DNA from: Escherichia phage vB_EcoM_VR20 | Reading direction: 5' to 3' (one strand) | Sequence record: NC_028894.1 | Length of the DNA: 64,000 nt | Shown: in pieces, positions 1-64,000 of the stretch | Numbering within the stretch: the first letter of the stretch is position 1 | Layout of the letters: every line of letters begins with the position of its first letter | Translations under genes and position numbers: made by a program | Notes under the pieces: generated by a model | The model's input: only the letters and a program-made list of their open reading frames with translations | What the model was told of the DNA's origin: nothing | The model's database searches: none

Positions 1-478
1 CTTCGACAAGTTTTCTTCTTGCAGGAGTGGATAGGCCCATAAAAGGGGTATATCCAGCTGTGCCGAGTACGACAATCTGTTTGAAGCTTGCATAGGACAT
101 TCCGATAAGCTGTTCAAATTCCGCTTGGAAGTCTTTACTGCTGGCAGATTCATCAAGACGTTCACCGCCACAAGAGATTTCAAAAACGTTGGGTTTTTGC
201 CCGCGCTTGATATAGTATTCTTTTCCATCATATTCCATCCACAATTCAACGAGCATATCTTTTTTGTTGCTCGAGTTAATCAGCTGACCTTTCTTTACAT
301 CACGGAAAGGCTTACCGAACATAGCAAAGGTAACCGCTTCAAGGAACGTAGATTTACCTGCGCCATTCTTGCCGGTGACCAGAGTTTTTTGGACTTTATC
401 CAGTTCAACAGTAATCGGTTGAGCACCAACCGACATAATATTTTTATAGATAACTTTCTTAAGCTTAAAAGTCTTCAC
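1..478 (-). CDS. 46: Recombination endonuclease subunit gp46 (SbcC/Rad50-like ATPase), N-terminal part; gene continues past window start
   Basis: Minus-strand translation VKTFKLKKVIYKNIMSVG...GKNGAGKST (Walker A) matches T4 gp46 N-terminus; GTG start at 478 overlaps stop of upstream ORF; not in ORF track. Confidence 0.8.
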   Translation of the reverse strand, partial: MKTFKLKKVIYKNIMSVGAQPITVELDKVQKTLVTGKNGAGKSTFLEAVTFAMFGKPFRDVKKGQLINSSNKKDMLVELWMEYDGKEYYIKRGQKPNVFEISCGGERLDESASSKDFQAEFEQLIGMSYASFKQIVVLGTAGYTPFMGLSTPARRKLVE

Positions 479-693
479 AAAAGATTCCTTTTAATGTATC
501 TTTTAGACCATTCTATCATATCATCATAATCTAAAAAGCATTCATCAAATTCAGCCATGCAAACCACCCCCTGCGCCGTTTTTGATGTGATATAAATTAT
601 TCCGACATATCTAGAATCTTCTTCGGTATAATCAATATTTGCTACAAATTCATCATCAAGATTAAATTCAAAAGTCTTCATCATAATAAGCAT
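475..693 (-). CDS. Hypothetical small protein (46.1-position)
   Basis: 72 aa ORF, stop overlaps gene 46 start (GTGA); same strand as flanking genes. Confidence 0.4.
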   Translation of the reverse strand: MLIMMKTFEFNLDDEFVANIDYTEEDSRYVGIIYITSKTAQGVVCMAEFDECFLDYDDMIEWSKRYIKRNLL

Positions 694-931
694 CCTTGAT
701 GCATGATTCAGCCATATGAATTAATGTCTCTGGAGTATCATCTTCCATTACATTAAAGCTAAATTCCACGGCCCAATCGGTGACTACATAGACTTTGATA
801 AGTTGACCAGTTTCCCGGTCAGTGATAGCTTCAAACCAATACTTAATAGTATTCGGTTGATTATCGTCGTCAACCACATCACATTCGCGGATATGCTCAA
901 GCCCCGCTTCATTAAAATCATAAAGTCTCAT
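668..931 (-). CDS. Hypothetical small acidic protein (46.2-position)
   Basis: 87 aa ORF between 47 and 46, overlapping neighbours by a few codons. Confidence 0.4.
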   Translation of the reverse strand: MRLYDFNEAGLEHIRECDVVDDDNQPNTIKYWFEAITDRETGQLIKVYVVTDWAVEFSFNVMEDDTPETLIHMAESCIKDAYYDEDF

Positions 932-1947
932 GGTTGCACCTCAAGATATAATTTATTGGCCAATGCTTTGAGAGCTTTTGATTCTTTCTCATTGGCGTCA
1001 GGTAATGCATCGATATATTCTGCCATCATATCAGTTAAGCGTTTTATATCTAACTCTTCATCAGAGTCAGTCGTATCAACACTGTTATCAACCTTATTGA
1101 CAACACGCAATTCATGTACACGCTTTTCTAATTCGGATTCGAACTTGGTCAGGTCTTTATCGACTTTTTCTACAATAACACGGACTGATAAGTCTTTGAA
1201 GTCGTCGTAGTTAATAGTTTCGTTTGGATAGAAAATCTTCCGATGCCAGGTGGTTTCATTCGGAATAAATTTCATCTCTTCGGTTTCGGTATCAAATTCC
1301 CAGAACCCACGCGGGTCGTTCTCATCACCCGCTGTTAATGTCCATGGTGTCCCGATGTACTTAACGTTTGCAGCTTCTGAAATGGTATGAAAGTGACCAG
1401 ACCAAACTTGTTTGTACTTCTTAAGGAAATCAGGTTCAAGTCCGTGGGATTTCAATCCTTTATAGAAATAAAACCCAGTTAATTCCCAGTGACCGATGCA
1501 ATATTCAGCCCCAGAAGTTTTGATGTGTTGATGAATGTCAGTTGCGTTCTCGTCGCACATCCATGGAATCATATCAATCTGGCAACCGTCAAAATCAACA
1601 GTCGTTGGCTTATCGTAGATTTTAACATGGTCATACTTATTCAGGAGCTCAGTGATAGCATTAGGATGAATCTTATTCTTCAGATTCATGTCATGGTTCC
1701 CGACTATCGTGTGCATAGTAATTCCTGCTTCACGAAGGAGTTCCATAATCTCACGGCTGAATTCCATCGTCTTATGCGTTACGGCCTTACGGACGTCAAA
1801 AATATCACCATACTGAATCCAGACTTTAATTCCATTCGCTTTGGAATATGCAATCGCCTGTAAAATACCATCACGTTGAATGTTTTGAGCCCATGGGTCG
1901 TCAGCTTTGACACCTAAGTGCCAATCACCTAAATTTAAAATTTTCAT
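928..1947 (-). CDS. 47: Recombination endonuclease subunit gp47 (Mre11/SbcD-like phosphoesterase)
   Basis: MKILNLGDWHLGVKADD...GNHD...GHFH phosphoesterase motifs; start taken at internal Met (1947), ATGA overlap with upstream small ORF. Confidence 0.85.
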   Translation of the reverse strand: MKILNLGDWHLGVKADDPWAQNIQRDGILQAIAYSKANGIKVWIQYGDIFDVRKAVTHKTMEFSREIMELLREAGITMHTIVGNHDMNLKNKIHPNAITELLNKYDHVKIYDKPTTVDFDGCQIDMIPWMCDENATDIHQHIKTSGAEYCIGHWELTGFYFYKGLKSHGLEPDFLKKYKQVWSGHFHTISEAANVKYIGTPWTLTAGDENDPRGFWEFDTETEEMKFIPNETTWHRKIFYPNETINYDDFKDLSVRVIVEKVDKDLTKFESELEKRVHELRVVNKVDNSVDTTDSDEELDIKRLTDMMAEYIDALPDANEKESKALKALANKLYLEVQP

Positions 1948-2087
1948 AAGCCAAGCACCGTTATCGCAATGCAAAATAAAATTACTGAAATGAACCCGTC
2001 AGGAGTAGAAAAGAATCCTATCCAACAAGCTCTTGTGAATGTGTAGAATGCCATGAATAGCACGACATATCCTAAAAATAATTCCAT
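1944..2087 (-). CDS. Small hydrophobic protein (47 aa, 47.1-position)
   Basis: ORF MELFLGYVVLFMAFYTF..., GAGGAG SD upstream, stop overlaps gp47 start; below ORF-track size cutoff. Confidence 0.4.
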   Translation of the reverse strand: MELFLGYVVLFMAFYTFTRACWIGFFSTPDGFISVILFCIAITVLGL

Positions 2088-2107
2088 ATACTCTCCTCAG
2101 TTGGTTC

Positions 2108-2134
2108 ATTTTATCATCCCGAATATAAAGCAAA
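2108..2134 (-). promoter_or_regulatory. Candidate MotA-dependent middle promoter (MotA box TTTGCTTTA, 12 bp, TAAAAT)
   Basis: Minus-strand TTTGCTTTA at 2134-2126 and TAAAAT at 2113-2108, just downstream of a hairpin+T-tract, upstream of 47.1/47. Confidence 0.4.
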
Positions 2135-2152
2135 AAGGAAGCACTAGGCTTC
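2130..2152 (-). terminator. Rho-independent terminator-like hairpin (GGAAGC..GCTTCC) plus T-tract
   Basis: Inverted repeat GGAAGCctagtGCTTCC followed on minus strand by TTTTTG. Confidence 0.4.
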
Positions 2153-2317
2153 CTTTCCAATTAATACACCGTACAGAGGTTCGTGAGAAGACCTGAACTT
2201 GATAGGCTTATAGGTAATAGTACCTTCATTTTCTGCTTTAATACGAGCAGCTTCAAATTGAAGAATCATCTCGTTTTTGTCAGATTTAATCTTATCAAAA
2301 TCCGTCGAATTCGTCAT
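2144..2317 (-). CDS. Hypothetical small protein (57 aa)
   Basis: ORF MTNSTDFDKIKSDK... in the 47-55 interval. Confidence 0.3.
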   Translation of the reverse strand: MTNSTDFDKIKSDKNEMILQFEAARIKAENEGTITYKPIKFRSSHEPLYGVLIGKEA

Positions 2318-2375
2318 TCATATGACCTCTTAAAAATCTGGATGTTCGTCGTTCATTAGCCACCTGTCCATGTTA

Positions 2376-2576
2376 TCATCGTTGCCACCATTTCTTAAGT
2401 TGATGAGAATCGACCCAAACCTTGGCTACAGGCTCAATCTGAAAAATACCATCAGAATATTGGCCCATCATTTTGTATTCGGTTTCGGTTTGCTTGATAC
2501 AGATATTACCATATGAGCGAAGTCTGAAAGCGGCTCCAACAAGAAGCCGTTTAAAAGGTTTATTTACTAATGCCAT
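2376..2576 (-). CDS. Hypothetical protein
   Basis: 66 aa ORF, same strand, in 47-55 interval. Confidence 0.3.
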   Translation of the reverse strand: MALVNKPFKRLLVGAAFRLRSYGNICIKQTETEYKMMGQYSDGIFQIEPVAKVWVDSHQLKKWWQR

Positions 2577-2871
2577 TTACGATTTCCCAAATTTGTTTGC
2601 GAGTAGAATCCCACATCAACTTAATCAGGTCTTCCGTAACGGGTTGGCGGTAAATCCCACGCAGTTTAACAAGAGCATATTTGTATGCTTCAAAATTGTT
2701 TTCCAGCACTGCGCCTTGAGCATGCTTATTCAGTCGTGCAATTTCACGAGCATTCTTTTTCAGAATCTTCGCTGCTTGACTGGTTGCTTCGAGTGCGTTC
2801 GCTTCTTCGAGACGTTCCTGTGCTTCTTCAATCTGCTTATCGGTCAGTTGAGAAATATCTGGAGCTTGCAT
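2560..2871 (-). CDS. Hypothetical helical protein
   Basis: 103 aa ORF, charged/helical composition. Confidence 0.4.
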   Translation of the reverse strand: MQAPDISQLTDKQIEEAQERLEEANALEATSQAAKILKKNAREIARLNKHAQGAVLENNFEAYKYALVKLRGIYRQPVTEDLIKLMWDSTRKQIWEIVNGISK

Positions 2872-2872
2872 A

Positions 2873-3124
2873 TTAATCCTTGGGAGTTAACTCAATTGTA
2901 AAATATAGATTAGCATTATCCACATGATAACGGTAATCAACGTTATTGTCCGGAGAAGTAAATTCCAGATTCCGGACGTTTAAAGGGTCGATATCAATTG
3001 GAAGACCTTTTATGTCTCGCAGATAAAGTTTAATGAAATATGGGAGAGCCGTAAAGTCTTCCTCGATTTTATCTAAAAAATCGGTAATATCAAATTGATG
3101 TTCCATATAAAAAATCCAAATCAC
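2873..3124 (-). CDS. Hypothetical protein
   Basis: 83 aa ORF immediately downstream of gene 55. Confidence 0.4.
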
Positions 3125-3647
3125 CCTCTTTATCTTTGGCGCTCTTATCAGACCCTGGCGCTTTAACTAAAGAGGATTCGTACTGTGTCATTTTGTCATA
3201 GATGTCCTGGATAAATGTTTCATCAGCCAGAGCCACCATATCGTCGTCACGTGAATCATATACGTTATGGACGAAGTAGCTATATTTCTTTGCCATTTCT
3301 TTACGTTCTTTTTTGATACGCTGAACGAAAGCATTGAAGCAAGCCATTGTTATGTAAGCATGTGGATTATCGTATTTTGTTTCGTCGAAGTTGTGAAGAC
3401 CTTTTATTGCGGCCTCAATTCCGTCTGCTATCATTTCTTGCTTCCAGGATTGGGTATATCCGGAGAAGTTGAAACGTTTGCTAAGACCTTCGGCTATAAG
3501 CATAATCGCCAGACCAATAACATCGTTCTGGCGAATAATTTTGTTCGGGTCGGTGTTCGCATTCAGCTTCTGTTTCCACTCCGAAATAGCTTTCAAAAGC
3601 TCTTTATTATTTACATAGTTATTCTTGGTTAATTTAATTTCGTTCAT
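3090..3647 (-). CDS. 55: Late-transcription sigma factor gp55
   Basis: 185 aa; YVNNKELL...[39 protein letters not shown] nearly identical to T4 gp55. Confidence 0.9.
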
Positions 3648-3695
3648 ATCGCCTCACTTAGTATATGAATATTATATCATCCTTTATACAAAGCA

Positions 3696-3962
3696 TTAGC
3701 GAAGTAAACAGTAAGCCTGGAAGACCTTCTCCATAATTGCCTTAAATTCATGGATGTCAATATAAGGGATAACCTCGGCATCACTAATGAATTCCATCAG
3801 ACGGTCATGCTCGTTGCGGTATTGTCCTTCATTCAACATACTGATATGGGACTCCCAAGAGCCATACCCTTCTGCGTGTGGGAAGAATGTTATTTTCATG
3901 AATTCATCCACCCAAAACGTTCCCAGGTCCTGGATGGATATCATTGTATGATTGATGTGCAT
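3696..3962 (-). CDS. Hypothetical protein (55.x)
   Basis: 88 aa ORF in tight same-strand array. Confidence 0.4.
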   Translation of the reverse strand: MHINHTMISIQDLGTFWVDEFMKITFFPHAEGYGSWESHISMLNEGQYRNEHDRLMEFISDAEVIPYIDIHEFKAIMEKVFQAYCLLR

Positions 3963-4228
3963 CAGTACACCAATTGGGCAGCTTCTAAAACATCATCAAG
4001 CTTATCAAACTGGTCAATATAATCAATCCCACCAACTTCATCTTTAGCATACAACCAATATTGGTGAAATTCATATTCAATAATAAAGTGGTCACCTTCA
4101 ATCTGGAGAACGCCAGCATTATTAAATTGAACTGCATAACCCGTAAAGCGAACATCATTCAGGAGTTCTTCTTTCATAGTAATCATTTCCAAGTTTTTAT
4201 CGTAATTAGAGAGTTTTATTTTAATCAT
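3962..4228 (-). CDS. Hypothetical protein (55.x)
   Basis: 88 aa ORF, abutting neighbours. Confidence 0.4.
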   Translation of the reverse strand: MIKIKLSNYDKNLEMITMKEELLNDVRFTGYAVQFNNAGVLQIEGDHFIIEYEFHQYWLYAKDEVGGIDYIDQFDKLDDVLEAAQLVY

Positions 4229-4484
4229 TTAAGTAGTCCAGGAATTCGTCTAATGTCATGCCTTCCGCCCAAGCTTCCCAGGCATCGATTTTAGTGTACT
4301 TGGTTTTAGTACACATAGGATAGATTCTGAATTCATATCCCATTGAAATGAAATAATTTAAAGTCCTTTGTAAATAGTAACCTTGACTAATTTTATGAGC
4401 TCGGCGAATTCCATTAGCATACGTATGTTTGTATGATACTATTACCGCAACACCTTCAGGTAATTCAATAGCAGGACACATCAT
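4221..4484 (-). CDS. Hypothetical protein (55.x)
   Basis: 87 aa ORF, overlapping stop/start with neighbours. Confidence 0.4.
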   Translation of the reverse strand: MMCPAIELPEGVAVIVSYKHTYANGIRRAHKISQGYYLQRTLNYFISMGYEFRIYPMCTKTKYTKIDAWEAWAEGMTLDEFLDYLND

Positions 4485-4831
4485 TTCGCACCCTTAATAA
4501 TTTTCAGGTCAACAAAACCTTTCTTGCGCTGGGACTTCATACGCTTGATAGCTTTATCAGAAACTTCTTTGTTTTCGCGCAGAAGCGGCAGACCAAACGC
4601 TACTACATCGAATTCATTCAGGATATACTGGACAAGGCTTTCACGAATACGTGCTTTACCCATTGTCTGACCTTCTGCAATAATCAGCTTCTGTACATCG
4701 CCTTCCCACTGGTCCAGAATCTCAGGGGTAACGAAACCAGATTTCATCAGAGTGTTAACTTTAGCAAATGCGAAATTAGCGATGGTGTTAGTGATAGATG
4801 CAGTCATGATATATTCCTCAGTCTCATTCAA
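4481..4831 (-). CDS. Hypothetical protein (55.x)
   Basis: 116 aa ORF, coupled to downstream ORF. Confidence 0.45.
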   Translation of the reverse strand: MNETEEYIMTASITNTIANFAFAKVNTLMKSGFVTPEILDQWEGDVQKLIIAEGQTMGKARIRESLVQYILNEFDVVAFGLPLLRENKEVSDKAIKRMKSQRKKGFVDLKIIKGAK

Positions 4832-4879
4832 TTAAAATTTTATTATCCTAGGGTCATTATACCATGACCCCGTTGGTTT

Positions 4880-5077
4880 TTACTGCGCTTTAGCGCCTTT
4901 CCAACCTTCATACATCATTGCGGCGGAAATTAACAAAGCACCCGAGCAACTTGAATATTTGTGATTCCAAAACCAGTTTAGAAAAACTTCGTCATCAATA
5001 CCTTGAGCTATCATATTTTCAAAGAACTGACGGCGCGATTCAGCAATTCGCTGTGATAATTTAGATTCAGGATTCAT
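4880..5077 (-). CDS. Hypothetical protein
   Basis: 65 aa ORF. Confidence 0.3.
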   Translation of the reverse strand: MNPESKLSQRIAESRRQFFENMIAQGIDDEVFLNWFWNHKYSSCSGALLISAAMMYEGWKGAKAQ

Positions 5078-5302
5078 TTAAATTTTCCAGTTACCGTTTT
5101 CATCAATAAATTTAATCCAGTCATTTACTGACCACTTAGTTGTATCGCCTTTTGGAGCAGGATTTAAAGTGTATAATCCTTGTTTAAAAAGCATTCGTTT
5201 GATATTCATGTTTTCCTCAGCTGTAACGATAACACTCGTTTGATTTACGTTTTGCGACACGATGAGAAGTATTATAATCCAAATCATCCTCAACGTATAC
5301 AT
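5078..5302 (-). CDS. Hypothetical protein with N-terminal hydrophobic segment
   Basis: 74 aa; MIWIIILLIVS signal/anchor-like; overlaps alternative-frame ORF 5217..5510. Confidence 0.3.
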   Translation of the reverse strand: MYTLRMIWIIILLIVSQNVNQTSVIVTAEENMNIKRMLFKQGLYTLNPAPKGDTTKWSVNDWIKFIDENGNWKI

Positions 5303-5512
5303 CTTTTTTCAACTGACGAACTTCTTTACGCAGTTGACGATTCATCTCATTCTTGACTTCTGAATCAACGCCACGCATACGCTTCCATTTGTCTGAACGG
5401 AAGATATTTTCTTCAACTTGTTCCTGACTTACACCATCAGGCGCCTGACGACGCCCTGAATAATAAAAATCTTTTACAGACAATTCTTTGCGACGAATAG
5501 TTTTACCCATAG

Positions 5513-5767
5513 TTACCTCAGCAGTTTGTATCCAATAAGATTTTTAATGTACTGGATATCTTTGACATCCAAATCCAACTTAAGGTCTTTCAGACGGTCA
5601 CCCAGGGTCAAAAAGGTTACATGTTTCCAATTCTTCACTGGGCAACAATAAGTCTTAGGACCATTTGCAATTTCAATATTCTTATCAGTGACGGTGATAA
5701 AAATCAAACGTTCATCATCAAGATTAAGGGTGGCGACATTTTTCATTGAATGCAATTTCAGGCTCAT
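5513..5767 (-). CDS. Hypothetical protein
   Basis: 84 aa ORF. Confidence 0.35.
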   Translation of the reverse strand: MSLKLHSMKNVATLNLDDERLIFITVTDKNIEIANGPKTYCCPVKNWKHVTFLTLGDRLKDLKLDLDVKDIQYIKNLIGYKLLR

Positions 5768-5950
5768 AATTTAATTTCCTTAGCTATCGAACAAAATACA
5801 CCACGGTCACAAATCATTTTAATATTAAGGTCAATTATGGTATACCACACATCCAGGCTAGATATTTCAGTTACTAGAACAGCTTTGCCGTTGATTGAAT
5901 AATACTGGTTGACTTTAATTTCTTTATCTTGGATAGTCATAATGTTTTCC

Positions 5951-6000
5951 TCATCAGTAGTTGATGGGATAATGATACACCATTCAAAGGGGCTTGTACA
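5951..6000 (-). promoter_or_regulatory. Class I early-promoter/leader cassette
   Basis: TGTACA, ~17 bp, TGTATCATTATCCCATCAACTA...GAGGAAAA-ATG. Confidence 0.45.
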
Positions 6001-6008
6001 CCCCTTTT

Positions 6009-6326
6009 TTAATCTTCAATTAAGTCCTGGTCATACCCCAGGGATATCAGTTTTGTTTTAAAGGCAGGAATATTGGTCATTTTTTCATCATTGACAAAAA
6101 TCACCGGGTAACGAATGTTAAGGGTAGGATATCCAGCACGCTTAGCCAGAGACACGATTAAAGGCCTGTCATAAGCGATTTCAGAGCCTTGTTTGTTAAG
6201 GACTGAATAGAATGTATAAGGAAGGTTTAAGGAGCCCAGAAGGCTCCTGACGTGCATACAACCAGGGCATCGACCGACTTCTTCGGGGATACCATAGATT
6301 TCAATCTTAGTCGAGTTTTGGCCCAC
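6009..6326 (-). CDS. nrdH: Thioredoxin/glutaredoxin-fold redox protein (NrdH-like)
   Basis: 105 aa with CPGC redox motif near N-terminus; position just upstream of nrdG/nrdD as in T4. Confidence 0.55.
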   Translation of the reverse strand: MGQNSTKIEIYGIPEEVGRCPGCMHVRSLLGSLNLPYTFYSVLNKQGSEIAYDRPLIVSLAKRAGYPTLNIRYPVIFVNDEKMTNIPAFKTKLISLGYDQDLIED

Positions 6327-6618
6327 AGGAAATCACTCCTTGGTAGTCCCAGGTTTTTAGAACTTCTTCACAAACAGCTTCGTCATCAACAGTTTCATAA
6401 GGAACATAAATCTGAATAAGAAATCCGGTATCGTCGAAGCTGAAATAAACCGTCGGTTTGATTCCGTGAATCTCTGATAGAGCATAGATGTCTTTAAGGT
6501 CTTCTTCCTTATCGACAAAGAATTCCGGGTTCAGGTCACAGTCGTGGAAGTACCATTCATCACCGAACTTGTCCCACGCGGTCCAATTAGTAGTTACATA
6601 TTCTTCAAAACGTTTCAT
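6307..6618 (-). CDS. Hypothetical acidic protein
   Basis: 103 aa ORF. Confidence 0.4.
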   Translation of the reverse strand: MKRFEEYVTTNWTAWDKFGDEWYFHDCDLNPEFFVDKEEDLKDIYALSEIHGIKPTVYFSFDDTGFLIQIYVPYETVDDEAVCEEVLKTWDYQGVISCGPKLD

Positions 6619-6854
6619 TCTTTCACCTTCATCATTTTTGCGATGGTACTATGGATAGCCTGGATTCGTTTGTTGAATTCAGAGCTTTCGAGGCCAGGAT
6701 TGGTGCTTAACCAACCGATGATAACAAACAGCAAACCAAACGGGATGGCCAGAATAAGCAGACAAACGATGAACAAAACAAGCGTTATGTTTGCCAGAAT
6801 ATCTGCTGCAGCATTACGAAATTTATCCATATTTACCCTTAATTGATTAACCAA
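6615..6854 (-). CDS. Small membrane protein
   Basis: 79 aa with long hydrophobic stretch LVLFIVCLLILAIPFGLLFVIIGWL. Confidence 0.4.
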   Translation of the reverse strand: MVNQLRVNMDKFRNAAADILANITLVLFIVCLLILAIPFGLLFVIIGWLSTNPGLESSEFNKRIQAIHSTIAKMMKVKE

Positions 6855-6944
6855 GCATTGATAAGCACTAAACTATACTGCGAATAAAATTCTGGACCAA
6901 AATGAAAAATCATATCATTTATAGTACCCATAATGTAATTCAAT

Positions 6945-7415
6945 TTAATCATGTTTCCACACCCCATCGGTATTTGACCAAAGTCGCTGATTATCTGACC
7001 CTCGCCACAGTTTTTTGGTCGGAAGATTTTTCTCATACTTCCCATCAATAATAACATCAACATATTTAAGCATTTCTAGTTGTTTAATATCTTCAAACTT
7101 ATATCCTGTCCACATCCAAATGCTTTTATTGGGATAAAGATTTTTAATAGTTTGAACCACAGAGTGAATAACATCTCGGTTATCAGGATAGAGAGGGTCT
7201 CCTCCAGTTATAGTTAATCCTTCTATATAATCATTATTCAAACATTCAATTAATTGTTCTAGTGTTTCACCAGTGAATGGAACGCCATTTCTAGCATTCC
7301 ATGTTGATTTATTATAACACCCTTCGCATTTATGCAAACAACCTGTAACGAAAAGAACGACCCTACATCCAGGGCCATTCACAAAATCGCAAGGATAAAT
7401 TCTATCATAATTCAT
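6945..7415 (-). CDS. nrdG: Anaerobic ribonucleotide reductase activating protein NrdG (radical SAM)
   Basis: 156 aa; CDFVNGPGCRVVLFVTGCLHKCEGCYN cysteine cluster typical of NrdG. Confidence 0.85.
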   Translation of the reverse strand: MNYDRIYPCDFVNGPGCRVVLFVTGCLHKCEGCYNKSTWNARNGVPFTGETLEQLIECLNNDYIEGLTITGGDPLYPDNRDVIHSVVQTIKNLYPNKSIWMWTGYKFEDIKQLEMLKYVDVIIDGKYEKNLPTKKLWRGSDNQRLWSNTDGVWKHD

Positions 7416-9229
7416 TGATGTTTAACCCTATGCATGATTTCTTTATTTTTGCCGAGATTAAATCCACGTTCGTTCGGATTCCCTAAATAGCCGCATGTTC
7501 TTCTTATTGTGTTCATCTTTTTAGGGTCAGTTTCTCCACAAATAGAACAAACAAATCCGTTTTCAGTAGGAGTCATTTCATGGGTACTTCCACACGTAAA
7601 ACATTTATCTACTGGCATATTAACACCAAAATAATCTAAATGTTGTGCAGCATAATCCCATACAGCCTCAAGACCTTTTAAGTTATTTTTCATATCAGGA
7701 AGTTCAACATAAGAAATGTGACCGCCTGTCGCAATGAAATGATATGGGGCTTCACGAGAAATCTTTTCAAACGGGGTAATATTTTCTTCTACTGAAACAT
7801 GGAAACTGTTAGTGTACCAGCCTTTATCGGTAACATCTTTTACACTTCCGTATTTTTCGGTATCAAGTTTACAGAAGCGATAGCACAGGTTTTCAGCAGG
7901 AGTAGAATACAAACTAAAAGCAAATCCGGTTCTTTCAGTCCACTGCTTAAGACGAGCATTCATTTTAGTTAAAATTTCTTGTCCAATATCACGACCGACA
8001 AGAATATTCAATTCGTGAATACCAATGTATCCCAAAGACACTGAACTTCTACCGTTTTTAAATAACTCAATTATATCGTCATCAGGTTTAAGACGAACCC
8101 CGAATGCACCTTCTTGGTAAAGAATAGGAGCAACAGTCGCTTTAACTCCTTTTAAGGAACTAATTCTACACATCAAAGCTTCAAAACATAAATCCATTCG
8201 CTCATTGAACAATTCAGTAAATTTCTGTTCATTGAACTGTGTTCCAATATAAGAATCTAACGCAATACGAGGAAGATTTAATGTTACAACACCAAGATTA
8301 TTACGTCCATCAAGAATTTCATTACCAGTCGAATCTTTCCATACGCCCAAGAAACTACGACAACCCATTGGAGAAACAGGAATAGATGAACCAGTGATAG
8401 CTTTGTTATTCTTAGCTGAAATGATATCAGGATACATTCTTTTGCTTGCACACTCTAAAGCAAGCTGCTTAATATCATAGTTTGGGTCGTCTTTATAAAG
8501 ATTAACACCTTCTTCAACGAACATAACAAGTTTAGGGAAAATAGGAGTTATCCCATCACGACCAAGACCTTTAATACGATTTTTCAGAATTGCTTTCTGA
8601 ATCATTCGTTCAGTCCAGTCAGTTCCAGTACCAAATGTAATTGTCACAAAAGGAGTCTGACCATTTGAACTAAAGAGAGTATTTACTTCATATTCATAAG
8701 CTTGGAATGCATCATATACGTCTTTTTCTGTTTTAGATTGAGCATAATTCAACGCATCAGTGATTTGCCATTTTTCCGCGTCCTCAATATGTTTCGCATA
8801 GGTACGTTTAACATAAGGAGAAAGTACTTTATCTACATTCGCAAAAGTCGTTCCGCCATATTGATGGGAAGCAACCTGTGCAGTAATTTGTGCCATAATT
8901 GCAGTAGCAACACTGATTGATTTAGGAGTTTCAATCTGTGCATTACCGAGCTTAAACCCGTTCTCAAGCATTCCTTTTAAATCTACTAAACAGCAATTAG
9001 TAAATGGAAGAGCAGGGGAATAATCAATATCATGGAAATGAATAATTCCGCTTTCATGTGCTTTCATAATAAAAGACGCGACCATATTTTTGGCAATGTG
9101 TTTAGATACAATACCAGCCATAAGGTCACGTTGGGTTGGAAAAACACGAGAATCTTTATTAGCATTCTCGTTTAAAAGGTCTTTATTAGTTTTATGAATC
9201 AATCCTTCAATTTCGTTTTCAATTGTCAT
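7412..9229 (-). CDS. nrdD: Anaerobic ribonucleoside-triphosphate reductase NrdD (uninterrupted)
   Basis: 605 aa; C-terminal glycyl-radical/zinc ribbon region CFTCGS...CSICGE; no intron or inserted ORF. Confidence 0.9.
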   Translation of the reverse strand: MTIENEIEGLIHKTNKDLLNENANKDSRVFPTQRDLMAGIVSKHIAKNMVASFIMKAHESGIIHFHDIDYSPALPFTNCCLVDLKGMLENGFKLGNAQIETPKSISVATAIMAQITAQVASHQYGGTTFANVDKVLSPYVKRTYAKHIEDAEKWQITDALNYAQSKTEKDVYDAFQAYEYEVNTLFSSNGQTPFVTITFGTGTDWTERMIQKAILKNRIKGLGRDGITPIFPKLVMFVEEGVNLYKDDPNYDIKQLALECASKRMYPDIISAKNNKAITGSSIPVSPMGCRSFLGVWKDSTGNEILDGRNNLGVVTLNLPRIALDSYIGTQFNEQKFTELFNERMDLCFEALMCRISSLKGVKATVAPILYQEGAFGVRLKPDDDIIELFKNGRSSVSLGYIGIHELNILVGRDIGQEILTKMNARLKQWTERTGFAFSLYSTPAENLCYRFCKLDTEKYGSVKDVTDKGWYTNSFHVSVEENITPFEKISREAPYHFIATGGHISYVELPDMKNNLKGLEAVWDYAAQHLDYFGVNMPVDKCFTCGSTHEMTPTENGFVCSICGETDPKKMNTIRRTCGYLGNPNERGFNLGKNKEIMHRVKHQ

Positions 9230-9699
9230 TTTAAACTCTTTCTAAGCTGCTTCTTAAATGAAGCCATTAATTGTGTTTTTGTGTCAGATTCATTATAAGT
9301 CATACCGTTCAAAAGCATTTCCCGAATCATTTCTTCTTTCCCCAGACGGCCAAACTCTTTGGCTTTGTCTGTTACAAAATTGGGGTGAATATTGTTTTCG
9401 GTATAATCAGATTTCAGATAGACAAGCAAACTCTCCAACCATTCCAGGTAGTCAACATTGCGACCTTTCAGACCCGAACGGCTGAACTTATGCTTCATTT
9501 GCCCTTCTGTTCCATTGCACAGATTGCATAGTAACCCGCGAACCTTACCAGCTTTTGGCCCGTTCAATTCGTGGTCATGGTCAAGATGGTTGGCCTGAAC
9601 ATCAGAGTCCAAATCACGGTGGCAAATTGGACACTTACCAGCTTGTGCATCATAAAGTTTTTGTTTTTCTTCTTTGTATAATTTGCCAGTCAACAACAT
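9226..9699 (-). CDS. 49: Endonuclease VII (Holliday junction resolvase) gp49
   Basis: 157 aa; MLLTGKLYKEEKQK...HLDHDHELNGPKAGKVRGLLCNLCN matches T4 EndoVII. Confidence 0.85.
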   Translation of the reverse strand: MLLTGKLYKEEKQKLYDAQAGKCPICHRDLDSDVQANHLDHDHELNGPKAGKVRGLLCNLCNGTEGQMKHKFSRSGLKGRNVDYLEWLESLLVYLKSDYTENNIHPNFVTDKAKEFGRLGKEEMIREMLLNGMTYNESDTKTQLMASFKKQLRKSLK

Positions 9700-9734
9700 A
9701 ATAAACCCTTACCATTATTAGATAAGGGTATTTA

Positions 9735-9920
9735 TTATTTTTCAAATGTGCTATAGAACGAACGATGCAACCGTTTAAATTGACGAATCATCTTTTTGGT
9801 AGGACGAGTATACAATCCCACACAGGTGGCCATAAACTGGTCAGTAGGACTTCCTTTGATAAGAAGTTTCCAGACCTTGTCACCGTTTAACTTTTCAGTA
9901 TAGACTAATTTAGTTTTCAT
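9735..9920 (-). CDS. Hypothetical basic protein
   Basis: 61 aa ORF. Confidence 0.3.
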   Translation of the reverse strand: MKTKLVYTEKLNGDKVWKLLIKGSPTDQFMATCVGLYTRPTKKMIRQFKRLHRSFYSTFEK

Positions 9921-10189
9921 TAAACAATCCTAAAACAAGGATAATGGCAGTCAACGTTACCATTATCAATTATCATATACTCAGTGATACAGGTCCATGA
10001 CCCTTCAATTTCTATGGTATCAAAAAGGTATTCATCTGTTTCAACAACGTCCCAAACATTACATTTAACATCAGGGTCAAAACGTTGTCTTAACGCCTGG
10101 ATAACATCGCCATTTTTAAATCCTGCGTCTTTAAGCTCTTTCATAAAACCTGATTGAGCAGCATGAATATTAACAATTTCTAAAAACAT
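9920..10189 (-). CDS. Hypothetical protein
   Basis: 89 aa ORF. Confidence 0.35.
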   Translation of the reverse strand: MFLEIVNIHAAQSGFMKELKDAGFKNGDVIQALRQRFDPDVKCNVWDVVETDEYLFDTIEIEGSWTCITEYMIIDNGNVDCHYPCFRIV

Positions 10190-10479
10190 TAAAAGACCTC
10201 ATCAGAAAAGCGGAGTTGAGCTTCAAGCCAATGAATATAGTCAGCTGCAGCAAAAATTAAAGCAGATTCTTCATCGGGTAACTTACGAGAATCCGACAAT
10301 TCGTAAAGCGAATGTTCAATCAGACGGCCTTTATGACGGCCAACTTCAATTTTGGTACTCATATCCAAACTCCATATCGATTAAATCATTGTTTGAAGGT
10401 TCATTATAATCTATTTCGGAATCGTTGTAAACAGGTTCCTCTGGCTCGACAGTTTCCCATCGAGCGGTATACCATGGTT

Positions 10480-10812
10480 TTATAGCGTAATCCATTCTCT
10501 GATAGTTTGGGTTACGACACGTTCTTGGAGCTTAACCAGCTCAACAGTCGGGACCATATGGTCCCAGTCAGTATGATAAGAGCCGGTACGAGTTTCGTTT
10601 ACAGCCACATGCACATTATGTTTTTTACTGAAATAAATTGCCTGGCGATATTGGTATTTGCCGGTTTGTGTCCATTCGCCTAATTCAACCGGAACCAGGT
10701 AGTCCGAAAATTCAAACTCGTATGATTCAGTAAACGCATCATGGTCTTCAATGATTTCGCTTAAAACAGCATCAACATCTAATTCATTTTCAATAGTCAT
10801 TGGTCGCTCCAA
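10480..10812 (-). CDS. Hypothetical acidic protein
   Basis: 110 aa ORF. Confidence 0.4.
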   Translation of the reverse strand: MERPMTIENELDVDAVLSEIIEDHDAFTESYEFEFSDYLVPVELGEWTQTGKYQYRQAIYFSKKHNVHVAVNETRTGSYHTDWDHMVPTVELVKLQERVVTQTIREWITL

Positions 10813-11105
10813 TAGCTTGATACTTCAAAATCAGGCTCGCCGTTGTCCCAGTACCAAGGACCAACCGGATGCCAATCGCCATGCTTATCTTCTTCGTATA
10901 TTTCAGATTCAAGTCCAACATATTGCCATTGGACTTCATAAGCAGTGCCACCAATTACAACAGTGTTCTCACCGTACGGGTTAGCCACAGCAAAGTCAAT
11001 ACCTTCTTCTTTCGCCAGAGCTACCATGTATTCATAGAGTTTATATTCCAGGTCGTCTTCTTTACCGTCACCCAGATAAATTGTTTGTCCACTTAATTCA
11101 CTCAT
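10797..11105 (-). CDS. Hypothetical acidic, Trp/Tyr-rich protein
   Basis: 102 aa ORF. Confidence 0.4.
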   Translation of the reverse strand: MSELSGQTIYLGDGKEDDLEYKLYEYMVALAKEEGIDFAVANPYGENTVVIGGTAYEVQWQYVGLESEIYEEDKHGDWHPVGPWYWDNGEPDFEVSSYWSDQ

Positions 11106-11123
11106 AATTCCACCATAAATTCG

Positions 11124-11291
11124 TCAATCATTTAAAGTTCCAGAATGAAGCACCAACCAGAAATAAAGGCCAACAAATCATTGACGTCAGCCACCAACAA
11201 AAATCACCTGCACCGAAATCATCTAATTTAGCTAGGGTCTTAGCATACCCAATACCAATGATAATATACAAAACACCCAACATTAATTCAA
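11124..11291 (-). CDS. Small membrane protein (55 aa)
   Basis: ORF MIELMLGVLYIIIGIGYAK... read from reverse complement; below ORF-track cutoff. Confidence 0.3.
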
Positions 11292-11555
11292 TCATTTGAA
11301 ATATTCTCGCAGTTCATTGAACCCACCAATATGACTTCCGTCCGGAGCAAACACTTGGGGCATAGTCAAGCCAATTTGAGATTCGCGACCAAGTGCAGCC
11401 AGGAGTTGAGCAATCTTCTCATCAGCAAACACACCTTTTTCTGGCATAACGTTGATGAATTCGTAAGGTTGTTTTTTAACATCCAAAAAACGTTTTGCAT
11501 TATCGCAGAATACACAGCGATGAATAGATGAATCATAACCATATACTTTAAACAT
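11292..11555 (-). CDS. nrdC: Thioredoxin (glutaredoxin-like) NrdC
   Basis: 87 aa; MFKVYGYDSSIHRCVFCDNAKRFL...MPQVFAPDGSHIGGF matches T4 NrdC. Confidence 0.85.
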   Translation of the reverse strand: MFKVYGYDSSIHRCVFCDNAKRFLDVKKQPYEFINVMPEKGVFADEKIAQLLAALGRESQIGLTMPQVFAPDGSHIGGFNELREYFK

Positions 11556-11556
11556 A

Positions 11557-11814
11557 TTATTCCTTAATTCCTAATACTTGTTTGAAGGTCTCAGTATAAT
11601 CGGAGTATTGACCGGTTTGTTCTTTATGTTTGACCATAATACCATAAACATCTGAACGCATATTATTATATGAACGAGTTAAAGCAGATTTCAATACTGA
11701 ATAACTATCCGGAAGTTTACCGTGTTCTTTATAATAGGCCAGAGTTAATTCACGGACCGCCTTATCAGCAGTCTCAAGATATTCTTTACGCTTTGCCATT
11801 TTCTTCTCGCTCAA
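11557..11814 (-). CDS. Hypothetical protein (nrdC.1-position)
   Basis: 85 aa ORF. Confidence 0.4.
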
Positions 11815-12010
11815 ATCGGTGTTTACAATGTCTGCATTTATATTGAAGCGGAGAGCTACGCCAATAAGTCAATTGGACCTGTTCAGTTCCACATTCAGGG
11901 CAGTTCGGAACGTTTTTAGAAGCGCGTTCACGTCGTTCGACAATTTTAATAATCGCATTCCAATCAGGAATCCCGTATTCTGCAATGTCTTCTCTTAAAC
12001 GTTGTTTCAT
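11786..12010 (-). CDS. Small zinc-ribbon protein
   Basis: 74 aa with CPEC...CRHC two CxxC pairs. Confidence 0.4.
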
Positions 12011-12999
12011 TTCAGCAGCTCCAGAGCCTGCTCCAGTTTATCCAGACGATTGGTTGATTCTTCCCAAAGTCGCTTGACTTTTGTATAGTCTTCCGTTGCC
12101 TTTTTATTAACAGCAAGAGCTTCATTATACGCTGTTTCCAGGGCAACAATTTCAGGCGCTTTTTGTTTCACTGGTTCATTATTCAGATTATCAATCAGGT
12201 CTTCAAGGGTGGTAACTTCTTGCGGTGTATTCATAATTTCCTCATTTTTCTTTTTATAGATTTCTGCAATAGTTGGTTGTTTTGCGCATTTAACTTCGCG
12301 TAATGTCACCGCAATTTTCCAACCTTTCCAACCATGAGCACTGGTGATAGGGTCTACTTTAATTTTTTCAACAGTGCGCATATAATTAAGGGCACACTGT
12401 ACCTGATGAGTAAGAACACATGCAATATCAAGATACTTTTTAACATTTTCTGGGGTAGCTTGTGGAGTAAAGAACTCATACTTAACTGTAATAATTACCT
12501 GGTTTTCACCAGACTCTTTAACATTTATCATGTGCTCAGCCAGATGGGAGATAGTGCGAAAATCACCACCCATCAATTTTGTCGCTGATTTGATGATAGA
12601 CATTTTGTTATCTCTGAATTCACGTGCCCAGCAATTTGCGAATTCAGAAGCAGTATAGCCTTGTTTATCGAGATAGTATTTTTCAACATCACCAAACCAA
12701 TGATATCCAATTGTACCTTTACCGCGTCTGGATTCAACACCAAACTTATTAAGAAGGTCTTTATTAACCAGGTATGCCAGGACTCGGGAACCTTTAAAAG
12801 TTTTCTTGATATCATCGTTACCAGCACGACTCGCAATAGTTGCAATGTCTTTCTTGAAGCGGCCAGATGCAACAATCGTCGAGTCAATCTGATTTAACCA
12901 GAAATTGATAATTGAAAGGATAGCCGATTCACCTATTAATGGTTTTACTTTTGAATCGATAGTGGTGTTAAAGGCCTGGATATATTCATTACGTGTCAT
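12007..12999 (-). CDS. Hypothetical protein with C-terminal coiled coil
   Basis: 330 aa; C-terminal ~60 aa heptad-like KxxE-rich helix ending [12 protein letters not shown]. Confidence 0.5.
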   Translation of the reverse strand: MTRNEYIQAFNTTIDSKVKPLIGESAILSIINFWLNQIDSTIVASGRFKKDIATIASRAGNDDIKKTFKGSRVLAYLVNKDLLNKFGVESRRGKGTIGYHWFGDVEKYYLDKQGYTASEFANCWAREFRDNKMSIIKSATKLMGGDFRTISHLAEHMINVKESGENQVIITVKYEFFTPQATPENVKKYLDIACVLTHQVQCALNYMRTVEKIKVDPITSAHGWKGWKIAVTLREVKCAKQPTIAEIYKKKNEEIMNTPQEVTTLEDLIDNLNNEPVKQKAPEIVALETAYNEALAVNKKATEDYTKVKRLWEESTNRLDKLEQALELLK

Positions 13000-13057
13000 A
13001 GTGTTCTCCTCATAAAGTAGGAATTCATTATACTCCCTCCATCCTTGGAAGTAAACA

Positions 13058-13990
13058 TTATTTTAATGCTTTGATTGCAGCTTGCAATTTATTGCGTTGT
13101 TTTTCCATGTTCTTGATGCGATTCAGAACATCCTGGATACCCTTTTTCTCATCTTCAATCAGACCATTTAAACGGTTGACTGATTCCTGGATAGTATCAG
13201 CATGATAGCTCTCAATAGGCTTCATCGTAGGGTTAGTAACCACTATAGAATTATAAGGTTTAATTTTCCACTGATACTGTTTGGAATCGAATGGACCAGG
13301 CACCGCGGTGGTTTTGAATTTGTCATAGGCTGCATACTGGCCTACGCTGTCACATGATACTGTAGAGGTAGCGATAGAGATACGTTCCATTTCTGGTTCC
13401 TTTTTCTCTTGATAAGGAGCATAAGACAAAAGATATTCTTTAGTTAATTTAATATCAATGGCTATAGTTTTAAGGAATTTTTCCGTTTGGTGGATATAAT
13501 TTGTATCTTCATCAAACGTGTACGATTCAACAGCATGGCGCATATAAAACAGCGCAATACCCATAACCTCTTTAAAGTTATGACAAAGAGCAACATCGCC
13601 CTTGGTGGTTGGTTTGAACTTAATCTGTACACCATCATTCTTGATATTGATAATCAAGTTGTCAGAGTTAAAATTATAGTTCTTGATGTTAACCGGAGCT
13701 TTGCGAATACGAAATCCGCCGGCCAGAATTTCCTTGATACTCTTACGAACCGTGGCACCAAACAAAAACGCTGGGCGGCGGCAGTAATCATTCAGAGAGT
13801 TAATTCTTACAATACGTTGGCCATACCCCTGGGTAGCAGAACCTGATTTGATTTTGCCAAAGTTAACCAAAGAATTCATTGCGATAAGACGAGTCACACG
13901 ACCGTCATGTGGTTCATAACTACTAGCATATTCAGCGCGAGTTTTAATTTTCATATCATAGTCCAAATAATTTTTCATAAAATTTAGCAA
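13058..13990 (-). CDS. Hypothetical protein with C-terminal coiled coil
   Basis: 310 aa; C-terminus ...LIEDEKKGIQDVLNRIKNMEKQRNKLQAAIKALK. Confidence 0.5.
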   Translation of the reverse strand: MLNFMKNYLDYDMKIKTRAEYASSYEPHDGRVTRLIAMNSLVNFGKIKSGSATQGYGQRIVRINSLNDYCRRPAFLFGATVRKSIKEILAGGFRIRKAPVNIKNYNFNSDNLIINIKNDGVQIKFKPTTKGDVALCHNFKEVMGIALFYMRHAVESYTFDEDTNYIHQTEKFLKTIAIDIKLTKEYLLSYAPYQEKKEPEMERISIATSTVSCDSVGQYAAYDKFKTTAVPGPFDSKQYQWKIKPYNSIVVTNPTMKPIESYHADTIQESVNRLNGLIEDEKKGIQDVLNRIKNMEKQRNKLQAAIKALK

Positions 13991-14171
13991 TAGGCCAAAA
14001 CACCATCATAATTGCCCAAACAAACCAAAGCAGAGGCCATACTAGTGTAATGAATACTGCGTCATAGCTTGATTCAATTTCGATTGGATTCCAATCACCC
14101 GATTTATGAATGATAATGGTCGTTATGAATCCTAGCACAAAGTAAAGGAGAATAAAACCTACTATTTCCAT
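13956..14171 (-). CDS. Small membrane protein
   Basis: 71 aa, two hydrophobic segments. Confidence 0.4.
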   Translation of the reverse strand: MEIVGFILLYFVLGFITTIIIHKSGDWNPIEIESSYDAVFITLVWPLLWFVWAIMMVFWPIAKFYEKLFGL

Positions 14172-14257
14172 ATTAACCTACACGATATTTGAGAATATAA
14201 GCCACAGAATACCTGTGGCGACAATTACATAACCAAGAACAGCAAGCCATTCCATCA

Positions 14258-15106
14258 TTAATCCTTAAGCAATTCAATAACGTTCATCAGTTTTTGACGT
14301 TCAGCTTTTGCTGCACTGTTCAGTCCTGACAGGCGGAAAATTTCATCATCTTGTTGCTGGATGGTGATGTTAAGTTCTTCAATCTGTTTAGTGAAAAGCT
14401 CAATTTGCTCTGAATATTTTTCATTGCTTCGCACTGGAACAGGTTCCATTTTAGGAGCTTGCTCTGAAGGACTATCAACTACAACTCGGTCTTTAATTTG
14501 ACATAATTTAATACGCTGGACGCCTCCAGTTTTAACATCATAAAATACAAGAATTCCATGGGTCTCTAGTTCAGACAAAGCCAAACGGAGGTGGAATTTC
14601 CAGTTTTCGTATTGACATCCGCTAAAAGAAGAAATACTGTATTCGCCTTCATTTTGACCTTTAATAACATTAAATAGTTTGTAATCTAAAGAATTATTGG
14701 TTTTAAAGGTCATTTGTTTATCTTGACCGCTTGCCAGACGAGCACCAAGAGCTAATAAACGTCGTTGGTTAGTATGAAGGTCTTTGACCACTTCATCAAA
14801 TGTCATGGTGCTAATCGCACGACCATAAAGGTCATAACCTTTATTATAATTTTTAAGTAAAATTTTGGCATTAGCACGAGACAACATACCCGAACGTTGA
14901 AGAGATTTCATGACTCGGTCTTCTAATGTAAGCAAGCCCGTTGTTTTATTAAAGATTTTAGTGAATTCAGCAGAATTAGTACAAACATTGAACTTATTCC
15001 ACATCATATATAAAACATTTAAAACCACATCTTTAGTGCTCGGAATACTGTTAAATTTAACAACTTTTTTAACTTCAGAACGAATTTCATTAATTGCTTG
15101 TGACAT
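14258..15106 (-). CDS. Hypothetical protein with C-terminal coiled coil
   Basis: 282 aa; C-terminus ...EQIELFTKQIEELNITIQQQDDEIFRL...RQKLMNVIELLKD. Confidence 0.5.
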   Translation of the reverse strand: MSQAINEIRSEVKKVVKFNSIPSTKDVVLNVLYMMWNKFNVCTNSAEFTKIFNKTTGLLTLEDRVMKSLQRSGMLSRANAKILLKNYNKGYDLYGRAISTMTFDEVVKDLHTNQRRLLALGARLASGQDKQMTFKTNNSLDYKLFNVIKGQNEGEYSISSFSGCQYENWKFHLRLALSELETHGILVFYDVKTGGVQRIKLCQIKDRVVVDSPSEQAPKMEPVPVRSNEKYSEQIELFTKQIEELNITIQQQDDEIFRLSGLNSAAKAERQKLMNVIELLKD

Positions 15107-15169
15107 ATTATTTTCCTCAATAGATTAATCAAAGGTCAGAACCATTATACCATCCTTGGTATAAAGCGT

Positions 15170-15694
15170 TTATGCGAGAACCGTCTTTAAACGCTCTTCA
15201 AACTTCTGAAGGAGTACATGGCGCTCTGCTCTTTGTTTGATATAGGTTTCAATACGCTCTGAAGTGAGATTGTATTGTTCATTAACTGATTCCCTCATGA
15301 ATTCAGGAATCTCTTTACATGCTTTGATTTCATTGAACTTATCAAGCACCGCTTGTTGTTCAGCAATCAGACCATCATAATATTGGATATCTGATTTGAT
15401 GTTTTGTACATCAGATTCAGTAGGCATATTTTTCTTTGCTCTTGCCGCTTGATATTCTGCATTAGTCTCTCTTGACCAGAACAAAGAGCGGTTTTTGTTG
15501 GTGTTTTTATATACATCAACAATACCAACTGAATCAACAGTCACAATCCAGTTCCAGGCGTTTTTATAAGTTTGACCACCTGATACTGTAATCTCACCCG
15601 CACAAGCAACATCATTAAAGAACTTGCTTTGCGCTTCTGATTTAAAATTACCATTATTGTAATTAATCAGATTAAAGATTGATTTAGCTTCCAT
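15170..15694 (-). CDS. Hypothetical protein
   Basis: 174 aa ORF preceded by class II leader cassette. Confidence 0.45.
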   Translation of the reverse strand: MEAKSIFNLINYNNGNFKSEAQSKFFNDVACAGEITVSGGQTYKNAWNWIVTVDSVGIVDVYKNTNKNRSLFWSRETNAEYQAARAKKNMPTESDVQNIKSDIQYYDGLIAEQQAVLDKFNEIKACKEIPEFMRESVNEQYNLTSERIETYIKQRAERHVLLQKFEERLKTVLA

Positions 15695-15699
15695 TTTAT

Positions 15700-15760
15700 T
15701 CTCCAGTATTTGGTAACTCAGTATGGGAACATTATACGTCTATCCCCATACTATGTACAC
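15700..15760 (-). promoter_or_regulatory. Class II promoter/leader cassette
   Basis: GTGTACA...CGTATAATGTTCCCATACTGAGTTACCAAATACTGGAGAATAAA-ATG. Confidence 0.45.
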
Positions 15761-15762
15761 CT

Positions 15763-16065
15763 TTAATTAAAAGTTCTTTCAGTATTTTCACCACTGAACC
15801 AGACGCTCTTAACAGCTTGCTGGGCACGATGAAGCTGCTCTGCCATATAAACACCAAGGGCCTCAGCTTTACGTGTCCTGTGGGCTTCTGCGGCGACCAT
15901 TTGCAGCTTATCCATCATGATAAGAGCTTTACATTTCTCCTTCAGAGCATATCGCTTTTTCTCTTCTGGAGTTTTGACCATTCCTCTTAACTTGTGCATT
16001 TTCAACTTAAAATGGTCAGCAGATTTCAGACATGCCTCAATCATGTCAAGTTCATACTTTTTCAT
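15763..16065 (-). CDS. Hypothetical basic helical protein
   Basis: 100 aa ORF. Confidence 0.4.
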   Translation of the reverse strand: MKKYELDMIEACLKSADHFKLKMHKLRGMVKTPEEKKRYALKEKCKALIMMDKLQMVAAEAHRTRKAEALGVYMAEQLHRAQQAVKSVWFSGENTERTFN

Positions 16066-16071
16066 AATTCC

Positions 16072-16290
16072 TCACTTGCGACGACGTTTTGGTAATGGTT
16101 TAGGGAAGAACATTGCTTTACCTGCAGGGGTCAAAGTCACACGCAAAGCATTACCAATACCAAGGGATGCTTTAACCAGACCTTTGGCTTTTAACTCGCC
16201 AAATGCTTGACGTTGTTCAGGGTCACGAGTGTTAACCATCAGACCTTTTTCACCAGCAGCTTTGATTAATTCTAACATTTTATTCTCCAT
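16072..16290 (-). CDS. Hypothetical small basic protein
   Basis: 72 aa; preceded by class II leader cassette and terminator. Confidence 0.4.
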   Translation of the reverse strand: MENKMLELIKAAGEKGLMVNTRDPEQRQAFGELKAKGLVKASLGIGNALRVTLTPAGKAMFFPKPLPKRRRK

Positions 16291-16291
16291 T

Positions 16292-16350
16292 TGTTTATTT
16301 GGTAACTCAGTATGGAATCATTATGCATCATGACCATCTGGTTGTACACT
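16292..16350 (-). promoter_or_regulatory. Class II promoter/leader cassette
   Basis: GTGTACA-17bp-GCATAATGATTCCATACTGAGTTACCAAATAAACAAATGGAGAATAAA-ATG. Confidence 0.5.
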
Positions 16351-16356
16351 ACTTTT

Positions 16357-16386
16357 TAAAATAAAAAAGGACCCCGAAGGGTCCTT
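16357..16386 (-). terminator. Rho-independent terminator
   Basis: GGACCCcgaaGGGTCC hairpin followed on minus strand by TTTTTTATTTT; immediately downstream of 16392..17402. Confidence 0.6.
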
Positions 16387-16391
16387 AGAAT

Positions 16392-17402
16392 TTAACGATA
16401 ATAGGAATTGTGGTTGTCAAGATATACCTCTTCAACAAACTTGTCCCAGAACTTCATGTCTACCTTATCAGGCATACCATTCTTAGCGGCCCAGATGGCA
16501 TTAGTTTCGACTTCATCAATGATAGCTTCAAGTTCGGCCTGTACATCTTTAAAAGCATGAAGCCCTTGTTTGATTTCAAGGATAAATGGTGCTGTACGTA
16601 AAGGATATTGGAGGTCACCAGTTTGATAGATTTCCTTCAACTGGTATCCAGCACGATAAGCATGGCTCAGAGCTTTCCAGTCAATACCTTCATTGGCTTC
16701 TGCCTTACGAGCACGTTCACCATATTCGGCATCGAGTTTATTCAGAGATTGCTTGAGCTCGATTAAAGACAAGGTGGTTTGGTACTTACGTCCAAGAACA
16801 GTATAGAACGTTTGAGGGCCTGTTTTCTCGTGGTTATGGAATACCCATTCACAGAACTCATTTTCAGGGAGTCGATGTTTGATATCTTCTACCTTAGTGC
16901 GACGTTGCTTAGTCGAACCATCTTCTTGATAGTCGACCCACTGTTCAGGAATCTGGTTAACGATTGCCAGTACACCACGTAGAGCGGCCAATCGAGAACC
17001 TTTAACACCATACTTAGAAGCTTGCTTGCGGACATAACCCAAATAGGCTTTCATGTTAGTTGTATAGAACCGTGAACGGTTATCCTGGATAAACTTCCAT
17101 ACATCTGGTAAATCGGATTTGACAACCAGGTCAGCCGGGGTGTGAATCATATCCAGGGCAACGGTTTCGCCTTCGGCCGCCAGTTTAAAGAAATATTTCA
17201 GACTATAAAGTTCATGGTCAACATCATCTTTTGTATTTTTGGTAGCCGTGTTATTCGTGTTCAGGTTGGTATGGTTCATCGCCGTCCCAAGTAGAATATC
17301 ACGAGGATGTGGAACAAAGATTTCTTTAAAATCGACATCAGATTCTGGGGTACTTGTTCCATAAAGGTGGCTACCGAAGTAGCCTTTCATAACTGTTCTC
17401 AT
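16392..17402 (-). CDS. Predicted nucleotidyltransferase-fold protein (Pol-beta superfamily-like)
   Basis: 336 aa; N-terminal GSHLYGTSTPESDVDFK fits G[SG]x9-13[DE]h[DE]h signature; start at internal Met with GAGGA SD; ATGA overlap with upstream membrane ORF. Confidence 0.5.
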   Translation of the reverse strand: MRTVMKGYFGSHLYGTSTPESDVDFKEIFVPHPRDILLGTAMNHTNLNTNNTATKNTKDDVDHELYSLKYFFKLAAEGETVALDMIHTPADLVVKSDLPDVWKFIQDNRSRFYTTNMKAYLGYVRKQASKYGVKGSRLAALRGVLAIVNQIPEQWVDYQEDGSTKQRRTKVEDIKHRLPENEFCEWVFHNHEKTGPQTFYTVLGRKYQTTLSLIELKQSLNKLDAEYGERARKAEANEGIDWKALSHAYRAGYQLKEIYQTGDLQYPLRTAPFILEIKQGLHAFKDVQAELEAIIDEVETNAIWAAKNGMPDKVDMKFWDKFVEEVYLDNHNSYYR

Positions 17403-17851
17403 TTTTTGTCCTCGAAGTGGATTACAGGACACATCTTAGATTTACGAGCTTTAATGTATTGAATAACGATGTTTTCTTTAGTTTCCTTTCCTTCACGTTT
17501 GGCTAGAATACGTTGCCATTCCTTTTCTTCTTTATGTAAATCATACCAGGACCATAAATTCATTAGACCATACATTAAACCAAATGCTACCGCCAGAATA
17601 AGAGCCAGTGTAGCTAGTCCTAAAATAAACCCTAAGCCTAAACCGACCGGGGTACTTAATACAAAGAAATGCTCTAATACACCGGCCCCCGCGACAGTTA
17701 ATCCAAAAACCATACTACCGATAAAAATGGCACAAACAAAACAAGCCCAAACCATTTTCCAAAAGTAAGCACACAATGAGTGTGGACGAGAATGGCGGTC
17801 ATAAAAACGGTCATGGAAGCGAGCGTGCCAAGAGTTTGCATTGATAATCAT
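17399..17851 (-). CDS. Integral membrane protein
   Basis: 150 aa; hydrophobic segments FVCAIFIGSMVFGLTVAGAGVL and LGLGFILGLATLALILAVAFGLMYGL. Confidence 0.5.
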   Translation of the reverse strand: MIINANSWHARFHDRFYDRHSRPHSLCAYFWKMVWACFVCAIFIGSMVFGLTVAGAGVLEHFFVLSTPVGLGLGFILGLATLALILAVAFGLMYGLMNLWSWYDLHKEEKEWQRILAKREGKETKENIVIQYIKARKSKMCPVIHFEDKK

Positions 17852-17861
17852 AATATTTTCC

Positions 17862-18419
17862 TTAAGAGTTCATAGTTGGGATAACAGAGTTCAGATAAGA
17901 GACTAAAACTTTTAGCTCGTCCTTAGTAAATACCACTTCACTTTCACCGTCGTGGGTCTGAACGATGGATAATAAGTCACGACCCTCGTGTTGATGAACC
18001 GTAAGCTCTGTATTATAATCGCCTTCTTCGTCACCTTCAAACGTTTCACTAGAACGAATCAGTGCATCTTGACCAGGGACTTTCCATTCAACTTCTGGCT
18101 TGCATTCTTCCTGGAAGAGTTTGAAAATACAATCAAAGAATTTATCAGAATCGCTGATGCTCAGACATTCAATACCATTTTCCAGATTAAACCCGTTTTC
18201 GTTTTTATAGATATAGGCATACATATCATCATTGATATCAATAGGAGCACTAGCACGACCATTAAGATAATCGTGTCTATCCAAAACCATTAAATCATAA
18301 AGCGGTTTAATATCAGCGATAGTCAGCACGATTTTATCGTCTTCTTGTGAAAGCTCAATTGCGTTATTAACTACTTCAGCGGTCAGTTCGCCAAACAATT
18401 CAGTTGTTTCAATAATCAT
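17862..18419 (-). CDS. Hypothetical acidic protein
   Basis: 185 aa ORF. Confidence 0.45.
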   Translation of the reverse strand: MIIETTELFGELTAEVVNNAIELSQEDDKIVLTIADIKPLYDLMVLDRHDYLNGRASAPIDINDDMYAYIYKNENGFNLENGIECLSISDSDKFFDCIFKLFQEECKPEVEWKVPGQDALIRSSETFEGDEEGDYNTELTVHQHEGRDLLSIVQTHDGESEVVFTKDELKVLVSYLNSVIPTMNS

Positions 18420-18429
18420 TTTCTGTTCC

Positions 18430-18720
18430 TCAACGGTTATGTTTTAAAATACTATAAAGAGCTTCTACTTGGCTTGCATCCAGGTAAATAACATCATCAT
18501 CTTGCTCAATGGAAATCCCACCAGTATTGCCTTCAACGAAATTACATTCGCACACTTCAACGGGGCGGTATACGTCACCAACTGGATGTTCAGGCTCCAG
18601 AACAATCACACCATTTTCAGAATTACCACTTGGGTCGTATAACATTACAGTTTCCTCGCTAACCATGAAAAGAATAAACCAATTAAAACAGGCCCTACAG
18701 CCATTATTAACCAAGCCCAA
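18430..18720 (-). CDS. Hypothetical protein
   Basis: 96 aa ORF. Confidence 0.35.
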   Translation of the reverse strand: MGLVNNGCRACFNWFILFMVSEETVMLYDPSGNSENGVIVLEPEHPVGDVYRPVEVCECNFVEGNTGGISIEQDDDVIYLDASQVEALYSILKHNR

Positions 18721-18736
18721 GGTTCAAGATAGTAAA

Positions 18737-18994
18737 TCATCTCATGCTCCTATGCCAACAGTTACGTGGCTCACGTTTAAAAATTTCATCATGCATTGAT
18801 TGACAACCAACACAATATATCACACCTTTAATCGCTTGTCTCCGCGCTTCAGGAATTTTTTCGTCGCAGTCAAAACAGAATTCAGCAGACTCCCTTTCAA
18901 CTGCAACCTGTGCTCTCGCATAGGTGATAGCGGCTTGTACAACCGCTTCCATCTCTAACTGTTCAGCGCCATCTTTTGCAAATCCAACAGCCAT
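18737..18994 (-). CDS. TraR/DksA-type C4 zinc-finger protein
   Basis: 85 aa; CFDCDEKIPEARRQAIKGVIYCVGCQ (CxxC-x17-CxxC) after an N-terminal helix. Confidence 0.5.
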   Translation of the reverse strand: MAVGFAKDGAEQLEMEAVVQAAITYARAQVAVERESAEFCFDCDEKIPEARRQAIKGVIYCVGCQSMHDEIFKREPRNCWHRSMR

Positions 18995-19176
18995 TATTCT
19001 TTCAACCCATTCAGATATTCAACCAAATTAGCTTTAGAGTTATTCAAATCACGCTTACACTGTTCTATTCCAGAATATGAATATCCTTCACATAATTCCA
19101 CTGCCAGGTCATTAGATGCGTTTTCAATATGCCAGGCAAGTTTAATAATTTTTTCAATTTGTTCAGTAGTTAACAT
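18994..19176 (-). CDS. Hypothetical protein
   Basis: 60 aa ORF. Confidence 0.3.
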   Translation of the reverse strand: MLTTEQIEKIIKLAWHIENASNDLAVELCEGYSYSGIEQCKRDLNNSKANLVEYLNGLKE

Positions 19177-19180
19177 AATA

Positions 19181-19417
19181 TCACCAGTATTTGTTGATGG
19201 TAGAAATTAATTCTTGGACTTGAGTATTTTTCAGTTTACACCCGCAACTTTTTAATGTTTCTTTAAAAAGCTCAACCTCTTTAAGCTGTTCCTTTTCCAG
19301 GCGGATTCTGTACCCCCTGTAATCAGCAAATATGCTTCTGTCATCAAATATCTTAATTTCAAGAATATGATTGTTGGTTTCATATTCCAATGAAACCATA
19401 GTATTTGTAAGTTTCAT
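19181..19417 (-). CDS. Hypothetical protein
   Basis: 78 aa ORF. Confidence 0.35.
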   Translation of the reverse strand: MKLTNTMVSLEYETNNHILEIKIFDDRSIFADYRGYRIRLEKEQLKEVELFKETLKSCGCKLKNTQVQELISTINKYW

Positions 19418-19701
19418 TATTCCACCACATATGATAATGAGAAAATTGCTGATGAAAGATGAGTAGCATCTTCTTCACACAGTTCAAATGGAGCTTTCTG
19501 CAAGAGTTCAACCACTTCTTCATCAGTGGCACTGTCCATAAAGATTGCATAATCGTTAAGATAGATAACAACCTCATCACCAGTATTAACTGCATCAATC
19601 TTGATGTTCTTAATTCTCATTGTATTCTCCTCAGTAGTTGATGGGATAATAGTACACCCTTTTGATGAGGATGTAAACCCCCTAAATGAAAAAAGGTCCA
19701 C
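19417..19701 (-). CDS. Hypothetical protein
   Basis: 94 aa ORF preceded by class I promoter cassette. Confidence 0.4.
   Translation of the reverse strand: MDLFSFRGFTSSSKGCTIIPSTTEENTMRIKNIKIDAVNTGDEVVIYLNDYAIFMDSATDEEVVELLQKAPFELCEEDATHLSSAIFSLSYVVE
19630..19680 (-). promoter_or_regulatory. Class I early-promoter/leader cassette
   Basis: GTTTAC...GTGTACTATTATCCCATCAACTACTGAGGAGAA. Confidence 0.4.
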
Positions 19702-19721
19702 CCGAAGGCAGACCTTTTGAA

Positions 19722-20105
19722 TTACTCTAATGTTAACAGGTACTTGGTTTGAAAGAAAACGCCAACGATATCGTCCAGAGTCGATTGAATAGCCTTGGGT
19801 ACAACTTTATAGACTCTTTCAGAGCTTTTAATCATTTCATCTAAAAACAAAATTGTATCTTTCGGCAAGTCCGAGGCGGACGGTAATGCAGCTTTGTATT
19901 GTTTCCCGCTGTAACCTAACCATTGCTCACTGAACTGGTCGAGTGGACCTTGGATTTCTGTGAAGTAGAAATCATAAGCTTTATGGCGGGCGTAACTTTT
20001 GGTTTCAAGATGGGCGGATTTAAAATAAGCCAAAGAGACTAACAACCACCCAATATATGAATCCACCTCAGACCCACGACCTGTTACGAAATCATCGAAT
20101 TTCAT
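19722..20105 (-). CDS. Hypothetical protein (rI.-1 position)
   Basis: 127 aa ORF directly downstream of rI. Confidence 0.45.
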   Translation of the reverse strand: MKFDDFVTGRGSEVDSYIGWLLVSLAYFKSAHLETKSYARHKAYDFYFTEIQGPLDQFSEQWLGYSGKQYKAALPSASDLPKDTILFLDEMIKSSERVYKVVPKAIQSTLDDIVGVFFQTKYLLTLE

Positions 20106-20388
20106 CTTCCAATTTTACCTTCATTAATTTAGCGTATTCGACTGCAGCAGCCCGGCCATCAATTTGACATGTGATTTCATTTACACATTGACTCTTATTG
20201 TTCCATTCAGTTTTAATAAAAGCCCAAAATTGTTCGGACTGCTCGACGCTGGGTTCTTTGAATTGCGAATAGATTTGCATCGCACTATCTGCATATTGTG
20301 TAAATTTACCATCTGTAGCAGAGGACAGATTTGGGCCTAAACAGCCCATTAGTAATAGACTTAGAGAAAGTCCTCGAATAAGGTCCAT
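20092..20388 (-). CDS. rI: Lysis inhibition regulator rI (membrane-anchored periplasmic)
   Basis: 98 aa from internal Met: N-terminal anchor LSLSLLLMGCLG; SVEQSEQFWAFIKTEWNN...AVEYAKLMKVKLEDE resembles T4 RI; AAGGAG SD; late promoter upstream. Confidence 0.65.
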   Translation of the reverse strand: MDLIRGLSLSLLLMGCLGPNLSSATDGKFTQYADSAMQIYSQFKEPSVEQSEQFWAFIKTEWNNKSQCVNEITCQIDGRAAAVEYAKLMKVKLEDEIR

Positions 20389-20459
20389 AAAGGACTCCTT
20401 ATTGTTGGTCATGATTACGCTTTGCAGCCTTAACATAGCGGAATACTAGTTAGTAACTG

Positions 20460-20467
20460 TATTTATA
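20460..20467 (-). promoter_or_regulatory. T4-type late promoter TATAAATA
   Basis: Exact TATAAATA on minus strand ~70 nt upstream of rI start. Confidence 0.5.
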
Positions 20468-20738
20468 ATCTTTTAAACTTGAAACAATATATTGCAAATA
20501 AATCAGAAAAATGTCTATCAACCCATATTCTTTGCACTGGACTAGTAACAGTCAGCATATAATGTGCTTTTTGTAAATTTATTCCATTTTTATTCGGGCA
20601 TTCTTTATTAACAGAATGGTACGTGCTTGCTACTATTTCAATTTCCCTTTCATATCTCTCGCTATCTGTTTGTGTGGGGATAAATGCAATTCCAGCAATA
20701 ACAAAAATAGAGATATACGTCCAAATCTTATATATCAT
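20463..20738 (-). CDS. Small secreted/membrane protein
   Basis: 91 aa; N-terminal hydrophobic IWTYISIFVIAGIAFIP. Confidence 0.4.
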   Translation of the reverse strand: MIYKIWTYISIFVIAGIAFIPTQTDSERYEREIEIVASTYHSVNKECPNKNGINLQKAHYMLTVTSPVQRIWVDRHFSDLFAIYCFKFKRL

Positions 20739-20745
20739 AAGGACC

Positions 20746-21318
20746 TCAGCTTGTCAATTCGAGCCAATGTTTCCTGCATAAAGATACGTACGATTCATTC
20801 CCACCGACTAACACTTGCTCGCCGTCCTTTACAGCAGCACCGTCGATTACTCGAGCGGTCATGGTTGCTTTCCGGCCGCAATGGCAGACGCCCTTTAATT
20901 CAACCAGTTTATCCGAAATAGCCAGAAGTCTGGCTGAACCGGGAAATAACTGACCCCGAAAATCTGTTCTTAGCCCGTAACACATAACGGGGATATTATA
21001 ATTATCAACCACTCGTGCTAACTGGTCAATTTGCTCTGGTAACAAAAATTGAGCTTCATCAACCAGGACACAATGGATATCCTTTTGAGACTCGGCCCAT
21101 TTATAGAATTCAAACAGGTTCATGTCGGCCGTTACCAGGTTTGCTTCCTGGCTAATACCAATACGTGATTTAATTTCAGATTCCGAGTCCCGATTATCAA
21201 TAACAGGTTTTAGCAAAAGCACACTCATTCCACGCTCTTTATAGGAATAAGCTGCAGTCAGCAATGAAGCTGTTTTGCCTGCATTCATTGCTGCGTAATG
21301 ATAAATTAAACTCGCCAT
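20746..21318 (-). CDS. tk: Thymidine kinase
   Basis: 190 aa; P-loop AMNAGKTASLL, VDEAQF, C-terminal zinc cysteines CHCG...C typical of TK. Confidence 0.9.
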   Translation of the reverse strand: MASLIYHYAAMNAGKTASLLTAAYSYKERGMSVLLLKPVIDNRDSESEIKSRIGISQEANLVTADMNLFEFYKWAESQKDIHCVLVDEAQFLLPEQIDQLARVVDNYNIPVMCYGLRTDFRGQLFPGSARLLAISDKLVELKGVCHCGRKATMTARVIDGAAVKDGEQVLVGGNESYVSLCRKHWLELTS

Positions 21319-21327
21319 ATCACCTTC

Positions 21328-21513
21328 TTAAAGAGTATTCACATAAGCAATTAATTCGTTTTCTTTCTCATCAAACCGATTAGCAAATTCTTCCTGATGT
21401 TCGGCATCTATCGGGCCGTGTTCATCATAAAAAGCGTTCGCTTCCGTATGCTCGTCCAAAAGCTCATGGATAAGCTCAAACAATCTACTTTTCTGACTAA
21501 TACTTAAACTCAT
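21328..21513 (-). CDS. Hypothetical acidic protein
   Basis: 61 aa ORF. Confidence 0.3.
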   Translation of the reverse strand: MSLSISQKSRLFELIHELLDEHTEANAFYDEHGPIDAEHQEEFANRFDEKENELIAYVNTL

Positions 21514-21716
21514 TTCGGTTCACCTTGTTTTACAAAGTCTGGATACGGTTGAAACCCGGAATAGAAACCAGCGCCTGCATGATTCACACACCCTTTATTA
21601 GAACAATAGCACCAATAATCAAAATCACATATCATTTCATCGTTGCATAAAGCAAAAACAACTGGCCATTTACACTTTTCACAGTGAGCATTTTTAAGAA
21701 TACTAGTTTGACTCAT
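21510..21716 (-). CDS. Small Cys-rich protein
   Basis: 68 aa with 7 Cys (CEKC...CNDEMICDFDYWCYCSNKGC). Confidence 0.4.
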   Translation of the reverse strand: MSQTSILKNAHCEKCKWPVVFALCNDEMICDFDYWCYCSNKGCVNHAGAGFYSGFQPYPDFVKQGEPK

Positions 21717-22167
21717 AATCCACCACTATCAAATCAATGTCAGGAGTAAACATATCAATTAACCGGGAAACCTTATCCCAATCACCACCTGCAATACCAC
21801 AGCCAATCCTGGGAATATAAATCACGGGCTTGAACAAAAGTGATTCTGCTTGTCGATTTAATTCTATCATGCAATTTAATAAAGCACCATAATCCAGATT
21901 TGGACCCGGTTCATACTGGGTATAAAGGTTATAGCACATACCAAATCCAGTTGGCTTATGTTTAAAAACGATAGACATATCACCGAGTTTTTCTCGGGAA
22001 CCGTATTCAGTTGATGTTTTATCCATTTCTAAAATTTTTGGGTAAGCCTTTGCCAGTTGGCCAGCAACGCCTGACCCCATTGTATGGAAGCAGTTACAGC
22101 CATGAGCTATGATGTTTCCTTCGAGAAAGAGGGCGACGATATCGCCCTTAATATAGTTAACAATCAT
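21703..22167 (-). CDS. Macro-domain protein (ADP-ribose binding/processing)
   Basis: 154 aa; GDIVALFLEGNIIAHGCNCFHTMGSGVAGQLAKAYP and later GCGIAGGDW match macro-domain glycine-rich motifs. Confidence 0.6.
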   Translation of the reverse strand: MIVNYIKGDIVALFLEGNIIAHGCNCFHTMGSGVAGQLAKAYPKILEMDKTSTEYGSREKLGDMSIVFKHKPTGFGMCYNLYTQYEPGPNLDYGALLNCMIELNRQAESLLFKPVIYIPRIGCGIAGGDWDKVSRLIDMFTPDIDLIVVDYESN

Positions 22168-22523
22168 TTAGAGTTCAATCCTCTGTTATAGGAATCGACT
22201 AACCTGTCAACCATACTGGTACAGGCCGCTTTATATTTGGCACTCGACAGAATACAATCCATTTCAAATAGTTTCTTTTCATATTTGTTAGATAAAGTAC
22301 TCTTTTTCATAAGAGTGTGTTCAACATCATTTTGACCGTCTTTATAGGCAGCAGTGAGTTTGGCACTGAACTGGATTATACAATCCACATTGCTTGATGC
22401 GCAATAATCTTTGGCCGTCCTCGTTGCATATTCTACGATGCTGTTGTTGTCGACGCTCTGTACTGAAGCTATTCCTCCCGTGCTGAATACTAACCCCATG
22501 GCTAAAGTTATGACTCTTACCAT
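22164..22523 (-). CDS. Small secreted protein (vs-position)
   Basis: 119 aa; signal-peptide-like MVRVITLAMGLVFSTGGIASVQS; identity with T4 vs not verified. Confidence 0.4.
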   Translation of the reverse strand: MVRVITLAMGLVFSTGGIASVQSVDNNSIVEYATRTAKDYCASSNVDCIIQFSAKLTAAYKDGQNDVEHTLMKKSTLSNKYEKKLFEMDCILSSAKYKAACTSMVDRLVDSYNRGLNSK

Positions 22524-23066
22524 TTAATCCACCATTTTTAATAGGCCTCGTGATTTTAAGTAGTTAGCTTTTTCTAGGACCTGCGAAGCATATGTATTTC
22601 CAGCTTTCACATTCCACCCTGCATTATATGATGATAGTGTTTTTCTTATGTCCCCCTTGTGAATGTTCAACCAATATGAAAGCTCAATATAGGCCCAGCG
22701 CGCGCTGTTTTCTCTCTTGCTTATCATCTTGATTATTTCTTTATCTGTCATTGTCCACCCAACCTGTTTTACACGCTCGCGTACGGTTGGAAGATAATTT
22801 TGGAATATACCATATGCATGATGCTTATCTTTATTTAATCCTGTATTAACACCAGCAGATGATTCCTGCCAGGTTAAACCAGCCATGATATATCCCAAAC
22901 CATTATGTTGGTGCGGATTTTCTTTGTACTTACCATTTTTCTGGAACTGTTCTCCAAACGCATAAGCATATTGAAGATTTTCCATCTGTTCATTACTGAA
23001 AGTAGGCTCTACGCTATGGGCAGACATACTAACTGTCAATAGTAAGGTGGCGATTACTTTTTTCAT
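22524..23066 (-). CDS. Secreted protein, possible lytic transglycosylase-like (vs.1-position)
   Basis: 180 aa; signal peptide MKKVIATLLLTVSMSAHS; E-S containing TWQESS segment; functional call weak. Confidence 0.4.
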   Translation of the reverse strand: MKKVIATLLLTVSMSAHSVEPTFSNEQMENLQYAYAFGEQFQKNGKYKENPHQHNGLGYIMAGLTWQESSAGVNTGLNKDKHHAYGIFQNYLPTVRERVKQVGWTMTDKEIIKMISKRENSARWAYIELSYWLNIHKGDIRKTLSSYNAGWNVKAGNTYASQVLEKANYLKSRGLLKMVD

Positions 23067-23076
23067 GAATTCCTCA

Positions 23077-23535
23077 CTAGATATAAATCACTTTTGTGCT
23101 AATTTTTCCTTCCAGACGATTAGAGTTAACAAACGCCATACGACAACACATGGTTGGAGACTTCCCAGGTAATGCCGGGTTAACTGTCATTCCTAACCAT
23201 AGGTTCTTGTCTGTGATTTCCAGACGAAGTGGACGGTAGTTCACATTCGGGTCAATTTGTGCTTCAACTTCTGGAAGCGGTTCCATTTTTAAGAATTCAA
23301 CAATTTCTTTTACATGTGGTGTGATTTTTCCAAACAAGTCAAAAACATATTGTTCGTCAATTTCACGTTGGATTGCACGGTCCAACAGGTGTGGACTGTA
23401 CTTAATGAAGAATGCTTCAAGGCCTGCTTCTTTACAAGCCTTGTTGATAGCATTATTAATTTTGAGGAACTCCGTTTCAAAAATACGACGAAGTTTATTG
23501 CGGCGAATGTAAACACTTGAATCAATAGTAGTCAT
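23077..23535 (-). CDS. regB: Endoribonuclease RegB
   Basis: 152 aa from internal Met; VYIRRNKLRR...YSPHLLDRAIQREIDEQYVFDLF...LEITDKNLWLG...CRMAFVNSNRL matches T4 RegB. Confidence 0.8.
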   Translation of the reverse strand: MTTIDSSVYIRRNKLRRIFETEFLKINNAINKACKEAGLEAFFIKYSPHLLDRAIQREIDEQYVFDLFGKITPHVKEIVEFLKMEPLPEVEAQIDPNVNYRPLRLEITDKNLWLGMTVNPALPGKSPTMCCRMAFVNSNRLEGKISTKVIYI

Positions 23536-23554
23536 GATTATCTCCTTTTGTTTG

Positions 23555-24171
<617 letters not shown>

Positions 24172-24175
<4 letters not shown>

Positions 24176-24405
24176 TTCACTTCCTCGCCAGTTGCGATAT
24201 CATATTCTACCAAACGAAGGCCATCAGTCCAACCTTGCACGGAGATATAGGTAGTCGGGTAAACAATTTCTTTACCATTCCATTGGCCACCGTCCCAGCA
24301 TTCCATAAAGCCTTGTTCGCCCTGTTCGTGGAACCAGTCAACAAACATCTTCAGAGCTTCATCAGAGCCTTCAATTGTCAATTTAGACATATTTTTTCCA
24401 GTCAC
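24172..24405 (-). CDS. Hypothetical protein
   Basis: 77 aa ORF. Confidence 0.35.
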
Positions 24406-24682
24406 TAATTAATCGCACATCCTGGTCATAGGTCAGGAGGCTACGAGTGATAATACCCTTACAAGGTCCAGAAATAAATTCCAGAGTAAAGTAAGGAACC
24501 AACTTCATCAAGCGAATACTCGGAGCAGTGCAACGAAATCTGGACCCAACAAAAGGTCCAGACAAAAACACATACTCAAAGAAATTTGCTTTATTAAAGA
24601 TTTCAAAATTCTTTACGAAATCTTCAGACCTAACTTTTGGAATAAAATAGATTTGGTCAAAAAGCTCTTCATGGGTCATCAT
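24383..24682 (-). CDS. Hypothetical protein
   Basis: 99 aa ORF. Confidence 0.35.
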   Translation of the reverse strand: MMTHEELFDQIYFIPKVRSEDFVKNFEIFNKANFFEYVFLSGPFVGSRFRCTAPSIRLMKLVPYFTLEFISGPCKGIITRSLLTYDQDVRLISDWKKYV

Positions 24683-25206
24683 TGCATTCCTATCACAAAG
24701 AATAACGGCAAAGGCTTATCACCTTGACACATAAATTTATTCATCATTACCTGATAAGCTTCATAGAACTTATCCATTGCAGGGAGGCGAATAGGTTCTT
24801 CAATAATGATTAAAAGACGCGTAAAACGCAATCCACGGTACTTATGGAAATTATCTTCATCAAGGAAACTGCGTACAGTATCATAGACAACGAATCCAGG
24901 TCGCTCAACATTAAGATGTGGTTGTGCCTTAGAAACCCGCTTTATTATATTACAGATTTCTCGTGAGCGATGCGAAGAACTCGACATAACAATCACATCA
25001 TTACCTTTGGAAACCCAATCCGCAGCAAACTGCGCAATGGCACTTGTTTTACCTGTTTGTCGTCCACCGTCAAGTCTAAGGGTACCAAACTCTTGCATTC
25101 TTGAAGCTGGTTCATACCAGGTGTATTGGTCTGAATCTAAACGTTCAATGGCGCGTTCAGCGAAGGCGTGCATTAAGGTTAGATAAATGGGAGTTAAAAA
25201 TTTCAT
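24679..25206 (-). CDS. Small P-loop NTPase
   Basis: 175 aa; Walker A GGRQTGKTSA and Walker-B-like LLIIIEEP. Confidence 0.5.
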   Translation of the reverse strand: MKFLTPIYLTLMHAFAERAIERLDSDQYTWYEPASRMQEFGTLRLDGGRQTGKTSAIAQFAADWVSKGNDVIVMSSSSHRSREICNIIKRVSKAQPHLNVERPGFVVYDTVRSFLDEDNFHKYRGLRFTRLLIIIEEPIRLPAMDKFYEAYQVMMNKFMCQGDKPLPLFFVIGMQ

Positions 25207-25366
25207 AGTTGTCTCTTAGTTGTGGGGCCATTCCTTGGCACATAATTCGTCCATGTATCCGTATGTAAACCCTTTACCGCACTTGGGCTCGACCTTATTA
25301 CAGGTAGGGAAAGGCCCATCACTCAGAGGACGCGACGTTCATGAGGAGAGGGTCGGCTTGCCTTTA

Positions 25367-25666
25367 TTAGAAAGAACCAGAGCCTTTAATTGTGTTCTGG
25401 CGACCTTTATTTTCTAATTCAGAATGGTCAATTTCATATGCTTGTGCTACGCCAAAGGCCTTTTTAACTTTAGCTAAAGAACCTTTAGATGTAACAATAT
25501 TAAAAGTATTACCTTTAGTAAAATCAACCAAATCCACTTGTACACCTTGTTTACCGAGGCTTGCGACAATAGCATCAACATATTGTTGGTCTAAATTGCC
25601 CTGGACTCCGATTTGAAATGCTTTAGGAGCTTTAGCTTCTGTGATAAATTCTTGATAAGTTTTCAT
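25367..25666 (-). CDS. Internal-protein-like ORF with capsid targeting sequence
   Basis: 99 aa; N-terminus MKTYQEFITE (CTS-like) with I-x-E site. Confidence 0.55.
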   Translation of the reverse strand: MKTYQEFITEAKAPKAFQIGVQGNLDQQYVDAIVASLGKQGVQVDLVDFTKGNTFNIVTSKGSLAKVKKAFGVAQAYEIDHSELENKGRQNTIKGSGSF

Positions 25667-25674
25667 TTATTCTC

Positions 25675-25725
25675 TCCAAGTTGATGGGATAATTATGCAC
25701 TATCCCATCAAAAAGTAAACAGTTA
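25675..25725 (-). promoter_or_regulatory. Class I early-promoter/leader cassette
   Basis: GTTTAC-17bp-TGCATAATTATCCCATCAACTTGGAGAGAA; inverted repeat GATGGGATA..TATCCCATC around -10. Confidence 0.5.
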
Positions 25726-25986
25726 TGCTTTACCGCCAGAAACAATACCAAAGGTCTCAAAGTCCCATTCAATATCGTCAACATCAACTTTCTTACCAGC
25801 AACCACGAATGCGATTTCGCGACGTTTTGCATAGGTGACAATTTCTTTACCATCACCGCCAAAGAAAGAATAACCATTGCGCTTCATGGTGCCAAAGTCT
25901 TCAGCATCACCAGCAAACGCGCGGACTTTAAAGGAACCAGCAGGAGCTTTAGCAGATTCAGTAATAAATTCTTGATAAGTTTTCAT
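25723..25986 (-). CDS. Internal-protein-like ORF with capsid targeting sequence
   Basis: 87 aa; N-terminus MKTYQEFITES. Confidence 0.55.
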   Translation of the reverse strand: MKTYQEFITESAKAPAGSFKVRAFAGDAEDFGTMKRNGYSFFGGDGKEIVTYAKRREIAFVVAGKKVDVDDIEWDFETFGIVSGGKA

Positions 25987-25999
25987 AATGTCTCTTTAA

Positions 26000-26314
26000 T
26001 TAAGCTTTAGGGAAATCGCGCAAAAACGCATCATAAAGTTTATTACCAATACGACGGAATGCTTTTGCTGCATGAACGTTATCCGGGTTTGCAATTTTAA
26101 TCTGCATTACATGACTACCCGCCCATGATTTAGCTTCGTCATAATAACCTTTAATTTCTTTAATAGTCTTGCGTTTGCCGCCAGGACCATCAACAGTAAT
26201 TTTCCACGAACCCGTGCTTGTTTCACTTGGTGGGGTTAATTGTTCAATCCAGACATAACCGCCTTCAACACGTTTTTGGGTGGATTCAGTAATAAATTCT
26301 TGATAAGTTTTCAT
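26000..26314 (-). CDS. Internal-protein-like ORF with capsid targeting sequence
   Basis: Start taken at internal Met giving MKTYQEFITEST...; 104 aa. Confidence 0.5.
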   Translation of the reverse strand: MKTYQEFITESTQKRVEGGYVWIEQLTPPSETSTGSWKITVDGPGGKRKTIKEIKGYYDEAKSWAGSHVMQIKIANPDNVHAAKAFRRIGNKLYDAFLRDFPKA

Positions 26315-26362
26315 TTTATATTCCATTGTTTGGTTGATAAAATCATTATACAACCTTTTTAG

Positions 26363-26779
26363 TTAAGCGTACACAGCTTTCCCATAGTATTTGTACCAGG
26401 TAGGCTTTTGAGAAATTTTCTCATTCAATCTGGCTTGACTGATTTCAATTGACCAGATTGATGGTTGATAATCATTCTTCCATTCATCAGGAATATCATT
26501 TAAATCTTGGGTAGAAATATCTTTTATGTTAAACCCTCGCTTTAAACATTCCGCAATAAGTTCTTGATGACGGTTTTTAAGGAACAAAAGTTTATCATAA
26601 AAGAAGGTGACATGACCAGTCCCTAAAAGAAAAGATGATGGGATTTTAAAGTCAGAAACCTTTTTACCATTTTGTACATGTTTGCGAACCGCACCAAACA
26701 CGCGAGGAAGCTCACGATATTCAGCCATAAGATGTTGGTCAGCAAGTTCAGATACCAGGGTTAAATTAATGCGAGTCAT
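26363..26779 (-). CDS. denV: Endonuclease V (pyrimidine-dimer DNA glycosylase) DenV
   Basis: 138 aa; [35 protein letters not shown]... nearly identical to T4 DenV. Confidence 0.9.
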
Positions 26780-26789
26780 GTTTGTTCCT

Positions 26790-26830
26790 CCAAGTAGTTG
26801 ATGGGATAATAATACATCAATACGAGGAGG
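26790..26830 (-). promoter_or_regulatory. Class I early-promoter/leader cassette
   Basis: TATTATTATCCCATCAACTACTTGGAGGAA upstream of denV. Confidence 0.45.
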
Positions 26831-26838
26831 TTGTAAAC

Positions 26839-27120
26839 TTATTTTGTGGAAGCAGCCGAGATATATTTTTCAAGACGCTGTTTCATCAGCGAGCCGTTCT
26901 TAGCGATTTCTTCCGGTTTATCGCACATACGCAATAGAGCTTCAAGCTTAGTGATATCAGATGTCCGCTCAAATTTGCGAGTATCTACCTTACTAGCAAG
27001 TTCGGAAATACGCGCTAACAGACTTTCGGCTTCTACCAAAGCTGTGCCCAGCTTAGTTGCAAATGTGTCAGTAGCTTCATTAAGAGTGGTCACGGTCAAA
27101 AATTCATTATAGGTTTTCAT
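26839..27120 (-). CDS. Internal-protein-like ORF with capsid targeting sequence
   Basis: 93 aa; N-terminus [15 protein letters not shown]. Confidence 0.5.
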
Positions 27121-27601
27121 ATGCTTTCCAAGTTCCTGTTTTAAATGTTGAGATTACACGTTTCGCTCGATTAGGTGTTTGTTTGTACCATTTGGATTGA
27201 GCCAGGTTAACAGCAGCTTCGTCCCAACGTTTCTGTTGAAGCAACCGAAGGGAGTTAGTAAACCCAGCAACGCCGGCTTCACCCATTTGGAAGACCATAT
27301 TAATCAGGGCACAGCGACGAACTTCGTCAAGACTATCATACACTGGTTTTAATTTAGCATTACGCATAACACTCGCACGTGCTTTTTCCACTGAACGGTT
27401 AAACAAGGTTTCAGCTTCAACCTGGGTTATGCGACCATTGCAGACGCGACCCATGAGCTTGTCGAGCTCGGCACGAGCAACATCTTTAGACGGGTTCTTA
27501 GTTATCAGTTGCCCGATACCGATGGTCCAAAAGCCTTCGGTATCTTTATACAAATCCAACTTACAACCTTCATCTATGCGTAACATTTCGAATATATTCA
27601 T
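27107..27601 (-). CDS. e: Endolysin (T4 lysozyme, gene e)
   Basis: 164 aa; [12 protein letters not shown]...[11 protein letters not shown]...[33 protein letters not shown] matches T4 lysozyme incl. E11/D20/T26. Confidence 0.9.
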
Positions 27602-27640
27602 AATACCCCCTTATATAGGGGTATTTATTATCCGAAAATT
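27602..27640 (-). promoter_or_regulatory. SD-sequestering hairpin with late-promoter-like AATAAATA upstream of e
   Basis: Minus-strand AATAAATACCCCTATATAAGGGGGTATT-ATG; inverted repeat pairs the GGGGG SD with CCCC. Confidence 0.45.
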
Positions 27641-28080
27641 TGGGTCAGTACCTTGTACATCGATTTGCCCATCACGTATTGCCATTGGCTCGGTTTAATC
27701 AGAGCAAAAGCATCGAACTCTGGGACTGTACTACCATCCGGGAAGGTATGATAGGCAGAGCATTTACTATGTCTGAATTGTTCATGCTCAACCGGAACCG
27801 TATACAAAAACAGGTGAAGGTTTTTGTTATCTGAATAACGGAACTCACCGAGGTCTTTTAAGAATGCTGGGTCGTATTGGGTAAATCCGGTTTCTTCTTC
27901 GGTTTCACGAATAGCGGCTTCAATCGGGGATTCACCAGCTTCAACATGACCCTTAGGGATGTCCCATTTGTGCGCAGACATACCTGGTTTACGAGAACCG
28001 GTCACACGACCCATGAATAACTCTTTATCTTCAGTCATGAAAATAATGCCAGCAGATAATTCCTTCACTTTCTTACTCAT
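27628..28080 (-). CDS. nudE: Nudix hydrolase NudE (e.1)
   Basis: 150 aa from MSKKVKELSAGIIFMTED; Nudix box GHVEAGESPIEAAIRETEEETG. Confidence 0.8.
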   Translation of the reverse strand: MSKKVKELSAGIIFMTEDKELFMGRVTGSRKPGMSAHKWDIPKGHVEAGESPIEAAIRETEEETGFTQYDPAFLKDLGEFRYSDNKNLHLFLYTVPVEHEQFRHSKCSAYHTFPDGSTVPEFDAFALIKPSQWQYVMGKSMYKVLTQIFG

Positions 28081-28309
28081 CATCACGTTCCCAAGATTTT
28101 TTAAAGATTTCGGCCACAATAATTTCAACGCATGTTTCTGTTGACGGGCTTTCACTATCAGATATTTGGACCATATAATCGGAAATTGGGCGGAACATAT
28201 CTAAGTCAGTTTCTAAATCATCTTTGATTTTCTCTTCTGATGTACCTGTATCATAGGAATACAGATAAGAATCACATGACTCGGATTTAATATAAATTGC
28301 AATACTCAT
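28073..28309 (-). CDS. Hypothetical acidic protein
   Basis: 78 aa ORF. Confidence 0.35.
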   Translation of the reverse strand: MSIAIYIKSESCDSYLYSYDTGTSEEKIKDDLETDLDMFRPISDYMVQISDSESPSTETCVEIIVAEIFKKSWERDDE

Positions 28310-28896
28310 TTACGGCATTCCTCAATAAAAGAGTTCAATGTATTTTTCTTATTGATATCGTCATATAGCTTTTTAACTTTAGAAATACGAAAAGGTACTT
28401 CAATAGCCATAGTCCATAAAAATGATGCAATAAGTCCAATAGCAGCAGAAGAAACACACGCGCCCATTACAGCTACAGGTGCTTCATTTTTACCTGTCAA
28501 GAAAAACAACAGGATTGGTAAAAATAAGATTCCAGCCCACGCATAAAACCTGGAACAAATTAACTTATCAAATTCATCTTTCCAGGTACGAAATCCATAT
28601 TTCTTGCTATAAGAAATTAATGGGTCAGGTGTCTGTTCTTTGAGTGGTTCTGGTTGATGTCCATTAATGATGTATCCCATTTTATATTCCTTAATTAAAA
28701 GCTCTTTCACATGACGATTGCATCGCGACCAATCAACATTTTCCACCTTGATTCCTTCATCACCATCATCAAGGTTCGCCCAATATTTTTTGGTAATCAT
28801 AAATTCGTCTCTTGATACAATTATACCTGCATTTTCTGCCCGGCGGATGAAGTTTACATCAACACCCATGCACCCAGGTTCATACAGCATTACCAT
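28306..28896 (-). CDS. Membrane protein with C-terminal FIEECRK tail
   Basis: 196 aa; soluble N-domain, two hydrophobic segments, C-terminus ...LNSFIEECRK. Confidence 0.5.
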   Translation of the reverse strand: MVMLYEPGCMGVDVNFIRRAENAGIIVSRDEFMITKKYWANLDDGDEGIKVENVDWSRCNRHVKELLIKEYKMGYIINGHQPEPLKEQTPDPLISYSKKYGFRTWKDEFDKLICSRFYAWAGILFLPILLFFLTGKNEAPVAVMGACVSSAAIGLIASFLWTMAIEVPFRISKVKKLYDDINKKNTLNSFIEECRK

Positions 28897-29576
28897 CCCT
28901 CCATAGGGAATTCCAGATATACTTGAGCATTAACGCGGATTTCATTTGTAATCTTTTTAACACGGTCGGTATTACGAGACACACGACCAAACCAGCGCCA
29001 CCCGTTACTTACTGCACGAGAACCTGTATGCCATGTCTGCCAATCAAACTGGAGCAACGTGCGGTCAGGAGCATCCCACTTGGTTAATTCATTGGACTCA
29101 ATTTTTTCCAGAACTTCTTTATGCCACTGGCGATAGATAAGTTCACCTTCAGGAATCTGACTAAATTGGGCAGTTCCGGTTGCAAAATAAGTAGGACACA
29201 CATCAGCGTTAACAAGACCAAGAATATGTTCAGAATGGTAACGAGGATTATCATAATCAGGTTGCCCTGCAGTAATAAAGTGTTGACCAACCGGAATATC
29301 CGGACGCGGTACATCATCATGGTGATAACCTGGGATAGCAGGATACCAACCAGGCATTAACATATGTACACGAGAATCGAATACGACATTTTCATTAGTC
29401 CAATCAATCGGAAGATTGGTAATAAAACTACGAGTGATTGGGCCGCCTTTATCCCAAGCAAAACTCAAATCACAGTTAAAGAACATCGGTTCATTTTTGA
29501 TTTGATCGTTTTGAACATCGTGAGCAAAACCACTTACGGCACGAGCTCGGCTATTAAACACTTTAGAACTATTCAT
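28890..29576 (-). CDS. Hypothetical protein (possible enzyme, His/Asp-rich)
   Basis: 228 aa ORF; GYHHDD and YHSEH segments; no confident family. Confidence 0.45.
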   Translation of the reverse strand: MNSSKVFNSRARAVSGFAHDVQNDQIKNEPMFFNCDLSFAWDKGGPITRSFITNLPIDWTNENVVFDSRVHMLMPGWYPAIPGYHHDDVPRPDIPVGQHFITAGQPDYDNPRYHSEHILGLVNADVCPTYFATGTAQFSQIPEGELIYRQWHKEVLEKIESNELTKWDAPDRTLLQFDWQTWHTGSRAVSNGWRWFGRVSRNTDRVKKITNEIRVNAQVYLEFPMEGW

Positions 29577-29584
29577 AATATTTT

Positions 29585-29635
29585 CCTCATTGATTGTGGG
29601 ACCATTGTGTCATGGTCCCACTTGGATGTACACAC
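29585..29635 (-). promoter_or_regulatory. Promoter-like element with inverted repeat around -10
   Basis: GTGTACA...GTGGGACCAtgacacaaTGGTCCCAC...GAGGAAAATATT-ATG. Confidence 0.4.
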
Positions 29636-30595
29636 TTATTTTGTGAAAGGGCGAATTAAATGTTGGTTAGCCTTGAAGCGTTTAACATAGTCTTCGCGAC
29701 CCAGGGTGTTGTACATATTAACCACTTCCTGGTAATGTTCCCAGGCATACTCACGGAACCATCCAGAAGTAATGGAGGTACAGACTTTTTCCAGTGCAAT
29801 ATGGAAGCTCACGGATGGAGAAATATTGAACTCATTAGGAACCTGCGAACGCTCCAGAGCGAGCACACATGCTTCTTCATAAACCCCTGCCAGTTTAATA
29901 ACATCAGGGAGTGCTTCAAATTTTTCACGTGAGGTCATGACTTCTGAATCATCCTTCATATAGAACTTATATGCAGGCTTATCAGCAAGCGCCACGGCCT
30001 CGTGGATGGAGTCATGGTCAAGGGTATAGATTGTATCATTAAAGAAAGTTTTCTTGCCCACGTCTAGTTTAGGGTGACTGTATGACAGTGTTTCTGCCTG
30101 ACGCTGCAGCATGATTTTCTGCAGCTCATCATTAAGAACAATACCCTTATTGCGAAGGTAATTAATATGACTCATGGTCTTCAGGAAGAATGGATTGTTC
30201 TTCAGGTAACGATGAGATAATTTAATTGCCAGACAAATATCAGGAGTCGCCCAGTAAAAACCTGTAAGACGGTCCTTTTTAATATGATTTTCAGCATATT
30301 TCAGGAGACGATAACTTGAGGTGAAATCTTCGTCTTGAAGCTCGCCAGTAATTTCTCGTACGTTGGTCAGGGCACGGACAATATAAGCTTCAAAATAGGT
30401 TTCTTTGCCATTGTACATACATTTAAAAGCTTGGACATCAGGGTTATCCACAGGAATATGAGCACCGAACATACGTGCTTTAAAGTGGTTCCATGAGCCT
30501 TGGTCGGCAATGAAATCCCAATCAGAGTTTTCAATTTTCTGACTTTCAATCAGACCAGCGTTATGTAATGCACGAGAACCAATAACTAACATCAT
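29636..30595 (-). CDS. Hypothetical protein
   Basis: 319 aa ORF preceded by promoter-like inverted repeat. Confidence 0.5.
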   Translation of the reverse strand: MMLVIGSRALHNAGLIESQKIENSDWDFIADQGSWNHFKARMFGAHIPVDNPDVQAFKCMYNGKETYFEAYIVRALTNVREITGELQDEDFTSSYRLLKYAENHIKKDRLTGFYWATPDICLAIKLSHRYLKNNPFFLKTMSHINYLRNKGIVLNDELQKIMLQRQAETLSYSHPKLDVGKKTFFNDTIYTLDHDSIHEAVALADKPAYKFYMKDDSEVMTSREKFEALPDVIKLAGVYEEACVLALERSQVPNEFNISPSVSFHIALEKVCTSITSGWFREYAWEHYQEVVNMYNTLGREDYVKRFKANQHLIRPFTK

Positions 30596-30609
30596 AATAT
30601 TTTCCTCAT

Positions 30610-30777
30610 TAGTAAAGACGAGTTACTTCATATTTTCCAAGTGCCGATTTTTTCGCTTCAATTCGTGAGGCAGCAAGATTGGCGGCCTCTAGTGAAGAAA
30701 ATTGAACCACTTGAGAAGTATTCTGTCTTACTCCACCTTGCGGGTGAGTGACAAAAACAATAAGAACATTATACATA
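30610..30777 (-). CDS. Hypothetical small protein (55 aa)
   Basis: ORF MYNVLIVFVTHPQGGVRQ... with conserved GAGGAAAATATT-ATG initiation region; below track cutoff. Confidence 0.3.
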
Positions 30778-30784
30778 ATATTTT

Positions 30785-30830
30785 CCTCATTAGTTGACGA
30801 GATAATGATACTACGTTTCTTTAGGCTTGT
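30785..30830 (-). promoter_or_regulatory. Class I early-promoter/leader cassette (variant)
   Basis: GTGTACA...TATCATTATCTCGTCAACTAATGAGGAAAATATT. Confidence 0.4.
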
Positions 30831-30879
30831 ACACTAAATTTCTGCACATAAGTCCTCCTATCACATCCTTGTGATAATT

Positions 30880-31113
30880 TTAGCAGCTACTCGGATACCA
30901 GATTTTACCATCGGCACGAGCAACGAAGGTACGACCAGCTTCTTCACCATAACAAGAGCTGTTCAACCAGTCTTCAAGACGGACTTCGCCGTCATAATCA
31001 TCAAGCTCAACACCAAAATCTTGAGCAGAAGCCATATCTTTTACTTTCTTATACAGTGCAGCCAGTTCAAGGGCGGCTTTTTCTAATTCAGCATGTTCAA
31101 CAGCAGTAGTCAT
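30880..31113 (-). CDS. Small protein, member 1 of C-terminal WxSSxxC paralog array
   Basis: 77 aa; N-terminal helix, internal WLNSSC and C-terminal ...GKIWYPSSC. Confidence 0.5.
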   Translation of the reverse strand: MTTAVEHAELEKAALELAALYKKVKDMASAQDFGVELDDYDGEVRLEDWLNSSCYGEEAGRTFVARADGKIWYPSSC

Positions 31114-31122
31114 TTTATCACC

Positions 31123-31350
31123 TTAGCAAGACATAGAGGAGTTGTACCAGAAACCTTTACCTTCTGGGATACCATAATCACCGTGAATCCAGTCATATTT
31201 TTTATATTCTGGGCAACCCGCGGGAATATATCGCTGAAGACTGTCAGCATATACATGAAAGTATTCACCAGTTTTATCGGCCAGCTGTTCACCTTCACAG
31301 ATTAGTGCACGGATTTGGTCTTCAATTTCTTTAACAGTTTTAGTAGTCAT
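31123..31350 (-). CDS. Small protein, member 2 of C-terminal WxSSxxC paralog array
   Basis: 75 aa; ends ...GKGFWYNSSMSC. Confidence 0.5.
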   Translation of the reverse strand: MTTKTVKEIEDQIRALICEGEQLADKTGEYFHVYADSLQRYIPAGCPEYKKYDWIHGDYGIPEGKGFWYNSSMSC

Positions 31351-31358
31351 TTATTTCC

Positions 31359-31571
31359 TTAGCATTCGTAAGAGGAGGACACCCAGGAGTTACCGCTAAT
31401 AGTAATACAACCATTATAAAGCGTGATATGTTGTTCCAGATTACGCTGACCATCGATATAGATATCAGCTTCTTCACGTTCTTCTTTACAAATCTGGATA
31501 ACATTTTCAATAGCTGCCGCGGCAGTACGGATTGCACAATCTAATTCACGAGACATAACATTCCTTAACAT
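31359..31571 (-). CDS. Small protein, member 3 of C-terminal WxSSxxC paralog array
   Basis: 70 aa; ends ...SGNSWVSSSYEC. Confidence 0.45.
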   Translation of the reverse strand: MLRNVMSRELDCAIRTAAAAIENVIQICKEEREEADIYIDGQRNLEQHITLYNGCITISGNSWVSSSYEC

Positions 31572-31846
31572 TCAGCAGAAGAGGACACCCAACCACCATT
31601 TTCCAGGTCAGTTGTATAGTCATGAGTATTAACAATAGCCCATTCAGGATGACCATGTTCTTCCCAATGAGCAAGGTCAGCTTTCAGGGCGCCAGGAGAA
31701 TAATAGTCACCGCCCATACCGCGAGCAGGGTATATATTAAAATGAGTCTCATATTTGTCTGCAATTTCCTCGGCACGACGAATAGCTTTATGGATGTCAT
31801 TTACTGCGTTAGCCAGTTCTTTATTTTTACGGTAATCATTCATCAT
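31565..31846 (-). CDS. Small protein, member 4 of C-terminal WxSSxxC paralog array
   Basis: 93 aa; EEIADKYETHFNIYP...GGWVSSSAEC. Confidence 0.5.
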   Translation of the reverse strand: MMNDYRKNKELANAVNDIHKAIRRAEEIADKYETHFNIYPARGMGGDYYSPGALKADLAHWEEHGHPEWAIVNTHDYTTDLENGGWVSSSAEC

Positions 31847-31855
31847 AGCGTTTCC

Positions 31856-32146
31856 TTAGCACATTGCCGAAGAGGAGACCCAAGCACCAACTGTAACGAC
31901 ACCGTTTTCAACTTCACCGCCGTTGTTTTCAATTTCATCTTTAAACCACTGGGAGCATTCATAACCGACAGGATAATATGTACGGCCCGAACCATAATCA
32001 CCGGTACCAAATTGGATACCATATTCATCTGCGATTTCTTCACAGTGTTTTTCAATTTCAGAGGTCTTATTTAGAAGAGAATAGATAGCTTTTTCTGCAG
32101 ATTTCTCATCATAATACTTGGGGATAGCAATTTCAATTTTATTCAT
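31856..32146 (-). CDS. Small protein, member 5 of C-terminal WxSSxxC paralog array
   Basis: 96 aa; EEIADEYGIQFGTGDYGSGRTYYP...GAWVSSSAMC. Confidence 0.5.
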   Translation of the reverse strand: MNKIEIAIPKYYDEKSAEKAIYSLLNKTSEIEKHCEEIADEYGIQFGTGDYGSGRTYYPVGYECSQWFKDEIENNGGEVENGVVTVGAWVSSSAMC

Positions 32147-32496
32147 GATTTACATTCCTTAATAAAGGTTTCAAGGTCATTACGTTTTGTTTTGTCTAGG
32201 AACTTATTATACTCAGCCATTGCTGAAGCATATCTCTTCCGACTAGGAGCATTCACGGCGTTTGTGTGACAGATATCATACACAACAGGTATAAAATAAG
32301 ACACAACAGCCGGAGCGATTATCATAAAGAAGCCCATCTCAATAGGCATCACTCCCTCGATTGCAGCCATAACCGTGGTCATTACCAGACCAACCAAACC
32401 ACCAAGCATGGCGGTGACAATCCCTAATAATAAATTGGCACCAATATCATATTCAGCCAATTGATAAACATGTGATGCAAGATTAGGCCGTTCCAT
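32143..32496 (-). CDS. Two-TM membrane protein with C-terminal FIKECKS tail
   Basis: Start at internal Met (MERPNLASHV); hydrophobic segments; C-terminus ...LETFIKECKS. Confidence 0.45.
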   Translation of the reverse strand: MERPNLASHVYQLAEYDIGANLLLGIVTAMLGGLVGLVMTTVMAAIEGVMPIEMGFFMIIAPAVVSYFIPVVYDICHTNAVNAPSRKRYASAMAEYNKFLDKTKRNDLETFIKECKS

Positions 32497-32842
32497 TACG
32501 AACCTCCTTAATAAATTCTTCGGCACATTTAATTTTGTGCTCTTCTTGCAGGGAAACACATTTTTGTTCCCACTCTTTAACTCGTCCCCGATAACCTTTA
32601 TTCATATGATTTTGATGCCACACATTTATCAATACCATACACAGGACTGTAATAAAAGGAGCTGCAATTACTAGCGTCCAGGCGACTCCAACACTAATGA
32701 TATTCATATCCCCACAAAGCACCATCATTATAACCCCAACGATGCACATGGACAGAGCTCCAAATGGAGGCATAAGGTCTTTATCAATCTTGTCTGCGTA
32801 CACAAATTTTTCTGGTTTACTTGGCAGATATAACGTTCGCAT
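32483..32842 (-). CDS. Two-TM membrane protein, paralog of 32143..32496
   Basis: Start at internal Met MRTLYLPSK with AAAGGGG SD; C-terminus ...EEFIKEVRNGTA. Confidence 0.45.
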   Translation of the reverse strand: MRTLYLPSKPEKFVYADKIDKDLMPPFGALSMCIVGVIMMVLCGDMNIISVGVAWTLVIAAPFITVLCMVLINVWHQNHMNKGYRGRVKEWEQKCVSLQEEHKIKCAEEFIKEVRNGTA

Positions 32843-33371
32843 TTTGAACCCCTTTAGCATATTCACGACATTCAGCAATAAAACGATTAAGCTTTCGTTT
32901 TTGTTTATGACTTTCTAATGTGTACTCAGACGTCAAATCAAGAAGCTCAGCTTTATCATAATTTTTAATATCAGTATAAGCTGGCCGGCGGTCAACCATT
33001 CCAAATACATCACCATTTTCTAGCGCCACATAACATACTAAATGGTAATCATCATCTGCCATATTAAGAAGTATACAATCATCGCTCTCGTTTAAAGCAT
33101 ATACTGAATAACGTAGTCCAGCGAATTCCACTCGTTGAATACCCAGATTTACATCAATAATTTCCAAGGCATCTGCGAAAGAAAGGTCTTCAGCTAAAGC
33201 AAAAATAAAAGGCAATTTTGTAGTATCGCCACGGCTAGTTGTTCTTCTTAAGAAATCATTGGAATAACCCAAGTCACCGCGGATTCTATAAAGAACTGTA
33301 TTAGTTTCAGTAGCAAGGCCACTACCGCCAAACCAGTCTACATTTGATATAAGGTCAGTATATAAGCTCAT
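32817..33371 (-). CDS. Hypothetical acidic protein with C-terminal FIAECRE motif
   Basis: 184 aa from MSLYTDLIS (GGAGAGGAG SD); C-terminal ...KLNRFIAECREYAKG. Confidence 0.45.
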   Translation of the reverse strand: MSLYTDLISNVDWFGGSGLATETNTVLYRIRGDLGYSNDFLRRTTSRGDTTKLPFIFALAEDLSFADALEIIDVNLGIQRVEFAGLRYSVYALNESDDCILLNMADDDYHLVCYVALENGDVFGMVDRRPAYTDIKNYDKAELLDLTSEYTLESHKQKRKLNRFIAECREYAKGVQNANVISAK

Positions 33372-33414
33372 AATTTTCTCCTCTCCCAATTAGGGGGCTT
33401 TGCCCCCCTTTATC

Positions 33415-34008
33415 TTACTTAAGTGAATTGATGTATTCTTCAATGTCAGCGGATGTGGTATCCACACCAACCTGTGGACCTTTGAAGGTTTCAACACGCA
33501 TCAGAGTGTCTTCAATATCAATCTTAGTCAATGCAGCGATTTCAACAACATCATCTGCGGTTGCAATACCTAGGGCAGACACCTTACGGGTTTCGCGGAT
33601 GTATTCCAGTTTAACAGCTAGTTCCTGACGAGAGTCATCCAGCTCTTTAACTTTCAATTTAATTTCATTACGCATTTCAACATAATCATCTGCCTTCTTA
33701 CGAAGTTGTTTAGCAGTGCGACGATACAGGAGACCCAGTTTAGCATGGACCTGGACATCAGCACCATCAGCAATCAGTTTACGAATTTCACGCTCTTTTG
33801 AAGCGGCGAGCTGGTCTTTTTCATTCGCTAGCTCGCGGATGCGTTTTTCTTCATTAACAGACTTAACGTGGGCAGTCTGGAGCTCAGTAATCTTATCAAT
33901 CAGGGTAGAAGCAGCTTTAGTATACTGGTCTTCAATAGACAGGTTTTGCGCCATTGCAGTACCCAGTTTGGAGCGGATAAATTCAACAAGTTTCTTTAAA
34001 GTATTCAT
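33415..34008 (-). CDS. Coiled-coil protein (possibly PspA/IM30-like)
   Basis: 197 aa, largely predicted helical with heptad-like charged repeats; family assignment unverified. Confidence 0.4.
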
Positions 34009-34083
34009 GGTATTTCCTTCAGATGGTTAAAGTTTTATTATCCAGGGAACATACTATCATGTTCCCAGAGGTATGTAAACATT

Positions 34084-34482
34084 TTATTTCATTTTTGCGA
34101 GGCAGATTTCATTGGCTTCCCATTGAGCTTGCTTAATAATAGCTTTGGATACAGGAACCTTTTGACCATAAGTTTTTGACGTTGAGAGAACAATATATTT
34201 GTTTGCCTCATTATGCCAGCCCCATGATTTTTCACCATGAGTACCTTTAACTACAGCTGACACCTCAACAGAACAACCATCAGCGCCAATCTTGGTATCA
34301 ACAATCCATTCATTTCGCTTAATTGCTTCTTCCAATGCTGCTGCTTCCGCCATCCAGTGTGTTTCAGGGTCTATTTGTTCAATCTCACGAGTTAACGCAG
34401 CTCCCAGGTCTTTTGCATATTTTTGTTGCTCTGGGGTTAATGAGTCATATAACTTTTTCATTTCTTTATCTTCAATATTCAT
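34084..34482 (-). CDS. Hypothetical protein
   Basis: 132 aa from MNIEDKEMKK with GAGGAAAATATT SD. Confidence 0.45.
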   Translation of the reverse strand: MNIEDKEMKKLYDSLTPEQQKYAKDLGAALTREIEQIDPETHWMAEAAALEEAIKRNEWIVDTKIGADGCSVEVSAVVKGTHGEKSWGWHNEANKYIVLSTSKTYGQKVPVSKAIIKQAQWEANEICLAKMK

Positions 34483-34516
34483 AATATTTTCCTCAAGGGG
34501 CTTTCGCCCCAATCAT

Positions 34517-34822
34517 TTAAATTTTGTTTTCCTGCACACCATAATAAAGTTCATCAGACACAATATCCAGGATGCGGCGAACATATTCATCATGGTATTG
34601 GCAGTCAAAATCAAATGCAACAGTAGTTTCCGCTTCACGAGTGAATTTAACTTGCACATTCAGGTGATTAACAACGTTAGTTAATTTATCAGTAAAGAAC
34701 TCTTTTGCTACCGCCTGTTGGACTTGCACTTTGAACTTGGTGTTACGAATCATATTTTCAGCAGATGTGAAATTACCAGTTTTATCAAAGTCAACAAGCG
34801 CCAGGTTGATGATGAATTTCAT
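34517..34822 (-). CDS. Hypothetical protein
   Basis: 101 aa ORF preceded by class II leader cassette. Confidence 0.45.
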   Translation of the reverse strand: MKFIINLALVDFDKTGNFTSAENMIRNTKFKVQVQQAVAKEFFTDKLTNVVNHLNVQVKFTREAETTVAFDFDCQYHDEYVRRILDIVSDELYYGVQENKI

Positions 34823-34824
34823 TT

Positions 34825-34900
34825 TATTCTCCAGTGTTTTATTTGGTAACTCAGTATGGAATCATTATGCCTTAAAGCAGGGGGCTTGTATACCCCCTTT
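34825..34900 (-). promoter_or_regulatory. Class II promoter/leader cassette with upstream GC hairpin
   Basis: GGGGGtatacaagCCCCC hairpin, then GCATAATGATTCCATACTGAGTTACCAAATAAAACACTGGAGAATAAA-ATG. Confidence 0.5.
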
Positions 34901-34904
34901 TTAA

Positions 34905-35348
34905 TTAAATTTCAAATTCTTTGCGGAAGTTGGAAGCATAAGACTGAACTGATGCTTTGTTGAATCCAAACTCACGCACAATCATATCAATAACAGCTCT
35001 GCGAGCAGCACCGTTAGACATATTAACAGTTCTGAACATATCATAGCATAAATCTTTGTTGCTCATACCGGAGCGTTTAGGTGCCTTACGTTCAGCTTTT
35101 GGTTCAGCTTTAGGAGTAGGTTTAACTTCTGGTTTAACCTGTCCATCATTCAGACCTTTAAAAATTTTACCTGCCAGAGTTGCCAGTTTAGCAGCTTCGC
35201 CACGAGTGATACCAAATACTGCCGGGTTAAATGAAATACCTTCAGCTGTCAGACGTTTGAAGAACATACGTGCTGCGGATTGTGCTTCAGCTTCAGAAGA
35301 GTTGTTTAATGCCAGTTTAACATACTTAACCAGTTTTGAAGTTTTCAT
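34905..35348 (-). CDS. Hypothetical protein, paralog family with conserved C-terminal domain
   Basis: 147 aa; C-terminus ...NGAARRAVIDMIVREFGFNKASVQSYASNFRK shared with 35801..36226; class II leader upstream. Confidence 0.5.
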   Translation of the reverse strand: MKTSKLVKYVKLALNNSSEAEAQSAARMFFKRLTAEGISFNPAVFGITRGEAAKLATLAGKIFKGLNDGQVKPEVKPTPKAEPKAERKAPKRSGMSNKDLCYDMFRTVNMSNGAARRAVIDMIVREFGFNKASVQSYASNFRKEFEI

Positions 35349-35349
35349 T

Positions 35350-35420
35350 TTATTATCCCGTTTGTTTATTTGGTAACTCAGTATGGAATCATTATGCCTT
35401 AGTTAAATTCCAAAGTACAT
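35350..35420 (-). promoter_or_regulatory. Class II promoter/leader cassette
   Basis: GCATAATGATTCCATACTGAGTTACCAAATAAACAAACGGGATAATAAA-ATG. Confidence 0.5.
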
Positions 35421-35421
35421 A

Positions 35422-35718
35422 TTAATTTTCAGAAGTTGGGAAATAAACTTCAAAGTCATACATGTTTACTACTGCAGTCGCGATTGCTTGGTACTGCATA
35501 CCCAAGAAAGTTTTCTTGTTCTTACGCCACAAGTTAACCATTTCTGTTTTGATGCATGCCAGGGAGTAGTTGGATGCAGGATACTGTTTGATGATTGCAA
35601 CAACTTCTTCAGAAGCAGTTTCGCACAATTCATTCAGTTGAGCTTCAATTTTAGCAGAAATGATTGCTTTGTTTTCTTCTTGAGCTTGGGTAGCGTGCCA
35701 TGCAGGTGCGTTGAACAT
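35422..35718 (-). CDS. Hypothetical protein
   Basis: 98 aa ORF, class II leader upstream. Confidence 0.45.
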   Translation of the reverse strand: MFNAPAWHATQAQEENKAIISAKIEAQLNELCETASEEVVAIIKQYPASNYSLACIKTEMVNLWRKNKKTFLGMQYQAIATAVVNMYDFEVYFPTSEN

Positions 35719-35719
35719 T

Positions 35720-35790
35720 TTATTCTCCAGTGTTTTATTTGTTAACTCAGTATGGGATAATTATACACTATCCCACCTGGAAGTAAAACA
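35720..35790 (-). promoter_or_regulatory. Hybrid class I/II promoter/leader cassette
   Basis: GTGTATAATTATCCCATACTGAGTTAACAAATAAAACACTGGAGAATAAA-ATG. Confidence 0.5.
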
Positions 35791-35800
35791 CTTTTCTCAA

Positions 35801-36226
35801 TTATTTTTGAGCTTTGCGGAAGTTGGATGCATATGACTGAACAACAGTCTTTTTGATATCATGGGTGGTAACCAGAACATCAATCAGAGCGCGACGAGCT
35901 GCATTATCATTCATATCAATTTCTGCAAATGCCTGGAAGCAAATGTCACGAGCATTACCAGATTTGGACTGGATTTTTTCTTCTTTAACTTCTTCAATTG
36001 GGAATTCAATCATTTCAGCTTGGATTAATTCAATGATAGATTCTTTTGACTGTTTGGTGTTTACCTTCAGTTCAGAATTAAGGGACTTGGCGATGGCAAC
36101 AATCTGGGTTGAAGTCAGATGAATAAGTGCATCTTCACGAATGCAGATTTCACATACTTCGTCAGCAACCATTTTGTTGGTGATGCGGGTAACAGAAAAT
36201 GCAGAGGTCAGGGTCAGAAAGTTCAT
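35801..36226 (-). CDS. Hypothetical protein, paralog of 34905..35348
   Basis: 141 aa from internal Met MNFLTL; C-terminus ...DNAARRALIDVLVTTHDIKKTVVQSYASNFRK. Confidence 0.5.
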   Translation of the reverse strand: MNFLTLTSAFSVTRITNKMVADEVCEICIREDALIHLTSTQIVAIAKSLNSELKVNTKQSKESIIELIQAEMIEFPIEEVKEEKIQSKSGNARDICFQAFAEIDMNDNAARRALIDVLVTTHDIKKTVVQSYASNFRKAQK

Positions 36227-36227
36227 T

Positions 36228-36320
36228 TTATTTCTCCAAAGTTTTGTTTGATTCAGTGTGTAACTCAGTATGGAATCATTATGCGCCGGGTCAATTCGGA
36301 TGTACACTACTTTTTGAAGA
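36228..36320 (-). promoter_or_regulatory. Class II promoter/leader cassette
   Basis: GTGTACA...GCATAATGATTCCATACTGAGTTACACACTGAATCAAACAAAACTTTGGAGAAATAAA-ATG. Confidence 0.5.
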
Positions 36321-36344
36321 AAATTTCAAATTTATTCGGGGTAT

Positions 36345-36365
36345 AAAAAAGCCCGCAATGCGGGC
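36345..36365 (-). terminator. Rho-independent terminator
   Basis: GCCCGCaatGCGGGC hairpin followed on minus strand by TTTTTT, 3 nt after stop of 36368..36922. Confidence 0.6.
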
Positions 36366-36367
36366 TG

Positions 36368-36922
36368 TTAGTTCTTATAAAAGCGGAACGGATTTATATG
36401 AAAGGCGAGCATAGCCTTAGGGATGGGTCGGGACAGAAGGCTCTTGAGCTTCCAGCCACAATAAACACGCAGATAAAAGGTGATTCCACCGACCTTAAGA
36501 TAAGGAACAGAAGCAAAAACACCCCAGGCGTTGTCCGTCCACATCCAGAGCCATCCATGATGAGCTTTATCCGGGGAACCAGATTCGACATCAGGATTAC
36601 CTTTATAATGGAATTCTGAATTGCAATCACGACCGAGCTTGTGGTAAGCAAAATTGTATGCTTTGTTTCGCCAGAGCCAGGCTACTCGTTGGAAGTAAAC
36701 ACCTAACGGCCATTTTCTGATTTTTTCCCAGCGTTTAACATGACCACGGTCACCATCAATTGGATTATCGTATGTCATCATCCAGTCAAATCCGAACGGA
36801 AGCTTACCAGTCTTTTTGTTATGGAACGGCACTACAAATGGTGCAAGGATAACAGCCAGAATCATTGAAATGAAATCCAGTGGCACTAACAGAATCCAGC
36901 TTAGATATTTTAAAAGTTTCAT
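36368..36922 (-). CDS. Membrane-anchored protein, apparently late-expressed
   Basis: 184 aa; N-terminal TM LSWILLVPLDFISMILAVILAPFVV then Trp-rich soluble domain; TATAAATA ~27 nt upstream. Confidence 0.5.
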   Translation of the reverse strand: MKLLKYLSWILLVPLDFISMILAVILAPFVVPFHNKKTGKLPFGFDWMMTYDNPIDGDRGHVKRWEKIRKWPLGVYFQRVAWLWRNKAYNFAYHKLGRDCNSEFHYKGNPDVESGSPDKAHHGWLWMWTDNAWGVFASVPYLKVGGITFYLRVYCGWKLKSLLSRPIPKAMLAFHINPFRFYKN

Positions 36923-36948
36923 AAATTTCCTTAGTTATGGGTACGTTA

Positions 36949-36956
36949 TATTTATA
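36949..36956 (-). promoter_or_regulatory. T4-type late promoter TATAAATA
   Basis: Exact TATAAATA on minus strand upstream of 36368..36922. Confidence 0.5.
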
Positions 36957-36984
36957 AAAAAGCCCCAACCTTTCGGAAGGGGCT
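36954..36984 (-). terminator. Terminator-like hairpin
   Basis: AGCCCC..GGGGCT imperfect hairpin followed on minus strand by TTTTTAT; downstream of 37033..37416. Confidence 0.4.
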
Positions 36985-37032
36985 AAGCCTTGCGGCAACC
37001 TTGTCGGGGTTCCACCTGCTAGGCAAGTGTTC

Positions 37033-37416
37033 TTATCCGCGTGCGAATGCCATTGCAGCGCGTTCGTTGGCACGGTCAGTGATGTTCAAGAATTTATCAC
37101 GAGCGATTTCGATTGGAGCACCAACCCAGTCAGCAGCACCATTACCTGGGGACTGTTTAGGACGAACCATATAAGTTGAAACTTTGGAACCAGCTAGTTT
37201 AGCACCAGGTGCAGCGGCATTCTTAACGTCTTTAGCTTTGATACCAAAACCAGTTACGATGCCCCAAGAAACACCATTAACTGGTTTCTTGAACATAACA
37301 CGGTCGCCAATTGAAACACCCGCTTTTTCTGGAGCTACTAAAGAAAATTTACCGGCTTCAGTCAGCACGGATTCGGTGATGGTATTGCGATTTAAAAATT
37401 CTGCATATGTAAGCAT
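37033..37416 (-). CDS. Hypothetical protein with CTS-like N-terminus
   Basis: 127 aa; MLTYAEFLNRNTITE resembles capsid targeting sequences. Confidence 0.45.
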   Translation of the reverse strand: MLTYAEFLNRNTITESVLTEAGKFSLVAPEKAGVSIGDRVMFKKPVNGVSWGIVTGFGIKAKDVKNAAAPGAKLAGSKVSTYMVRPKQSPGNGAADWVGAPIEIARDKFLNITDRANERAAMAFARG

Positions 37417-37653
37417 TTTGTTTTTCCATTATTAGGGTTGTTGTTAATATTTATATTCCATAGTACCGGATGCACCATCCGCTCGGATTTCTCATACTAC
37501 CGGGCGCACCGCCCGCTCTGGAAAAACTCCATAAAAAGGTGCGCCGTTTCTGCTGTGATATAAGGGGACATCAACAAATCGTAAAGATTTATTAATGTCA
37601 GTCCTTAAACAGGGAACATCAGTCCGACGACTTACCGGTAGCGACCCGGTTTC
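37417..37653 (-). other. GC-rich structured intergenic segment (candidate small stable RNA)
   Basis: Hairpins CGGGCGgtgCGCCCG, CGGATGgtgCATCCG, ACCGGgtcgctaCCGGT within 240 bp lacking an ORF, adjacent to the tRNA genes. Confidence 0.3.
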
Positions 37654-37893
37654 TCATTCAATTGTAATAGCTAATTTGACTTTAACAACCTTATAATTGG
37701 AATCAAGGTCATTGAATTCCATAAAATTTGTTGCTAATCTGCGAGTCGGGAAACTTAGATATTTATTATGAGCCGGAGGAGCGGTTAATGCAAACCATGG
37801 GACTTGTTTATCATTTGCATCGAACTCGTCAAAACTATAAACCAGCTCGTTGTTGGTTATATCCATAACCGCATAGGATTCGTTAATAACCAT
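37654..37893 (-). CDS. Hypothetical protein
   Basis: 79 aa ORF downstream of tRNA-Arg. Confidence 0.4.
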   Translation of the reverse strand: MVINESYAVMDITNNELVYSFDEFDANDKQVPWFALTAPPAHNKYLSFPTRRLATNFMEFNDLDSNYKVVKVKLAITIE

Positions 37894-37910
37894 ATAATAT
37901 CCTCAGTAAT

Positions 37911-37987
37911 TGGTCGGGGTGGTGGGATTCTAACCCACAACCTACGGTTTAGAAGACCGTTGCTCTATACAATTGAGCTACACCCCG
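37911..37987 (-). tRNA. tRNA-Arg (anticodon UCU), CCA encoded
   Basis: Manual cloverleaf: acceptor CGGGGTG/CACCCCG, D-stem GCTC/GAGC, anticodon stem ACGGT/ACCGT, loop CTTCTAA, T-arm GTGGG-TTAGAAT-CCCAC. Confidence 0.8.
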
Positions 37988-37989
37988 AG

Positions 37990-38062
37990 TGGCCCCATCC
38001 GGACTTGAACCGGAAACCTGCCAGTTATGAGCCGGATGCTCTAACCAATTGAGCTACAGGGC
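37990..38062 (-). tRNA. tRNA with CAU anticodon (Met or Ile)
   Basis: Manual cloverleaf: acceptor GGCCCTG/TGGGGCC, D-arm GCTC-AATTGGTTA-GAGC, loop CTCATAA, T-arm TCCGG-TTCAAGT-CCGGA; one mismatch in anticodon stem. Confidence 0.7.
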
Positions 38063-38068
38063 CTAAAA

Positions 38069-38341
38069 TTAAATTACAAATCCAGCGGGAGCATTATCAT
38101 CTTTTGCCATGTGCTGAATTGTATGATAAGTCATTTCTTCAGGAGCAACCAGATAAGCCGCAACGTTAACTAGTGGAATTATTTTTGGTTTAGCGAATGT
38201 GCTATCGGCAATTGCCATAAAGGACTCGCCGTCGGTCTCAACTTCGCCAAATTGACATTCATATGAAATAGAACAACGTTTGGTAGTTGTTGTCTTGGTT
38301 TCCGGGTCATAAAAAGCTAATTTTAATACTAACATAAACAC
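38069..38341 (-). CDS. Hypothetical protein
   Basis: 90 aa ORF immediately upstream of tRNAs. Confidence 0.4.
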   Translation of the reverse strand: MFMLVLKLAFYDPETKTTTTKRCSISYECQFGEVETDGESFMAIADSTFAKPKIIPLVNVAAYLVAPEEMTYHTIQHMAKDDNAPAGFVI

Positions 38342-38456
38342 CTCAAATAAAATTAAGTAAAGTAAGTTTGATTAATAGCACATGCTATTATGAAAGATTC
38401 TTTGAGGGAAGAACCTTTGGTAATAGAGGGTACTTATTAATAATAACGCGTTTTTG

Positions 38457-38939
38457 TTAAAGCATATCAAGCGCTTTAACAGATGGGATTCGGATTTCTT
38501 CTTCGATTATATATAGCTTAACATAAGAAATTACACGCATGAAATCGCCATCATATTCGCAAGCCATACCTAAAAGTTCAGTCAGAGCTTCATTCAGGTA
38601 GTATTCTTCATCATCGTCATTCAACAAGGCTTCCAAATCTGCAATACCAAGAACTTTATTCAAAAATTCATAAGTCAACTGCCCAGATTTTACACCAGAT
38701 GCAATGTGGGCGATAACCAAGTGTTTAACCACATCCCATTCTGAATTACCACATTTATTGCGGTTGTTACAATGCGAACCATGGAAAAGTTCCAGGATAT
38801 ATTTGTACTGTTGGATTTCTTGTTCTTCTACGCCAAATACCATTTGGGTTTTATAGTTGTCACCATCATTTTCCCAGGTTTCAATTTCAATCGCATAACC
38901 TTTAGGGATGGTCTGACCAAATTTGATATTCATTCGCAT
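38457..38939 (-). CDS. Hypothetical acidic protein
   Basis: 160 aa ORF. Confidence 0.45.
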   Translation of the reverse strand: MRMNIKFGQTIPKGYAIEIETWENDGDNYKTQMVFGVEEQEIQQYKYILELFHGSHCNNRNKCGNSEWDVVKHLVIAHIASGVKSGQLTYEFLNKVLGIADLEALLNDDDEEYYLNEALTELLGMACEYDGDFMRVISYVKLYIIEEEIRIPSVKALDML

Positions 38940-39319
38940 GTTCCTTCATCAACAATAGTATGCGTATTGGCATTAACAATCTGCCACCAGTCAAAACGGT
39001 TGGAACCATAACAAGGCTTTTTCTCGTTTTCTTTAATGATATCGCGCAGTTCATCTTCAGTCGCAGCTTTTGCAATTAAGTCAGCATAACCGCCACGAGG
39101 ATAATAACTATCACCAGCAAAGAGCAAAAAGTTTGTTTTGATATTCTTGAATTCTTCAAGAGTAATAACTGTTCCAGATGGTTGAACAATATCTACGTAA
39201 CTATATCCTAATTTCTGGGCATTATCTACCGCTTCAAGCAGGGTGTCATGTGCCCACCCAATTTGGCACTCTGGCTTTTCAGATGGATTGGCCTGATAAT
39301 CCGCATACACTTTATACAT
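38930..39319 (-). CDS. Hypothetical protein
   Basis: 129 aa from internal Met MYKVYADYQ with AAGGTGAG SD. Confidence 0.45.
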   Translation of the reverse strand: MYKVYADYQANPSEKPECQIGWAHDTLLEAVDNAQKLGYSYVDIVQPSGTVITLEEFKNIKTNFLLFAGDSYYPRGGYADLIAKAATEDELRDIIKENEKKPCYGSNRFDWWQIVNANTHTIVDEGTCE

Positions 39320-39320
39320 T

Positions 39321-39506
39321 TTACTCACCTTTAGACATTTTATCCATAACGAAAGAGATTGAACCAATTAAGAATGCAACTACTAAAGAGATTATATTCT
39401 CAGAAGTTGAAAGCATATTCAACATAAAGCCAGCGAACATGCTAAAACCAAAAGCGGTAACAGCAACAAAGGCAGTAACATTTCTAATTAATTCGCAACG
39501 TTTCAT
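39321..39506 (-). CDS. Small membrane protein
   Basis: 61 aa; two hydrophobic segments; class I promoter cassette upstream. Confidence 0.4.
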   Translation of the reverse strand: MKRCELIRNVTAFVAVTAFGFSMFAGFMLNMLSTSENIISLVVAFLIGSISFVMDKMSKGE

Positions 39507-39514
39507 TTTATTCT

Positions 39515-39570
39515 CCTCATTAGTTGATGGGATAATTATACACTATCCCATATCTAAAAGTACACTTATT
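39515..39570 (-). promoter_or_regulatory. Class I early-promoter/leader cassette
   Basis: GTGTAC-~18bp-TGTATAATTATCCCATCAACTAATGAGGAGAA; IR TGGGATAG..TATCCCA. Confidence 0.5.
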
Positions 39571-39799
39571 TTTTACGGAAAATTGATTTATACTGTTTAG
39601 CCCATTTCTCGATAACTTCTGCTGGACCCTGGATAACAAAATAGTCCCCAAACTCTTCACCGCCGAGCTGACCGTAATTATCTAAGGCGTCGCGGAGAGT
39701 TCCATAAGGCATTTCGCCCATTTTATCTTTCTTGCCGGTGTAAATGAATTGCACTTTAACATCAGCAGTTTCATTAATAAATTCTTGATAAGTTTTCAT
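39566..39799 (-). CDS. Internal-protein-like ORF with capsid targeting sequence
   Basis: 77 aa; MKTYQEFINETADV. Confidence 0.55.
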   Translation of the reverse strand: MKTYQEFINETADVKVQFIYTGKKDKMGEMPYGTLRDALDNYGQLGGEEFGDYFVIQGPAEVIEKWAKQYKSIFRKK

Positions 39800-39804
39800 G
39801 TTGT

Positions 39805-39860
39805 CTCCAGTAGTTGATGGGATAATTATACTGCAGTTATCCCATCACGTACACTAAATT
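39805..39860 (-). promoter_or_regulatory. Class I early-promoter/leader cassette
   Basis: GTGTAC...GATGGGATAACTGCAGTATAATTATCCCATCAACTACTGGAGACAAC-ATG. Confidence 0.5.
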
Positions 39861-40132
39861 TTTGTATATTGTCCAGCTTTAACTTTTTTCAGTTCACGAG
39901 GGCTTACCGCGTAAGTGAATGGAGCATTCCAGGAAGAACTGACTTTGTAACCTTTAGTCAACATCATTGCTGAAACTTTCTTGTTATCAGGACCGTTTTC
40001 GCCTTTAACAAGAAACAACTCAAATGCGCCACCATCAACCGGTTTGGCCTTAACCATCAGATGTCCTTTCAGGTCTTCCAGCATATCCGGGTGACTAATT
40101 GATTCGTTAATAAATTCTTGATAAGTTTTCAT
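39854..40132 (-). CDS. Internal-protein-like ORF with capsid targeting sequence
   Basis: 92 aa; MKTYQEFINESISHPDMLE. Confidence 0.55.
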   Translation of the reverse strand: MKTYQEFINESISHPDMLEDLKGHLMVKAKPVDGGAFELFLVKGENGPDNKKVSAMMLTKGYKVSSSWNAPFTYAVSPRELKKVKAGQYTKI

Positions 40133-40144
40133 TAGTAGCTCCAG

Positions 40145-40195
40145 TAGTTGATGGGATAATTATACTGCATTTATCCCATCGTGTACATTACATTT
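40145..40195 (-). promoter_or_regulatory. Class I early-promoter/leader cassette
   Basis: TGTACA...GATGGGATAAATGCAGTATAATTATCCCATCAACTACTGGAG. Confidence 0.5.
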
Positions 40196-40487
40196 TTGAA
40201 CCGCGAATCACGCCATAAGCTGCGAAGTCGTCAGTGATGTTCTTAGGGGTGTTTTTACCAGTTTCAATATATGCGATGCTGGATTTCTGACCAAATGAGG
40301 TAATTTTATTATAGTTAGAGTCAAGGAAAGTATAACCATTTTTACGCAGCTGGTCAAAGTCTTCAGCGTCGCCTTTACCTTTGAAGTCAACCCATTTGTA
40401 TGTGTTTTTCTTCTGAAGGCCCAGAGGCCAGGTTTTTGCTTCTGCCAGGTAATTATTTTCTACCAAAAATTCGTGGAGCGTTTGCAT
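40188..40487 (-). CDS. Internal-protein-like ORF with CTS-like N-terminus
   Basis: 99 aa; MQTLHEFLVENNYLAE. Confidence 0.45.
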   Translation of the reverse strand: MQTLHEFLVENNYLAEAKTWPLGLQKKNTYKWVDFKGKGDAEDFDQLRKNGYTFLDSNYNKITSFGQKSSIAYIETGKNTPKNITDDFAAYGVIRGSKM

Positions 40488-40495
40488 TTGAAATC

Positions 40496-40768
40496 CTATT
40501 TTAGATAAATTGCATATTTTTTATAACCAGCTGTCTCATGGCGGAGACCCTTGTCATTGGCAAAACGCTCAATGTTGTTGATTTGGTTCTGGTCAAGTTC
40601 AGAGATGTCAAACGCGAAAAAGTTGCGTTTGTTACCAATTGTTATATGGTCAGTTAAGTCAATGCTATACAAGTGATTGATATTGTCAATCATAGCTTTG
40701 ACTGCTTTACTAATTTTTACTTCTTCATTCAGTTGGGACTCGTTGAAAAGTTCATTAAAAGTTTTCAT
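40496..40768 (-). CDS. Internal-protein-like ORF with CTS-like N-terminus
   Basis: 90 aa; MKTFNELFNESQLNE. Confidence 0.45.
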   Translation of the reverse strand: MKTFNELFNESQLNEEVKISKAVKAMIDNINHLYSIDLTDHITIGNKRNFFAFDISELDQNQINNIERFANDKGLRHETAGYKKYAIYLK

Positions 40769-40776
40769 AAGAAACC

Positions 40777-41109
40777 TTATTTATACAGTTTAGCTAGTTC
40801 TTTACGTCCGCGAGCAGACATAATGAATTGTTCATCACCAATTTTGAAATAAGCCATACCGCCGTCAACAGCGATGCCAATTTCTTTAGTACCTTCTTTG
40901 CCTTTCCACTTACCACCAGATTTCAGGACAGCTTCAACTGCAGCTTTGGAATATTTGGACGTTTGAAAACGTTCATTACCAATCTGAAAGAAAACACCAT
41001 CTGCATTTTTGGATAAACCAAATTTCAGAGAGCCTTCACTATCATCAATTGATTTGGTCTCATTGATGGCGGATTCGGCTAAAAACTCGTTGTAAGTTTT
41101 GATGTTCAT
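40777..41109 (-). CDS. Internal-protein-like ORF with CTS-like N-terminus (ipI position)
   Basis: 110 aa; MNIKTYNEFLAESAINE; directly upstream of 57B. Confidence 0.5.
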   Translation of the reverse strand: MNIKTYNEFLAESAINETKSIDDSEGSLKFGLSKNADGVFFQIGNERFQTSKYSKAAVEAVLKSGGKWKGKEGTKEIGIAVDGGMAYFKIGDEQFIMSARGRKELAKLYK

Positions 41110-41165
41110 TTTAACTCCGTTTGTTCATTGGTGTAGGAACATAATACTGCACCTACACTCATTTG
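41110..41165 (-). promoter_or_regulatory. Promoter-like element with inverted repeat around -10
   Basis: TGTACA...GTGTAGGtgcagtattatgttCCTACAC upstream of the ipI-position gene. Confidence 0.4.
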
Positions 41166-41169
41166 TACA

Positions 41170-41854
<685 letters not shown>

Positions 41855-41855
<1 letters not shown>

Positions 41856-42532
41856 TATAGTACCTTATTAATTTTATCAAAAAGTTCATCGAGTGTGCCA
41901 TCGTTTTTAATAACAATGTCACTAGCTAGTGGTGGAAGTCCAGCTTCCGTAATGTGTGTATCAGTAGAATGATTTGCTTCATCGCGTTCTACAAAGATTA
42001 TTGTAGCACCCATCGCCCGAAGCGAATCAAGTTCGTTCTTTTGGCGAACATCCGGGACAACGTAATATTTATATCCAGAATAGAGGTTGTCAAGATAGTC
42101 GCATGCAAAAGTTTTAATCCAAAACATGCTGTCGAACTCTGTACAAACGATGTCAGTTCCAAGGGTCTGCATGAAACGTCTAACTGTCCAGGGCTCAACA
42201 TTATTTAGTGTGTGAAATTCAATAATTTTACGAACCATATCTGGATTCGGAAGGTCAAGATTGTATTGTTGTTTCAACCATTCAAGAGCATCAACCAGAA
42301 GAATATAAGCTTCGGTGTTGTTCATTATCAAGGTTTTTTCACGGTCATAACCTTGTCCATCAAAATTTTCCAGGGTCAAATTGTGTGGTAGGTCTTGACG
42401 AATCCACGCTTTATAAAGCGCTTCTTTAATCGGACCCGCAAGCTGCCACTTTGTTCCGTTTTGACTAATAACATAATCAGCAGTCGTATCTTTACCACTG
42501 CGTTTTTTACCCACAATCGCAATTAATTTCAT
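41855..42532 (-). CDS. 1: Deoxynucleoside monophosphate kinase gp1
   Basis: 225 aa; P-loop IAIVGKKRSGKDTTADYV. Confidence 0.8.
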
Positions 42533-43128
42533 ACGTTTCTCATAGATGGATGCATTGACTTAGACCTGATTTCCTGTTGCATTGCTGCATTACTATCAAT
42601 CTGTGGTCTACCTTCTATTATTATACCATCAATTTCTACAGCAAAAGACTTAAAGTTAAAAGTTGCTGTTGCATTGATAGCCGGGTCAGAATCTTCTTTA
42701 TATGAATACTGAATCTCTGACAGGTCGGACGGCCATGCTCCATAGTAATGGATTGACATGACAATTTTGTCCTTGTTGTTATCTAAGATATGAAGCGTGA
42801 CCGCTTCGGGACGACCCTTTGGATGCCATGCTTTTGATTCGTGTGTGATGTAGTTGTTGAGCGAGAGCATCCATTTATAGATATCAAGCCATGCTCTTAG
42901 GTCTTTGTCACACAGAAAGTTAACAATCAGCGGGTCGAATTCTATTGTACTACCAGGAAGACTGGAGCGATTTATACCTTGTGTCCCCCCGGGGACATCC
43001 GTCACAGGAATGTGAACTCCTGGGAGGGTAACATCTTGAACGTTGAGTTTAAAGGTCTGTGTGAGGTTTGAATCGCTTACCTCTAATATAAAGTTAGTCG
43101 TGTTAGTTTGATTATATAAACCTGACAT
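42529..43128 (-). CDS. 3: Tail completion / sheath stabiliser protein gp3
   Basis: 199 aa from internal Met MSGLYNQ; synteny 1-3-2-4. Confidence 0.65.
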   Translation of the reverse strand: MSGLYNQTNTTNFILEVSDSNLTQTFKLNVQDVTLPGVHIPVTDVPGGTQGINRSSLPGSTIEFDPLIVNFLCDKDLRAWLDIYKWMLSLNNYITHESKAWHPKGRPEAVTLHILDNNKDKIVMSIHYYGAWPSDLSEIQYSYKEDSDPAINATATFNFKSFAVEIDGIIIEGRPQIDSNAAMQQEIRSKSMHPSMRNV

Positions 43129-43213
43129 AGTGCACCTTGTTTGCTTTAAAACAATCAGTGTTATAATGGTTCTAGACCTTTTGTCCTTACCAATAACACT
43201 GACCGATAATAGA

Positions 43214-44047
43214 TTATGAATTTCTCCATACTTTCTGAGAAGAGAATCTTTTGCCTTTCGACATAAATTGTTGCAACGGAAGCATAACAACATTTGCCCA
43301 GTCGCTGGGCTTGATTTCAGTAATAGTACCTTTTATATTGCCAGGTATATATGCTTTAATCATCTGGTCAGCCCCTTTAAATCCCTTCACCTTTGACCAA
43401 TCAATTTTCAGATGAGTCTTGTTCGTAATCGTAGGAGTATTAGCATATTGCTTAAGAAGTTCCTCAAGGAACTCTTGACGCGCCTTCGGTGGAATATAGT
43501 GCAAGTTCAAACCATACATCAAATTGTGCTTACCTAGCCCAAGATAAATGATTAACGGATATTTGTCCCAGTACGGAAGAGTATCCTTATGCTTTGCATC
43601 ATAGATATAAGCATAAATCTTACCTGGTTGAGGTTTAGCCGTTACGTGACCGCGAACTGATTTCTTAATTGTCTCGGCGAACCATCTGGCAGATTTGGTG
43701 TTGCTTGCTGCACCTTCGTTAGCAATCTTATCTCTTATGCTCTTCCTAAAGCTATTCACCATTATCAGCTGGCGTTCAGCCTTCGTAAGTTTACCAGCAG
43801 GTTTCTTTTTGAGCTTGGATACTTTATAAGCAGTCTGAATTCTCGAATGGTATCTTGACATGCTTTTGGTAAAGGTCGAATAGTTGATTCCTTTCTCTTC
43901 AGCAAACTTCTTCGAGGTCATTCCCTTTTCTTTTGCTGTATAAAATTCAACCCCTATCTCAACCCATTGTTGTTCGGATTTACTGGGTTTCGGACCTGGT
44001 TTATCTGCAGATTCATTGATAAATGTAAAAATACTCATCCTTTCCAT
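43214..44047 (-). CDS. 2: DNA end protector protein gp2
   Basis: 277 aa basic protein; synteny and size as T4 gp2. Confidence 0.7.
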
Positions 44048-44484
44048 CCTAATTTTTTCAGTGAGTTTTCAGTGATTATCCTGAACGTTATACCCATCTT
44101 ATCCGCGGTAGCTTGCGCAGCTTTCCATTTGTCAGAGTTAACGCTCCAGGTGTACATCTCATTAATAAATCTCTTTTTACTCGCAGTGGTATTATTAACC
44201 GGTTTGGTTGGGGGTCTTGTTTCTTTTAATGGTTTAACTTCGAAAAAGAACTGTTGCCCCGTATCGAACTTAACCCAGAAATCCATATAATATCTGCGTT
44301 TTTTCCCTTCAGCGTTGCAGAAGTATGGAATAATCACAGTCTCAGAGCCCCATTGAACAACGTTCGGATGGTTGTCGAGCCATCTCATCAACCACGCCTC
44401 CCAGCTTGACCGGTATTGTATTTTCTTCCAGTCGCCCTTATATTTTTCTATATTGGTGGGCTTAAATTTCCCGGAGTATGCCAT
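44035..44484 (-). CDS. 4: Head completion protein gp4
   Basis: 149 aa; synteny and size as T4 gp4; late promoter upstream. Confidence 0.7.
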
Positions 44485-44512
44485 ATAGCCTCCTAATAAA
44501 TATTGATATACT

Positions 44513-44520
44513 TATTTATA
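44513..44520 (-). promoter_or_regulatory. T4-type late promoter TATAAATA for gene 4
   Basis: Palindromic TATTTATAAATG in the divergent 4/53 intergenic region; minus-strand TATAAATA ~28 nt upstream of gene 4 ATG. Confidence 0.5.
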
Positions 44521-44532
44521 AATGGAGGCTTT

Positions 44533-45135
44533 ATGCTTTTTTCATTTTTTAACCCAATTGATTATGATGCGAAAACAATCAGAAAAAACTCGGCATCATT
44601 GACGAAAGAAGACGTCTTAAGCATTCCAATGACTGACATCTTCAGAAACTACCGCGCTTATTTCGATAAGGTCGCTGCTAATTATACACCCAAAACCTAT
44701 TACATTGCAGGAGCTCCGAGACCCGAAGAATTGTCATATCAGCTCTATGGGAACACGCAGCTCTATTGGGTTCTCCTGATGATTAATGACATCTATGACC
44801 CTTATTATGGTTGGCTTGGTTCTCAGGAATCATCCTATCAGGCATCTATTCAGAAATATTCGAATGTCGGTGGTAACCAGGTCCTTTATCATGTGAATGA
44901 AGATGGTGAAAAGTTCTGGAACCTTGTATCTTACCCTGATAATCCATACACCTGGTACGATAAAGGTGACCGCAACAGATTATATCCGCAATACGAAGGC
45001 CCATTGGCTGCAGTGGATATCTATGAAGATGCTATCCGTAAAAATGAATACAAACGCGAAATAAAAATAATTGACCCAGAAGATATTGAGTCATTTATTT
45101 CTGCGCTTATCCGTGAAATGGAGAAGGCTCTATGA
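44533..45135 (+). CDS. 53: Baseplate wedge protein gp53
   Basis: 200 aa from MLFSFFNPIDYD with GGAGG SD; synteny upstream of gene 5. Confidence 0.75.
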   Translation: MLFSFFNPIDYDAKTIRKNSASLTKEDVLSIPMTDIFRNYRAYFDKVAANYTPKTYYIAGAPRPEELSYQLYGNTQLYWVLLMINDIYDPYYGWLGSQESSYQASIQKYSNVGGNQVLYHVNEDGEKFWNLVSYPDNPYTWYDKGDRNRLYPQYEGPLAAVDIYEDAIRKNEYKREIKIIDPEDIESFISALIREMEKAL

Positions 45136-46874
45136 TTAATATGTCAGATAATGTAAGTTGGTTCGTCGGGGTTGTCGAAGACCGAATGGACCCACTTCAG
45201 CAAGGTCGTGTTCGTGTTCGTGTATGGGGTATGCATCCATATGAGAAAGCACAAGGGCCTGTTAAAGGTATCAGAACCGAAGACCTTCCTTGGATGTCTG
45301 TATTGATGCCGACATCATCTGCATCAGTTTCTGGGATTCAAACTGCCATGACTGGTATGGTCCCAGGTACTCAAGTATATGGTCACTTTTTAGACAAGTG
45401 GAAGCTCAACGGTCTTGTTATTGGTACGTATGGTTCAGCCTCAAGACAAAAAGCAAATCCTAACGAAGGTTTCTCTGACCCCACAGGGCAATACCCACTT
45501 TATGTTGGTAATGATGCGGCGGCGCTTAACCGTGGCGGTGAAGTCGGTTATGATGCAACTTCGAACGTAATTCAGGATGCAAACCTTGACCTTGGTATTA
45601 ACCCCGATGGCCTTGATCTGAGTCAGGTTAAACCGGATGATAATCCTAATTTCACAATTGAAAATATGCTCCACCGTGATGAAGGTCTTCGACTGAAGGT
45701 ATATTGGGACACCGAAGGTTATCCTACTATAGGTATAGGGCACTTAATTGCACCACAACCTATTAGAGATATGAATCAGATAAACAAAATATTATCTAAT
45801 CAAATAGGCCGTGAAGTTAAAGGTAACCCTGGTGCAATATCAATGGACGAGGCTTCTAAGTTATTTCAAGAAGACCTTAAAAAAGTTCAAAACGATATAG
45901 GTAGGCATAGCGTTGTGGGCCCGGTTTATAATAAAGAAAACCGTTCGAGACAAATGGCTCTTGAAAACATGGCTTTCCAAATGGGATTAGGCGGATTGGC
46001 TAAATTCCGTGGAATGCTTAGCGCAATGTTAGTAGGTGATTATAAAAAGGCATTTGAGGAAGCTCGTAATTCAGTATGGTTTAACCAAACTAAAGGGCGT
46101 GCATCAAGGGTATCAATGATTATCCTTACGGGTAATATGGAATCATACGGTATTATGGCCCCAAAAGAAAGAGAATTTAAAGGGCGTTCGTATAGGATGA
46201 TTCAAACCTTTGCGGCTCCTACAAATTCTGACCCAGCCGACCCGTGGACTCCAGAAGATACAAGGATTCTATTTAAAGAGCCAGAATCAAGTTACAAGGG
46301 CGAATATCCTTATGTGCAGACAATGCAAACCGAAGGCGGGCATGTACAGGAATTCGATAACACCCCAGGGCAAGAACGTTATCGACTGATTCATCCGACC
46401 GGTTCCTATGAGGAAGTTGCACCAGATGGTCGTAAGACTTCGAAGACAGTGGCTGATGGTTATTATATGACCCAGGGCGATTCGAGTACTTACGTTGGTG
46501 GTAATAATAAAGTCAACGTTGGTGGTGATGAAACCTATTATAATATGGCTAATGTTCGTCGTCAGACCGATGGAAACGAAACCATCCATATTCGTGGTAA
46601 CGAAGAGAAAACTGTAGAAGGTAATGGGACTCTTCGTGTTAAAGGCAACGTTACTGTTATTGTTGAAGGAAATGCTGACGTTACTGTTAAGGGGGATGCG
46701 ACTACAATGGTAGAAGGCAACGAAACTCGCACAACTAATGGTAATTTAAATTGGACTGTAAATGGTACCGTATCGTGGACTTGTGCAGGTGCTTGGTCCG
46801 AGACTATGGCTTCAATGAGTTCTATTGCATCAGGTCAATATACTATTGATGGTTCGAGGATTGACATTGGCTAA
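45132..46874 (+). CDS. 5: Baseplate hub subunit and tail lysozyme gp5
   Basis: 580 aa; lysozyme motif DTEGYPTIGIGHL; C-terminal VxGxxxxx beta-helix repeats. Confidence 0.9.
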   Translation: MINMSDNVSWFVGVVEDRMDPLQQGRVRVRVWGMHPYEKAQGPVKGIRTEDLPWMSVLMPTSSASVSGIQTAMTGMVPGTQVYGHFLDKWKLNGLVIGTYGSASRQKANPNEGFSDPTGQYPLYVGNDAAALNRGGEVGYDATSNVIQDANLDLGINPDGLDLSQVKPDDNPNFTIENMLHRDEGLRLKVYWDTEGYPTIGIGHLIAPQPIRDMNQINKILSNQIGREVKGNPGAISMDEASKLFQEDLKKVQNDIGRHSVVGPVYNKENRSRQMALENMAFQMGLGGLAKFRGMLSAMLVGDYKKAFEEARNSVWFNQTKGRASRVSMIILTGNMESYGIMAPKEREFKGRSYRMIQTFAAPTNSDPADPWTPEDTRILFKEPESSYKGEYPYVQTMQTEGGHVQEFDNTPGQERYRLIHPTGSYEEVAPDGRKTSKTVADGYYMTQGDSSTYVGGNNKVNVGGDETYYNMANVRRQTDGNETIHIRGNEEKTVEGNGTLRVKGNVTVIVEGNADVTVKGDATTMVEGNETRTTNGNLNWTVNGTVSWTCAGAWSETMASMSSIASGQYTIDGSRIDIG

Positions 46875-46908
46875 TATACTTCCAATGAGCACTGACTTAG
46901 GAGACTCC

Positions 46909-47406
46909 ATGGAAGGAGCTTCAATCGATGTTACGTTTACAGCTCAATTAGAAACAAACGAAACATTAGTCGAAATAAATATAACTGAATATGAGGCCAC
47001 CCCTGGCGTTAATGTTGAGGGTAATCATCTTTATGGTGTTTATGAATCCGTGTTCGGATTTGCAGATGATGCGCTTAAATACCGACTTAACGATGAATTC
47101 AAAACTGCCGGTTCATGGGAAGACCTTCCTGCAGATAAGAGTACTCAATTGTATCTCTGGAGGGCCCCAGCGAGCCTCCAGAAGGTCTTTTCATACACGG
47201 TAACCCTAACCTATGACTTTCAAGAAGAGAGCTCTGGTGGAGACACAGGGAGCTCTGGCGGCAGTAATAGCCGTGCAGGTAATGAGACCGACCCACCTCC
47301 TGCTCCAGTAAGAAAGACAATGACAAAAGTTTACACAAAAACTATTGTCGGTAACTGGTCAAGATGGGCAGATAAATTGCGTTCATACGTATACGCGAGG
47401 GATTAA
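46909..47406 (+). CDS. 5.1: Baseplate-associated protein gp5.1
   Basis: 165 aa from MEGASIDV with AGGAGA SD; position between 5 and 5.4. Confidence 0.5.
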
Positions 47407-47699
47407 TGGCTGGATTAAGTTTTAATCAATGTGTTACAGCAGGTCACGAAGCATGGCCGCCGACTGTAATCAATGCAACTCAAGGTAAAGTATTCACCGG
47501 GGGAATTCCGGTATTAGTTGCCGGAGACCCTATTACCGAGCATACCGAAATTAAAAAACCATATGAAACCCATGGTGGAGTAACACAACCGAGAACTCCG
47601 AAGGTATTCGTTACCGGTAAGAAAGCTGTTCAAATGGCAGACCCGATTTCATGTGGTGATACTGTGGCTCAAGCCTCATCAAAAGTCTTTATAAAATAG
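47406..47699 (+). CDS. 5.4: PAAR-repeat spike tip protein gp5.4
   Basis: 97 aa, same length as T4 gp5.4, PAAR-like. Confidence 0.75.
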
Positions 47700-47707
47700 G
47701 AAATAAA

Positions 47708-49666
47708 ATGGCTACTCCTACGAATTACCAATTAACAAGAACCGTTAACGCTATCCCAAAAGTATTTGTGGGAGCTACGTTTGAAGAAATTAAAAAGAAT
47801 ATCATTGACTGGCTATCAAGCCAGGATGAATTTAAGGATTATGATTTCGTAGGTTCGCGAATGAATATCCTGATTGATATGCTTGCATACAATACATTGT
47901 ATATGCAACAGTTTGCTAACACGGCAGTTTATGAATCATTTATCGGAACTGCAAACCTAAGGTCTTCGGTTGTTCAGGCTGCACAGGATAATGGTTATCT
48001 TCCATCTTCACGTTCGGCCGCAAAGACTTCGGTTATGTTAACATGTTCTCACGCTCTCCAACCATCGAATATTGAAATCCCGCGCGGGACTAAGTTCCTG
48101 GCTTATGCTCGTGATACATCAGCTGACCCTTATATGTTTGTCACAACGGATAATGTAATCGCGGTAAAAGACATTAACAACCAATATCTGCCGATTGTAT
48201 CCCTTGCACAAGGTCGTATTATTCGTACTGAACTTTTGTATGACCCGAAACAACCTATTCTTATTCGTGACCCGGATATTGACCGAAAAGAAGTTAAGCT
48301 TTTTGTGAACGGTATCGAGTGGACCGACTGGACAAACAAATCAATGGTTCATGCTGGCTCAACGTCCACCATTTTCTATATGCGCGAAACTGTTGATGGT
48401 AATACTGAATTCTTCTTCGGTGAAGGCGAATCGACCAAATCTGTTGCCGGTGGCGTATTGGAAGCCAACTATATTGGTGGATTGAAACCCGTACAGGATT
48501 CGACAATTGTTATCGAATATCTTCGCACATCAGGGGCTGATGCAAATGGTGCAGTTGATTTCAGCTATGCAGACTCCTTGACTTATATCACTGTTGACAA
48601 GATTACCGAAAACTACAATAACGATAAAGATTACGTTGGAGCTGATGGCGGTGGTGACCCGGAAGATATTGAACGAATCCGTGAACTGGCTGTAGTTAAA
48701 CGTGAAGCGCAGATGCGTGCTGTCACCGGGACCGATTATGATACCTTCGTATCAGAAAGATTCGGCTCAATCGTACAAGCCGTACAGACGTTTACAGACG
48801 CAAATAAACCTGGGTATGCGTTTATATCAGTTAAGCCTAAATCGGGCTTGTATCTTACCGCAGTGCAGCGTGAGGACATCAAAAACTACCTTAGTGAGTT
48901 CAACGTATCGACAATTACACCATCAGTTATTTCTCCTGATTATTTGTTCCTTAAACACAATATCAAAGTGTCTTATGCGCTGAATAAATTACAGGAATCT
49001 GAACAGTGGTTGCAAGCACAAATCATTAACCAGATTGACCGCTATTATATTGATGAAGTTGAATTGTTTAACCACAGTTTTGCTAAATCGAAAATGCTCA
49101 CTTATGTGGATAATACTGACCATAGTATTTTGGGTTCGTCTGCAACGGTGACAATGGTTCGCGAGGTCTTGAACTTCTTTAAGACTCCAGAATCCGGCAT
49201 TAAATATTATAATCAATATACTAATAGGTCGGTGGAATCAAGCGAATTCGAATTCGTTCCAACAAACCAAAGCGATACCGTTACCTCCTATAACGTCCGT
49301 ATTGTAGCGACTGACCGCAACTCTTCTGGCGATGGTAAAATGGTCATTGGTCCGTTCCGTCCAGGTGATGTTCAGCTTAATGCGAATATTCAACCTTATA
49401 CAGGTAATGACTTTAATAAGATGGTTGCACCTGCTGACCAGACTCAATACTTTGTAATCGGTGAAATCGATTATTGGTCTGATTATATCTTCTGGGATAT
49501 CGCCGCGATTGGTTTGACTTCAGACCGTTTTGAAGTGCAAACAATCGAACTATATGCGGGTCCAGACCAGGACAACATCTATACAAAAGACGGTTCGCTT
49601 ATCGTATTCGAAAATGACCTTCGTCCACATTATACGACTATTAATTTAGAACCAATTACATTATAA
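47708..49666 (+). CDS. 6: Baseplate wedge protein gp6
   Basis: 652 aa; synteny and size. Confidence 0.85.
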   Translation: MATPTNYQLTRTVNAIPKVFVGATFEEIKKNIIDWLSSQDEFKDYDFVGSRMNILIDMLAYNTLYMQQFANTAVYESFIGTANLRSSVVQAAQDNGYLPSSRSAAKTSVMLTCSHALQPSNIEIPRGTKFLAYARDTSADPYMFVTTDNVIAVKDINNQYLPIVSLAQGRIIRTELLYDPKQPILIRDPDIDRKEVKLFVNGIEWTDWTNKSMVHAGSTSTIFYMRETVDGNTEFFFGEGESTKSVAGGVLEANYIGGLKPVQDSTIVIEYLRTSGADANGAVDFSYADSLTYITVDKITENYNNDKDYVGADGGGDPEDIERIRELAVVKREAQMRAVTGTDYDTFVSERFGSIVQAVQTFTDANKPGYAFISVKPKSGLYLTAVQREDIKNYLSEFNVSTITPSVISPDYLFLKHNIKVSYALNKLQESEQWLQAQIINQIDRYYIDEVELFNHSFAKSKMLTYVDNTDHSILGSSATVTMVREVLNFFKTPESGIKYYNQYTNRSVESSEFEFVPTNQSDTVTSYNVRIVATDRNSSGDGKMVIGPFRPGDVQLNANIQPYTGNDFNKMVAPADQTQYFVIGEIDYWSDYIFWDIAAIGLTSDRFEVQTIELYAGPDQDNIYTKDGSLIVFENDLRPHYTTINLEPITL

Positions 49667-49694
49667 GCCTCTTCGGAGGCTTTAAGGAATCTTA

Positions 49695-52600
49695 ATGACT
49701 GTTAAAGCCCCTTCTGTTACTAGCTTGCGGATTGATAAACTATCTGCCAACCAGGTTAGTATTAAATGGGATGATGTAGGCTCCAACTTTTACTATTTTG
49801 TGGAGATTGCACAAATCACAGAAAATGGAGTACGCATCCCAACTAGAGATTTAATTTGGCGCGACCTTGGTTATACCGCAGACAATGAATGGTTCGAGCA
49901 GGAATATATTCGTCCGTTGACAAGTTATCAGATGCGTGTGTCTGTTGCGGCAATGGGCTTCGAACGGTCTGATTGGGAATACACCGAAGAATTTGAAACC
50001 TTTGCAACGAACGCATATACTTTTGAACATATGCGCGAATTTAGTTTGGCCAATAAATTCATTGAAGAAAAATTCACCAATAACAATCAGAGCTATATCA
50101 ACTTTAACAATGATGCTATTATGGCTTCATTGATGTCCGAAGACTTTACATGGACTTCTGCTTATTCTCATTTGTCTTCAATTTCGAACTATGTTTTGCA
50201 AGAAGACCAATATCATGAAATCCAGGGACCGATTCAAGCAGTTTGTGTTGACCAAAACCGTACGATGCTTGCTGAACTTGGTGGTGTGCTTTATCTGTTC
50301 GAACGCTTTCAGCCGATGGTTAAAGTCTCCAATGACAAAGGTCAAAACTGGTATTACATAAGACTCTTTAATGAGCGTATCGGTAACCCTGTGTCAAGGA
50401 CTGTATATTATCAGACTGATACCACAACTTACGTTCTGGGCTATGACCGCATATTCTATGGCCGACAATCAAGCGATATAAGATGGTCTGCGGATGATGT
50501 TCGATTCAGTTCTGAAGACATTACATTTGCTAAAGTCGGTTCGGATATTAACCTTGGATTTGATATTGAAATCTTCGGGAACTATGCAAGACTTCCGGCC
50601 TATATTTCACAAATAGCTGAAGCTATCACGGTTTCGGATGAATTCATTTATGTTGCGGCTCGTGGTCGTGTGTATAAAGCAAAAACCTCTGATGCACCGA
50701 TTGATACAACTCCAGGGTCTCCAACCTTCGGTGAAAAACTATTTGAAACTGGTTACAGTACAATTACGGCGAACCCTAAAGCAGTTTGCTATAAAATGGA
50801 TTCGGTCCAAGGTCATACGTTTGCATTAATTACGGGTGAAGTTAAAGAAGAAAGACAAGACCCAACTAAACCTGAAAACGTTGTTGACTCTCTGGATAAA
50901 GGTGTTTATAAATTAGACCCTGATACTGATACATGGACGAGAGTTTTTGGTAATACAGAAGAAGAACGTCGTCGAATCGAACACGGTTATGCAAGCATGT
51001 CAACTGATGGCATCGAAGTGTTCTTTAGCTCCAGTAACTTCAAATATTCGGTTGAGCCTGATACTGAACTACCTCTTAAATATCCTGATGAAGTTAACGA
51101 AGCAGTCAAATACGTTTACGATGAGCAATGGATACATAATAAGCATTACCTGATGATGAGCTTCAGAGCTGGCGAAGATTCTGGCTTCGAAGAGTTCAAA
51201 CCAGGTCGTATGACTTACTATGCAGAGCCGTTCTTTAACTGGTCAAGACGTGACGATACTCGTTGTTGGATTACGACTTCAGACCGAGCAATGGTCGTCT
51301 ATAACGATATTCTTTATCAGTACATCATCGATACATTTGGTGGAACTTCCCCGGAACGTATCGTGCATGAATATTGGAACAAAGGTCGAGTAACGATTAC
51401 TGCACCTAACATCGAATTCAATGGCTTTAAAAAATATGCGTCCGGGATTATGCTTCATAAAAATACCGGGGAATTAATTGGCTATTTTGAATTTGACTAT
51501 CGCGTGCGTGATGAAGTGCGTATCATCTGGAAGCCAAAAGAAATTATGCTTATGGCTGAACTACAAAATCAGGAACATGATATTCCGTGGACTCCGGAAA
51601 ATGAGAATAAGGAAAAAGACCCTGACTTGCAACCACTGTTAACGAAGATGGTTCCGGATAGTTATCTTTTACAGGATAGTAAATTTGAAAAATTCTGTGA
51701 ATACTATTTGCAGTTCATCAGTGATGGCTCCGGTACATACTATAACAACCTTTTGAATCTTATTCGCAACCAATATCCGCGCGAGGAAGATGCATGGGAA
51801 TACCTCTGGAGCGAAATGTACAAACGTAACATTTACCTCTCCAAGGAAAAACGTGACGAAGCTGTTCGATTCTTCCAGGCCCGACAGTCTGATTTTTGGG
51901 CAACAAAAGGCACAGAAGCGTCTTATAAATTCTTGTTCAAATTGCTGTATAATGAAGATGTTGAAATTGACATCGAATCCAAGAACGGAACCGAGTATGA
52001 TATTGTAGTTGAATCTGATAATATCAGTGAAGACATTGTAGGCCAAACCATTTATACCGCAACTGGTCGCAGTAATGTGACTTATATGGAGCGCGATTAT
52101 AAAGATGGTAAATTAAGATGGCGCATTACTATTCATAACCTCCTGGGACGTTTTATTGTTGGGCAAGAAATTAAATCAGAAAGAACCTCATTCGAGGGGA
52201 TGATTGTACAAGGTGTTCGTGGTAAAGAGTTGTTGAGTAACAACATAGATTATATTAACCGTAATCGCTCTTATTACGTAATGACAATTAAGTCAAACCT
52301 TCCAACCTCCCGTTATCGTAATGACGTTTTGAGATTCGTTCACCCGGTTGGATTTGGATTCATCGGTATCACGTTGCTGACAATGTTTGTTAACGTTGGT
52401 TTGACTCTTAAACACACCGAGACAATCATTAATAAATTAAGTAACTATAGATGGTCTTCTGGTATTCCGTCAGAATGGAATGACCGAGTTGCAGTGATTG
52501 GTGTTGATGGTACTATTGAGAAAAACCCTACCACAGGTGAAGCAATATATAACATCGCTCCTAATGCTGGCCAACCATTCCCGTTACCAGCTGATTATGA

Positions 52601-52790
52601 TGCCGAGAACGATTTCTCTATGTTCTATGGATTGTTACCGTCACAACGTCGTGGAAAATATAGTCCACTGTTTGACCAGTCAGCTGTTACATTCTCGAAC
52701 TGGAGAGCATTAGTTGACCAACGTCTTAAAGATGATATTGGTAATCCAAGAGACCCGGTTAATCCTACACAGGTAAATGTAAATGAATAA
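49695..52790 (+). CDS. 7: Baseplate wedge protein gp7
   Basis: 1031 aa; synteny and size. Confidence 0.85.
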   Translation: MTVKAPSVTSLRIDKLSANQVSIKWDDVGSNFYYFVEIAQITENGVRIPTRDLIWRDLGYTADNEWFEQEYIRPLTSYQMRVSVAAMGFERSDWEYTEEFETFATNAYTFEHMREFSLANKFIEEKFTNNNQSYINFNNDAIMASLMSEDFTWTSAYSHLSSISNYVLQEDQYHEIQGPIQAVCVDQNRTMLAELGGVLYLFERFQPMVKVSNDKGQNWYYIRLFNERIGNPVSRTVYYQTDTTTYVLGYDRIFYGRQSSDIRWSADDVRFSSEDITFAKVGSDINLGFDIEIFGNYARLPAYISQIAEAITVSDEFIYVAARGRVYKAKTSDAPIDTTPGSPTFGEKLFETGYSTITANPKAVCYKMDSVQGHTFALITGEVKEERQDPTKPENVVDSLDKGVYKLDPDTDTWTRVFGNTEEERRRIEHGYASMSTDGIEVFFSSSNFKYSVEPDTELPLKYPDEVNEAVKYVYDEQWIHNKHYLMMSFRAGEDSGFEEFKPGRMTYYAEPFFNWSRRDDTRCWITTSDRAMVVYNDILYQYIIDTFGGTSPERIVHEYWNKGRVTITAPNIEFNGFKKYASGIMLHKNTGELIGYFEFDYRVRDEVRIIWKPKEIMLMAELQNQEHDIPWTPENENKEKDPDLQPLLTKMVPDSYLLQDSKFEKFCEYYLQFISDGSGTYYNNLLNLIRNQYPREEDAWEYLWSEMYKRNIYLSKEKRDEAVRFFQARQSDFWATKGTEASYKFLFKLLYNEDVEIDIESKNGTEYDIVVESDNISEDIVGQTIYTATGRSNVTYMERDYKDGKLRWRITIHNLLGRFIVGQEIKSERTSFEGMIVQGVRGKELLSNNIDYINRNRSYYVMTIKSNLPTSRYRNDVLRFVHPVGFGFIGITLLTMFVNVGLTLKHTETIINKLSNYRWSSGIPSEWNDRVAVIGVDGTIEKNPTTGEAIYNIAPNAGQPFPLPADYDAENDFSMFYGLLPSQRRGKYSPLFDQSAVTFSNWRALVDQRLKDDIGNPRDPVNPTQVNVNE

Positions 52791-53787
52791 CTCTACAGTA
52801 GTTTACCGTTCGATTGTTACATCAAAATTCAGAACGGAAAAAATGTATAACTTCTACAGCGTCATCGGGGATGGCGCCACTGAAAATACAATGTATGTCA
52901 CGTTCGGTCGTGCAGAACCATGGGCTGCAAACGAGAACGACCCGGGCTTTGCTCCACCTTATCCGGTTGATGATGCCCAAGGTGTTGAAGATGTTTGGAC
53001 TAATATGATGGGCGCGGTCAAGGTATATAAATCCATGCTTGACTGCGTGGTTCCTCGTAAGGATTGGGGTGATGTTCGTTATCCTAACCCGTTGAACTTC
53101 CAGATTGGCGAAATTGTCGTAAGTAATACCGCACCATATAACCGAACTGATGTTGGTAAAGGTTGGATGGTTTATCGTTGTGTGGATGTTCCTGAATCTG
53201 GGACTTGTTCGATTTATTCCATCACTAATAAGCAAGAATGTCTTAAGCTTGGTGGTAAATGGACTTCGGACTATGCTTCCAGCCGTGCACCATCAGGGAC
53301 TGGTGATACTGAAGGACGTGTTGATATGGGTGATGGTTATCTCTGGGAATATCTCTATGAGATTCCACCTGACGTATCCATTAACCGTTGTACAAACGAA
53401 TATATCGTTGTCCCATGGCCAGAAGAAATTGCAGAAGACCCTGAACGTTGGGGATACAAAGATAACCTGACATGGCAGCAAGATGATTATGGTTTAATCT
53501 ATCGTATCAAAGGAAATACAATTCGATTCAAGGCTTTCATGGATTCGATTTATTTCCCTCAGTTCAGTCTTCCAGGTAACAAAGGTTTTAGACAGATTTC
53601 AATTGTCGCTAACCCTCTGGAAATCAAAGCTGCACCTAATGACCCGAATATCAAAGCAACAAAAGAATATTACGATGCTATTGATTTGAGTCGACATTCT
53701 GGTGAAATGATTTACATGGAAAACAGACCACCTGTTTATCGTGCAATGGACCAAACCGAAGAAGTAAATATTATTTTTGAATTCTAA
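52783..53787 (+). CDS. 8: Baseplate wedge protein gp8
   Basis: 334 aa (identical length to T4 gp8); overlaps gp7 stop. Confidence 0.85.
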   Translation: MNNSTVVYRSIVTSKFRTEKMYNFYSVIGDGATENTMYVTFGRAEPWAANENDPGFAPPYPVDDAQGVEDVWTNMMGAVKVYKSMLDCVVPRKDWGDVRYPNPLNFQIGEIVVSNTAPYNRTDVGKGWMVYRCVDVPESGTCSIYSITNKQECLKLGGKWTSDYASSRAPSGTGDTEGRVDMGDGYLWEYLYEIPPDVSINRCTNEYIVVPWPEEIAEDPERWGYKDNLTWQQDDYGLIYRIKGNTIRFKAFMDSIYFPQFSLPGNKGFRQISIVANPLEIKAAPNDPNIKATKEYYDAIDLSRHSGEMIYMENRPPVYRAMDQTEEVNIIFEF

Positions 53788-53790
53788 CTA

Positions 53791-53812
53791 GGGACCTTCG
53801 GGTCCCTTTTTT
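53791..53812 (+). terminator. Rho-independent terminator
   Basis: GGGACCttcgGGTCCC hairpin followed by TTTTTT, 4 nt after gp8 stop. Confidence 0.7.
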
Positions 53813-53816
53813 ATTT

Positions 53817-53824
53817 TATAAATA
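53817..53824 (+). promoter_or_regulatory. T4-type late promoter TATAAATA for gene 9
   Basis: Exact TATAAATA 27 nt upstream of gp9 ATG. Confidence 0.6.
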
Positions 53825-53851
53825 TAGCTATATCAATAATGAGGCTTACCT

Positions 53852-54721
53852 ATGATTAATCAAACCCCAAAACTTTTAATAGATGTCGGCGAAATTGGTA
53901 ACGCCAGCACCGGCGATATCTTATATGATGGTGGTCGTAAAATTAACGAAGATTTTAATAACGTCTATAATACCTTTGGTGACCAACGTCTTTATTCAAT
54001 CGATAGTGGCCAGAACTCTCAGGTCTTACATGCTACAGGTTATTATCAAAAAGCAACAAACATAATCGAATGGAACACTCCTGTTGCGCTTGGTTCTCTC
54101 CGTGATGTCGATACCTCCAAGGGTGTTGTTACTGCCAGGATTGCCCGCGGTAAAATGGGTGAAGGTATTATCTTCATTAACTCTAACGGGACTTTATCAC
54201 CAACTCAATCTCTGGAAATCGAACTTCAAGGCACAGATACTTTCGTTTCGGCTCCGACCAACAAAATTCGCTTCACAAGCCCTTATACAAAGATTACTCT
54301 TTGGTGTATCGATGATGCAAACGGCGTTGGCACCTGGGATTATTCAATCGAAAATATGTTTGGTGTAAAACATATTCCTTTAGACCGAACTTATAATATC
54401 GGTCTGAACGCAAGAGATATTCCGATTGCATTGCGCGGTGATTTCAAAACAATGAAACTTTTGTTAACCGCTATATCTACTGATGAAACTAAATACAAAG
54501 CATCAGAGGTCATGCTCTTTGTAGACACTCAAGCTAACCAAGTGTATAGCACAGAATACGGTGTATTGCGTCGTGGTCACGTGGATGACGATGATGAGTT
54601 ATATACCATTAACTTTAAAATAGGCGCTGACAACTTCGTTACGGCGACCGTAAGCGCACCAGTCTCCATGAAGCTCGCCATTAAGGTAGCCGAGACACAA
54701 ACCATTGGGGTAGCAATCTAA
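53852..54721 (+). CDS. 9: Baseplate wedge / long-tail-fiber socket protein gp9
   Basis: 289 aa; synteny and size. Confidence 0.85.
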   Translation: MINQTPKLLIDVGEIGNASTGDILYDGGRKINEDFNNVYNTFGDQRLYSIDSGQNSQVLHATGYYQKATNIIEWNTPVALGSLRDVDTSKGVVTARIARGKMGEGIIFINSNGTLSPTQSLEIELQGTDTFVSAPTNKIRFTSPYTKITLWCIDDANGVGTWDYSIENMFGVKHIPLDRTYNIGLNARDIPIALRGDFKTMKLLLTAISTDETKYKASEVMLFVDTQANQVYSTEYGVLRRGHVDDDDELYTINFKIGADNFVTATVSAPVSMKLAIKVAETQTIGVAI

Positions 54722-56532
54722 TGAAACAAAATTTAAAAATAGGCGTGATGGTCGATGATGGTACCGGCGATTATCTTCGTCTCGGCGGCCAAAAAATTAA
54801 TAACAACTTTGATGACCTTTACTACCAGCTTGGCGATGGAGAAAATCCTCATGCTGCGGGTGCATGGAAAACATGGACCGTGGCCGACGGCACAACTCTG
54901 GAAGCCGTTATGGGTCGTAGTTATGCAGTGAATACCTCAAATGGTATGATTACTGTTAAGCTTCCTAAAGGAACTCCGTCCGAATATAATTACGTTATTC
55001 GTTTGCGTGATGTGTTTGCAACCTGGCAAGTCTCCCCGGTGACGATTGTTCCGGCTGTTGGCGACACAATGAAAGGCTCTCCTGACCCTGTTGTTATCCG
55101 TCGTAACCTGGCAGATATCGAACTGGTTTATTGCTCTCCTGGTCGTTGGGAATACATTGACAACAAACAGATTGACAAGATTTCGAATAATGACGTGGCA
55201 ACTGTTGAGACCCAGCAATTCATCGCGACAGAAGGTCAAACGGACTTCCTGGATGTGTTTAATGGTCGTCCTTATAACATCGCAAGCCTCGAAGTTAAAC
55301 ATCGTGGTAACGACCTGTTTTATGGCAAAGATGATATTTTCGACCCGGTGAATGCTGAATTCGGTTCGCCTGGTGCAGCGCCTGGTGAAATTGTAACCCT
55401 TGACGGTCGCAATATTCGTTTACGTATGCCTTGTGCAGCTGGTGACACGGTTATTGTCAGAACATTCAACGATGGTATTGCTCAGTATCGTAGTTCTTAT
55501 AACCGTCGAGATGTTCAAATCCGTGATTCGAAATTTACTCTTGAAACCCCGGTCGAAGGCTCTTTGGTTGTAGCTGATTTATCCACTAAACACACATTTA
55601 TGGTTACTGAACTTGCGGTATCGCCTAGCAGTCCAATTAACCCGAATGCCTGTGAAGTTTATATTAACAGCATATTACAACACGAAGCAGGAACTGCAAA
55701 CTATCCAGCTTATACCTGCGAAGGTGCTGATGGTGAAACTGCAGAAGAGTGTACAGATAATGGTGGTCAATGGTCTAAATCAAAAGAAGACTATATAACA
55801 GCCTTTGATGAAGACAACCGTATTGAATCTTTTGAGTTTGCTCGCACATTTGAAGATGGTGATATTCTGTCTATCGTTTGGTATAATAACGATATCGGCA
55901 CCACAATGACTCTTGACGAAATTACAGATGAAACAAATAACATCTATGTTTCCCAGGGTCCAGAAGTTTCAATCACCGGCGATATAAGAATTACGGATTA
56001 CGATAATCCGTTTGCTCCTAACCTGGAACCGGTGGACCCGAGCGAAATTAAACCATCTGCTGTTTCTATTCTCTTTAATATGTTCCATCCAATTGGCACA
56101 ATTTACGAGAACACGACTAACCCAAATAACCCTGCAACATATATGGGTATGGGAACATGGAAGCGCCTTGAAGAGCGTGTTTTGATTGGTTGGTCTTCTG
56201 ACCCGGCCTCAAACTTCCATACAAACAATAACGACCTGGATTCTTCTGGTGTTCCACAGGCGACTGCAGGTGGTACCGGGGGTAATGTACAGATTCATAT
56301 TAAATCAAACAATATTCCTAAAATTCGGACCGATGAAAAAGTATTGGTAGCTGATGCAACTGGTCCAATTATTGTTGGTGGTTGTCAGGTTGACCCAGAT
56401 GCTCAAGGTCCTGCTTATACAAACTATCGCGAAGATTATGCGACTATTAACGAAGCTCTTGACCCACTGGCACAGCCAATAGATACGCTTCCTCCATATT
56501 TGATTGTTTACCGTTGGGTAAGGATTGCATAA
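54721..56532 (+). CDS. 10: Baseplate wedge subunit and tail pin gp10
   Basis: 603 aa; synteny and size. Confidence 0.85.
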   Translation: MKQNLKIGVMVDDGTGDYLRLGGQKINNNFDDLYYQLGDGENPHAAGAWKTWTVADGTTLEAVMGRSYAVNTSNGMITVKLPKGTPSEYNYVIRLRDVFATWQVSPVTIVPAVGDTMKGSPDPVVIRRNLADIELVYCSPGRWEYIDNKQIDKISNNDVATVETQQFIATEGQTDFLDVFNGRPYNIASLEVKHRGNDLFYGKDDIFDPVNAEFGSPGAAPGEIVTLDGRNIRLRMPCAAGDTVIVRTFNDGIAQYRSSYNRRDVQIRDSKFTLETPVEGSLVVADLSTKHTFMVTELAVSPSSPINPNACEVYINSILQHEAGTANYPAYTCEGADGETAEECTDNGGQWSKSKEDYITAFDEDNRIESFEFARTFEDGDILSIVWYNNDIGTTMTLDEITDETNNIYVSQGPEVSITGDIRITDYDNPFAPNLEPVDPSEIKPSAVSILFNMFHPIGTIYENTTNPNNPATYMGMGTWKRLEERVLIGWSSDPASNFHTNNNDLDSSGVPQATAGGTGGNVQIHIKSNNIPKIRTDEKVLVADATGPIIVGGCQVDPDAQGPAYTNYREDYATINEALDPLAQPIDTLPPYLIVYRWVRIA

Positions 56533-57197
56533 TGACTACTTTGACAAATAAAAAGGCGGGTGTAATATCCCGCCATGCTGGTTACCTCCAGTTTGATTAT
56601 ACCACTACCGATTCCACTGCTGTAGCGGGTAACCGCTATATCGGTGGTCCATCTGCTAACCAGACAAATGACGGTGTATTCTATCCGACAGTCCAGAGCG
56701 CAATTGATGATATTGCATTTCGTGCAGAACTTCCTGTCGGGTCGATAATTACTCGTCATGAGAATACCGCTCCTGGGTTTATTAGCCAGTCAGATAAGAT
56801 TAAGTTCACTGGGTCTATTTCTGGCGAAAACCTTGGCGAAACGGTTCTTATTAAAGTATTCGGTTTCCCGGTAGAAGTTATTGTCGGTGACTCGAGCGTG
56901 CTGGTTGCATCGAAAGTCAATGACGTTCTTTTGACTGCAATTTCCCAGGGAATGATTATTTCTGCGACTGCTATCGATGCACTGGACCAGTCTATATTAA
57001 ATATTACATATAACGACTATCAGAATCACATCTTTGCCCCCACGACTCAATATGGTTGTGTTATGGAACAGACTATTGTTCAGCAACCTCGCTCTGGCTA
57101 TGGTCAATGGGAATATCTTGGCGCACAAGATGTAGTATTGCAAGGTGGTTCGGTTAATGGTCCAACATCTCTTTATCACTATAAGCGAGTCTACTAA
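56532..57197 (+). CDS. 11: Baseplate wedge subunit and tail pin gp11
   Basis: 221 aa from MTTLTNKKAGVISR, ATG overlapping gp10 stop. Confidence 0.8.
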   Translation: MTTLTNKKAGVISRHAGYLQFDYTTTDSTAVAGNRYIGGPSANQTNDGVFYPTVQSAIDDIAFRAELPVGSIITRHENTAPGFISQSDKIKFTGSISGENLGETVLIKVFGFPVEVIVGDSSVLVASKVNDVLLTAISQGMIISATAIDALDQSILNITYNDYQNHIFAPTTQYGCVMEQTIVQQPRSGYGQWEYLGAQDVVLQGGSVNGPTSLYHYKRVY

Positions 57198-58732
57198 TGA
57201 CAACGACTAACACGCTAAAACATATTAGCGATAAATCCGAATATAAAACATTTGACCCGGCGGGGACTTCATTCCCGCCAGAAGTAACAAACGTTCAAGA
57301 AGCATTAGGGGCTTTGGCTCCTATTGCTATCGATGGATTTATCCCAGAATCAACTGTTACGGTCCCAGGTATTATTCGTCTGGCAACTGAACAAGAAGTT
57401 ATTGATGGTCTCGGTAATAATACCGCAGTAACTCCAGAAACTCTTAAAGCTCGTTTGGCTATTCCAACTCAGGCCACCGAAACATATATTGGTATTACCC
57501 GTTATGCAACCGATGCAGAAGCTATTGCCGGAACTGTTTCGACTGCTGCAATTGTTCCATCAAGCCTCAAGGCTTCTATCGATGATACATTTAATACTCG
57601 TACGTCTACAGAAGACCGCAACGGTGTAATTAAAATTTCAACACAACCGGCTGCACTAGCAGGAACAGACGATACAACAGCTATGACTCCTCTGAAGGTT
57701 TCATTAGCAATCGGTGCAGCAACTGCAGCTCTTCCAACTTATAGCACCGCAACAACCACCGTTCAGGGGATTGTTAAAATTGCAACTCCAGCTGAAGTCC
57801 AACAGGGAACAATGAATGATGGCGTTGCTGTTTCTCCATTGGGCTTGAAACAACTCGTTTCTACTCAGGGTCAAAATGGTCTTATTCGTCTGGCCACTCC
57901 GACCGAAGCCGCTGCAGGCAGTAACTCGAATATTGCATTATCTCCGTCCACTCTTTTATCGAGAACAGGTACAACTGGGCGCCTCGGGGTTGTTAAATTA
58001 ACAACTACTGTTGGTTCTGGTGATGGTAATACAGCTCTTGCGTATAATGCAAATGTCATTTCAACTGGTGGTGGTACGATTAACGGAACTCTTAACGTTA
58101 ACGGAACTTTACGCAGAAATGGTCAGGATGTCGTAACCCGCAACGAACTAAAAGATAGTGTACCAATCGGAACTATTATCATGTGGGGCGGTCAAACTGG
58201 TAATATTCCTTCTGGCTGGGAAATCTGTGATGGTGGCAACGTTGGTGATGCTGGTTTCCGAAATGTCGTTGGTGGTAAATGGGGTGCAACTGGTAACAAA
58301 CCAGATTTTCGTGGCTTATTCCCGCGTGGTTCCAACAGCTCTAACGATGGTGCTATGAAGGAATGGGAAACAAACATTAATATAAGAAACGCCAAGGGAA
58401 ATGATTCCAAACAAAAACCTAAATTGGGTCAAGGTGTTGGTTCATATGGTCACGGTACAGTACAGGCACAACAACTCCGTTTCCACAAGCACGCTGGTGG
58501 TTTTGGTGAACATGATAACGCTGGTGCATTTGGTAACACAGTTCGTTCAAACTATGCAGGCACTCGTAAAGGTTTGGACTGGGATAACCGTTCTTATTTT
58601 ACGAACGAAGGCTATGAAATTGATGGTGCAGGTAACCGTGATTCCCGGACTACATTGAACAGCGAAGGTCTGATAGGTAATGAAAGCCGTCCGTGGTCCA
58701 TGTCCATTCTTTTTATTATTAAGGTCAGATAA
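57197..58732 (+). CDS. 12: Short tail fiber gp12
   Basis: 511 aa; Thr/Ala/Gly-rich repeats, C-terminal His-rich head (HKHAGGFGEHD). Confidence 0.85.
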   Translation: MTTTNTLKHISDKSEYKTFDPAGTSFPPEVTNVQEALGALAPIAIDGFIPESTVTVPGIIRLATEQEVIDGLGNNTAVTPETLKARLAIPTQATETYIGITRYATDAEAIAGTVSTAAIVPSSLKASIDDTFNTRTSTEDRNGVIKISTQPAALAGTDDTTAMTPLKVSLAIGAATAALPTYSTATTTVQGIVKIATPAEVQQGTMNDGVAVSPLGLKQLVSTQGQNGLIRLATPTEAAAGSNSNIALSPSTLLSRTGTTGRLGVVKLTTTVGSGDGNTALAYNANVISTGGGTINGTLNVNGTLRRNGQDVVTRNELKDSVPIGTIIMWGGQTGNIPSGWEICDGGNVGDAGFRNVVGGKWGATGNKPDFRGLFPRGSNSSNDGAMKEWETNINIRNAKGNDSKQKPKLGQGVGSYGHGTVQAQQLRFHKHAGGFGEHDNAGAFGNTVRSNYAGTRKGLDWDNRSYFTNEGYEIDGAGNRDSRTTLNSEGLIGNESRPWSMSILFIIKVR

Positions 58733-58741
58733 GGAATAAAA

Positions 58742-60319
58742 ATGATTAACAAATTAGAATTAGCAAATCTTCCGTTTGTCGATGGTGTGCCAGAAGCTGA
58801 CCAAAAACGAATTGAATGGATTCGCAATGGTGATTGCTTAACTGCAGCCACTACCAAATATGGGCACGATGGTGCCCTTAACGCCGCAGCTTTTGGTGTA
58901 CAGACCAACGTTGAAACTCTGGAAAAGAATGACACGACCACTAAGGACAAAGTAAACGAAATTGTCGATAGTGTTAACCAGATTAAAGAAGCCCTGGATA
59001 TTTCCACTGATGCAAGCGTTATCCAACAGATTGAAACCAACCGTCTTAATATTGTAAGTCTCCAGACGGATTTAGCCGAAACTGATATTGCTTTACTTGA
59101 TACCAGCACAAATCTCGGTGAATTACAGGAAGATGTTGGTTATTATAACCCACTGGAAGATGGACCATATTTGACCGTTCGTGCTAATATTAACCGTATT
59201 AAGCGTGAAATGGGCCATTATGCAAACCAAGATATCAATGGTGACCCATTGCCTGAAGGCGAAACCAATGATGCCACCGGGATGAAACGTATTATCATCG
59301 ATAATAGTACAGCAATTGCAACCACGCAACGTCGTCTTACTATTCTCGAAGAAAATTACAATGATTCTGATGTAGGTGGTCTCACGATTAAATTAAATGA
59401 GATGCGTGAAGAATTAGGTCCGCGTACAGAAGGTATTGGTAAATCTCCCGTTTATACTCGTTTAACTGTGGTTGAAGCTAAAGCTGAAACTAATGAAACT
59501 GATATAGAGAATATCAAAACTGCAATTGGTTACGGTCAAGGTCAAAGTATCGCAAACCGCGTCGGGACTCTGGAAACCAAGGCAACAAATTTAGAAAATA
59601 CCACTTCTGGTATGAATACAAGATTGTCGAAAGTTGAAACAGATATTGGTACTGATGCTGAACCGACTTCCATTAATGGCCGTCTAAAAACGTTGCGTGA
59701 TGACATGACAGGTGTTCGTGTTGTTATCGGGGAAAATACAAGCAGTGGCTTACAGGGACAAGTTGTTGCCCTTAACGTTGCAGTAGGTATTAGTGATAGC
59801 CCGGCACCGACTTCCTTAATTCCTCGTATGCGTGAAGTCGAAACTTCTAGTCGTGCGAACGCTGCAGCTATTCAGGATATTCAAGCCGAAATCGGTAACA
59901 ATCAGTCAGGCATCAAAGGTTCTATCCTGACGATTAAATCACAAATCGATGGGACCAACCCAAACGGTTCGACTGTTGCTGAAAAAGGTATTCTCCCGAC
60001 TGTTGAAGGTCTGGTCAATGAAATGCCGACTAAGCTCAGTGATGCACCATCTGATACGAAGATTTACGGTCGCCAAGACGGTGCTTGGGCCGAAATCGTT
60101 GGCGGTGATATTCCTGCTTTAGTATCACGTGTGGATGGTATCGAATCGCGCACCAGTGGAGCCGAGATACTGATAACCGAACTTGAAGGTAAAGTATCAG
60201 CCTTAGAAACAGAGCTCGCCAAAAGGCCTCCTGTTGCTCCTACGGCTGACGGACTCCCTTATGTGCTCGTTGATAATGCATGGGTTCTTTTGTCAACATT
60301 CGTGACTGTTGGACCATAA
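58742..60319 (+). CDS. wac: Fibritin (whisker) Wac
   Basis: 525 aa coiled coil; C-terminal foldon-like ...YVLVDNAWVLLSTFV. Confidence 0.85.
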   Translation: MINKLELANLPFVDGVPEADQKRIEWIRNGDCLTAATTKYGHDGALNAAAFGVQTNVETLEKNDTTTKDKVNEIVDSVNQIKEALDISTDASVIQQIETNRLNIVSLQTDLAETDIALLDTSTNLGELQEDVGYYNPLEDGPYLTVRANINRIKREMGHYANQDINGDPLPEGETNDATGMKRIIIDNSTAIATTQRRLTILEENYNDSDVGGLTIKLNEMREELGPRTEGIGKSPVYTRLTVVEAKAETNETDIENIKTAIGYGQGQSIANRVGTLETKATNLENTTSGMNTRLSKVETDIGTDAEPTSINGRLKTLRDDMTGVRVVIGENTSSGLQGQVVALNVAVGISDSPAPTSLIPRMREVETSSRANAAAIQDIQAEIGNNQSGIKGSILTIKSQIDGTNPNGSTVAEKGILPTVEGLVNEMPTKLSDAPSDTKIYGRQDGAWAEIVGGDIPALVSRVDGIESRTSGAEILITELEGKVSALETELAKRPPVAPTADGLPYVLVDNAWVLLSTFVTVGP

Positions 60320-60323
60320 CAAA

Positions 60324-60342
60324 AGGGCTTCGGCCCTTTTTT
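60324..60342 (+). terminator. Rho-independent terminator
   Basis: GGGCttcgGCCC hairpin followed by TTTTTT just after wac stop. Confidence 0.65.
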
Positions 60343-60344
60343 CG

Positions 60345-60352
60345 TATAAATA
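60345..60352 (+). promoter_or_regulatory. T4-type late promoter TATAAATA for gene 13
   Basis: Exact TATAAATA 18 nt upstream of gp13 ATG. Confidence 0.6.
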
Positions 60353-60370
60353 CAGTAAAGAGGAAAACAT

Positions 60371-61309
60371 ATGGCAACTGAATCATACAACCCAAAACAA
60401 TTAAAAGATGCAATCCTTCGTCGTCTTGGTGCTCCAATCACGAATATCGAAGTCACAACCGAACAGGTTTATGATTGTATCCAGCGCGCATTAGAATTAT
60501 ATGGTGAATATCATTATAATGGATATAACAAAGGTTATCAGGCTTTTTATATTGGTCATGACGAAGTTTCACAACAGAAATTCCGTGACGGTGTTTTCGA
60601 TTTAAAAGGACGTAATATTTTTGCAGTAACGCAGATTATTCGTACTAACGTCGGTTCATTAACTTCGATGGATGGCCAAGCAACATATCCATGGTTCACA
60701 GATTTCGTTCTGGGACTGGCTGGTATTAATGGCGGAATGGGTAGTTCGTGTAATAGTTTTGGTCCAAATGCTTTTGGTGCAGACCTTGGTTATTTTACAC
60801 AGCTTATGCAATATCGTTCGATGATGCAAGACCTGATGGTTCCACTTCCAGATTACTGGTATAATGACGATACTGAACAACTTAAAATTATGGGCAACTT
60901 CCGTCAGGGAGATGTTATTGTAATTGAAGTTTACACCAAATCCTTTAATGGTGTTGATGCAATGGCCAGCAATACGGCAGGTTATGGTTATGCTTCTGGT
61001 GATTGTTCAAATCCATGGAATGCTGGTGCACAGTGGGATAACCCGGCTCGCAGAATAAGCGGTATGAGAGCCGGTGAGGACCTTGGACTTCAAGATGGTG
61101 CATACAACAACCGTTGGGTGAAAGACTATGCCACGGCGCTCGTTAAGGAAGTTAACGGCAACGTATTGGCTAAACACCAGGGAATGATGATGCCAGGTGG
61201 CGTCACAGTTGATGGTGTTCGTTTAATCGAAGAAGCTCGTATGGAAAAAGAACGTCTCCGCGAAGAACTTGACTTGCTGGATGCACCGACTCCTATATTG
61301 GTGGGCTAA
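60371..61309 (+). CDS. 13: Neck protein gp13
   Basis: 312 aa; synteny and size. Confidence 0.85.
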
Positions 61310-62094
61310 TGGCTACTTATGACTCAAGATTATTCGCCCGGCTCGAAGACGGGACCGGGTATGACAATACCAATGCTACAGAGATATTGAACCCTTATGT
61401 AAACTTTATGCATCATGAAAATACACAGACTTTAGCTGATGCTATCGTTGCTGAAAGTATTCAGATGCGTGGGATGTCTCTCTATTATATCCCAAGACAA
61501 TTCGTTAAACCTGATTTGTTATTCGGTGAAGACCTCCAGAGTAAATTTGATAAAGCATGGAAATTTGCTGGCTATCTGGATACGTTCGATGCTTATCAGG
61601 GTGATGGTTCTATCTTTAGTAAATTCGGTATGTCTGTGAACGATGAAATCACAATATCGATTAACCCTAATCTGTTTAAACACCAATGCAATGGCACTGA
61701 ACCTATCGCCGGGGATTTGATTTATTTCCCTCTTGACAACAGCCTGTTCGAAATAACCTGGGTGCAACCTTATGACCCGTTCTATCAGGTAGGTCAAAAC
61801 GCCATTCGTAAAATTACCGCGAGCAAATACATTTACTCCGGGGAAGAGCTTAAACCTGAATTGCAACGGAATGAAGGTATTAATATTCCAGAATTCAGTG
61901 AGCTCGATTTACAACCAATCCACAATATTGATGGTCTTACAGATATCAGCGATATCCCTTATGCAGAATCCGATGAGATTAACGCAGAAGCGGCTGAATA
62001 TGTTAAACCATATTTTGTGCAGAATGGTCGTGGACTTGAGTCTCCTCCTAAGGCAAAACAGGATAGCTTTGACGATAGTTTCTTTGACGAATAA
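61309..62094 (+). CDS. 14: Neck protein gp14
   Basis: 261 aa; ATG overlaps gp13 stop. Confidence 0.85.
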
Positions 62095-62137
62095 ATACAT
62101 TTATTAATGCGCCCGGACTGGGCGCCTGGAGGTTACT

Positions 62138-63009
62138 TTGTTTGGGCATTTTTATAATTCGTCTCTGCGTCGCTATATCGTTTTAATGGGCGATTTATTT
62201 TCCCATGTACAAGTGGCCAGAACCAGAGAAGATACTGGACTTAAATATATTAAGGTCCCTATTTCTTATGCATCAAAAGAAAAATTCATGATGCAGCTTG
62301 GAAAATGGACCGCTATTCAGAATACACCAACTCCTGACATGTCACCACAAGAACGTGCTGCCCAGAAGGCTAAAATCGAGACCGTATTGCCCCGTATGAA
62401 CCTACATATGGTTGACTTGATGTATAACGGGCAATATAAAACGGCTCTCCAGAATCACACACAGGCGCGATTTGCCAATAACGACCCACGTAAGCAGATA
62501 TCTCAATATTCTCCAGTGCCGGTCAAAATGATTTTCGAGCTTGGAATATATACAAGACATCAAGATGATATGTTCCAGATTATCGAACAAATCATGCCTT
62601 ACTTCCAGCCACATTTTAATACAACTATCACCGAACTTTATACGAATGAAATTACATTCGAACGTGATATAAGAATTGTACTCCAGTCCATAGCTATGGA
62701 TGAGCAAATTGAAGGTGATGCAATGACTCGCCGTAGACTCGAATGGTCAATTATGTTCGAAGTTAACGGTTGGTTATATCCACCGGTTAAGGAAGTGGCC
62801 GGGGAAATCCGTACTATCTATCTTGACTTCTTTGCAAATTCTAGAGAGCTTGCACCGGAAGGTAATTTCGAATCTGTTGACTCAGAAGCCGTTCCACGAG
62901 ACGTCGACCAAGAAGACTGGCAAGGTGAATCCGTTCAAACTTACTCGCAAGATATTCCTGTACCGGTTGACCCAGCACCTCCAGCACCAAGAAAAAATAG
63001 GGTACCATT

Positions 63010-63013
<4 letters not shown>
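62138..63013 (+). CDS. 15: Tail sheath stabiliser / tail terminator gp15
   Basis: 291 aa; [13 protein letters not shown]...[14 protein letters not shown] matches T4 gp15; apparent TTG start after GGAGG SD. Confidence 0.8.

Positions 63014-64000
<987 letters not shown>

Follow-up and report, generated by a model that had tools for sequence, protein, structure and literature searches.

Promoter-early stem-loop cassettes (PeSLs) have been described from the T4-like phages RB49/phi1, PST/T4 and nt-1/KVP40 (Arbiol et al. 2010, PMC2839356; Comeau et al. 2014, PMC4122927). Their stem-loops, which act as terminators in RB49/phi1, are listed in positions upstream, around the -35 box, between the boxes and around the -10 box (PMC2839356). 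Published logos of T4-like early promoters show a C-rich -3 to -1 segment, A-rich -40s and a GT(T/G)TAC -35 (PMC1524935, PMC2988021), and the strong sites cut by RegB with ribosomal protein S1 have the consensus GG*AGRAYARAA (Durand et al. 2006, as quoted in PMC3014915).

The 64,000 nt stretch of DNA analysed here (the window) matches Gaprivervirus phages at 91-96% identity, and sequence comparison identifies its source as a T4-like coliphage of that genus, similar to VR7 and VR25. The window genes lie on the minus strand, and the order nrdC..tk..regB..e..tRNA is syntenic with Gaprivervirus phages. An earlier note on this DNA had picked out six near-identical upstream sequences, called class II, which fall in the nrdC-mobD and e-tRNA regions; its description did not extend to a PeSL-type nature or to a role as recombination joints. 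In our analysis the six elements are probably (at about 0.8) one sequence subfamily of the T4-like composite early-gene cassettes known as PeSLs, acting in the way proposed below. Repeated early-promoter cassettes are already known from T4-like phages, and class II is a new, lineage-specific subfamily.

The count of six holds. Allowing up to three mismatches, ATAATGATTCCATACTGAG has six matches in the window, where shuffles predict 0.02, and every one is on the minus strand; the 22-mer CCATACTGAGTTACCAAATAAA has five against 0.00. Each copy occupies an intergenic gap (Table 1). The shared parts are, from 5' to 3', an A/T-rich tract (aaaaagt, ttaattaaag, aattaaaaag and similar), a GTGTACA-like -35, a 17 bp spacer, a (C/T)ATAAT -10, a C-rich discriminator, a predicted start at the A of ATACTGAGTTAC, a variable A/C-rich linker and GGAGAATAAAATG; in all six copies GGAG or GGAU lies in the translation initiation region at the cassette's 3' end, 6-7 nt 5' of the ATG.

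Table 1. Positions in the window of the class II cassettes, the genes that they serve and regB.
Feature	Position	Strand	Details
Class II cassette 1	15692..15762	-	Whole gap, nrdC.9-like ORF stop to nrdC.8-like ORF ATG
Cassette 1 promoter	-35 15760-15754; -10 15736-15731; predicted +1 15724	-	GTGTACA; TATAAT; discriminator GTTCCC
Cassette 1 SD block	15704-15692	-	GGAGAATAAAATG
Cassette 1 inverted repeat			AGTATGGGG/CCCATACT enclosing -10; as RNA -22.2 kcal/mol, z -4.9
Cassette 1 gene	15170..15694	-	174 aa, NrdC.8-like (VR25 ortholog annotation; Pfam match none); start codon 15694
Class II cassette 2	16276..16391	-	Intrinsic-terminator hairpin 5'
Cassette 2 terminator	16386-16367	-	AAGGACCCTTCGGGGTCCTT + T-run
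Cassette 2 promoter	-35 16349-16343; -10 16325-16320; predicted +1 16313	-	GTGTACA; CATAAT
Cassette 2 SD block	16288-16276	-	
Cassette 2 gene	16072..16278	-	68 aa, VR7 gp098-like; ORF; start codon 16278
Class II cassette 3	34820..34904	-	-35 within loop of G5/C5 hairpin
Cassette 3 hairpin	34898-34879	-	GGGGG-TATACAAG-CCCCC; -14.1 kcal/mol
Cassette 3 promoter	-35 34893-34887; -10 34869-34864; predicted +1 34857	-	GTATACA; CATAAT
Cassette 3 SD block	34832-34820	-	
Cassette 3 gene (g34822)	34517..34822	-	101 aa; ORF; start codon 34822
Class II cassette 4	35346..35421	-	Stem-loop none detected
Cassette 4 promoter	-35 35420-35414; -10 35396-35391; predicted +1 35384	-	ATGTACT, weak; CATAAT
Cassette 4 SD block	35358-35346	-	GGATAATAAAATG; GGAU variant
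Cassette 4 gene	34905..35348	-	147 aa; ORF; start codon 35348
Hybrid cassette 5	35716..35800	-	Class I promoter half + class II leader
Cassette 5 promoter	-35 35787-35782; -10 35765-35760; predicted +1 35753	-	TTTACT; 16 bp spacer; TATAAT; discriminator TATCCC
Cassette 5 inverted repeat			GGTGGGATA/TATCCCA spanning -10; -16.1 kcal/mol, z -2.7
Cassette 5 SD block	35728-35716	-	
Cassette 5 gene	35422..35718	-	98-aa ORFan between two class II leaders; start codon 35718
Class II cassette 6	36224..36367	-	Terminator 5'; other linker after first ~22 leader bases
Cassette 6 terminator	36366-36350	-	AGCCCGCATTGCGGGCT + T-run
Cassette 6 promoter	-35 36307-36301; -10 36283-36278; predicted +1 36271	-	GTGTACA; CATAAT
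Cassette 6 SD region	36237-36224	-	GGAGAAATAAAATG
Cassette 6 gene	35801..36226	-	141 aa; ORF; start codon 36226
regB endoribonuclease gene	23077..23535	-	Pfam REGB_T4, E 3.7e-72

The GTGTACA motif by which the copies had been recognized is exact in only three, the remainder reading GTATACA, ATGTACT and GTTTTAC. A sigma-70 consensus scan detects five of the six, at a spacing of 16-17 bp, and misses cassette 4, with its CATAAT -10 and weak -35; this copy carries GGGATAATAAAATG. Cassette 6 matches the other copies only in the promoter and over the first ~22 bases of its leader; this leader variant recurs in VR25 adjoining motA. The single hybrid noticed earlier is borne out by cassette 5, where a class I -10 and discriminator (GGTGGGATAGTG TATAAT TATCCC) is joined at the predicted start to a class II leader. 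About half of the ~50 nt conserved stretch lies 5' of the predicted start and consists of a sigma-70 early promoter and discriminator, so much of the conservation sits at the DNA or promoter level; the invariant core, -12 to +13, straddles the predicted start site.

A Pfam profile search assigned the served genes to no family. The products of cassettes 4 and 6 have a C-terminal domain in common (42% identity) and the other downstream proteins are unrelated, much as the earlier note had it. The 98-aa ORFan matches 14 phage records only, and g34822 has a homolog in RB49 (48%) that stands behind a canonical RB49 PeSL.

Five of the six copies have a stem-loop: cassettes 2 and 6 a 5' terminator, cassette 3 a G5/C5 hairpin around the -35, and cassettes 1 and 5 an inverted repeat around the -10. 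Energies range from -12.6 to -22.2 kcal/mol and z from -2.0 to -4.9; a search of cassette 4 detected none. Structure prediction on the leaders, one of the checks that had been suggested, found no conserved RNA structure: all six fold more weakly than shuffled controls (z +0.75 to +2.4; -1.8 to -4.2 kcal/mol), and the Shine-Dalgarno (SD) site is not sequestered in secondary structure. The class II leaders match no RNA family in Rfam, whose only matches in the whole window are two tRNAs. On the same z values and Rfam result a structured cis-regulatory RNA (riboswitch, attenuator or thermometer) was rejected. Pairing with 16S rRNA, as in an epsilon-like translational enhancer, was likewise rejected, as complementarity did not exceed chance: Watson-Crick matches extend to 6 nt at most, a length that 454 of 500 shuffles reach or exceed, and the duplex energy of -12.2 (shuffles, -10.7 +/- 1.7) is equalled or bettered by 37 of 200. 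None of the three features tested, RNA structure, the -10 inverted repeat and 16S pairing, accounts for the strictly kept discriminator and +1 to +12.

Constraint was measured as pairwise differences per site across 10 related genomes. Values are 0 for the -10 and the discriminator, 0.008 for +1 to +12, 0.003 for the SD block and 0.009 for the -35, against 0.060 for the promoter spacer and 0.085 for the leader linker, which diverge like synonymous sites (0.060 at codon position 3). The conserved leader of ~25-30 nt that had been described is thus two constrained blocks, +1 to +12 and the SD block, with a freely varying linker between them. Purifying selection, acting on the -35 and -10 boxes, the discriminator, the SD block and the first ~12 bases transcribed, explains the near-identity of the copies, and so does recombination or gene conversion among them, to which chimeras attest. 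Both processes lower diversity in the conserved blocks and so are not fully separable.

The genome-wide motif search that the earlier note had proposed gives, in the relative VR25, 12 class II copies dispersed across 170 kb; each is on the early strand, and they precede unrelated genes, among them srd and a motA neighbour. These are ~12 of the ~38 credible promoters there (loose scan, 43 hits); two families, ATACTGAGTTAC and ATCAACTAC, together make up ~28 of the ~38 credible predicted early promoters. The related genomes have 8-13 class II places each. The +1 to +12 block is also kept in at least five promoters of Morganella phage MP1, which belongs to another genus and shares the discriminator as well.

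Under the PeSL-type reading, the stem-loop, where present, would terminate or attenuate incoming transcription, and host RNA polymerase would fire the class II promoters immediately after infection, starting at the A of ATACTGAGTTAC; timing and start site here follow the precedent of T4 and RB49. The open, unstructured A/C-rich 5'UTR, with its GGAG Shine-Dalgarno embedded in GGAGAATAAAA ahead of the ATG, would then allow efficient translation of small accessory genes, until RegB RNase with ribosomal protein S1 cut inside GGAG, as in T4 and RB49, for a joint mRNA shut-off.

As the repeat is non-random, stands before unrelated ORFs and is not a recent duplication, co-regulation of the served genes is a fair inference. 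Its placement at the RNA level by the earlier note fares less well, given that the leaders have neither structure nor an Rfam family and that about half of the conserved stretch is promoter DNA. Only the SD block GGAGAATAAAA offers a predicted signal at the RNA level for which a specific mechanism is known. It matches all 11 nt of the RegB/S1 consensus as quoted, GGAGRAYARAA, which has six matches in the window against 0.30 expected, five of them directly 5' of minus-strand ATGs, and 12 in VR25 against 0.7 expected, 11 of them before early-gene ATGs. Four of the six class II copies match the consensus exactly, as does one class I leader; two copies, the GGAU form GGAUAAUAAAA and GGAGAAAUAAA, are off by one position. 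Class I leaders have the GGAGAATAAAA block too, so it does not set class II apart. The regB product would be its trans-acting partner, and regB itself has a leader with a class-I-like promoter and GGAG SD. For RNA-level co-regulation of the served genes, RegB is the only plausible route.

It is also conceivable, if improbable, that the block from the discriminator to +13 is a recognition site, in DNA or at the mRNA 5' end, for a hypothetical phage factor; such a factor, if real, might cause the abrupt shut-off of early promoters or sort early transcripts. In the RNA version, which we consider unlikely, the first ~13 transcribed bases (AUACUGAGUUACC) are a 5'-terminal tag for a specific protein or small RNA in a dedicated regulon, and the binding partner would co-regulate the translation or stability of tagged mRNAs. 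The low divergence of +1 to +12 beside synonymous sites among orthologs, its persistence in the distant phage MP1 and its combination with either -10/discriminator type all speak for such a tag. However, the invariant block runs on without a break from the -10 and discriminator across the predicted start, as RNA polymerase contacts would, and neither conserved structure, an Rfam family nor an excess of 16S rRNA pairing accompanies it. The VR25 genome holds no complementary partner apart from promoter-spacer arms, and the two families of initially transcribed sequence take so large a share of the credible predicted early promoters that they look less like a special regulon than like families of promoters.

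The DNA version, less probable again, takes the discriminator/start block, joined in some copies by the -10 inverted repeat, as an operator bound by a phage repressor of early promoters. The shut-off of T4 early promoters is described as mechanistically not fully understood (PMC3014915; PMC2988021), the block overlaps -10 to +13, where a repressor would act, and in several promoters the -10 lies between the arms of an inverted repeat, the arms differing from one to another (GATGGGATA/TATCCCATC, GTGGGACC/GGTCCCAC, AGTATGGG/CCCATACT). Such repeats occur, however, in only two of the six class II copies in the window and three of 12 in VR25; arms that differ between promoters better fit an RNA or single-stranded DNA hairpin than one protein's site, the RB49/phi1 stem-loops are terminators (PMC2839356), and no candidate repressor was identified. 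That the similarity of the copies arose neutrally, when genes were recently duplicated nearby together with their upstream segments, is very improbable. Four copies do lie within 1.5 kb (34820-36367) and two served genes have a C-terminal domain in common, but identity in that domain stands at only 42%, as against 85-100% in the leaders, and the remaining flanks show no relationship. In addition, VR25 carries copies throughout its genome, and diversity across the 10 genomes falls into blocks, at 0 to 0.009 for functional blocks and 0.06-0.085 for spacer and linker.

Comparison of relatives shows the PeSL-type cassettes to be sites where recombination makes joints for the gain, loss or swap of accessory genes, as judged from genome sequences. 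Where genes have been gained, lost or replaced, copies lie at the borders. The 98-aa gene is absent from five of 10 genomes (TH41, ECML-359, TH55, TH40 and SP18), and its loss leaves chimeric leaders with two distinct crossover points inside the leader. In DK-13 g34822 is replaced and the ATG marks the breakpoint; in four genomes a ~1 kb insertion terminates at the cassette 2 -35; and in SP18 a promoter half has been swapped and there is one additional cassette. Reciprocal class I/II hybrids, joined at the start site, were also found.

A parallel for the constraint on +1 to +12 comes from strong sigma-70 early promoters of phage T5, in which, according to reports from the Bujard lab in the 1980s, conservation extends over the first ~20 transcribed bases, which influence the late steps of initiation; with another phage and another sequence, this is only an analogy for promoter-level constraint. 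The class II promoters fit the published T4-like logos in their C-rich -3 to -1, A-rich -40s and GT(T/G)TAC -35. Set beside the T4 early promoter consensus of Miller 2003, as relayed in PMC2988021 and PMC1524935, they are alike in the G at -36, GTTTAC-like -35, A-rich -40 to -44, TAnnnT -10, C-rich -3 to -1 and position 5' of early genes and novel ORFs; they differ in having G for T at -34, in lacking the TGn extended -10, and in much stronger conservation 3' of the -10. The likeness to the strong RegB/S1 sites of T4 early mRNAs, as far as these are described in the source quoted, lies in the intergenic GGAG SD of early genes, the unpaired context, the exact 11-nt match and a phage-encoded regB, whereas two of the six copies deviate and the sites here are predicted.

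The closest system is the PeSL. Class II shares with it the repeated intergenic module of ~60-100 bp, the A/T tract, the sigma-70-type early promoter, the stem-loop in variable position and the SD and ATG at the 3' end, as well as clustering beside small ORFans in hyperplastic regions and indel or replacement breakpoints between close relatives. The two differ in sequence family (-35 TTGACA in the PeSL, GTGTACA in class II), and one class II copy is without a stem-loop. Demonstrated promoter and terminator activity and mini-circle formation also belong to the definition of a PeSL, whereas class II is described here from its sequence. The strictly kept discriminator and first 12 transcribed bases form a block that PeSL descriptions do not emphasise; a homolog of one served gene stands behind a classic PeSL in RB49.

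Over long stretches the window shares 91-96% identity with Gaprivervirus T4-like coliphages such as VR7, VR25, DK-13 and P479, and the VR25 region nrdC.4 … tk … vs … regB … denV … e … nudE … tRNA is syntenic with it. Nearly all of its genes lie on the minus strand, and the class II copies, six repeated promoter-plus-leader cassettes, must therefore be read on that strand. The near-identical sequence described ahead of six genes is real: ATAATGATTCCATACTGAG, allowing up to three mismatches, gave six matches in the window where 0.02 were expected, every one of them on the minus strand, and the 22-mer of the earlier note occurs five times against 0.00 expected. The six proteins encoded behind the leaders are indeed unrelated, except for a C-terminal domain common to the 147-aa and 141-aa products (42% identity), and no Pfam family was found for any of them. 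Recent tandem duplication as the origin of the similarity is rejected on the evidence of the flanks, which are either unrelated or just 42% identical in amino acids. The class II cluster has two adjacent tRNA genes immediately upstream. Elsewhere in the window, three copies of a 31-nt repeat sit among small minus-strand ORFs arranged in tandem, and the ORFs holding them may be small paralogous genes.

All six sites read in the same order: the previous gene's stop codon or a terminator hairpin, an A/T tract, a GTGTACA-like heptamer, a 17 bp spacer, (C/T)ATAAT, GATTCC (or GTTCCC / TATCCC), ATACTGAGTTA(C/A)C, an A/C-rich linker of varying length and GGAGAATAAAATG. A sigma-70-type consensus scan found TGTACA/TATACA/TTTACT, 16-17 bp and TATAAT/CATAAT at five of the six. 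Published logos of T4-like early promoters show a GTTTAC-type -35 with G at -36, a TAnnnT -10, an A-rich stretch at -40 to -44 and a bias towards C from -3 to -1 (PMC1524935; PMC2988021), and the class II promoter half has the same features. Based on this match, we infer that transcription starts at the A after CC(C), giving a predicted transcript that begins AUACUGAGUUACC…. The shared ~50-nt sequence exists as claimed, but about half of this "leader" is promoter, upstream of the predicted start. The T4 late promoter TATAAATA is absent from all six elements as read, and a MotA-box middle promoter in cassette 3 was rejected because the mere 3 nt between its TGCTTTA and the -10 do not fit such a promoter.

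Two further patterns overlap the cassettes. A second promoter-like pair inside the leader (TTACCA/TTAACA, 17-18 bp, TAAAAT; 9-10 of 12 matches) is probably incidental, and its start would land inside the coding region. The -10/discriminator/start segment of five of the six copies reads ATG ATT CCA TAC TGA or ATG TTC CCA TAC TGA; this four-codon mini-ORF is likely coincidental, with no Shine-Dalgarno (SD) sequence ahead, and would exist in read-through transcripts only.

Coordinates of the cassettes and of associated and neighbouring features (window positions except for the DK-13 entry)
Feature	Position	Strand	Details
Cassette 1, -10	15736	minus	inverted repeat around -10, -22.2 kcal/mol, z -4.9
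Cassette 2, -10	16325	minus	canonical intrinsic terminator upstream
Cassette 3, -10	34869	minus	GGGGG/CCCCC hairpin, -35 in loop
Cassette 4, -10	35396	minus	no stem-loop found
Cassette 5, -10	35765	minus	inverted repeat around -10, -16.1 kcal/mol, z -2.7
Cassette 6, -10	36283	minus	canonical intrinsic terminator upstream
Class I repeats resembling the cassette 5 promoter half	25697, 39540, 39830, 40164		families D1, D7
Intermediate promoter/leader	26345-26312	minus	
Second promoter-like pair	16305-16277, 34849-34821, 35376-35347, 35745-35717	minus	overlaps SD-ATG
Mini-ORF (example)	16325-16309	minus	
Inverted repeats around -10	39862-39812, 29636-29586, 15762-15712, 35791-35741	minus	-13.8 to -22.2 kcal/mol as RNA
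Further inverted repeats around -10	~4882-4832, ~34077-34027	minus	
98-aa gene (cassette 5)	35422-35718	minus	
101-aa gene (cassette 3)	34517-34822	minus	
regB	23077-23535	minus	Pfam REGB_T4, E 3.7e-72
regB upstream region	23535-23600	minus	class-I-like early promoter GTGTACA … TATGAT TATCCC ATCAAAC + GGAG SD
Shared start of eight genes	25635-27122 and 39768-40770	minus	
Two adjacent tRNA genes	37914-37987, 37990-38063	minus	Rfam tRNA, 73.7 and 62.2 bits
31-nt repeat TTCCTTAGCATTCGTAAGAGGAGGACACCCA, three copies	31355-31882		71-100% identity; spaced 206 and 291 nt
Gene for 248-aa protein	3892-4638 of DK-13 stretch	plus	opposite strand to cassette 2

One copy had been called a hybrid, and cassette 5 does join a promoter half of class I, the second repeat family, to a class II leader. 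Cassette 6 is class II only to about +20. An intermediate promoter/leader, TATAAT GATTTT ATCAACCAAACAATGGAATATAAAATG, stands ahead of an internal-protein gene; its discriminator and linker resemble class II, and its start is that of class I. The promoter "classes" are a mosaic and not discrete types. Class I cassettes drive several of eight genes that share a near-identical first ~34 nt, ATGAAAACTTATCAAGAATTTAT… (MKTYQEFI…; repeat families D4/D5). We take this shared start to be the capsid-targeting sequence of T4 internal head proteins; at the syntenic places the VR25 annotation has ip5/ip7/ip10 and ip6/ip9.

To measure constraint as pairwise differences per site, the six loci were aligned in ten genomes (the window, VR25, DK-13, TH54, TH41, ECML-359, TH57, TH55, TH40 and SP18). 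Values were 0 for both the -10 and the discriminator, 0.003 for the SD block before the ATG, 0.008 for +1..+12 and 0.009 for the -35, with 0.060 in the promoter spacer and 0.085 in the leader linker; third codon positions gave 0.060 and first/second positions 0.005. In the class II element, constrained blocks therefore alternate with segments that evolve freely, so that the conserved 25-30 nt leader proposed earlier holds for its blocks but not as a uniform unit.

Neither RNA structure nor the -10 inverted repeat nor 16S pairing explains why the discriminator and the first 12 bases of the transcript are conserved so strictly. The most economical reading is promoter-level optimisation (open complex, escape), spread by recombination. 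It is unlikely that the start block has a dedicated role in protein binding or as an RNA tag. A strong inverted repeat occurs in cassettes 1 and 5 and in copies from VR25 and Morganella phage MP1, but it is rejected as a general cause, being missing in four of the six window copies and nine of the 12 in VR25. Epsilon-like pairing between the leader and E. coli 16S rRNA did not exceed chance. A structured RNA leader is contradicted by folding: when each of the six leaders is folded together with the initial ~30 coding bases, its stability falls short of that of dinucleotide shuffles (z +0.75 to +2.38), and an Rfam search of the window returned two tRNAs only and no leader family. An apparent compensatory change in the 3-bp spacer hairpin of cassette 6 (CCG/CGG to CCA/TGG in TH41) is too weak to count. 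The leader appears to be selected to stay open.

The SD block has a more specific reading. In T4 early mRNAs the strong cleavage consensus of RegB, a phage RNase cutting GGAG with S1, is GG*AGRAYARAA (PMC3014915), and the leader block GGAGAATAAAA matches this site exactly. The RegB/S1-type block is written GGAGAAUAAAA, and deviating copies are GGAU and GGAGAAAUAAA variants. Six matches to the consensus occur in the window, where 0.30 would be expected; five are on the minus strand with an ATG directly following, four of these in class II leaders and the fifth in a class I leader. In VR25 there are 12 against 0.7 expected, 11 of which precede early-strand start codons behind early-type promoters. 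T4 regB is autoregulated (PMC3014915), and the window's regB has a class-I-like early promoter and a GGAG SD of its own, the arrangement by which T4 RegB cuts regB mRNA. The consensus match and the presence of regB make co-regulation at the RNA level, as the earlier note suggested, plausible through RegB, but this is a known mechanism and the block is not specific to class II.

Beyond the window, a motif search in VR25 (reassembled from four stretches, 169.4 of 170.8 kb) found 12 class II copies, all on the early strand and ahead of unrelated genes, among them srd, a neighbour of motA and a small gene flanked by gp23 and gp24. A looser scan gave 43 promoter-like sites, ~38 of them credible, with a class II start region in ~12 and a class I start region (ATCAACTAC) in ~16; class I/II hybrids occur reciprocally, in both directions, joined at the start site. 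A 51-nt leader search hit 44 phage records, nearly all Gaprivervirus, at 8-13 places per genome. In MP1 (genus Gualtarvirus) the class II -10/discriminator/start block recurs in at least five promoters, together with a different SD block, GGAGTCWAAAATG; the MP1 paper gives just "12 promoters", found by MEME. An IMG/VR scan for the 17-mer found promoter context in VR25, VR26 and MP1 contigs only, the metagenomic matches lying by chance inside unrelated sequence. Our literature search found no earlier description of the exact motif and no TSS maps for VR7-like phages.

The cassettes are also joints of recombination. The 98-aa gene, flanked by a class II leader on each side and found in just 14 phage records, is present in five of the ten genomes and absent from five, where the upstream promoter is fused to the next gene via a chimeric leader. 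TH41, TH55, TH40 and SP18 have their crossover inside the start block; that of ECML-359 falls at the SD block or downstream of it. This indicates at least two independent events. DK-13 has another gene in place of the 101-aa gene; the breakpoint coincides with the ATG, and the leader left behind is decaying. An insertion of ~1 kb ends exactly at the cassette 2 -35 in DK-13, TH54, ECML-359 and TH40 and is absent in the window (~16350-16391); the 248-aa protein that it encodes combines a collagen-like repeat with a tail needle knob domain of the Sf6 type (Pfam Phage_tail_NK, E 2.6e-32). SP18 carries the cassette 1 promoter half ahead of the cassette 2 gene, as well as a further class II cassette that accompanies a new ORFan.

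The class II repeat is real, functionally meaningful and largely covered by known biology. Everything tested fits early expression cassettes of the PeSL (promoter-early stem-loop) type known from T4-like phages, and class II is a lineage-specific PeSL subfamily whose transcripts would be made early and cut by RegB. The VR7/Gaprivervirus group thereby gains an early cassette set defined by sequence, with about 12 in each genome, from which one can predict the accessory genes that would be expressed first and later shut off jointly by RegB. The exact breakpoints give insight into how small accessory genes swap in and out at these repeats; they support the PeSL model and extend it to another T4-like lineage. 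Possible uses are early-gene annotation, insertions at natural joints and strong compact promoter/RBS parts, and the strict discriminator/+1..+12 conservation is a modest lead to tuning or shut-off of T4-like early promoters.

Many early promoters in the window hold the -10 in the loop of an inverted repeat, with arms GATGGGATA/TATCCCATC and GTGGGACC/GGTCCCAC in promoters other than the six cassettes; a further arm pair, AGTATGGGG/CCCATACT, also encloses the hexamer, and the arms differ from promoter to promoter. Such a hairpin can form only in read-through transcripts or single-stranded DNA. The stem-loop positions of the class II cassettes are those listed for the PeSLs of RB49/phi1, for which promoter and terminator activities have been demonstrated by experiment (PMC2839356; PMC4122927). 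The 101-aa protein behind cassette 3 has 48%-identical homologs in RB49/phi1, and there the homologous gene lies behind a textbook RB49 PeSL: TTGACA … GGGGATAT-ag-CATAAT-ATCCCC … GGAGAATCAAATTATG.

What the first reader, a model, noticed from the sequence alone, without database searches (positions are those of the whole stretch)
16392..17851. Nucleotidyltransferase-fold protein translationally coupled to a multi-TM membrane protein
The 336 aa ORF has the Pol-beta-type signature GSHLYGTSTPESDVDFK near its N-terminus and a long helical C-terminal region. Its start overlaps (ATGA) the stop of an upstream 150 aa protein with several transmembrane helices. The pair is set between a class II promoter and a strong terminator. 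Such enzymes include nucleotide-second-messenger synthases and protein or RNA nucleotidylating enzymes, so a signalling or counter-defence role is plausible; function cannot be read from sequence.
Basis: partly seen in the sequence, partly recalled or inferred. Interest (0 to 1): 0.6.

Follow-up and report, generated by a model that had tools for sequence, protein, structure and literature searches.

The report
Phage T4 NrdC.11-type RlaP nucleotidyltransferase
The 336-aa gene is the ortholog of phage T4 nrdC.11, a known and already annotated RlaP-family nucleotidyltransferase that most likely patches cut RNA ends during tRNA repair. The small membrane protein upstream is a fast-evolving neighbour typical of T4-like phages, not a demonstrated partner.

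Summary
Both ORFs are real and lie on the minus strand. The 336-aa ORF is 16392-17402 and the 150-aa ORF is 17399-17851. They share an ATGA start/stop overlap, and a strong terminator follows the 336-aa gene. No promoter was found directly upstream.

The 336-aa protein is 81% identical to T4 NrdC.11. It passes Pfam's threshold for PF10127 (RlaP) and has relatives in 1517 phage records. Its GS...DxD motif and two further acidic residues are conserved across 141 homologs of 32-82% identity, and dN/dS is 0.01-0.1.

A 2025 preprint showed that two Pseudomonas RlaP enzymes add one or two nucleotides to RNA 3'-OH ends, preferring damaged tRNA. It names T4 NrdC.11 as an RlaP, in a different, untested cluster. 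Cellular relatives of the NrdC.11 type sit beside Pnkp, Hen1, RtcB and a canonical RlaP paralog, which supports a role in RNA repair.

The membrane protein has two long transmembrane helices and is found only in T4-like phages. It is missing in T4 itself, separated from nrdC.11 by other genes in many phages, and evolves much faster.

cGAS-like and Hailong-like readings are not supported. This is a known gene family of modest interest.

The parts
16392..17402 (-). nrdC.11 ortholog: 336-aa RlaP-family (PF10127) Pol-beta nucleotidyltransferase, stop codon included
   Evidence: ORF. 81% identical to T4 NrdC.11 over all 336 aa with no gaps. PF10127 E=5.9e-11, 43 bits against a cutoff of 23; phrog_388 E=4e-132. 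Annotated nrdC.11/nucleotidyltransferase in phage VR7. AF2 pLDDT 95.
17331..17375 (-). Catalytic motif G10-S11 ... D22-x-D24 (GSHLYGTSTPESDVD)
   Evidence: G10, D22 and D24 are invariant and S11 is >=90% conserved in 141 homologs. They align to G38-S39/D50/D52 of canonical RlaP.
17151..17219 (-). Further conserved acidic residues D62 (DDVDHE) and D84 (ALDMIH), candidates for the third metal ligand
   Evidence: Both are >=90% conserved. They align to invariant D83 and E105 of canonical RlaP.
16662..16910 (-). Residues ~165-247: beta-rich subdomain, long helix and the DWKAxSHA motif. This is the most constrained part of the protein.
   Evidence: 100% amino-acid identity to T4 across the block, while third-codon-position identity is only 53%. 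Strands at 154-208 and helix 213-235 in the model. H247 and R250 are invariant family-wide.
17399..17851 (-). 150-aa membrane protein found only in T4-like phages (phrog_944), with two long TM helices and cytoplasmic basic termini
   Evidence: ORF and hydropathy. phrog_944 E=3e-56 and no Pfam family. AF2 helices at 26-62 and 67-119, pLDDT 74. 836 phage records. Conserved M-I-N..SWH, P.SLC.YFW and KA[RK]K.K.CP.I.F motifs.
17399..17402 (-). ATGA start/stop overlap between the two genes
   Evidence: Read directly from the sequence.
17409..17413 (-). GAGGA Shine-Dalgarno for nrdC.11, 7 nt before the ATG and inside the membrane gene
   Evidence: Junction sequence.
17859..17863 (-). AAGGA Shine-Dalgarno for the membrane gene, overlapping the mobD.1 stop codon
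   Evidence: Sequence.
16357..16386 (-). Intrinsic terminator: AAGGACCC-UUCG-GGGUCCUU followed by U6AU4
   Evidence: Terminator scan. RNA fold centroid -13.8 kcal/mol, z = -2.5.
18012..18040 (-). Only nearby promoter-like site (TTGAAG-17-TATAAT), inside the mobD.1 coding sequence. Status uncertain.
   Evidence: Consensus scan, 10 of 12 matches. The region as a whole had 15 hits against 9 +/- 3 in shuffles.

Best explanation
The 336-aa gene is the ortholog of phage T4 nrdC.11 in a Gaprivervirus-type T4-like phage. It encodes a catalytically intact Pol-beta nucleotidyltransferase of the RlaP family (PF10127).

Shown here: its identity, the conservation of its active site, strong purifying selection, and the RNA-repair gene neighbourhood of its cellular relatives.

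Inferred: it adds one or a few nucleotides, without a template, to the 3'-OH of cleaved RNA. The most likely substrate is tRNA trimmed in the anticodon loop by host anticodon nucleases of the RloC kind. The phage polynucleotide kinase-phosphatase (PseT) and RNA ligase 1, encoded elsewhere in the genome, could then reseal a full-length tRNA. This would make it a dispensable, conditionally useful counter-defence enzyme.

The upstream 150-aa two-TM protein is a separate, fast-evolving accessory gene of T4-like phages with unknown function. Its ATGA overlap with nrdC.11 reflects the tight gene packing of these genomes, not a dedicated two-component system.
For: Identity:
- 81% identical to T4 NrdC.11 over the full length.
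- 1517 phage records encode a relative, 1438 of them near full length.
- The VR7 and T4 RefSeq records annotate it as nrdC.11 / nucleotidyltransferase.
- PF10127 is passed above the gathering score, and 139 of 141 diverse homologs also hit it.

Active enzyme:
- G10, D22 and D24 are invariant. S11, D62 and D84 are >=90% conserved and align to the invariant acidic residues of canonical RlaP.
- dN/dS is 0.01-0.1.
- The confident model shows an NTase domain, a helical domain and a C-terminal helix.

Mechanism:
- PfRlaP and PaRlaP add 1-2 NMP to RNA 3'-OH, not to DNA or protein. They prefer nicked-tRNA mimics and restore aminoacylation of a tRNA missing one nucleotide. The same preprint names T4 NrdC.11 as an RlaP in its cluster 5 (PMC12776372).
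- Of 80 cellular loci encoding full-length NrdC.11-type relatives, 14 carry at least one of Hen1 (7), Pnkp (5) or RtcB (9), and 24 carry a canonical RlaP paralog within 6 kb.
- The closely related phage VR7 encodes pseT and rnlA.
- A fragment spanning nrdC.11 to mobD.3 can be deleted from T4 without loss of viability (PMC9825161), which fits an accessory role.

Membrane gene not a partner:
- It has no homolog in the T4 nrdD-tk region, where mobD occupies its place (PMC2988022).
- It abuts nrdC.11 in only 12 of 78 viral loci. It is separated by other genes in 36 and not found within 4 kb in 30.
- The intervening genes are a homing endonuclease and proteins of phrog_10164 and phrog_12852. Several of them also overlap the nrdC.11 start by ATGA.
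- The membrane protein is 77% identical where the NTase is 97-99% identical.
Against: - No NrdC.11-type enzyme has been assayed. The characterised RlaPs belong to another cluster.
- Profile-profile similarity to canonical RlaP covers only the N-terminal ~90 residues (E=3.4e-5, probability 72%).
- The C-terminal 240 residues, including the most constrained beta-subdomain, have no characterised counterpart.
- The tandem arrangement with a canonical RlaP in cellular genomes suggests a different substrate or activity, not a redundant one.
- In this phage the gene is not next to any RNA ligase. None was found in the 64-kb window.
- The closest solved folds are HalB, a DNA-synthesising NTase, and small-molecule adenylyltransferases.
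- The membrane gene does stay upstream on the same strand in 48 of 78 loci across several genera. A functional link is therefore not excluded.
Confidence: 0.6

Rival explanations
1. The membrane protein and the nucleotidyltransferase form a functional two-gene module that resembles Hailong in layout. In Hailong, the transmembrane protein HalA is gated by a nucleic-acid product of the NTase HalB. The phage pair could be a phage-borne system or a mimic that interferes with such defences.
For: - Hailong is a two-gene operon of a TM protein and an NTase (review PMC13434031).
- Here a TM gene sits directly upstream with an ATGA overlap.
- The membrane gene stays upstream on the same strand in 48 of 78 viral loci.
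Against: - Similarity to HalB is at fold level only: 12% identity, no hit when the family profile is searched against PDB sequences, and no PADLOC hit for either protein.
- The 150-aa two-helix protein gives no fold match to HalA or to anything else. It lacks the large cytoplasmic domain described for HalA.
- T4 keeps nrdC.11 without the membrane gene.
- Other genes are inserted between the two in many phages.
- The cellular relatives' neighbour sets showed no recurrent membrane protein; the largest such cluster covered 2 loci.
- The two genes evolve at very different rates.
Confidence: 0.1
2. The enzyme nucleotidylates something other than an RNA end. It could AMPylate a host or phage protein, as MntA-type MNT enzymes do to HEPN toxins, or adenylylate a small molecule, as KNTase, ANT(4') and LinB do. 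The result would be neutralisation of a host factor.
For: - The C-terminal two thirds are not alignable to canonical RlaP.
- The subtype coexists in tandem with a canonical RlaP in cellular genomes, which hints at a distinct substrate.
Against: - Pfam places it in RlaP above threshold. The MntA model scores far below its cutoff (13 bits against 60).
- The recurrent neighbours of cellular relatives are RNA-repair enzymes (Pnkp, Hen1, RtcB), not toxins or antibiotic-resistance contexts.
- Characterised RlaPs did not label proteins or DNA (PMC12776372).
Confidence: 0.15
3. It is a nucleotide second-messenger synthase (cGAS/DncV-like CD-NTase), or a synthase of decoy signals.
For: It has a Pol-beta fold with intact catalytic carboxylates. 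That is the only supporting evidence.
Against: - No PADLOC (CBASS and similar) hits.
- The architecture is a minimal NTase plus a helical bundle, not the CD-NTase bilobal fold.
- No cyclic-nucleotide effector or sponge gene lies adjacent.
Confidence: 0.03

Closest known systems
Bacteriophage T4 NrdC.11 (NP_049709, annotated 'nucleotidyltransferase')
   Same: 81% identity over all 336 residues without gaps. It occupies the same position in the nrdC-mobD-rI early region, downstream of mobD.1 on the same strand. This is the orthologous gene.
   Different: In T4 the gene immediately upstream is the homing endonuclease mobD; here it is a 150-aa membrane protein. T4 has nrdC.10 downstream, whereas this phage has a 72-aa homolog of RB69 ORF102c.
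RlaP family (Pfam PF10127), characterised members PfRlaP and PaRlaP from the Pseudomonas rtcB-rlaP-rtcA operons (PMC12776372)
   Same: Both pass the Pfam family threshold. Both have the GS...DxD motif plus a further conserved acidic residue, and an N-terminal NTase domain followed by a C-terminal helical domain. Within the subtype, both are associated with RNA-repair genes in cellular genomes.
   Different: The subtype here is longer (336 against ~250-265 aa). It is alignable only over the first ~90 residues. It carries a beta-rich insertion and a different C-terminal region. The preprint places it in a separate sequence cluster, cluster 5. Its activity is untested. In this phage it is not adjacent to an RNA ligase.
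Hailong HalB nucleotidyltransferase (PDB 9dbh), paired with the membrane effector HalA
   Different: 12% identity and no sequence-level relationship. HalB is 217 aa and makes protein-primed oligo-dA. The membrane protein here is a 150-aa helical hairpin with no match to HalA. The context is a phage early region, not a bacterial defence operon.
Kanamycin nucleotidyltransferase / ANT(4') and 3c18-type 'nucleotidyltransferase-like' proteins
   Same: All combine a minimal NTase domain with a C-terminal helical substrate-binding domain in one chain.

Membership tests
RlaP (Pfam PF10127) | Sequence match to the family model above Pfam's gathering score | tested here: met
   43 bits against a cutoff of 23, E=5.9e-11. 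139 of 141 homologs also match. The match covers only residues 8-134 of the protein, profile positions 25-142 of 249.
RlaP (Pfam PF10127) | Pol-beta catalytic signature: hG[GS], then DxD, plus a third conserved carboxylate | tested here: met
   G10, D22 and D24 are invariant. S11, D62 and D84 are >=90% conserved in 141 sequences. They align to invariant G38-S39/D50/D52/D83/E105 of canonical RlaP.
RlaP (Pfam PF10127) | C-terminal helical domain homologous to that of canonical RlaP | tested here: inconclusive
   The model has C-terminal helices and a terminal helix. hhalign finds no alignment beyond residue ~90. No RlaP structure was retrievable from the PDB copy.
RlaP (Pfam PF10127) | Genomic association with RNA ligases or RNA-repair genes | tested here: inconclusive
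   Not met locally: no RNA ligase or RtcB in the 64-kb window, and none adjacent in 77 of 78 viral loci. Met for cellular relatives of the same subtype: 14 of 80 loci carry Hen1, Pnkp or RtcB. The related phage VR7 encodes pseT and rnlA about 85 kb away.
RlaP (Pfam PF10127) | Adds 1-2 NMP to RNA 3'-OH ends | not testable with these tools
   Shown only for PfRlaP and PaRlaP (PMC12776372). No assay of any NrdC.11-type protein was found in the literature searches.
T4 NrdC.11 orthologous group | Full-length high identity and conserved position in the nrdC-rI region of T4-like phages | tested here: met
   81% identity to T4 NrdC.11. The flanking genes are the same: nrdC.9, nrdC.8 and nrdC.6 downstream, mobD.1 upstream.
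Hailong (HalA/HalB) | HalB-family NTase recognisable by sequence | tested here: not met
Hailong (HalA/HalB) | HalA-like transmembrane channel with a cytoplasmic oligonucleotide-binding domain | tested here: not met
   The protein is a 150-aa two-helix hairpin. No Foldseek match with E<5. The model's confidence is only moderate.
CD-NTase / cGAS-DncV (CBASS) | CD-NTase fold and sequence family, with an adjacent effector | tested here: not met
   No PADLOC or Pfam hit. No CD-NTase among the top structural matches. No effector-like neighbour.
MNT/HEPN type VII toxin-antitoxin (MntA) | Match to the MntA model and an adjacent HEPN toxin gene | tested here: not met
   NF047752 scores 13.3 bits against a cutoff of 60. 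No HEPN gene is adjacent. The only resemblance is between the protein's own C-terminal helices and HEPN-like bundles.

The most novel reading that the evidence does not exclude
The NrdC.11-type 'long RlaP' may be a functionally distinct enzyme rather than a redundant RlaP. Three observations point that way. Its beta-rich subdomain and following helix (residues ~165-247) are frozen at the protein level between T4 and this phage despite saturated synonymous change. Its C-terminal two thirds are unrelated in sequence to canonical RlaP. In bacteria it sits in tandem with a canonical RlaP beside Pnkp/Hen1 or RtcB. It could recognise a specific damaged RNA or add a specific nucleotide, analogous to split CC-adding and A-adding enzymes. 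In T-even-like phages it might also work at the membrane with the upstream fast-evolving two-TM protein.
Probability: 0.15. Interest if true: 0.55.

Novelty: already known. Interest (0 to 1): 0.25.

Why it matters
The gene is a catalogued T4-family gene, so the finding adds no new kind of system. Its value is practical. NrdC.11 is conserved in more than 1500 sequenced phages and is under very strong purifying selection, yet it can be deleted in the laboratory. That pattern is typical of counter-defence genes.

If NrdC.11 restores nucleotides removed by 'smart' anticodon nucleases such as RloC, it would be the missing third activity of the classic T4 tRNA-repair pathway (PseT plus Rnl1). This can be tested directly with T4 genetics.

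The analysis also flags two annotation issues. Many database records call this protein 'thioredoxin', an error carried over from the nrdC locus name. And the neighbouring membrane protein should not be assumed to be its partner.

Tried and rejected
- Sequence search of the protein and of the 141-sequence profile against PDB chains found nothing significant. No RlaP crystal structure could therefore be used as a reference.
- PADLOC gave no hits for either protein. NCBIfam gave only sub-threshold hits.
- Pattern searches for a T4 late promoter (TATAAATA) and for a MotA-box middle promoter found nothing near the pair.
- An Rfam scan of 15000-19500 returned only a sub-threshold hit on the terminator.
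- My first script for finding the gene upstream of nrdC.11 in related loci picked spurious alternative-frame ORFs. I replaced it with an iterated HMM search for the membrane protein over all ORFs.
- The fold search with the membrane-protein model was uninformative.
- I considered whether the block that is 100% identical to T4 was a recent recombination or homing-endonuclease co-conversion tract. I rejected this because nucleotide identity there is only 70-87% and third-position identity is 53%.
- Tan et al. 2025 (Hailong) and Burroughs & Aravind 2016 (RlaP naming) are not held in the paper library. Statements about them rest on a review (PMC13434031) and on the RlaP preprint.
Full report
**What is there**

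Both ORFs lie on the minus strand.
- The 336-aa ORF runs from the ATG at 17402 to the TAA at 16394-16392. A longer GTG-initiated reading of 346 aa exists. The homologs, however, are predominantly 336 aa, and the best ones align from query residue 1.
- The 150-aa ORF runs from 17851 to 17399.
- The junction reads GAGGACAAAAAATGAGA. The NTase start ATG overlaps the upstream TGA stop as ATGA, and a GAGGA Shine-Dalgarno sits 7 nt upstream.
- The motif GSHLYGTSTPESDVDFK is at residues 10-26.
- Five nucleotides after the stop codon is a textbook intrinsic terminator, AAGGACCC-UUCG-GGGUCCUU followed by U6AU4. Its centroid energy is -13.8 kcal/mol.

**No promoter bounds the pair**

- The membrane gene starts 10 nt after the stop of the upstream gene, a mobD.1 homolog that matches PF24449 and PF24448.
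- No T4 late-promoter box or MotA-box pattern lies nearby.
- The only candidate is a sigma-70-like TTGAAG-17-TATAAT inside mobD.1 at 18040-18012.
- The pair is therefore the 3' end of a long run of co-directional early-region genes. It is not a self-contained operon.

**Identity**

The window comes from a T4-like phage of the Gaprivervirus type. Region 15000-19000 is 91-96% identical to phages P479, TH41, CJ20 and VR7.

In VR7 the matching genes are annotated nrdC.11 (nucleotidyltransferase) and ORF102c (membrane protein). They sit between mobD.1 and nrdC.9.

The protein is 81% identical to T4 NrdC.11 over all 336 residues, without gaps. It matches Pfam PF10127 (RlaP) at 43 bits against a cutoff of 23, and phrog_388 ('nucleotidyltransferase') at E=4e-132.

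tblastn finds relatives in 1517 phage records. An exhaustive HMMER search finds 3124 cluster representatives at 50% identity.

**Is it an active enzyme?**

I aligned 141 homologs of 32-82% identity.
- G10, S21, D22, D24, Y131, H247, R250 and P267 are invariant.
- S11, D60, D62, D84, K243 and others are at least 90% conserved.

A profile-profile alignment to canonical RlaP pairs G10-S11, D22, D24, D62 and D84 with the invariant G38-S39, D50, D52, D83 and E105 of that group.

dN/dS against close relatives is 0.01-0.1.

AlphaFold2 gives a confident model (pLDDT 95, pTM 0.85) with four parts:
- an N-terminal alpha/beta NTase domain;
- a helical region;
- a beta-rich subdomain at residues ~154-208;
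- a C-terminal helical bundle.

**What the family does**

A December 2025 preprint (PMC12776372) characterised two Pseudomonas RlaP enzymes.
- They add one or two NMPs, or dNMPs, to the 3'-OH of RNA.
- They do not act on DNA or protein.
- They prefer Mn2+ and favour the 5' half of a nicked tRNA mimic.
- They partly restore aminoacylation of a tRNA that has lost one anticodon-loop nucleotide.

The authors propose that RlaP is an antidote to 'smart' ribotoxins such as RloC. They explicitly place T4 NrdC.11 in the family, in their cluster 5, whereas their own enzymes are in cluster 1a. An earlier comparative-genomics paper states the same prediction for phage RlaPs (PMC7824862).

**Independent support obtained here**

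A scan of one genome per prokaryotic species returned 156 full-length NrdC.11-type relatives, of which 80 loci were kept. Within 6 kb of the gene:
- 24 loci carry a canonical, full-length RlaP paralog, mostly immediately downstream (PF10127 E=4e-75 for the representative);
- 7 carry Hen1;
- 5 carry a Pnkp-type kinase-phosphatase-ligase;
- 9 carry RtcB.

In all, 14 loci have at least one RNA-repair enzyme. The long subtype is therefore itself linked to RNA repair.

In phages the gene is not adjacent to a ligase. The close relative VR7 does encode PseT and Rnl1 elsewhere in its genome. A fragment spanning nrdC.11 to mobD.3 can be lost from viable T4 (PMC9825161), as expected for a conditional counter-defence gene.

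**Limits of the inference**

- The NrdC.11 type is alignable to canonical RlaP only over about 90 N-terminal residues (hhalign E=3.4e-5, probability 72%).
- The rest of the protein has no characterised counterpart.
- No PDB chain is detectable by sequence.
- The tandem arrangement with a canonical RlaP suggests a non-redundant activity.
- Residues ~165-247 are 100% identical between T4 and this phage, although third-codon-position identity there is only 53%. This block covers the beta subdomain, the following helix and the DWKAxSHA motif. Selection on it is extreme, and it is variable in the wider family. It may be a specificity determinant.

**The membrane protein**

- Its hydrophobic stretch runs from about residue 26 to 103. 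It is modelled as two long helices at 26-62 and 67-119, with a short N-terminal amphipathic helix and a basic C-terminal tail (pLDDT 74).
- It matches phrog_944 but no Pfam, NCBIfam or PADLOC family.
- All detected homologs come from T4-like phages or unnamed metagenomic contigs.
- The family conserves M-I-N..SWH, P.SLC.YFW and KA[RK]K.K.CP.I.F motifs. That includes one His and two Cys on the predicted cytoplasmic side.

**Is the membrane protein a partner of NrdC.11?**

I searched 78 viral loci centred on nrdC.11 with an iterated HMM.
- A homolog abuts nrdC.11 in 12 loci.
- It lies 0.35-2.4 kb upstream on the same strand, with other genes in between, in most of the other 36 loci that have one.
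- It is absent within 4 kb in 30 loci.

The intervening genes are real phage families. One is a homing endonuclease, found in a phage whose NTase is 98% identical to this one. Others belong to phrog_10164 and phrog_12852, of unknown function. Several of these genes overlap the nrdC.11 start by the same ATGA.

In T4 itself the homing endonuclease mobD occupies the junction (PMC2988022). No homolog of the membrane protein exists anywhere in the 16-kb nrdD-tk region.

The two genes also evolve at different rates. The membrane protein is 77% identical where the NTase is 97-99% identical, and dN/dS is 0.11-0.27 against 0.01-0.1.

The cellular relatives' neighbour sets showed no recurrent membrane protein. 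The simplest reading is inherited synteny plus tight gene packing, not a dedicated module. The Hailong-like reading (a TM protein plus an NTase) is worth recording because HalB is the top structural hit. It fails at the sequence level, and the membrane protein shows no match to HalA.

**Verdict**

The exceptions are the promoter and the details of the TM count and the C-terminal fold.

The gene, however, is the already catalogued T4 nrdC.11 of the RlaP family. Its most likely activity is RNA 3'-end nucleotide addition for tRNA repair, not signalling.

Novelty: already known. Interest is modest. The residual interest lies in the untested, structurally distinct long-RlaP subtype and its extremely constrained middle domain.

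Noticed in passing
window 16662-16910 (-), residues ~165-247 of the NTase: This block is 100% identical in amino acids to T4 NrdC.11. Nucleotide identity there is only 70-87% and third-position identity is 53%, so this is extreme purifying selection, not recombination. The block covers a beta-rich subdomain that is variable in the wider family and absent from canonical RlaP.
   Followed up: partly
loci L084-L163 (for example L158 6001-7770, L142 2088-7784, L118, L161): In bacteria and archaea the NrdC.11-type long RlaP is often followed directly by a canonical full-length RlaP paralog (24 of 80 loci). It is sometimes flanked by Hen1, Pnkp or RtcB. Tandem paralogs suggest a division of labour between the two NTases.
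   Followed up: partly
database names seen: Many GenBank and UniRef records name this protein 'thioredoxin', and one names it 'HNH homing endonuclease'. The protein has a Pol-beta NTase fold and matches Pfam RlaP. The name looks like an annotation error propagated from the nrdC locus label.
   Followed up: partly
window 17399-17851 (-): The membrane protein family conserves His9, Cys27 and Cys141 within the SWH, SLC.YFW and K.CP.I.F motifs, all on the predicted cytoplasmic side. This hints at a metal site or a redox/lipidation site. The protein diverges far faster than its neighbours: 31-35% identity in Tequatrovirus and Mosigvirus, against 68-82% for the NTase.
   Followed up: partly
junction at window ~17399-17402; L004 3237-4001; T4 locus L083 12430-13209: The nrdC.11 / upstream-gene junction is a recurrent insertion point for free-standing homing endonucleases. 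T4 has mobD there, and a Gaprivervirus relative with a 98% identical NTase has a phrog_655 endonuclease there.
   Followed up: partly
window 16291-16391: The ~100-nt spacer after nrdC.11 holds the terminator and several sigma-70-like hexamer pairs (16348-16320, 16305-16277, 16297-16269) ahead of the 72-aa gene that resembles RB69 ORF102c. At this spot VR7 carries two extra small ORFs (ORF099c, ORF100c) that are absent here.
   Followed up: no
window 17862-18419 (-): The upstream neighbour is a MobD.1 homolog. It matches the recent Pfam families T4_y05I_N and T4_y05I_C ('putative transcription factor') at E=1.6e-36 and 4.9e-20.
   Followed up: no
window 37911-38063 (-): Only two phage tRNA genes were found in the window, tRNA-Arg(TCT) and tRNA-Met(CAT), lying side by side. 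This is relevant background for any story about tRNA-directed defence and repair.
   Followed up: no

What the first reader, a model, noticed from the sequence alone, without database searches (positions are those of the whole stretch)
21703..22167. Macro-domain protein adjacent to tk
The ORF carries macro-domain glycine-rich motifs (NIIAHGCNCFHTMGSGVAGQ, GCGIAGGDW). Macro domains bind or hydrolyse ADP-ribose adducts, so this is a candidate reverser of ADP-ribosylation-based defence or NAD-derived signals. The window also encodes a Nudix hydrolase (nudE) and the 2H-phosphoesterase 57B, which together would form a set of nucleotide-signal-degrading enzymes.
Basis: partly seen in the sequence, partly recalled or inferred. 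Interest (0 to 1): 0.5.

Follow-up and report, generated by a model that had tools for sequence, protein, structure and literature searches.

The report
T4 Tk.4-type phage macrodomain (AdfM)
This gene is the counterpart of phage T4's tk.4, a small ADP-ribose-handling (macro domain) enzyme that T4 needs to escape the bacterial DarTG2 defence that ADP-ribosylates phage DNA, so it is real and functional but already known.

Summary

It is the positional orthologue of T4 tk.4 (59% identity, same regB-vs.1-vs-macro-small ORFs-tk order) in a Gaprivervirus-like T-even phage. A 2025 preprint shows that deleting T4 tk.4 sensitises T4 to DarTG2, and renames the gene adfM.

The active site is not DarG-like. 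The catalytic lysine of DarG and TARG1 is an invariant glutamine (Q84) in this family. The same glutamine occurs in Streptomyces SCO6735, which cleaves thymidine-linked ADP-ribose from DNA using Gln85 and Asn27, and in the phage ADPR-1''-phosphate phosphatase Adpp (38% identity).

The most likely function is removal of DarT2-installed ADP-ribose from phage DNA. ADPR-1''-phosphatase activity is the main rival.

NudE and 57B/Acb1 are in the window, but they are separate genes 5.5 and 19 kb away, not a module with this one.

Interest is low.

The parts
21703..22167 (-). Macro-domain gene, orthologue of T4 tk.4 (adfM); 154 aa plus stop codon
22060..22104 (-). Loop 1 of the ADP-ribose pocket, residues H22-G36 (HGCNCFHTMGSGVAG). 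It includes invariant H22, G23, N25, C26, G33 and A35. The N25 codon is 22093..22095.
   Evidence: Invariant columns in the 102-sequence family alignment. N25 aligns with DarG N22 and SCO6735 N27. The codon was read directly from the sequence.
21916..21918 (-). Codon of Q84 (CAG), at the position of the catalytic Lys80 of DarG, Lys84 of TARG1 and the essential Gln85 of SCO6735
   Evidence: MAFFT alignments and BLASTP all place Q84 opposite DarG K80. Q84 is invariant in 102 family members. The SCO6735 Q85A mutant is inactive (PMC9411070).
21778..21813 (-). Loop 2 (diphosphate-binding), residues P119-W130 (PRIGCGIAGGDW). P119, G122, G124 and W130 are invariant.
   Evidence: A126 occupies the position of TARG1 D125 and of Poa1p F152.
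22164..22523 (-). vs homologue (valyl-tRNA synthetase modifier), upstream neighbour; its stop codon overlaps the macro start codon (ATGA)
   Evidence: 44% identity to T4 vs by tblastn. Synteny with T4 and Sf23 annotation.
21510..21716 (-). 68-aa phage zinc-binding protein, downstream neighbour overlapping the macro 3' end by 14 nt; part of the same exchanged cassette
   Evidence: PF23895 E=1.3e-28. 89.7% identity to Sf23, with no hit in the T4 locus.
20746..21318 (-).
   Evidence: PF00265 E=4.5e-58. 72% identity to T4 Tk.

Best explanation
The ORF encodes a free-standing, single-domain macro enzyme. It is the orthologue of T4 Tk.4, recently renamed AdfM (anti-DarT factor, macrodomain). It is expressed from the tightly packed minus-strand regB-vs.1-vs-tk.4-tk gene block. 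Its proposed job is to bind ADP-ribose that the host toxin DarT2 has attached to thymidines in single-stranded phage DNA and to hydrolyse the C1''-N3 bond. That would release ADP-ribose and restore replicable DNA. The proposed chemistry is the Gln-type mechanism described for SCO6735. In that mechanism Q84, held in place by N25, positions the distal ribose and a backbone-bound water does the chemistry; there is no lysine nucleophile as in DarG or TARG1. What is shown here: the fold, the orthology and synteny, and conservation of N25 and Q84. What is shown elsewhere: the T4 tk.4 knock-out is DarTG2-sensitive, and SCO6735 cleaves T-ADPr in a Gln85/Asn27-dependent manner. What is inferred: that this 59%-identical allele has the same activity, and that the T4 phenotype is due to hydrolysis.
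Against: No biochemistry exists for T4 Tk.4 or for this allele; hydrolysis is inferred in the preprint as well. The protein is acidic (pI 5.1, net charge -5; family median pI 5.9). SCO6735 (9.7), Taq DarG (9.2) and TARG1 (8.6) are basic. It also lacks SCO6735's extended lysine-bearing mobile loop, which is implicated in DNA binding (gap after Q84). The closest biochemically characterised homologue by sequence is Adpp (38% identity). Adpp acts on a small molecule, not on DNA. At 59% identity to T4 Tk.4, a shift in specificity cannot be excluded.
Confidence: 0.68

Rival explanations
1. It is primarily an ADP-ribose-1''-phosphate phosphatase, like yeast Poa1p and phage Adpp. It would convert the ADPR-1''P produced by RES-type NAD+ phosphorylases (the aRES defence) into ADP-ribose. 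Any anti-DarT2 effect would be secondary.
For: It is 38% identical (E=6e-26) to Vibrio phage Gary Adpp, which was shown by LC-MS to dephosphorylate ADPR-1''P and to be required for NARP1-AP to overcome aRES. Adpp shares the H-x-C-N-C-F...Y-x-Q-Y...G-C-G-x-A-G-G-D-W signature. Homologues sit inside Adps-macro-Namat operons in phages KIT04, D22 and Gary. Poa1p is a top structural hit. The acidic surface suits a small-molecule substrate. The long-standing annotations 'A1pp phosphatase motif' and 'phosphatase' point the same way.
Against: The phosphatase only helps when NARP1 (Adps plus Namat) can use the ADPR it produces. Neither gene flanks this ORF, and none was found among the larger ORFs of the window. 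The direct orthologue in T4 has a DarTG2 phenotype, and DarT2 does not produce ADPR-1''P.
Confidence: 0.15
2. It erases other ADP-ribose marks. Candidates are the marks laid down by the phage's own ADP-ribosyltransferases (Alt, ModA, ModB) on host proteins or RNA, and RNA ADP-ribosylation by defence toxins such as CmdT.
For: ALC1-like macrodomains such as TARG1 and SCO6735 also act on protein and nucleic-acid-phosphate ADP-ribose (PMC8883491; PMC9411070). T-even phages encode several ARTs (established knowledge). CmdTAC targets T-even phages by mRNA ADP-ribosylation (PMC11618068, abstract).
Against: No genetic or biochemical data link Tk.4 to these substrates. Alt and Mod make arginine-linked ADP-ribose, which this macro class is not known to cleave (general knowledge of ARH1 versus macrodomain specificity, summarised in PMC8883491). 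HIDEN-SEQ found tk.4 dispensable on plain K-12.
Confidence: 0.1
3. It neutralises DarT2 mainly by binding and blocking the toxin (interaction-inhibition) rather than by hydrolysis.
For: Catalytically dead SCO6735, DarG and TARG1 macrodomains all inhibit DarT in vitro, and SCO6735 does so most strongly (PMC9411070).
Against: The pocket residues H22, N25, Q84 and both glycine loops are invariant across 102 homologues, which argues for selection on catalysis. There is no DarT-binding C-terminal domain; the protein is only 154 aa.
Confidence: 0.05

Closest known systems
Phage T4 Tk.4 / AdfM (anti-DarT factor, macrodomain; bioRxiv 10.1101/2025.11.20.689424)
   Same: It has the same length, 59% identity over the whole protein, the same position between vs and tk, and the same H-G-C-N-C-F-H-T-M-G-S-G-V-A-G-Q and L-Y-T-Q motifs.
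   Different: It is a diverged allele. The window type (90-95% identity in 296 phage records) and the T4 type both circulate among Tequatrovirus and Gaprivervirus. The downstream small genes differ: the zinc-binding ORF had no tblastn hit in the T4 locus fetched. The anti-DarTG2 phenotype has been tested only for the T4 allele.
Streptomyces coelicolor SCO6735 (PDB 5E3B) and Bacteroides BT1257 (2AFC/2FG1): Gln-type ALC1-like macrodomains
   Different: Identity is only 27-29%. The phage protein has a shorter loop after the Gln, without Lys89/Lys94 equivalents. It has Gly23 where SCO6735 has Val25 (a backbone role). It is acidic rather than basic.
Phage Adpp of the NARP1-AP pathway (Vibrio phage Gary KNV71_gp137) and yeast Poa1p (PDB 6LFQ)
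   Same: Adpp is 38% identical with the same active-site signature, including the Gln. Both the window protein and Adpp homologues retrieve roughly the same 2550-2780 phage records by tblastn. Poa1p H23 and S30 correspond to H22 and T29.
   Different: Adpp sits between Adps and Namat, whereas this gene sits between vs and tk with no NARP1 genes nearby. Adpp has a 7-residue insertion after the Gln. The demonstrated substrate is a small molecule, not DNA.
DarG antitoxin macrodomain (T. aquaticus 5M31/5M3E, M. tuberculosis 5M3I) and chimallivirus AdfM (PhiKZ gp104)
   Different: Identity is 18-25%. The catalytic Lys80 (K78 in PhiKZ AdfM, PMC13309987) is Gln here. There is no DarT-binding domain and no adjacent darT. 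The score is far below the NCBIfam DarG cut-off (29.5 versus 250 bits). The name AdfM now covers two different macro lineages.

Membership tests
Macro domain superfamily (Pfam PF01661) | Profile match above the curated gathering score | tested here: met
   33.4 bits against a cut-off of 22, covering profile positions 2-117 of 118.
Macro domain superfamily (Pfam PF01661) | Three-layer alpha/beta/alpha macro fold with two glycine-rich ADP-ribose-binding loops | tested here: met
ALC1-like macro class (TARG1 / DarG / SCO6735 / Poa1p) | Closest structural and sequence neighbours belong to this class rather than to the MacroD, macroH2A or PARG classes | tested here: met
T4 Tk.4 / AdfM orthologous group | Full-length similarity to T4 Tk.4 | tested here: met
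   59% identity, E=4e-70, 151 of 154 residues aligned without gaps.
T4 Tk.4 / AdfM orthologous group | Conserved genomic position between vs and tk in the T-even early region | tested here: met
   The order regB-vs.1-vs-macro-small ORFs-tk is seen in the window and in the annotated T4 and Sf23 loci.
T4 Tk.4 / AdfM orthologous group | Required for phage growth on DarTG2-expressing hosts | not testable with these tools
   Shown only for T4 tk.4. It needs a plaque assay with this allele.
DarG antitoxin (NCBIfam NF048014 / PADLOC DarG) | Equivalog-level profile score | tested here: not met
   29.5 bits against a cut-off of 250. PADLOC DarG gives 28.4 bits, covering the macro part only.
DarG antitoxin (NCBIfam NF048014 / PADLOC DarG) | Catalytic lysine (Taq/Mtb K80) in the PTK motif | tested here: not met
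   Q84 aligns with K80. Gln is invariant in 102 family members.
DarG antitoxin (NCBIfam NF048014 / PADLOC DarG) | C-terminal DarT-binding domain and an adjacent darT gene | tested here: not met
   The protein is 154 aa and consists of the macro domain only. Its neighbours are vs and a zinc-binding protein.
SCO6735-type (Gln-type) T-ADPr DNA hydrolases | Gln at the Lys80/84 position, held by the conserved Asn (SCO6735 Q85/N27) | tested here: met
   Q84 and N25 align with Q85 and N27. Both are invariant in the family. Their functional role is described in PMC9411070.
SCO6735-type (Gln-type) T-ADPr DNA hydrolases | Extended, Lys-bearing mobile loop and an electropositive DNA groove | tested here: not met
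   There is a 5-6 residue gap relative to SCO6735 and BT1257 after Q84. pI is 5.1 against 9.7.
SCO6735-type (Gln-type) T-ADPr DNA hydrolases | Hydrolysis of thymidine-linked ADP-ribose on ssDNA | not testable with these tools
   Requires an enzyme assay.
Adpp (NARP1-associated ADPR-1''P phosphatase) | Homology to Vibrio phage Gary Adpp / Poa1p with a shared active-site signature | tested here: met
   38% identity, E=6e-26. The H, N and Q residues are shared.
Adpp (NARP1-associated ADPR-1''P phosphatase) | Location within or next to an Adps-Namat (NARP1) operon | tested here: not met
   The neighbours are vs, vs.1, regB, a zinc-binding protein, DUF7438 and tk. No PRPP-synthetase-like or NAPRTase-like hit was found among the window ORFs scanned. 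The rest of the genome lies outside the window.

The most novel reading that the evidence does not exclude
The Gln-type phage macrodomains (T-even Tk.4/AdfM plus NARP1-linked Adpp; about 2,500-2,800 phage genomes) may be one dual-specificity 'ADP-ribose C1''-eraser' family. If so, the stand-alone T-even enzyme would both strip DarT2's thymidine-ADP-ribose from DNA and dephosphorylate ADPR-1''P made by RES-type defences. The two deeply diverged alleles (59% identity) exchanged among Tequatrovirus and Gaprivervirus would then reflect adaptation to different toxin variants or substrates, not drift.
Probability: 0.15. Interest if true: 0.5.

Novelty: already known. Interest (0 to 1): 0.2.

Why it matters
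On its own the gene adds little. It has been annotated for years as Tk.4, 'A1pp phosphatase' or macro domain, and its counter-defence role against DarTG2 was reported for T4 in 2025.

The useful residue of this check is mechanistic. The T-even AdfM family does not carry DarG's catalytic lysine. It carries the Gln/Asn pair of SCO6735, and it is a closer relative of the ADPR-1''P phosphatase Adpp than of DarG.

That matters for anyone designing catalytic mutants (Q84 and N25, not a lysine). It also matters for interpreting the 'AdfM' name, which now covers two different lineages. Finally, it raises the question of whether one enzyme counters more than one NAD-based defence.

Tried and rejected
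1. Single-sequence AlphaFold2 gave an unusable model (pLDDT 40.6). I replaced it with the alignment-based model.

2. I considered and rejected membership of the DarG antitoxin family. The score is far below the cut-off, the catalytic Lys is absent, and there is no DarT-binding domain or darT neighbour.

3. I considered and rejected the 'loss of catalytic residues means an inactive reader domain' reading. The Lys-to-Gln change is invariant in the family and matches the active SCO6735 type.

4. I rejected the idea of a NudE/57B/macro 'set' acting as a functional module. The genes are 5.5 and 19 kb apart, with unrelated genes between them.

5. The sigma-70 promoter and terminator scan of 20500..24500 gave no enrichment over shuffles (12 against 11.7 expected), so it says nothing about the transcription unit.

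6. I looked for NARP1 genes (Adps, Namat) among the larger window ORFs and found none.

7. I considered recent horizontal transfer as the explanation for the 92% identity to the Sf23-type Tequatrovirus allele. Third codon positions are only 54.5% identical, so the exchange is old and the protein is under strong constraint.

8. The Poa1p sequence used was partly recalled from memory. Only its first ~82 and last ~33 residues were verified against the PDB, so I did not rely on its central region.

Full report
OBSERVATION. The ORF is present exactly as described: 21703..22167 on the minus strand, ATG start, 154 aa (DNA). Both quoted motifs are there, NIIAHGCNCFHTMGSGVAGQ at residues 18-37 and GCGIAGGDW at residues 122-130. 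It is not directly next to tk (20746..21318). A 68-aa phage zinc-binding protein (21510..21716, PF23895) and a 61-aa DUF7438 protein (21328..21513) lie between them. The upstream neighbour is vs (22164..22523), whose stop codon overlaps the macro ATG.

IS IT A MACRO DOMAIN? Yes. The evidence is as follows.
- Pfam PF01661 scores 33.4 bits, above the 22-bit gathering score, and covers almost the whole model.
- PHROG 335 ('phosphatase') matches at E=1.6e-69.
- tblastn finds homologues in 2780 phage genomes.
- A single-sequence AlphaFold2 run failed (pLDDT 40.6). With a 102-sequence alignment the model reaches pLDDT 95.5 and pTM 0.90.
- Foldseek against the PDB returns TARG1, Poa1p, BT1257 and DarG first.

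The protein therefore belongs to the ALC1-like (TARG1/DarG/SCO6735/Poa1p) class.

WHAT GENE IS IT? The window comes from a Gaprivervirus-like T-even phage. The protein is 99.4% identical to one encoded by Escherichia virus TH15, and the DNA is 98% identical to TH40. The order regB (23077..23592), vs.1 (22524..23066), vs (22164..22523), macro, small ORFs, tk is the T4 order regB-vs.1-vs-tk.4-tk.3/2/1-tk. The protein is 59% identical to T4 Tk.4 over its full length without gaps. It is the positional orthologue of tk.4. GenBank records already annotate that gene as 'contains A1pp phosphatase motif', 'phosphatase' or 'macro domain protein'.

WHAT IS KNOWN ABOUT THE ORTHOLOGUE?
- Johannesman et al. 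(PMC11825919) showed that T4 lacking adfA and adfN remains resistant to DarTG2. They predicted a further factor.
- The HIDEN-SEQ preprint (bioRxiv 10.1101/2025.11.20.689424) found tk.4 as the single significant hit on a DarTG2 host. It confirmed that a clean tk.4 knock-out sensitises T4 to DarTG2 and renamed the gene adfM. The proposed hydrolysis of ADP-ribose from DNA is inferred there from structural similarity to DarG; it was not assayed.
- Separately, a chimallivirus protein also called AdfM (PhiKZ gp104) was shown biochemically to remove T-ADPr. It carries DarG-like N23 and K78 (PMC13309987).

ACTIVE SITE. This is the one point where the analysis goes beyond the annotation.
- Four independent alignments (MAFFT; BLASTP) place Q84 of the window protein opposite the catalytic Lys80 of DarG and Lys84 of TARG1.
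- TARG1 Asp125 corresponds to A126.
- Q84 is invariant in all 102 family members aligned, together with H22, G23, N25, C26, G33, A35, D49, N80, Y82, P119, G122, G124 and W130. T4 Tk.4 has the same Gln.

The family is therefore not DarG-type. This is not loss of function. SCO6735 of Streptomyces coelicolor (PDB 5E3B) and BT1257 have the same His-x-Cys-Asn...Gln arrangement (SCO6735 sequence recovered). Hlousek-Kasun et al. (PMC9411070) showed the following for SCO6735:
- It cleaves thymidine-linked ADP-ribose from DNA and rescues E. coli from DarT.
- Q85A is dead and N27S is nearly dead.
- The proposed mechanism has Gln85, held by Asn27, positioning the distal ribose while a backbone-bound water acts.

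The activity was re-confirmed with synthetic substrates (PMC12879935). N25 and Q84 of the window protein align with N27 and Q85. The family profile also matches BT1257 (72 bits), TARG1 (64) and SCO6735 (60) better than it matches DarG (48 and 43.5). The residues are conserved, but they are of the Gln type.

A SECOND EXPERIMENTAL ANCHOR. The window protein is 38% identical (E=6e-26) to Adpp of Vibrio phage Gary. Osterman et al. (bioRxiv 10.64898/2026.01.28.702374) showed that Adpp dephosphorylates ADPR-1''P, which lets the NARP1 pathway rebuild NAD+ despite the aRES defence. Adpp-type homologues sit between Adps and Namat in KIT04, D22 and Gary. They share the H/N/Q signature. The window gene has no such neighbours, and no Adps- or Namat-like ORF was found among the larger window ORFs. 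This keeps ADPR-1''P phosphatase as a real rival or an additional activity.

Two further observations lean slightly that way. The protein is acidic (pI 5.1; family median 5.9), unlike SCO6735, Taq DarG and TARG1. It also lacks the Lys-bearing loop extension of SCO6735. Against the rival, DarT2 does not make ADPR-1''P, and the T4 phenotype is specific to DarTG2.

SELECTION AND MOSAICISM. The window allele is 91.6% identical in protein to the allele of Tequatrovirus sf23-type phages; 296 records fall in the 90-95% band. The flanking tk, vs, vs.1 and regB genes are only 42-72% identical to both T4 and Sf23. The macro gene plus the two small downstream ORFs thus behave as an exchanged cassette. 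The exchange is old. Nucleotide identity is 81.6%, third codon positions are 54.5% identical, and positions 1+2 are 95% identical. That indicates strong purifying selection.

THE 'SET' OF ENZYMES. NudE (27628..28155, NUDIX) and 57B/Acb1 (41170..41625) are present. So is an Acb2/Vs.4-type sponge at 23897..24175. They are separate genes with separate known or presumed targets and do not form a module with the macro gene.

VERDICT. The feature is real, functional and correctly interpreted, and it is already known. It is the Tk.4/AdfM orthologue of a T-even phage. The best explanation, at confidence about 0.68, is Gln-type hydrolytic removal of DarT2-installed ADP-ribose from phage DNA. The main rival is ADPR-1''P phosphatase activity (about 0.15). 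Interest is 0.2. The most novel reading not excluded is a dual-specificity C1''-eraser family, with probability about 0.15.

Noticed in passing
window 23897..24175 (-): A 92-aa ORF matches the Acb2/Tad1 hairpin domain (PF24729, E=1.3e-15). It is 60-64% identical to T4/Sf23 Vs.4, so it is an Acb2-type cyclic-nucleotide sponge lying 1.7 kb from the macro gene. The tk-vs region therefore carries at least two counter-defence genes.
   Followed up: partly
window 21328..22167 (-) versus L002 (Shigella phage Sf23): The macro gene, the 68-aa zinc-binding ORF and the 61-aa DUF7438 ORF are 80-92% identical in protein to Tequatrovirus sf23. The flanking tk, vs, vs.1 and regB are only 42-72% identical to both T4 and Sf23. 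This looks like a mosaic cassette shared across genera. The exchange is old: third codon positions of the macro gene are 54.5% identical.
   Followed up: partly
literature (PMC13309987 versus bioRxiv 10.1101/2025.11.20.689424): The name AdfM is in use for two different macro lineages. PhiKZ gp104 is Lys-type (N23/K78) and DarG-like. T4 Tk.4 is Gln-type and SCO6735/Adpp-like. Catalytic-mutant designs are not transferable between them.
   Followed up: yes
window 21706..22167 (-) and alignment A2: The Tk.4 family is acidic (window pI 5.1; median 5.9 over 102 members, 85% below pI 7). The DNA-acting relatives SCO6735 (9.7), Taq DarG (9.2) and TARG1 (8.6) are basic. This is unexplained if the substrate is ssDNA.
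   Followed up: partly
window 21328..21513 (-): The 61-aa DUF7438 ORF next to tk has a sub-threshold hit to the 'putative addiction module component' family Unstab_antitox (E=0.009, 16.4 bits against a cut-off of 23.3). This may be chance.
   Followed up: no
window 16392..17432 (-): A 346-aa ORF carries an RlaP domain (RNA repair pathway DNA polymerase beta family nucleotidyltransferase), PF10127, E=2.8e-11.
   Followed up: no
window 41170..41625 (-) and 27628..28155 (-): 57B is a clear Acb1 anti-CBASS phosphodiesterase (PF23474, E=1.5e-59). The NUDIX ORF next to lysozyme e (27107..27601) is the NudE homologue. denV (Pyr_excise) lies at 26363..26779.
   Followed up: partly
L003 (Vibrio phage KIT04), L004 (Acinetobacter phage D22), L005 (Vibrio phage Gary): Homologues at 32-38% identity sit inside Adps-macro-Namat (NARP1-AP) operons. 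In D22 the order is Adps-x-Namat-macro rather than Adps-macro-Namat.
   Followed up: partly

Follow-up and report, generated by a model that had tools for sequence, protein, structure and literature searches.

Background

The internal proteins of T-even phages were reportedly described in 1994 by Repoila et al., to whom the Ip nomenclature is attributed, as a diverse group with only a capsid targeting sequence in common. The T4-like phages are also said to possess shuffling elements of a promoter-early stem-loop (PeSL) type, as reported by Arbiol in 2010. Reviews present the T-even internal proteins as a diverse, defence-countering set that has only the capsid targeting sequence (CTS) in common (PMC3012670; PMC9026906). 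Foreign proteins that carry only the T4 decapeptide are packaged; positions 4 and 7 govern targeting, and positions 8 and 10 govern processing (PMC9026906). All internal proteins whose targets have been identified to date act as inhibitors of Type IV restriction enzymes: T4 Ip1, Ip2 and Ip3 each inhibit one distinct GmrSD enzyme, without cross-protection (PMC12373910). The ip locus itself is cited in the paper that sets out the promoter/stem-loop shuffling model (PMC4122927).

Four internal protein genes at the denV/e locus

The stretch of DNA analysed here (64 kb, hereafter the window) is 95.5% identical across its length to Escherichia phage vB_EcoM_VR25, its closest genome; SP18 and VR7 match part of it at 94-97% identity. 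The source phage and these three relatives are all members of the genus Gaprivervirus within the Tevenvirinae (T4-like coliphages). An earlier note on this DNA had proposed that a group of small ORFs, which it called cluster A, carries T4-type capsid targeting sequences. All four ORFs are present on the minus strand, at 25367-25666, 25723-25986, 26000-26314 and 26839-27120, and the gene order is vs.8 - ip7 - ip - ip10 - denV - ip5 - e. The genes thus sit in the denV/e locus, one of the two ip loci of T4-like phages, the other being the 57B/tRNA locus.

Two conserved landmarks fix the position of the cluster: the pyrimidine-dimer glycosylase gene denV (26363-26779, minus strand; Pfam Pyr_excise, E 1e-15, and phrog_1183), whose product is not an internal protein, and the lysozyme gene e (27107-27601, minus strand; Pfam Phage_lysozyme). 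Of the ORFs that the note described as flanking denV, three lie on its vs.8 side, in a slot that T4 leaves empty, and only the ip5-like ORF lies between denV and e, where T4 does have ipII and ipIII, as the note had said. Its placement of the cluster upstream of e has to be reversed, since by the direction of transcription the cluster is downstream of e. An Rfam scan of the region gave no matches, the fold of the 160-nt gap that separates vs.8 from ip7 is no more stable than those of its shuffles (z -0.86), and no compositional anomaly was seen at the locus.

The first of the four, the Ip7-family gene (25367-25666, minus strand), encodes 99 amino acids, with a predicted cleavage site at ITE10|A and a predicted mature form of 89 amino acids (pI 9.3). 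Its product matches the PHROG family phrog_2667, 'internal head protein' (E 8e-43), and is 46.7% identical to T2 ip7; the counterpart in the VR25 RefSeq record is named ip7, and homologues are found in 282 phage records. In the AF2 model (pLDDT 74.7) the tag is disordered (pLDDT <50) and the body is folded and ferredoxin-like. This predicted body has a generic ferredoxin-like/RRM/ACT fold, which, being generic, gives no pointer to a target, and a fold search of the model against viral models matched only an Ip7 protein. A profile search of 1.84 billion representative proteins returned small T4-like phage proteins together with matches to long repeat proteins (HEAT and RTX adhesin). As the latter were judged spurious, the Ip7 family appears on this search to be confined to the T4-like phage group.

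The next ORF (25723-25986, minus strand) is an unnumbered internal head protein gene of 87 codons, with a predicted mature product of 77 amino acids and pI 6.2. It too matches phrog_2667 (E 9e-21), its counterparts in both VR25 and SP18 are annotated 'internal head protein', and the family has homologues in 204 phage records. Its AF2 model is of low confidence (pLDDT 63), too low to justify a fold search.

The Ip10-family gene (26000-26314, minus strand) encodes 104 amino acids from the ATG at this start, with a predicted mature form of 94 amino acids and pI 9.7. Two longer in-frame starts are available to this ORF, a TTG at 26353 and an ATG four codons upstream, from which the SP18 annotation begins the gene. 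The product is 100% identical to 'Ip10 [Shigella phage SP18]' and matches phrog_3966, an unnamed family; the VR25 RefSeq counterpart is named ip10, and homologues occur in 188 phage records.

The Ip5-like gene (26839-27120, minus strand), which shares its first 14 nt with the end of e, encodes 93 amino acids with a 15-residue propeptide ending in LNE15 and a predicted mature form of 78 amino acids (pI 8.8). It matches phrog_3499, 'internal head protein' (E 2e-46), is named ip5 in the VR25 RefSeq record and has homologues in 495 phage records. Identity to T2 Ip5 is 55%, and the [LI]-x-E at residues 13-15 is kept (ITE15 in T2). The gene is 93.6% identical to Tequatrovirus copies sited directly after e. 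SP18 and VR7 are without this gene, whose presence or absence is matched by variation in the 3' end of e.

The earlier note had also held that the four bodies are unrelated to one another. This is borne out, as neither BLASTP nor phmmer links any of the tag-trimmed bodies to another. Because the Ip7 and unnumbered proteins both match phrog_2667, they were considered as distant paralogues and rejected: hhalign of the tag-trimmed alignments, profile against profile, gives a probability of 0.3%. BLASTP and phmmer likewise detect no sequence similarity between the tag-trimmed bodies and T4 IPI, IPII or IPIII, and no sequence or fold similarity to IPI*, Ip2 or Ip3 was detected, the fold search covering the Ip7 model. 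Scans of the four bodies against Pfam and NCBIfam returned nothing above threshold and no enzymatic domain, and sequence searches of the PDB gave chance-level matches only. Predicted mature sizes range from 77 to 94 residues, with pI values in ORF order of 9.3, 6.2, 9.7 and 8.8.

The bodies are homologous to proteins already classed as internal head proteins, both through the PHROG families of that name, which take in three of the four ORFs, and through the named Ip7, Ip10 and Ip5 homologues. The phages carrying these homologues infect Escherichia, Shigella, Klebsiella, Enterobacter, Salmonella and Yersinia. The profile and structure searches that the earlier note had suggested lead to PHROG internal-head-protein families at E 1e-20 to 1e-46 and, for the Ip7 model, to Ip7 only.

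A second internal-protein cluster

Cluster A is real, but it is one of two. Five more tagged ORFs form a second internal-protein cluster at 39566-41109, also on the minus strand (39566-39799, Ip6; 39854-40132; 40188-40487; 40496-40768, Ip9; 40777-41109), which brings the number of tagged ORFs in the window to nine. The second cluster adjoins 57B, the ipI-equivalent locus, where the VR25 annotations include ip6 and ip9. ORF 40188-40487 is a paralogue of the unnumbered gene of cluster A (E 7e-13), with the invariant pattern GDAEDF...NGY.F, and these two form the sole paralogous pair among the nine tagged bodies. A similar relationship was considered for Ip10 and ORF 40777-41109, both of which match phrog_3966, and was rejected on the absence of a pairwise signal.

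The shared N-terminus is conserved as protein

Three of the four cluster A ORFs begin with MKTYQEFITE, and the fourth (26839-27120) begins with MKTYNEFL. The T4 IPII/IPIII decapeptide is MKTYQEFIAE. The earlier note had called the N-terminal decapeptide the same as that of T4; the match is in fact nine of ten residues in three ORFs, and the tag of the fourth has diverged. All four tags have Y4 and F7, as expected of a capsid targeting sequence, and all four propeptides end in the gp21-type motif [L/I]-x-E (ITE10 in the three with MKTYQEFITE, LNE15 in the other). The motif had been placed after the decapeptide; it is present throughout, but in three ORFs it is made up of residues 8-10 of the decapeptide itself, and only in the fourth does it follow, at residues 13-15.

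At the DNA level, the window contains five occurrences, with up to three mismatches, of the 30-nt sequence coding for the tag, as against none in 100 shuffles. Nucleotide identity between tag copies is 0.90-1.00 in codons 1-10 and falls to a background of 0.1-0.47 in codons 11-20. The tags of 25723-25986 and 26000-26314 are identical at 30 of 30 nucleotides, and yet the DNA upstream of them is unrelated, consisting of a 13-nt intergenic gap for one and a different promoter-like region for the other. Diverged tags (MKTYNEFL here; MKTFNELF, MQTLHEFL and MNIKTYNEFL in the second cluster) differ by both synonymous and non-synonymous changes, but the residues at positions 4 and 7 are still hydrophobic or aromatic and each tag ends in [L/I]-x-E. 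Across the Ip7 and Ip10 family alignments M1, K2, T3, E6, F7 and E10 are invariant, and the Ip10 alignment keeps Y4 as well.

Given that identical tags stand behind unrelated upstream DNA, and that diverged copies keep the residues for targeting and cleavage, the comparison of sequences indicates that the tag is conserved at the protein level and is not merely a shared translation-initiation region. The earlier note had named such a shared region, and nothing more, as a finding that would overturn its reading; that explanation fails on the same two observations.

Promoter-hairpin modules

Immediately upstream of ip7 is an intergenic promoter-hairpin module (25667-25722, minus strand) comprising a -35-like GTTTAC, a 13-bp stem (UUGAUGGGAUAGU / AUUAUCCCAUCAA) and then a GGAG ribosome-binding site. 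The promoter-like match is TTTACT-N16-CATAAT, with the -10-like CATAAT lying in the hairpin loop and 3' arm, and the hairpin folds at -21.3 kcal/mol (z -4.39). A promoter-like module upstream of denV (26780-26838, minus strand) has TTTACA-N17-TATTAT, followed by TATCCCATCAAC and GGAGG.

A 16-nt element, T-n-ATTATCCCATCAAC, occurs eight times in the window, always on the minus strand, versus 0.08 occurrences expected. A -35-like hexamer, GTTTAC or GTGTAC, precedes it, and the -10 lies within it or next to it. In the ip cassettes it pairs with a complementary spacer to give a hairpin of 10-13 bp. Within cluster A the element is found only upstream of ip7 and denV. In T4, ipI, ipII, ipIII and denV are preceded by a matching promoter-hairpin architecture with different stems. 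No perfect late promoter (TATAAATA) occurs in cluster A.

These modules bear on a further explanation of the shared N-terminus, namely that it is a duplicated initiation or leader region spread by recombination, and that the proteins are cytoplasmic, early and unpackaged. Such a history would fit the repeated DNA that in some copies extends upstream through the ribosome-binding site and promoter, as it would the early-type promoter-like elements and the lack of a perfect late promoter in cluster A. The promoter element, however, also precedes genes without a tag (denV and the ORFs next to 5960, 19637, 23551 and 39523), so tag and leader are separable. Two ORFs carry the identical tag behind unrelated DNA, and the diverged tags retain the residues needed for function, with [LI]-x-E at the end of each. 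With the T4 decapeptide able by itself to package foreign proteins (PMC9026906), we consider a leader-only origin highly improbable.

Movement of cassettes

The cassettes change slot, pass from one ip locus to the other and cross genus boundaries. VR25 lacks the 39854-40132 cassette through a 334-nt indel, both junctions of which fall inside the repeated promoter-hairpin-leader-tag module. In T2, ip5 and ip7 are located at the 57B locus, between 57B and the tRNA genes, rather than at the denV/e locus. Ip10-like genes follow denV in CC31 and in Kosakonia phage 305, and follow e in fGh-Ecl01. The shared tag, joined in some copies by the promoter, hairpin and leader, would provide the homology for recombination, which would add, delete and move bodies between slots, ip loci and phage genera. 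As in PeSL-type arrangements, repeated early-promoter and stem-loop elements flank the variable genes, and the indel junctions lie inside the repeats; the arrangement of the ip cassettes fits the promoter/stem-loop shuffling model (PMC4122927).

Proposed packaging, injection and targets

By homology with T4, the N-terminal CTS (MKTYQEFITE, or the 15-residue propeptide) would bind the scaffolding core of the assembling prohead, and the gp21 prohead protease would then cleave after the Glu of [I/L]-x-E to leave mature proteins of 77-94 residues inside the head. These would remain there with the DNA and be injected at the next infection, ahead of any phage gene expression. Most likely, each would then bind a single host defence nuclease and block it, in the manner of T4 Ip1, Ip2 and Ip3 with their GmrSD enzymes. 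On this analogy with T4 we regard the chance that the four proteins are specific inhibitors of host defence nucleases as about even, and we rate this last step of the scheme the same.

VR25 encodes gp67, gp68, gp21, gp22 and gp23, and its gp23 has the T4-type maturation site LTE|AEIGGDHGY. The window ends in baseplate and tail genes, and gp21 and the scaffolding core genes lie outside its 64 kb, so we infer the presence of gp21 from VR25. The literature searched yielded nothing usable on virion proteomics, either for these proteins or for phages of the VR7, JS98 and SP18 types.

The targets may differ from those in T4. When Tequatrovirus ip4-10 were set against 15 GmrSD variants, no reproducible inhibition was seen (PMC12373910, Supplementary Fig. 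9). The tested ip4-10 include namesakes of three cluster A genes. Gaprivervirus is without gene 42 (hydroxymethylase) and the glucosyltransferase genes and keeps dCTPase, DenB and Alc, which implies a modification of cytosine other than by T4's route. Because the hydroxymethylase and glucosyltransferase genes are absent, the defence that matters to this phage may not be GmrSD enzymes with glucosyl-hmC specificity, and it is this gene content, together with the negative results for ip4-10, that suggests other targets. A tentative and rather doubtful reading is that the defences countered by the four proteins are not the Type IV enzymes specific for glucosyl-hmC but either nucleases that recognise the cytosine modification implied for Gaprivervirus or unrelated systems. 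It draws on the fact that a genus without the genes for hmC and glucosylation nevertheless has nine tagged proteins, three times as many as T4, and on the failure of the namesakes against GmrSD. If it is true, the known target range of injected internal proteins would be widened.

The same gene content and the same negative GmrSD tests (PMC12373910) could instead mean that, in a phage with DNA modified differently from that of T4, the proteins are injected effectors with non-restriction targets, such as other defence systems or the transcription or metabolism of the host; T4 also injects Alt, a non-restriction effector (PMC9026906). We think this unlikely, as the proteins have only 77-94 residues and no enzymatic domain detectable in Pfam or NCBIfam, and all internal proteins with known targets inhibit Type IV restriction enzymes (PMC12373910). 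It is quite improbable that the proteins are packaged but have a mainly structural or physical role, in DNA charge neutralisation, condensation or ejection, or head assembly. That three of the four mature forms are basic (pI 8.8-9.7) would suit such a role, as would the contacts of T4 internal-protein lysines with DNA phosphates (PMC3012670), the slower head assembly and smaller bursts of T4 IPIII mutants (PMC9026906) and the failure of the ip4-10 tests to yield a target (PMC12373910). One body is, however, acidic to neutral (pI 6.2), and the T4 protein whose mutants assemble heads more slowly, Ip3, is also a specific GmrSD inhibitor (PMC12373910). A structural role would moreover leave unexplained the nine unrelated bodies, their presence or absence among close relatives and their exchange between genera.

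The reading that we prefer is that the four ORFs are T4-like internal head protein genes (an Ip7 homologue, an unnumbered gene, Ip10 and an Ip5-like gene) whose products are packaged, injected and likely directed against defence nucleases, and we hold this to be very probable as a whole. The PHROG families, the VR25 annotation and the reviews of T-even internal proteins all favour the earlier proposal of CTS-tagged, head-packaged, injected effectors, in which packaging and injection themselves would follow by analogy with T4.

Significance

Injected internal proteins act ahead of phage gene expression and so help to decide which wild strains a therapeutic T4-like phage infects. Ip5, Ip7, Ip10 and the unnumbered family are widespread, each occurring in 188 to 495 phage genomes, and targets are known only for T4's three. 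The locus, already known in its existence and general nature, is a reasonable place to seek new anti-defence activities.

Comparison with known systems

The four genes themselves are already known: the nearest RefSeq genome, VR25, annotates ip7, an internal head protein, ip10 and ip5, and the class has been reviewed repeatedly. Any novelty that the earlier note implied for cluster A is unsupported, given a class reportedly described in 1994 and annotated in VR25. Added here are the second cluster, the one cross-cluster paralogue, the conservation of the tag as protein, the mobility of the cassettes and the prediction of the Ip7 fold.

With T4 IPII/IPIII the locus shares nine of ten decapeptide residues, the [I]-x-E cleavage motif, the denV/e region and small, mostly basic mature proteins. 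It differs in that the bodies have no detectable sequence similarity to those of T4, and in that all but one of the genes are placed between denV and vs.8, a position without ip genes in T4. The bodies are instead homologous to Ip5, Ip7 and Ip10 of T2, T6 and other T-evens (T2 Ip7, 46.7%; T2 Ip5, 55%; SP18 Ip10, 100%), and the propeptide lengths match as well (10 residues for Ip7, 15 for Ip5 and 10 for Ip10). Unlike here, ip5 and ip7 of T2 are at the 57B/tRNA locus, and the ip5 copy here is a diverged variant, 93.6% identical to the one found after e in some Tequatroviruses.

The PeSL elements of T4-like phages (Comeau 2014, PMC4122927) likewise place an early-type promoter and a stem-loop between cassettes, with indel junctions within the repeats. 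The PeSL stem, however, is upstream of the promoter, whereas the present one overlaps the spacer and -10 region of the promoter, and in the ip cassettes the repeat runs on into the first 30 coding nucleotides. For function, the best model is provided by the GmrSD inhibitors of T4, IPI*/Ip1, Ip2 and Ip3 (PMC12373910), with which the present proteins would share the delivery route of tag, head and injection, and which they resemble in being many unrelated small proteins.

A second internal-protein cluster

Five further open reading frames that carry the T4-type capsid targeting sequence (the tag) lie on the minus strand at 39566-41109, forming a second internal-protein cluster and therefore bringing the number of tagged ORFs in the window to nine, compared with three in T4. 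The Ip6 family member (39566-39799) is followed by a tagged ORF at 39854-40132, a paralogue of 25723-25986 at 40188-40487, the Ip9 family member at 40496-40768, and an ORF at 40777-41109 in which the tag is shifted by two residues (MNIKTYNEF). A perfect late promoter, TATAAATA, lies upstream of just one of these five, the Ip9 family ORF.

Comparison of 39800-40187 with Escherichia phage vB_EcoM_VR25 (L014), the closest relative, showed that the cassette 39854-40132 is missing there. A module of about 85 nucleotides (GTGTAC...GATGGGATAA...TATAATTATCCCATCAACTACTGGAG...ATGAAAACTTATCAAGAATTTATTAA), present in two almost identical copies, flanks the 334-nucleotide indel on both sides, and the indel looks like a gain or loss through recombination between the repeats. 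Two short metagenomic database proteins related to the Ip7 ORF at 25367-25666 (P0030 and P0031) look like chimeras, natural or from assembly. In one, the N-terminal part of Ip7 is joined to the Ip9 C-terminus; in the other, the vs.5-like protein (24172-24405) supplies the C-terminus behind the Ip7 tag and 18 further residues. Both are consistent with deletions or recombination inside the ip regions.

Probable early promoters and a predicted hairpin upstream of ip7

A conserved 16-nucleotide element, T-n-ATTATCCCATCAAC, occurs eight times in the window (0.08 expected), always on the minus strand, at 5960, 19637, 23551, 25680, 26797, 39523, 39813 and 40147. It is positioned 3' of a GTTTAC/GTGTAC hexamer and 5' of a GGAG ribosome-binding site, is found upstream of untagged genes too, and probably represents the consensus for the -10 and the initially transcribed stretch in the early promoters of this phage. 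When read-through RNA (25660-25730, minus strand) is folded to its minimum free energy, the hairpin upstream of ip7 lengthens and brings the ribosome-binding GGAG into a predicted pairing with CUUU, which resembles the ribosome-binding-site occlusion control described for T4 gene e. Transcripts initiated at the promoter within this hairpin would lack its 5' arm.

Cytosine modification genes in VR25

Gaprivervirus, according to two papers, must have an unidentified non-canonical cytosine. In the VR25 regions inspected, NC_028925 22052-27085 and 32665-35276 (L004), neither gene 42 nor beta-gt was found between uvsX and imm, an interval holding only a 167-amino acid hypothetical protein, and no alpha-gt was found between genes 47 and 55. 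The gp56 dCTPase is retained despite the lack of all three at these intervals.

Start codons and overlap with lysozyme e

The start of Ip10 (26000-26314) is ambiguous. Within 26315-26353, an in-frame ATG lies four codons upstream (MEYK-MKTY...), which the Shigella phage SP18 annotation takes, and a TTG lies 13 codons upstream; with either, the tag would be internal rather than N-terminal. The Ip5-like ORF (26839-27120) starts 14 nucleotides ahead of the lysozyme e stop codon, with the overlap at 27107-27120. The same overlap recurs in VR25, in a Tequatrovirus and, with unrelated tagged bodies, in CC31 and Kosakonia phage 305. This arrangement suggests translational coupling to e at this slot.
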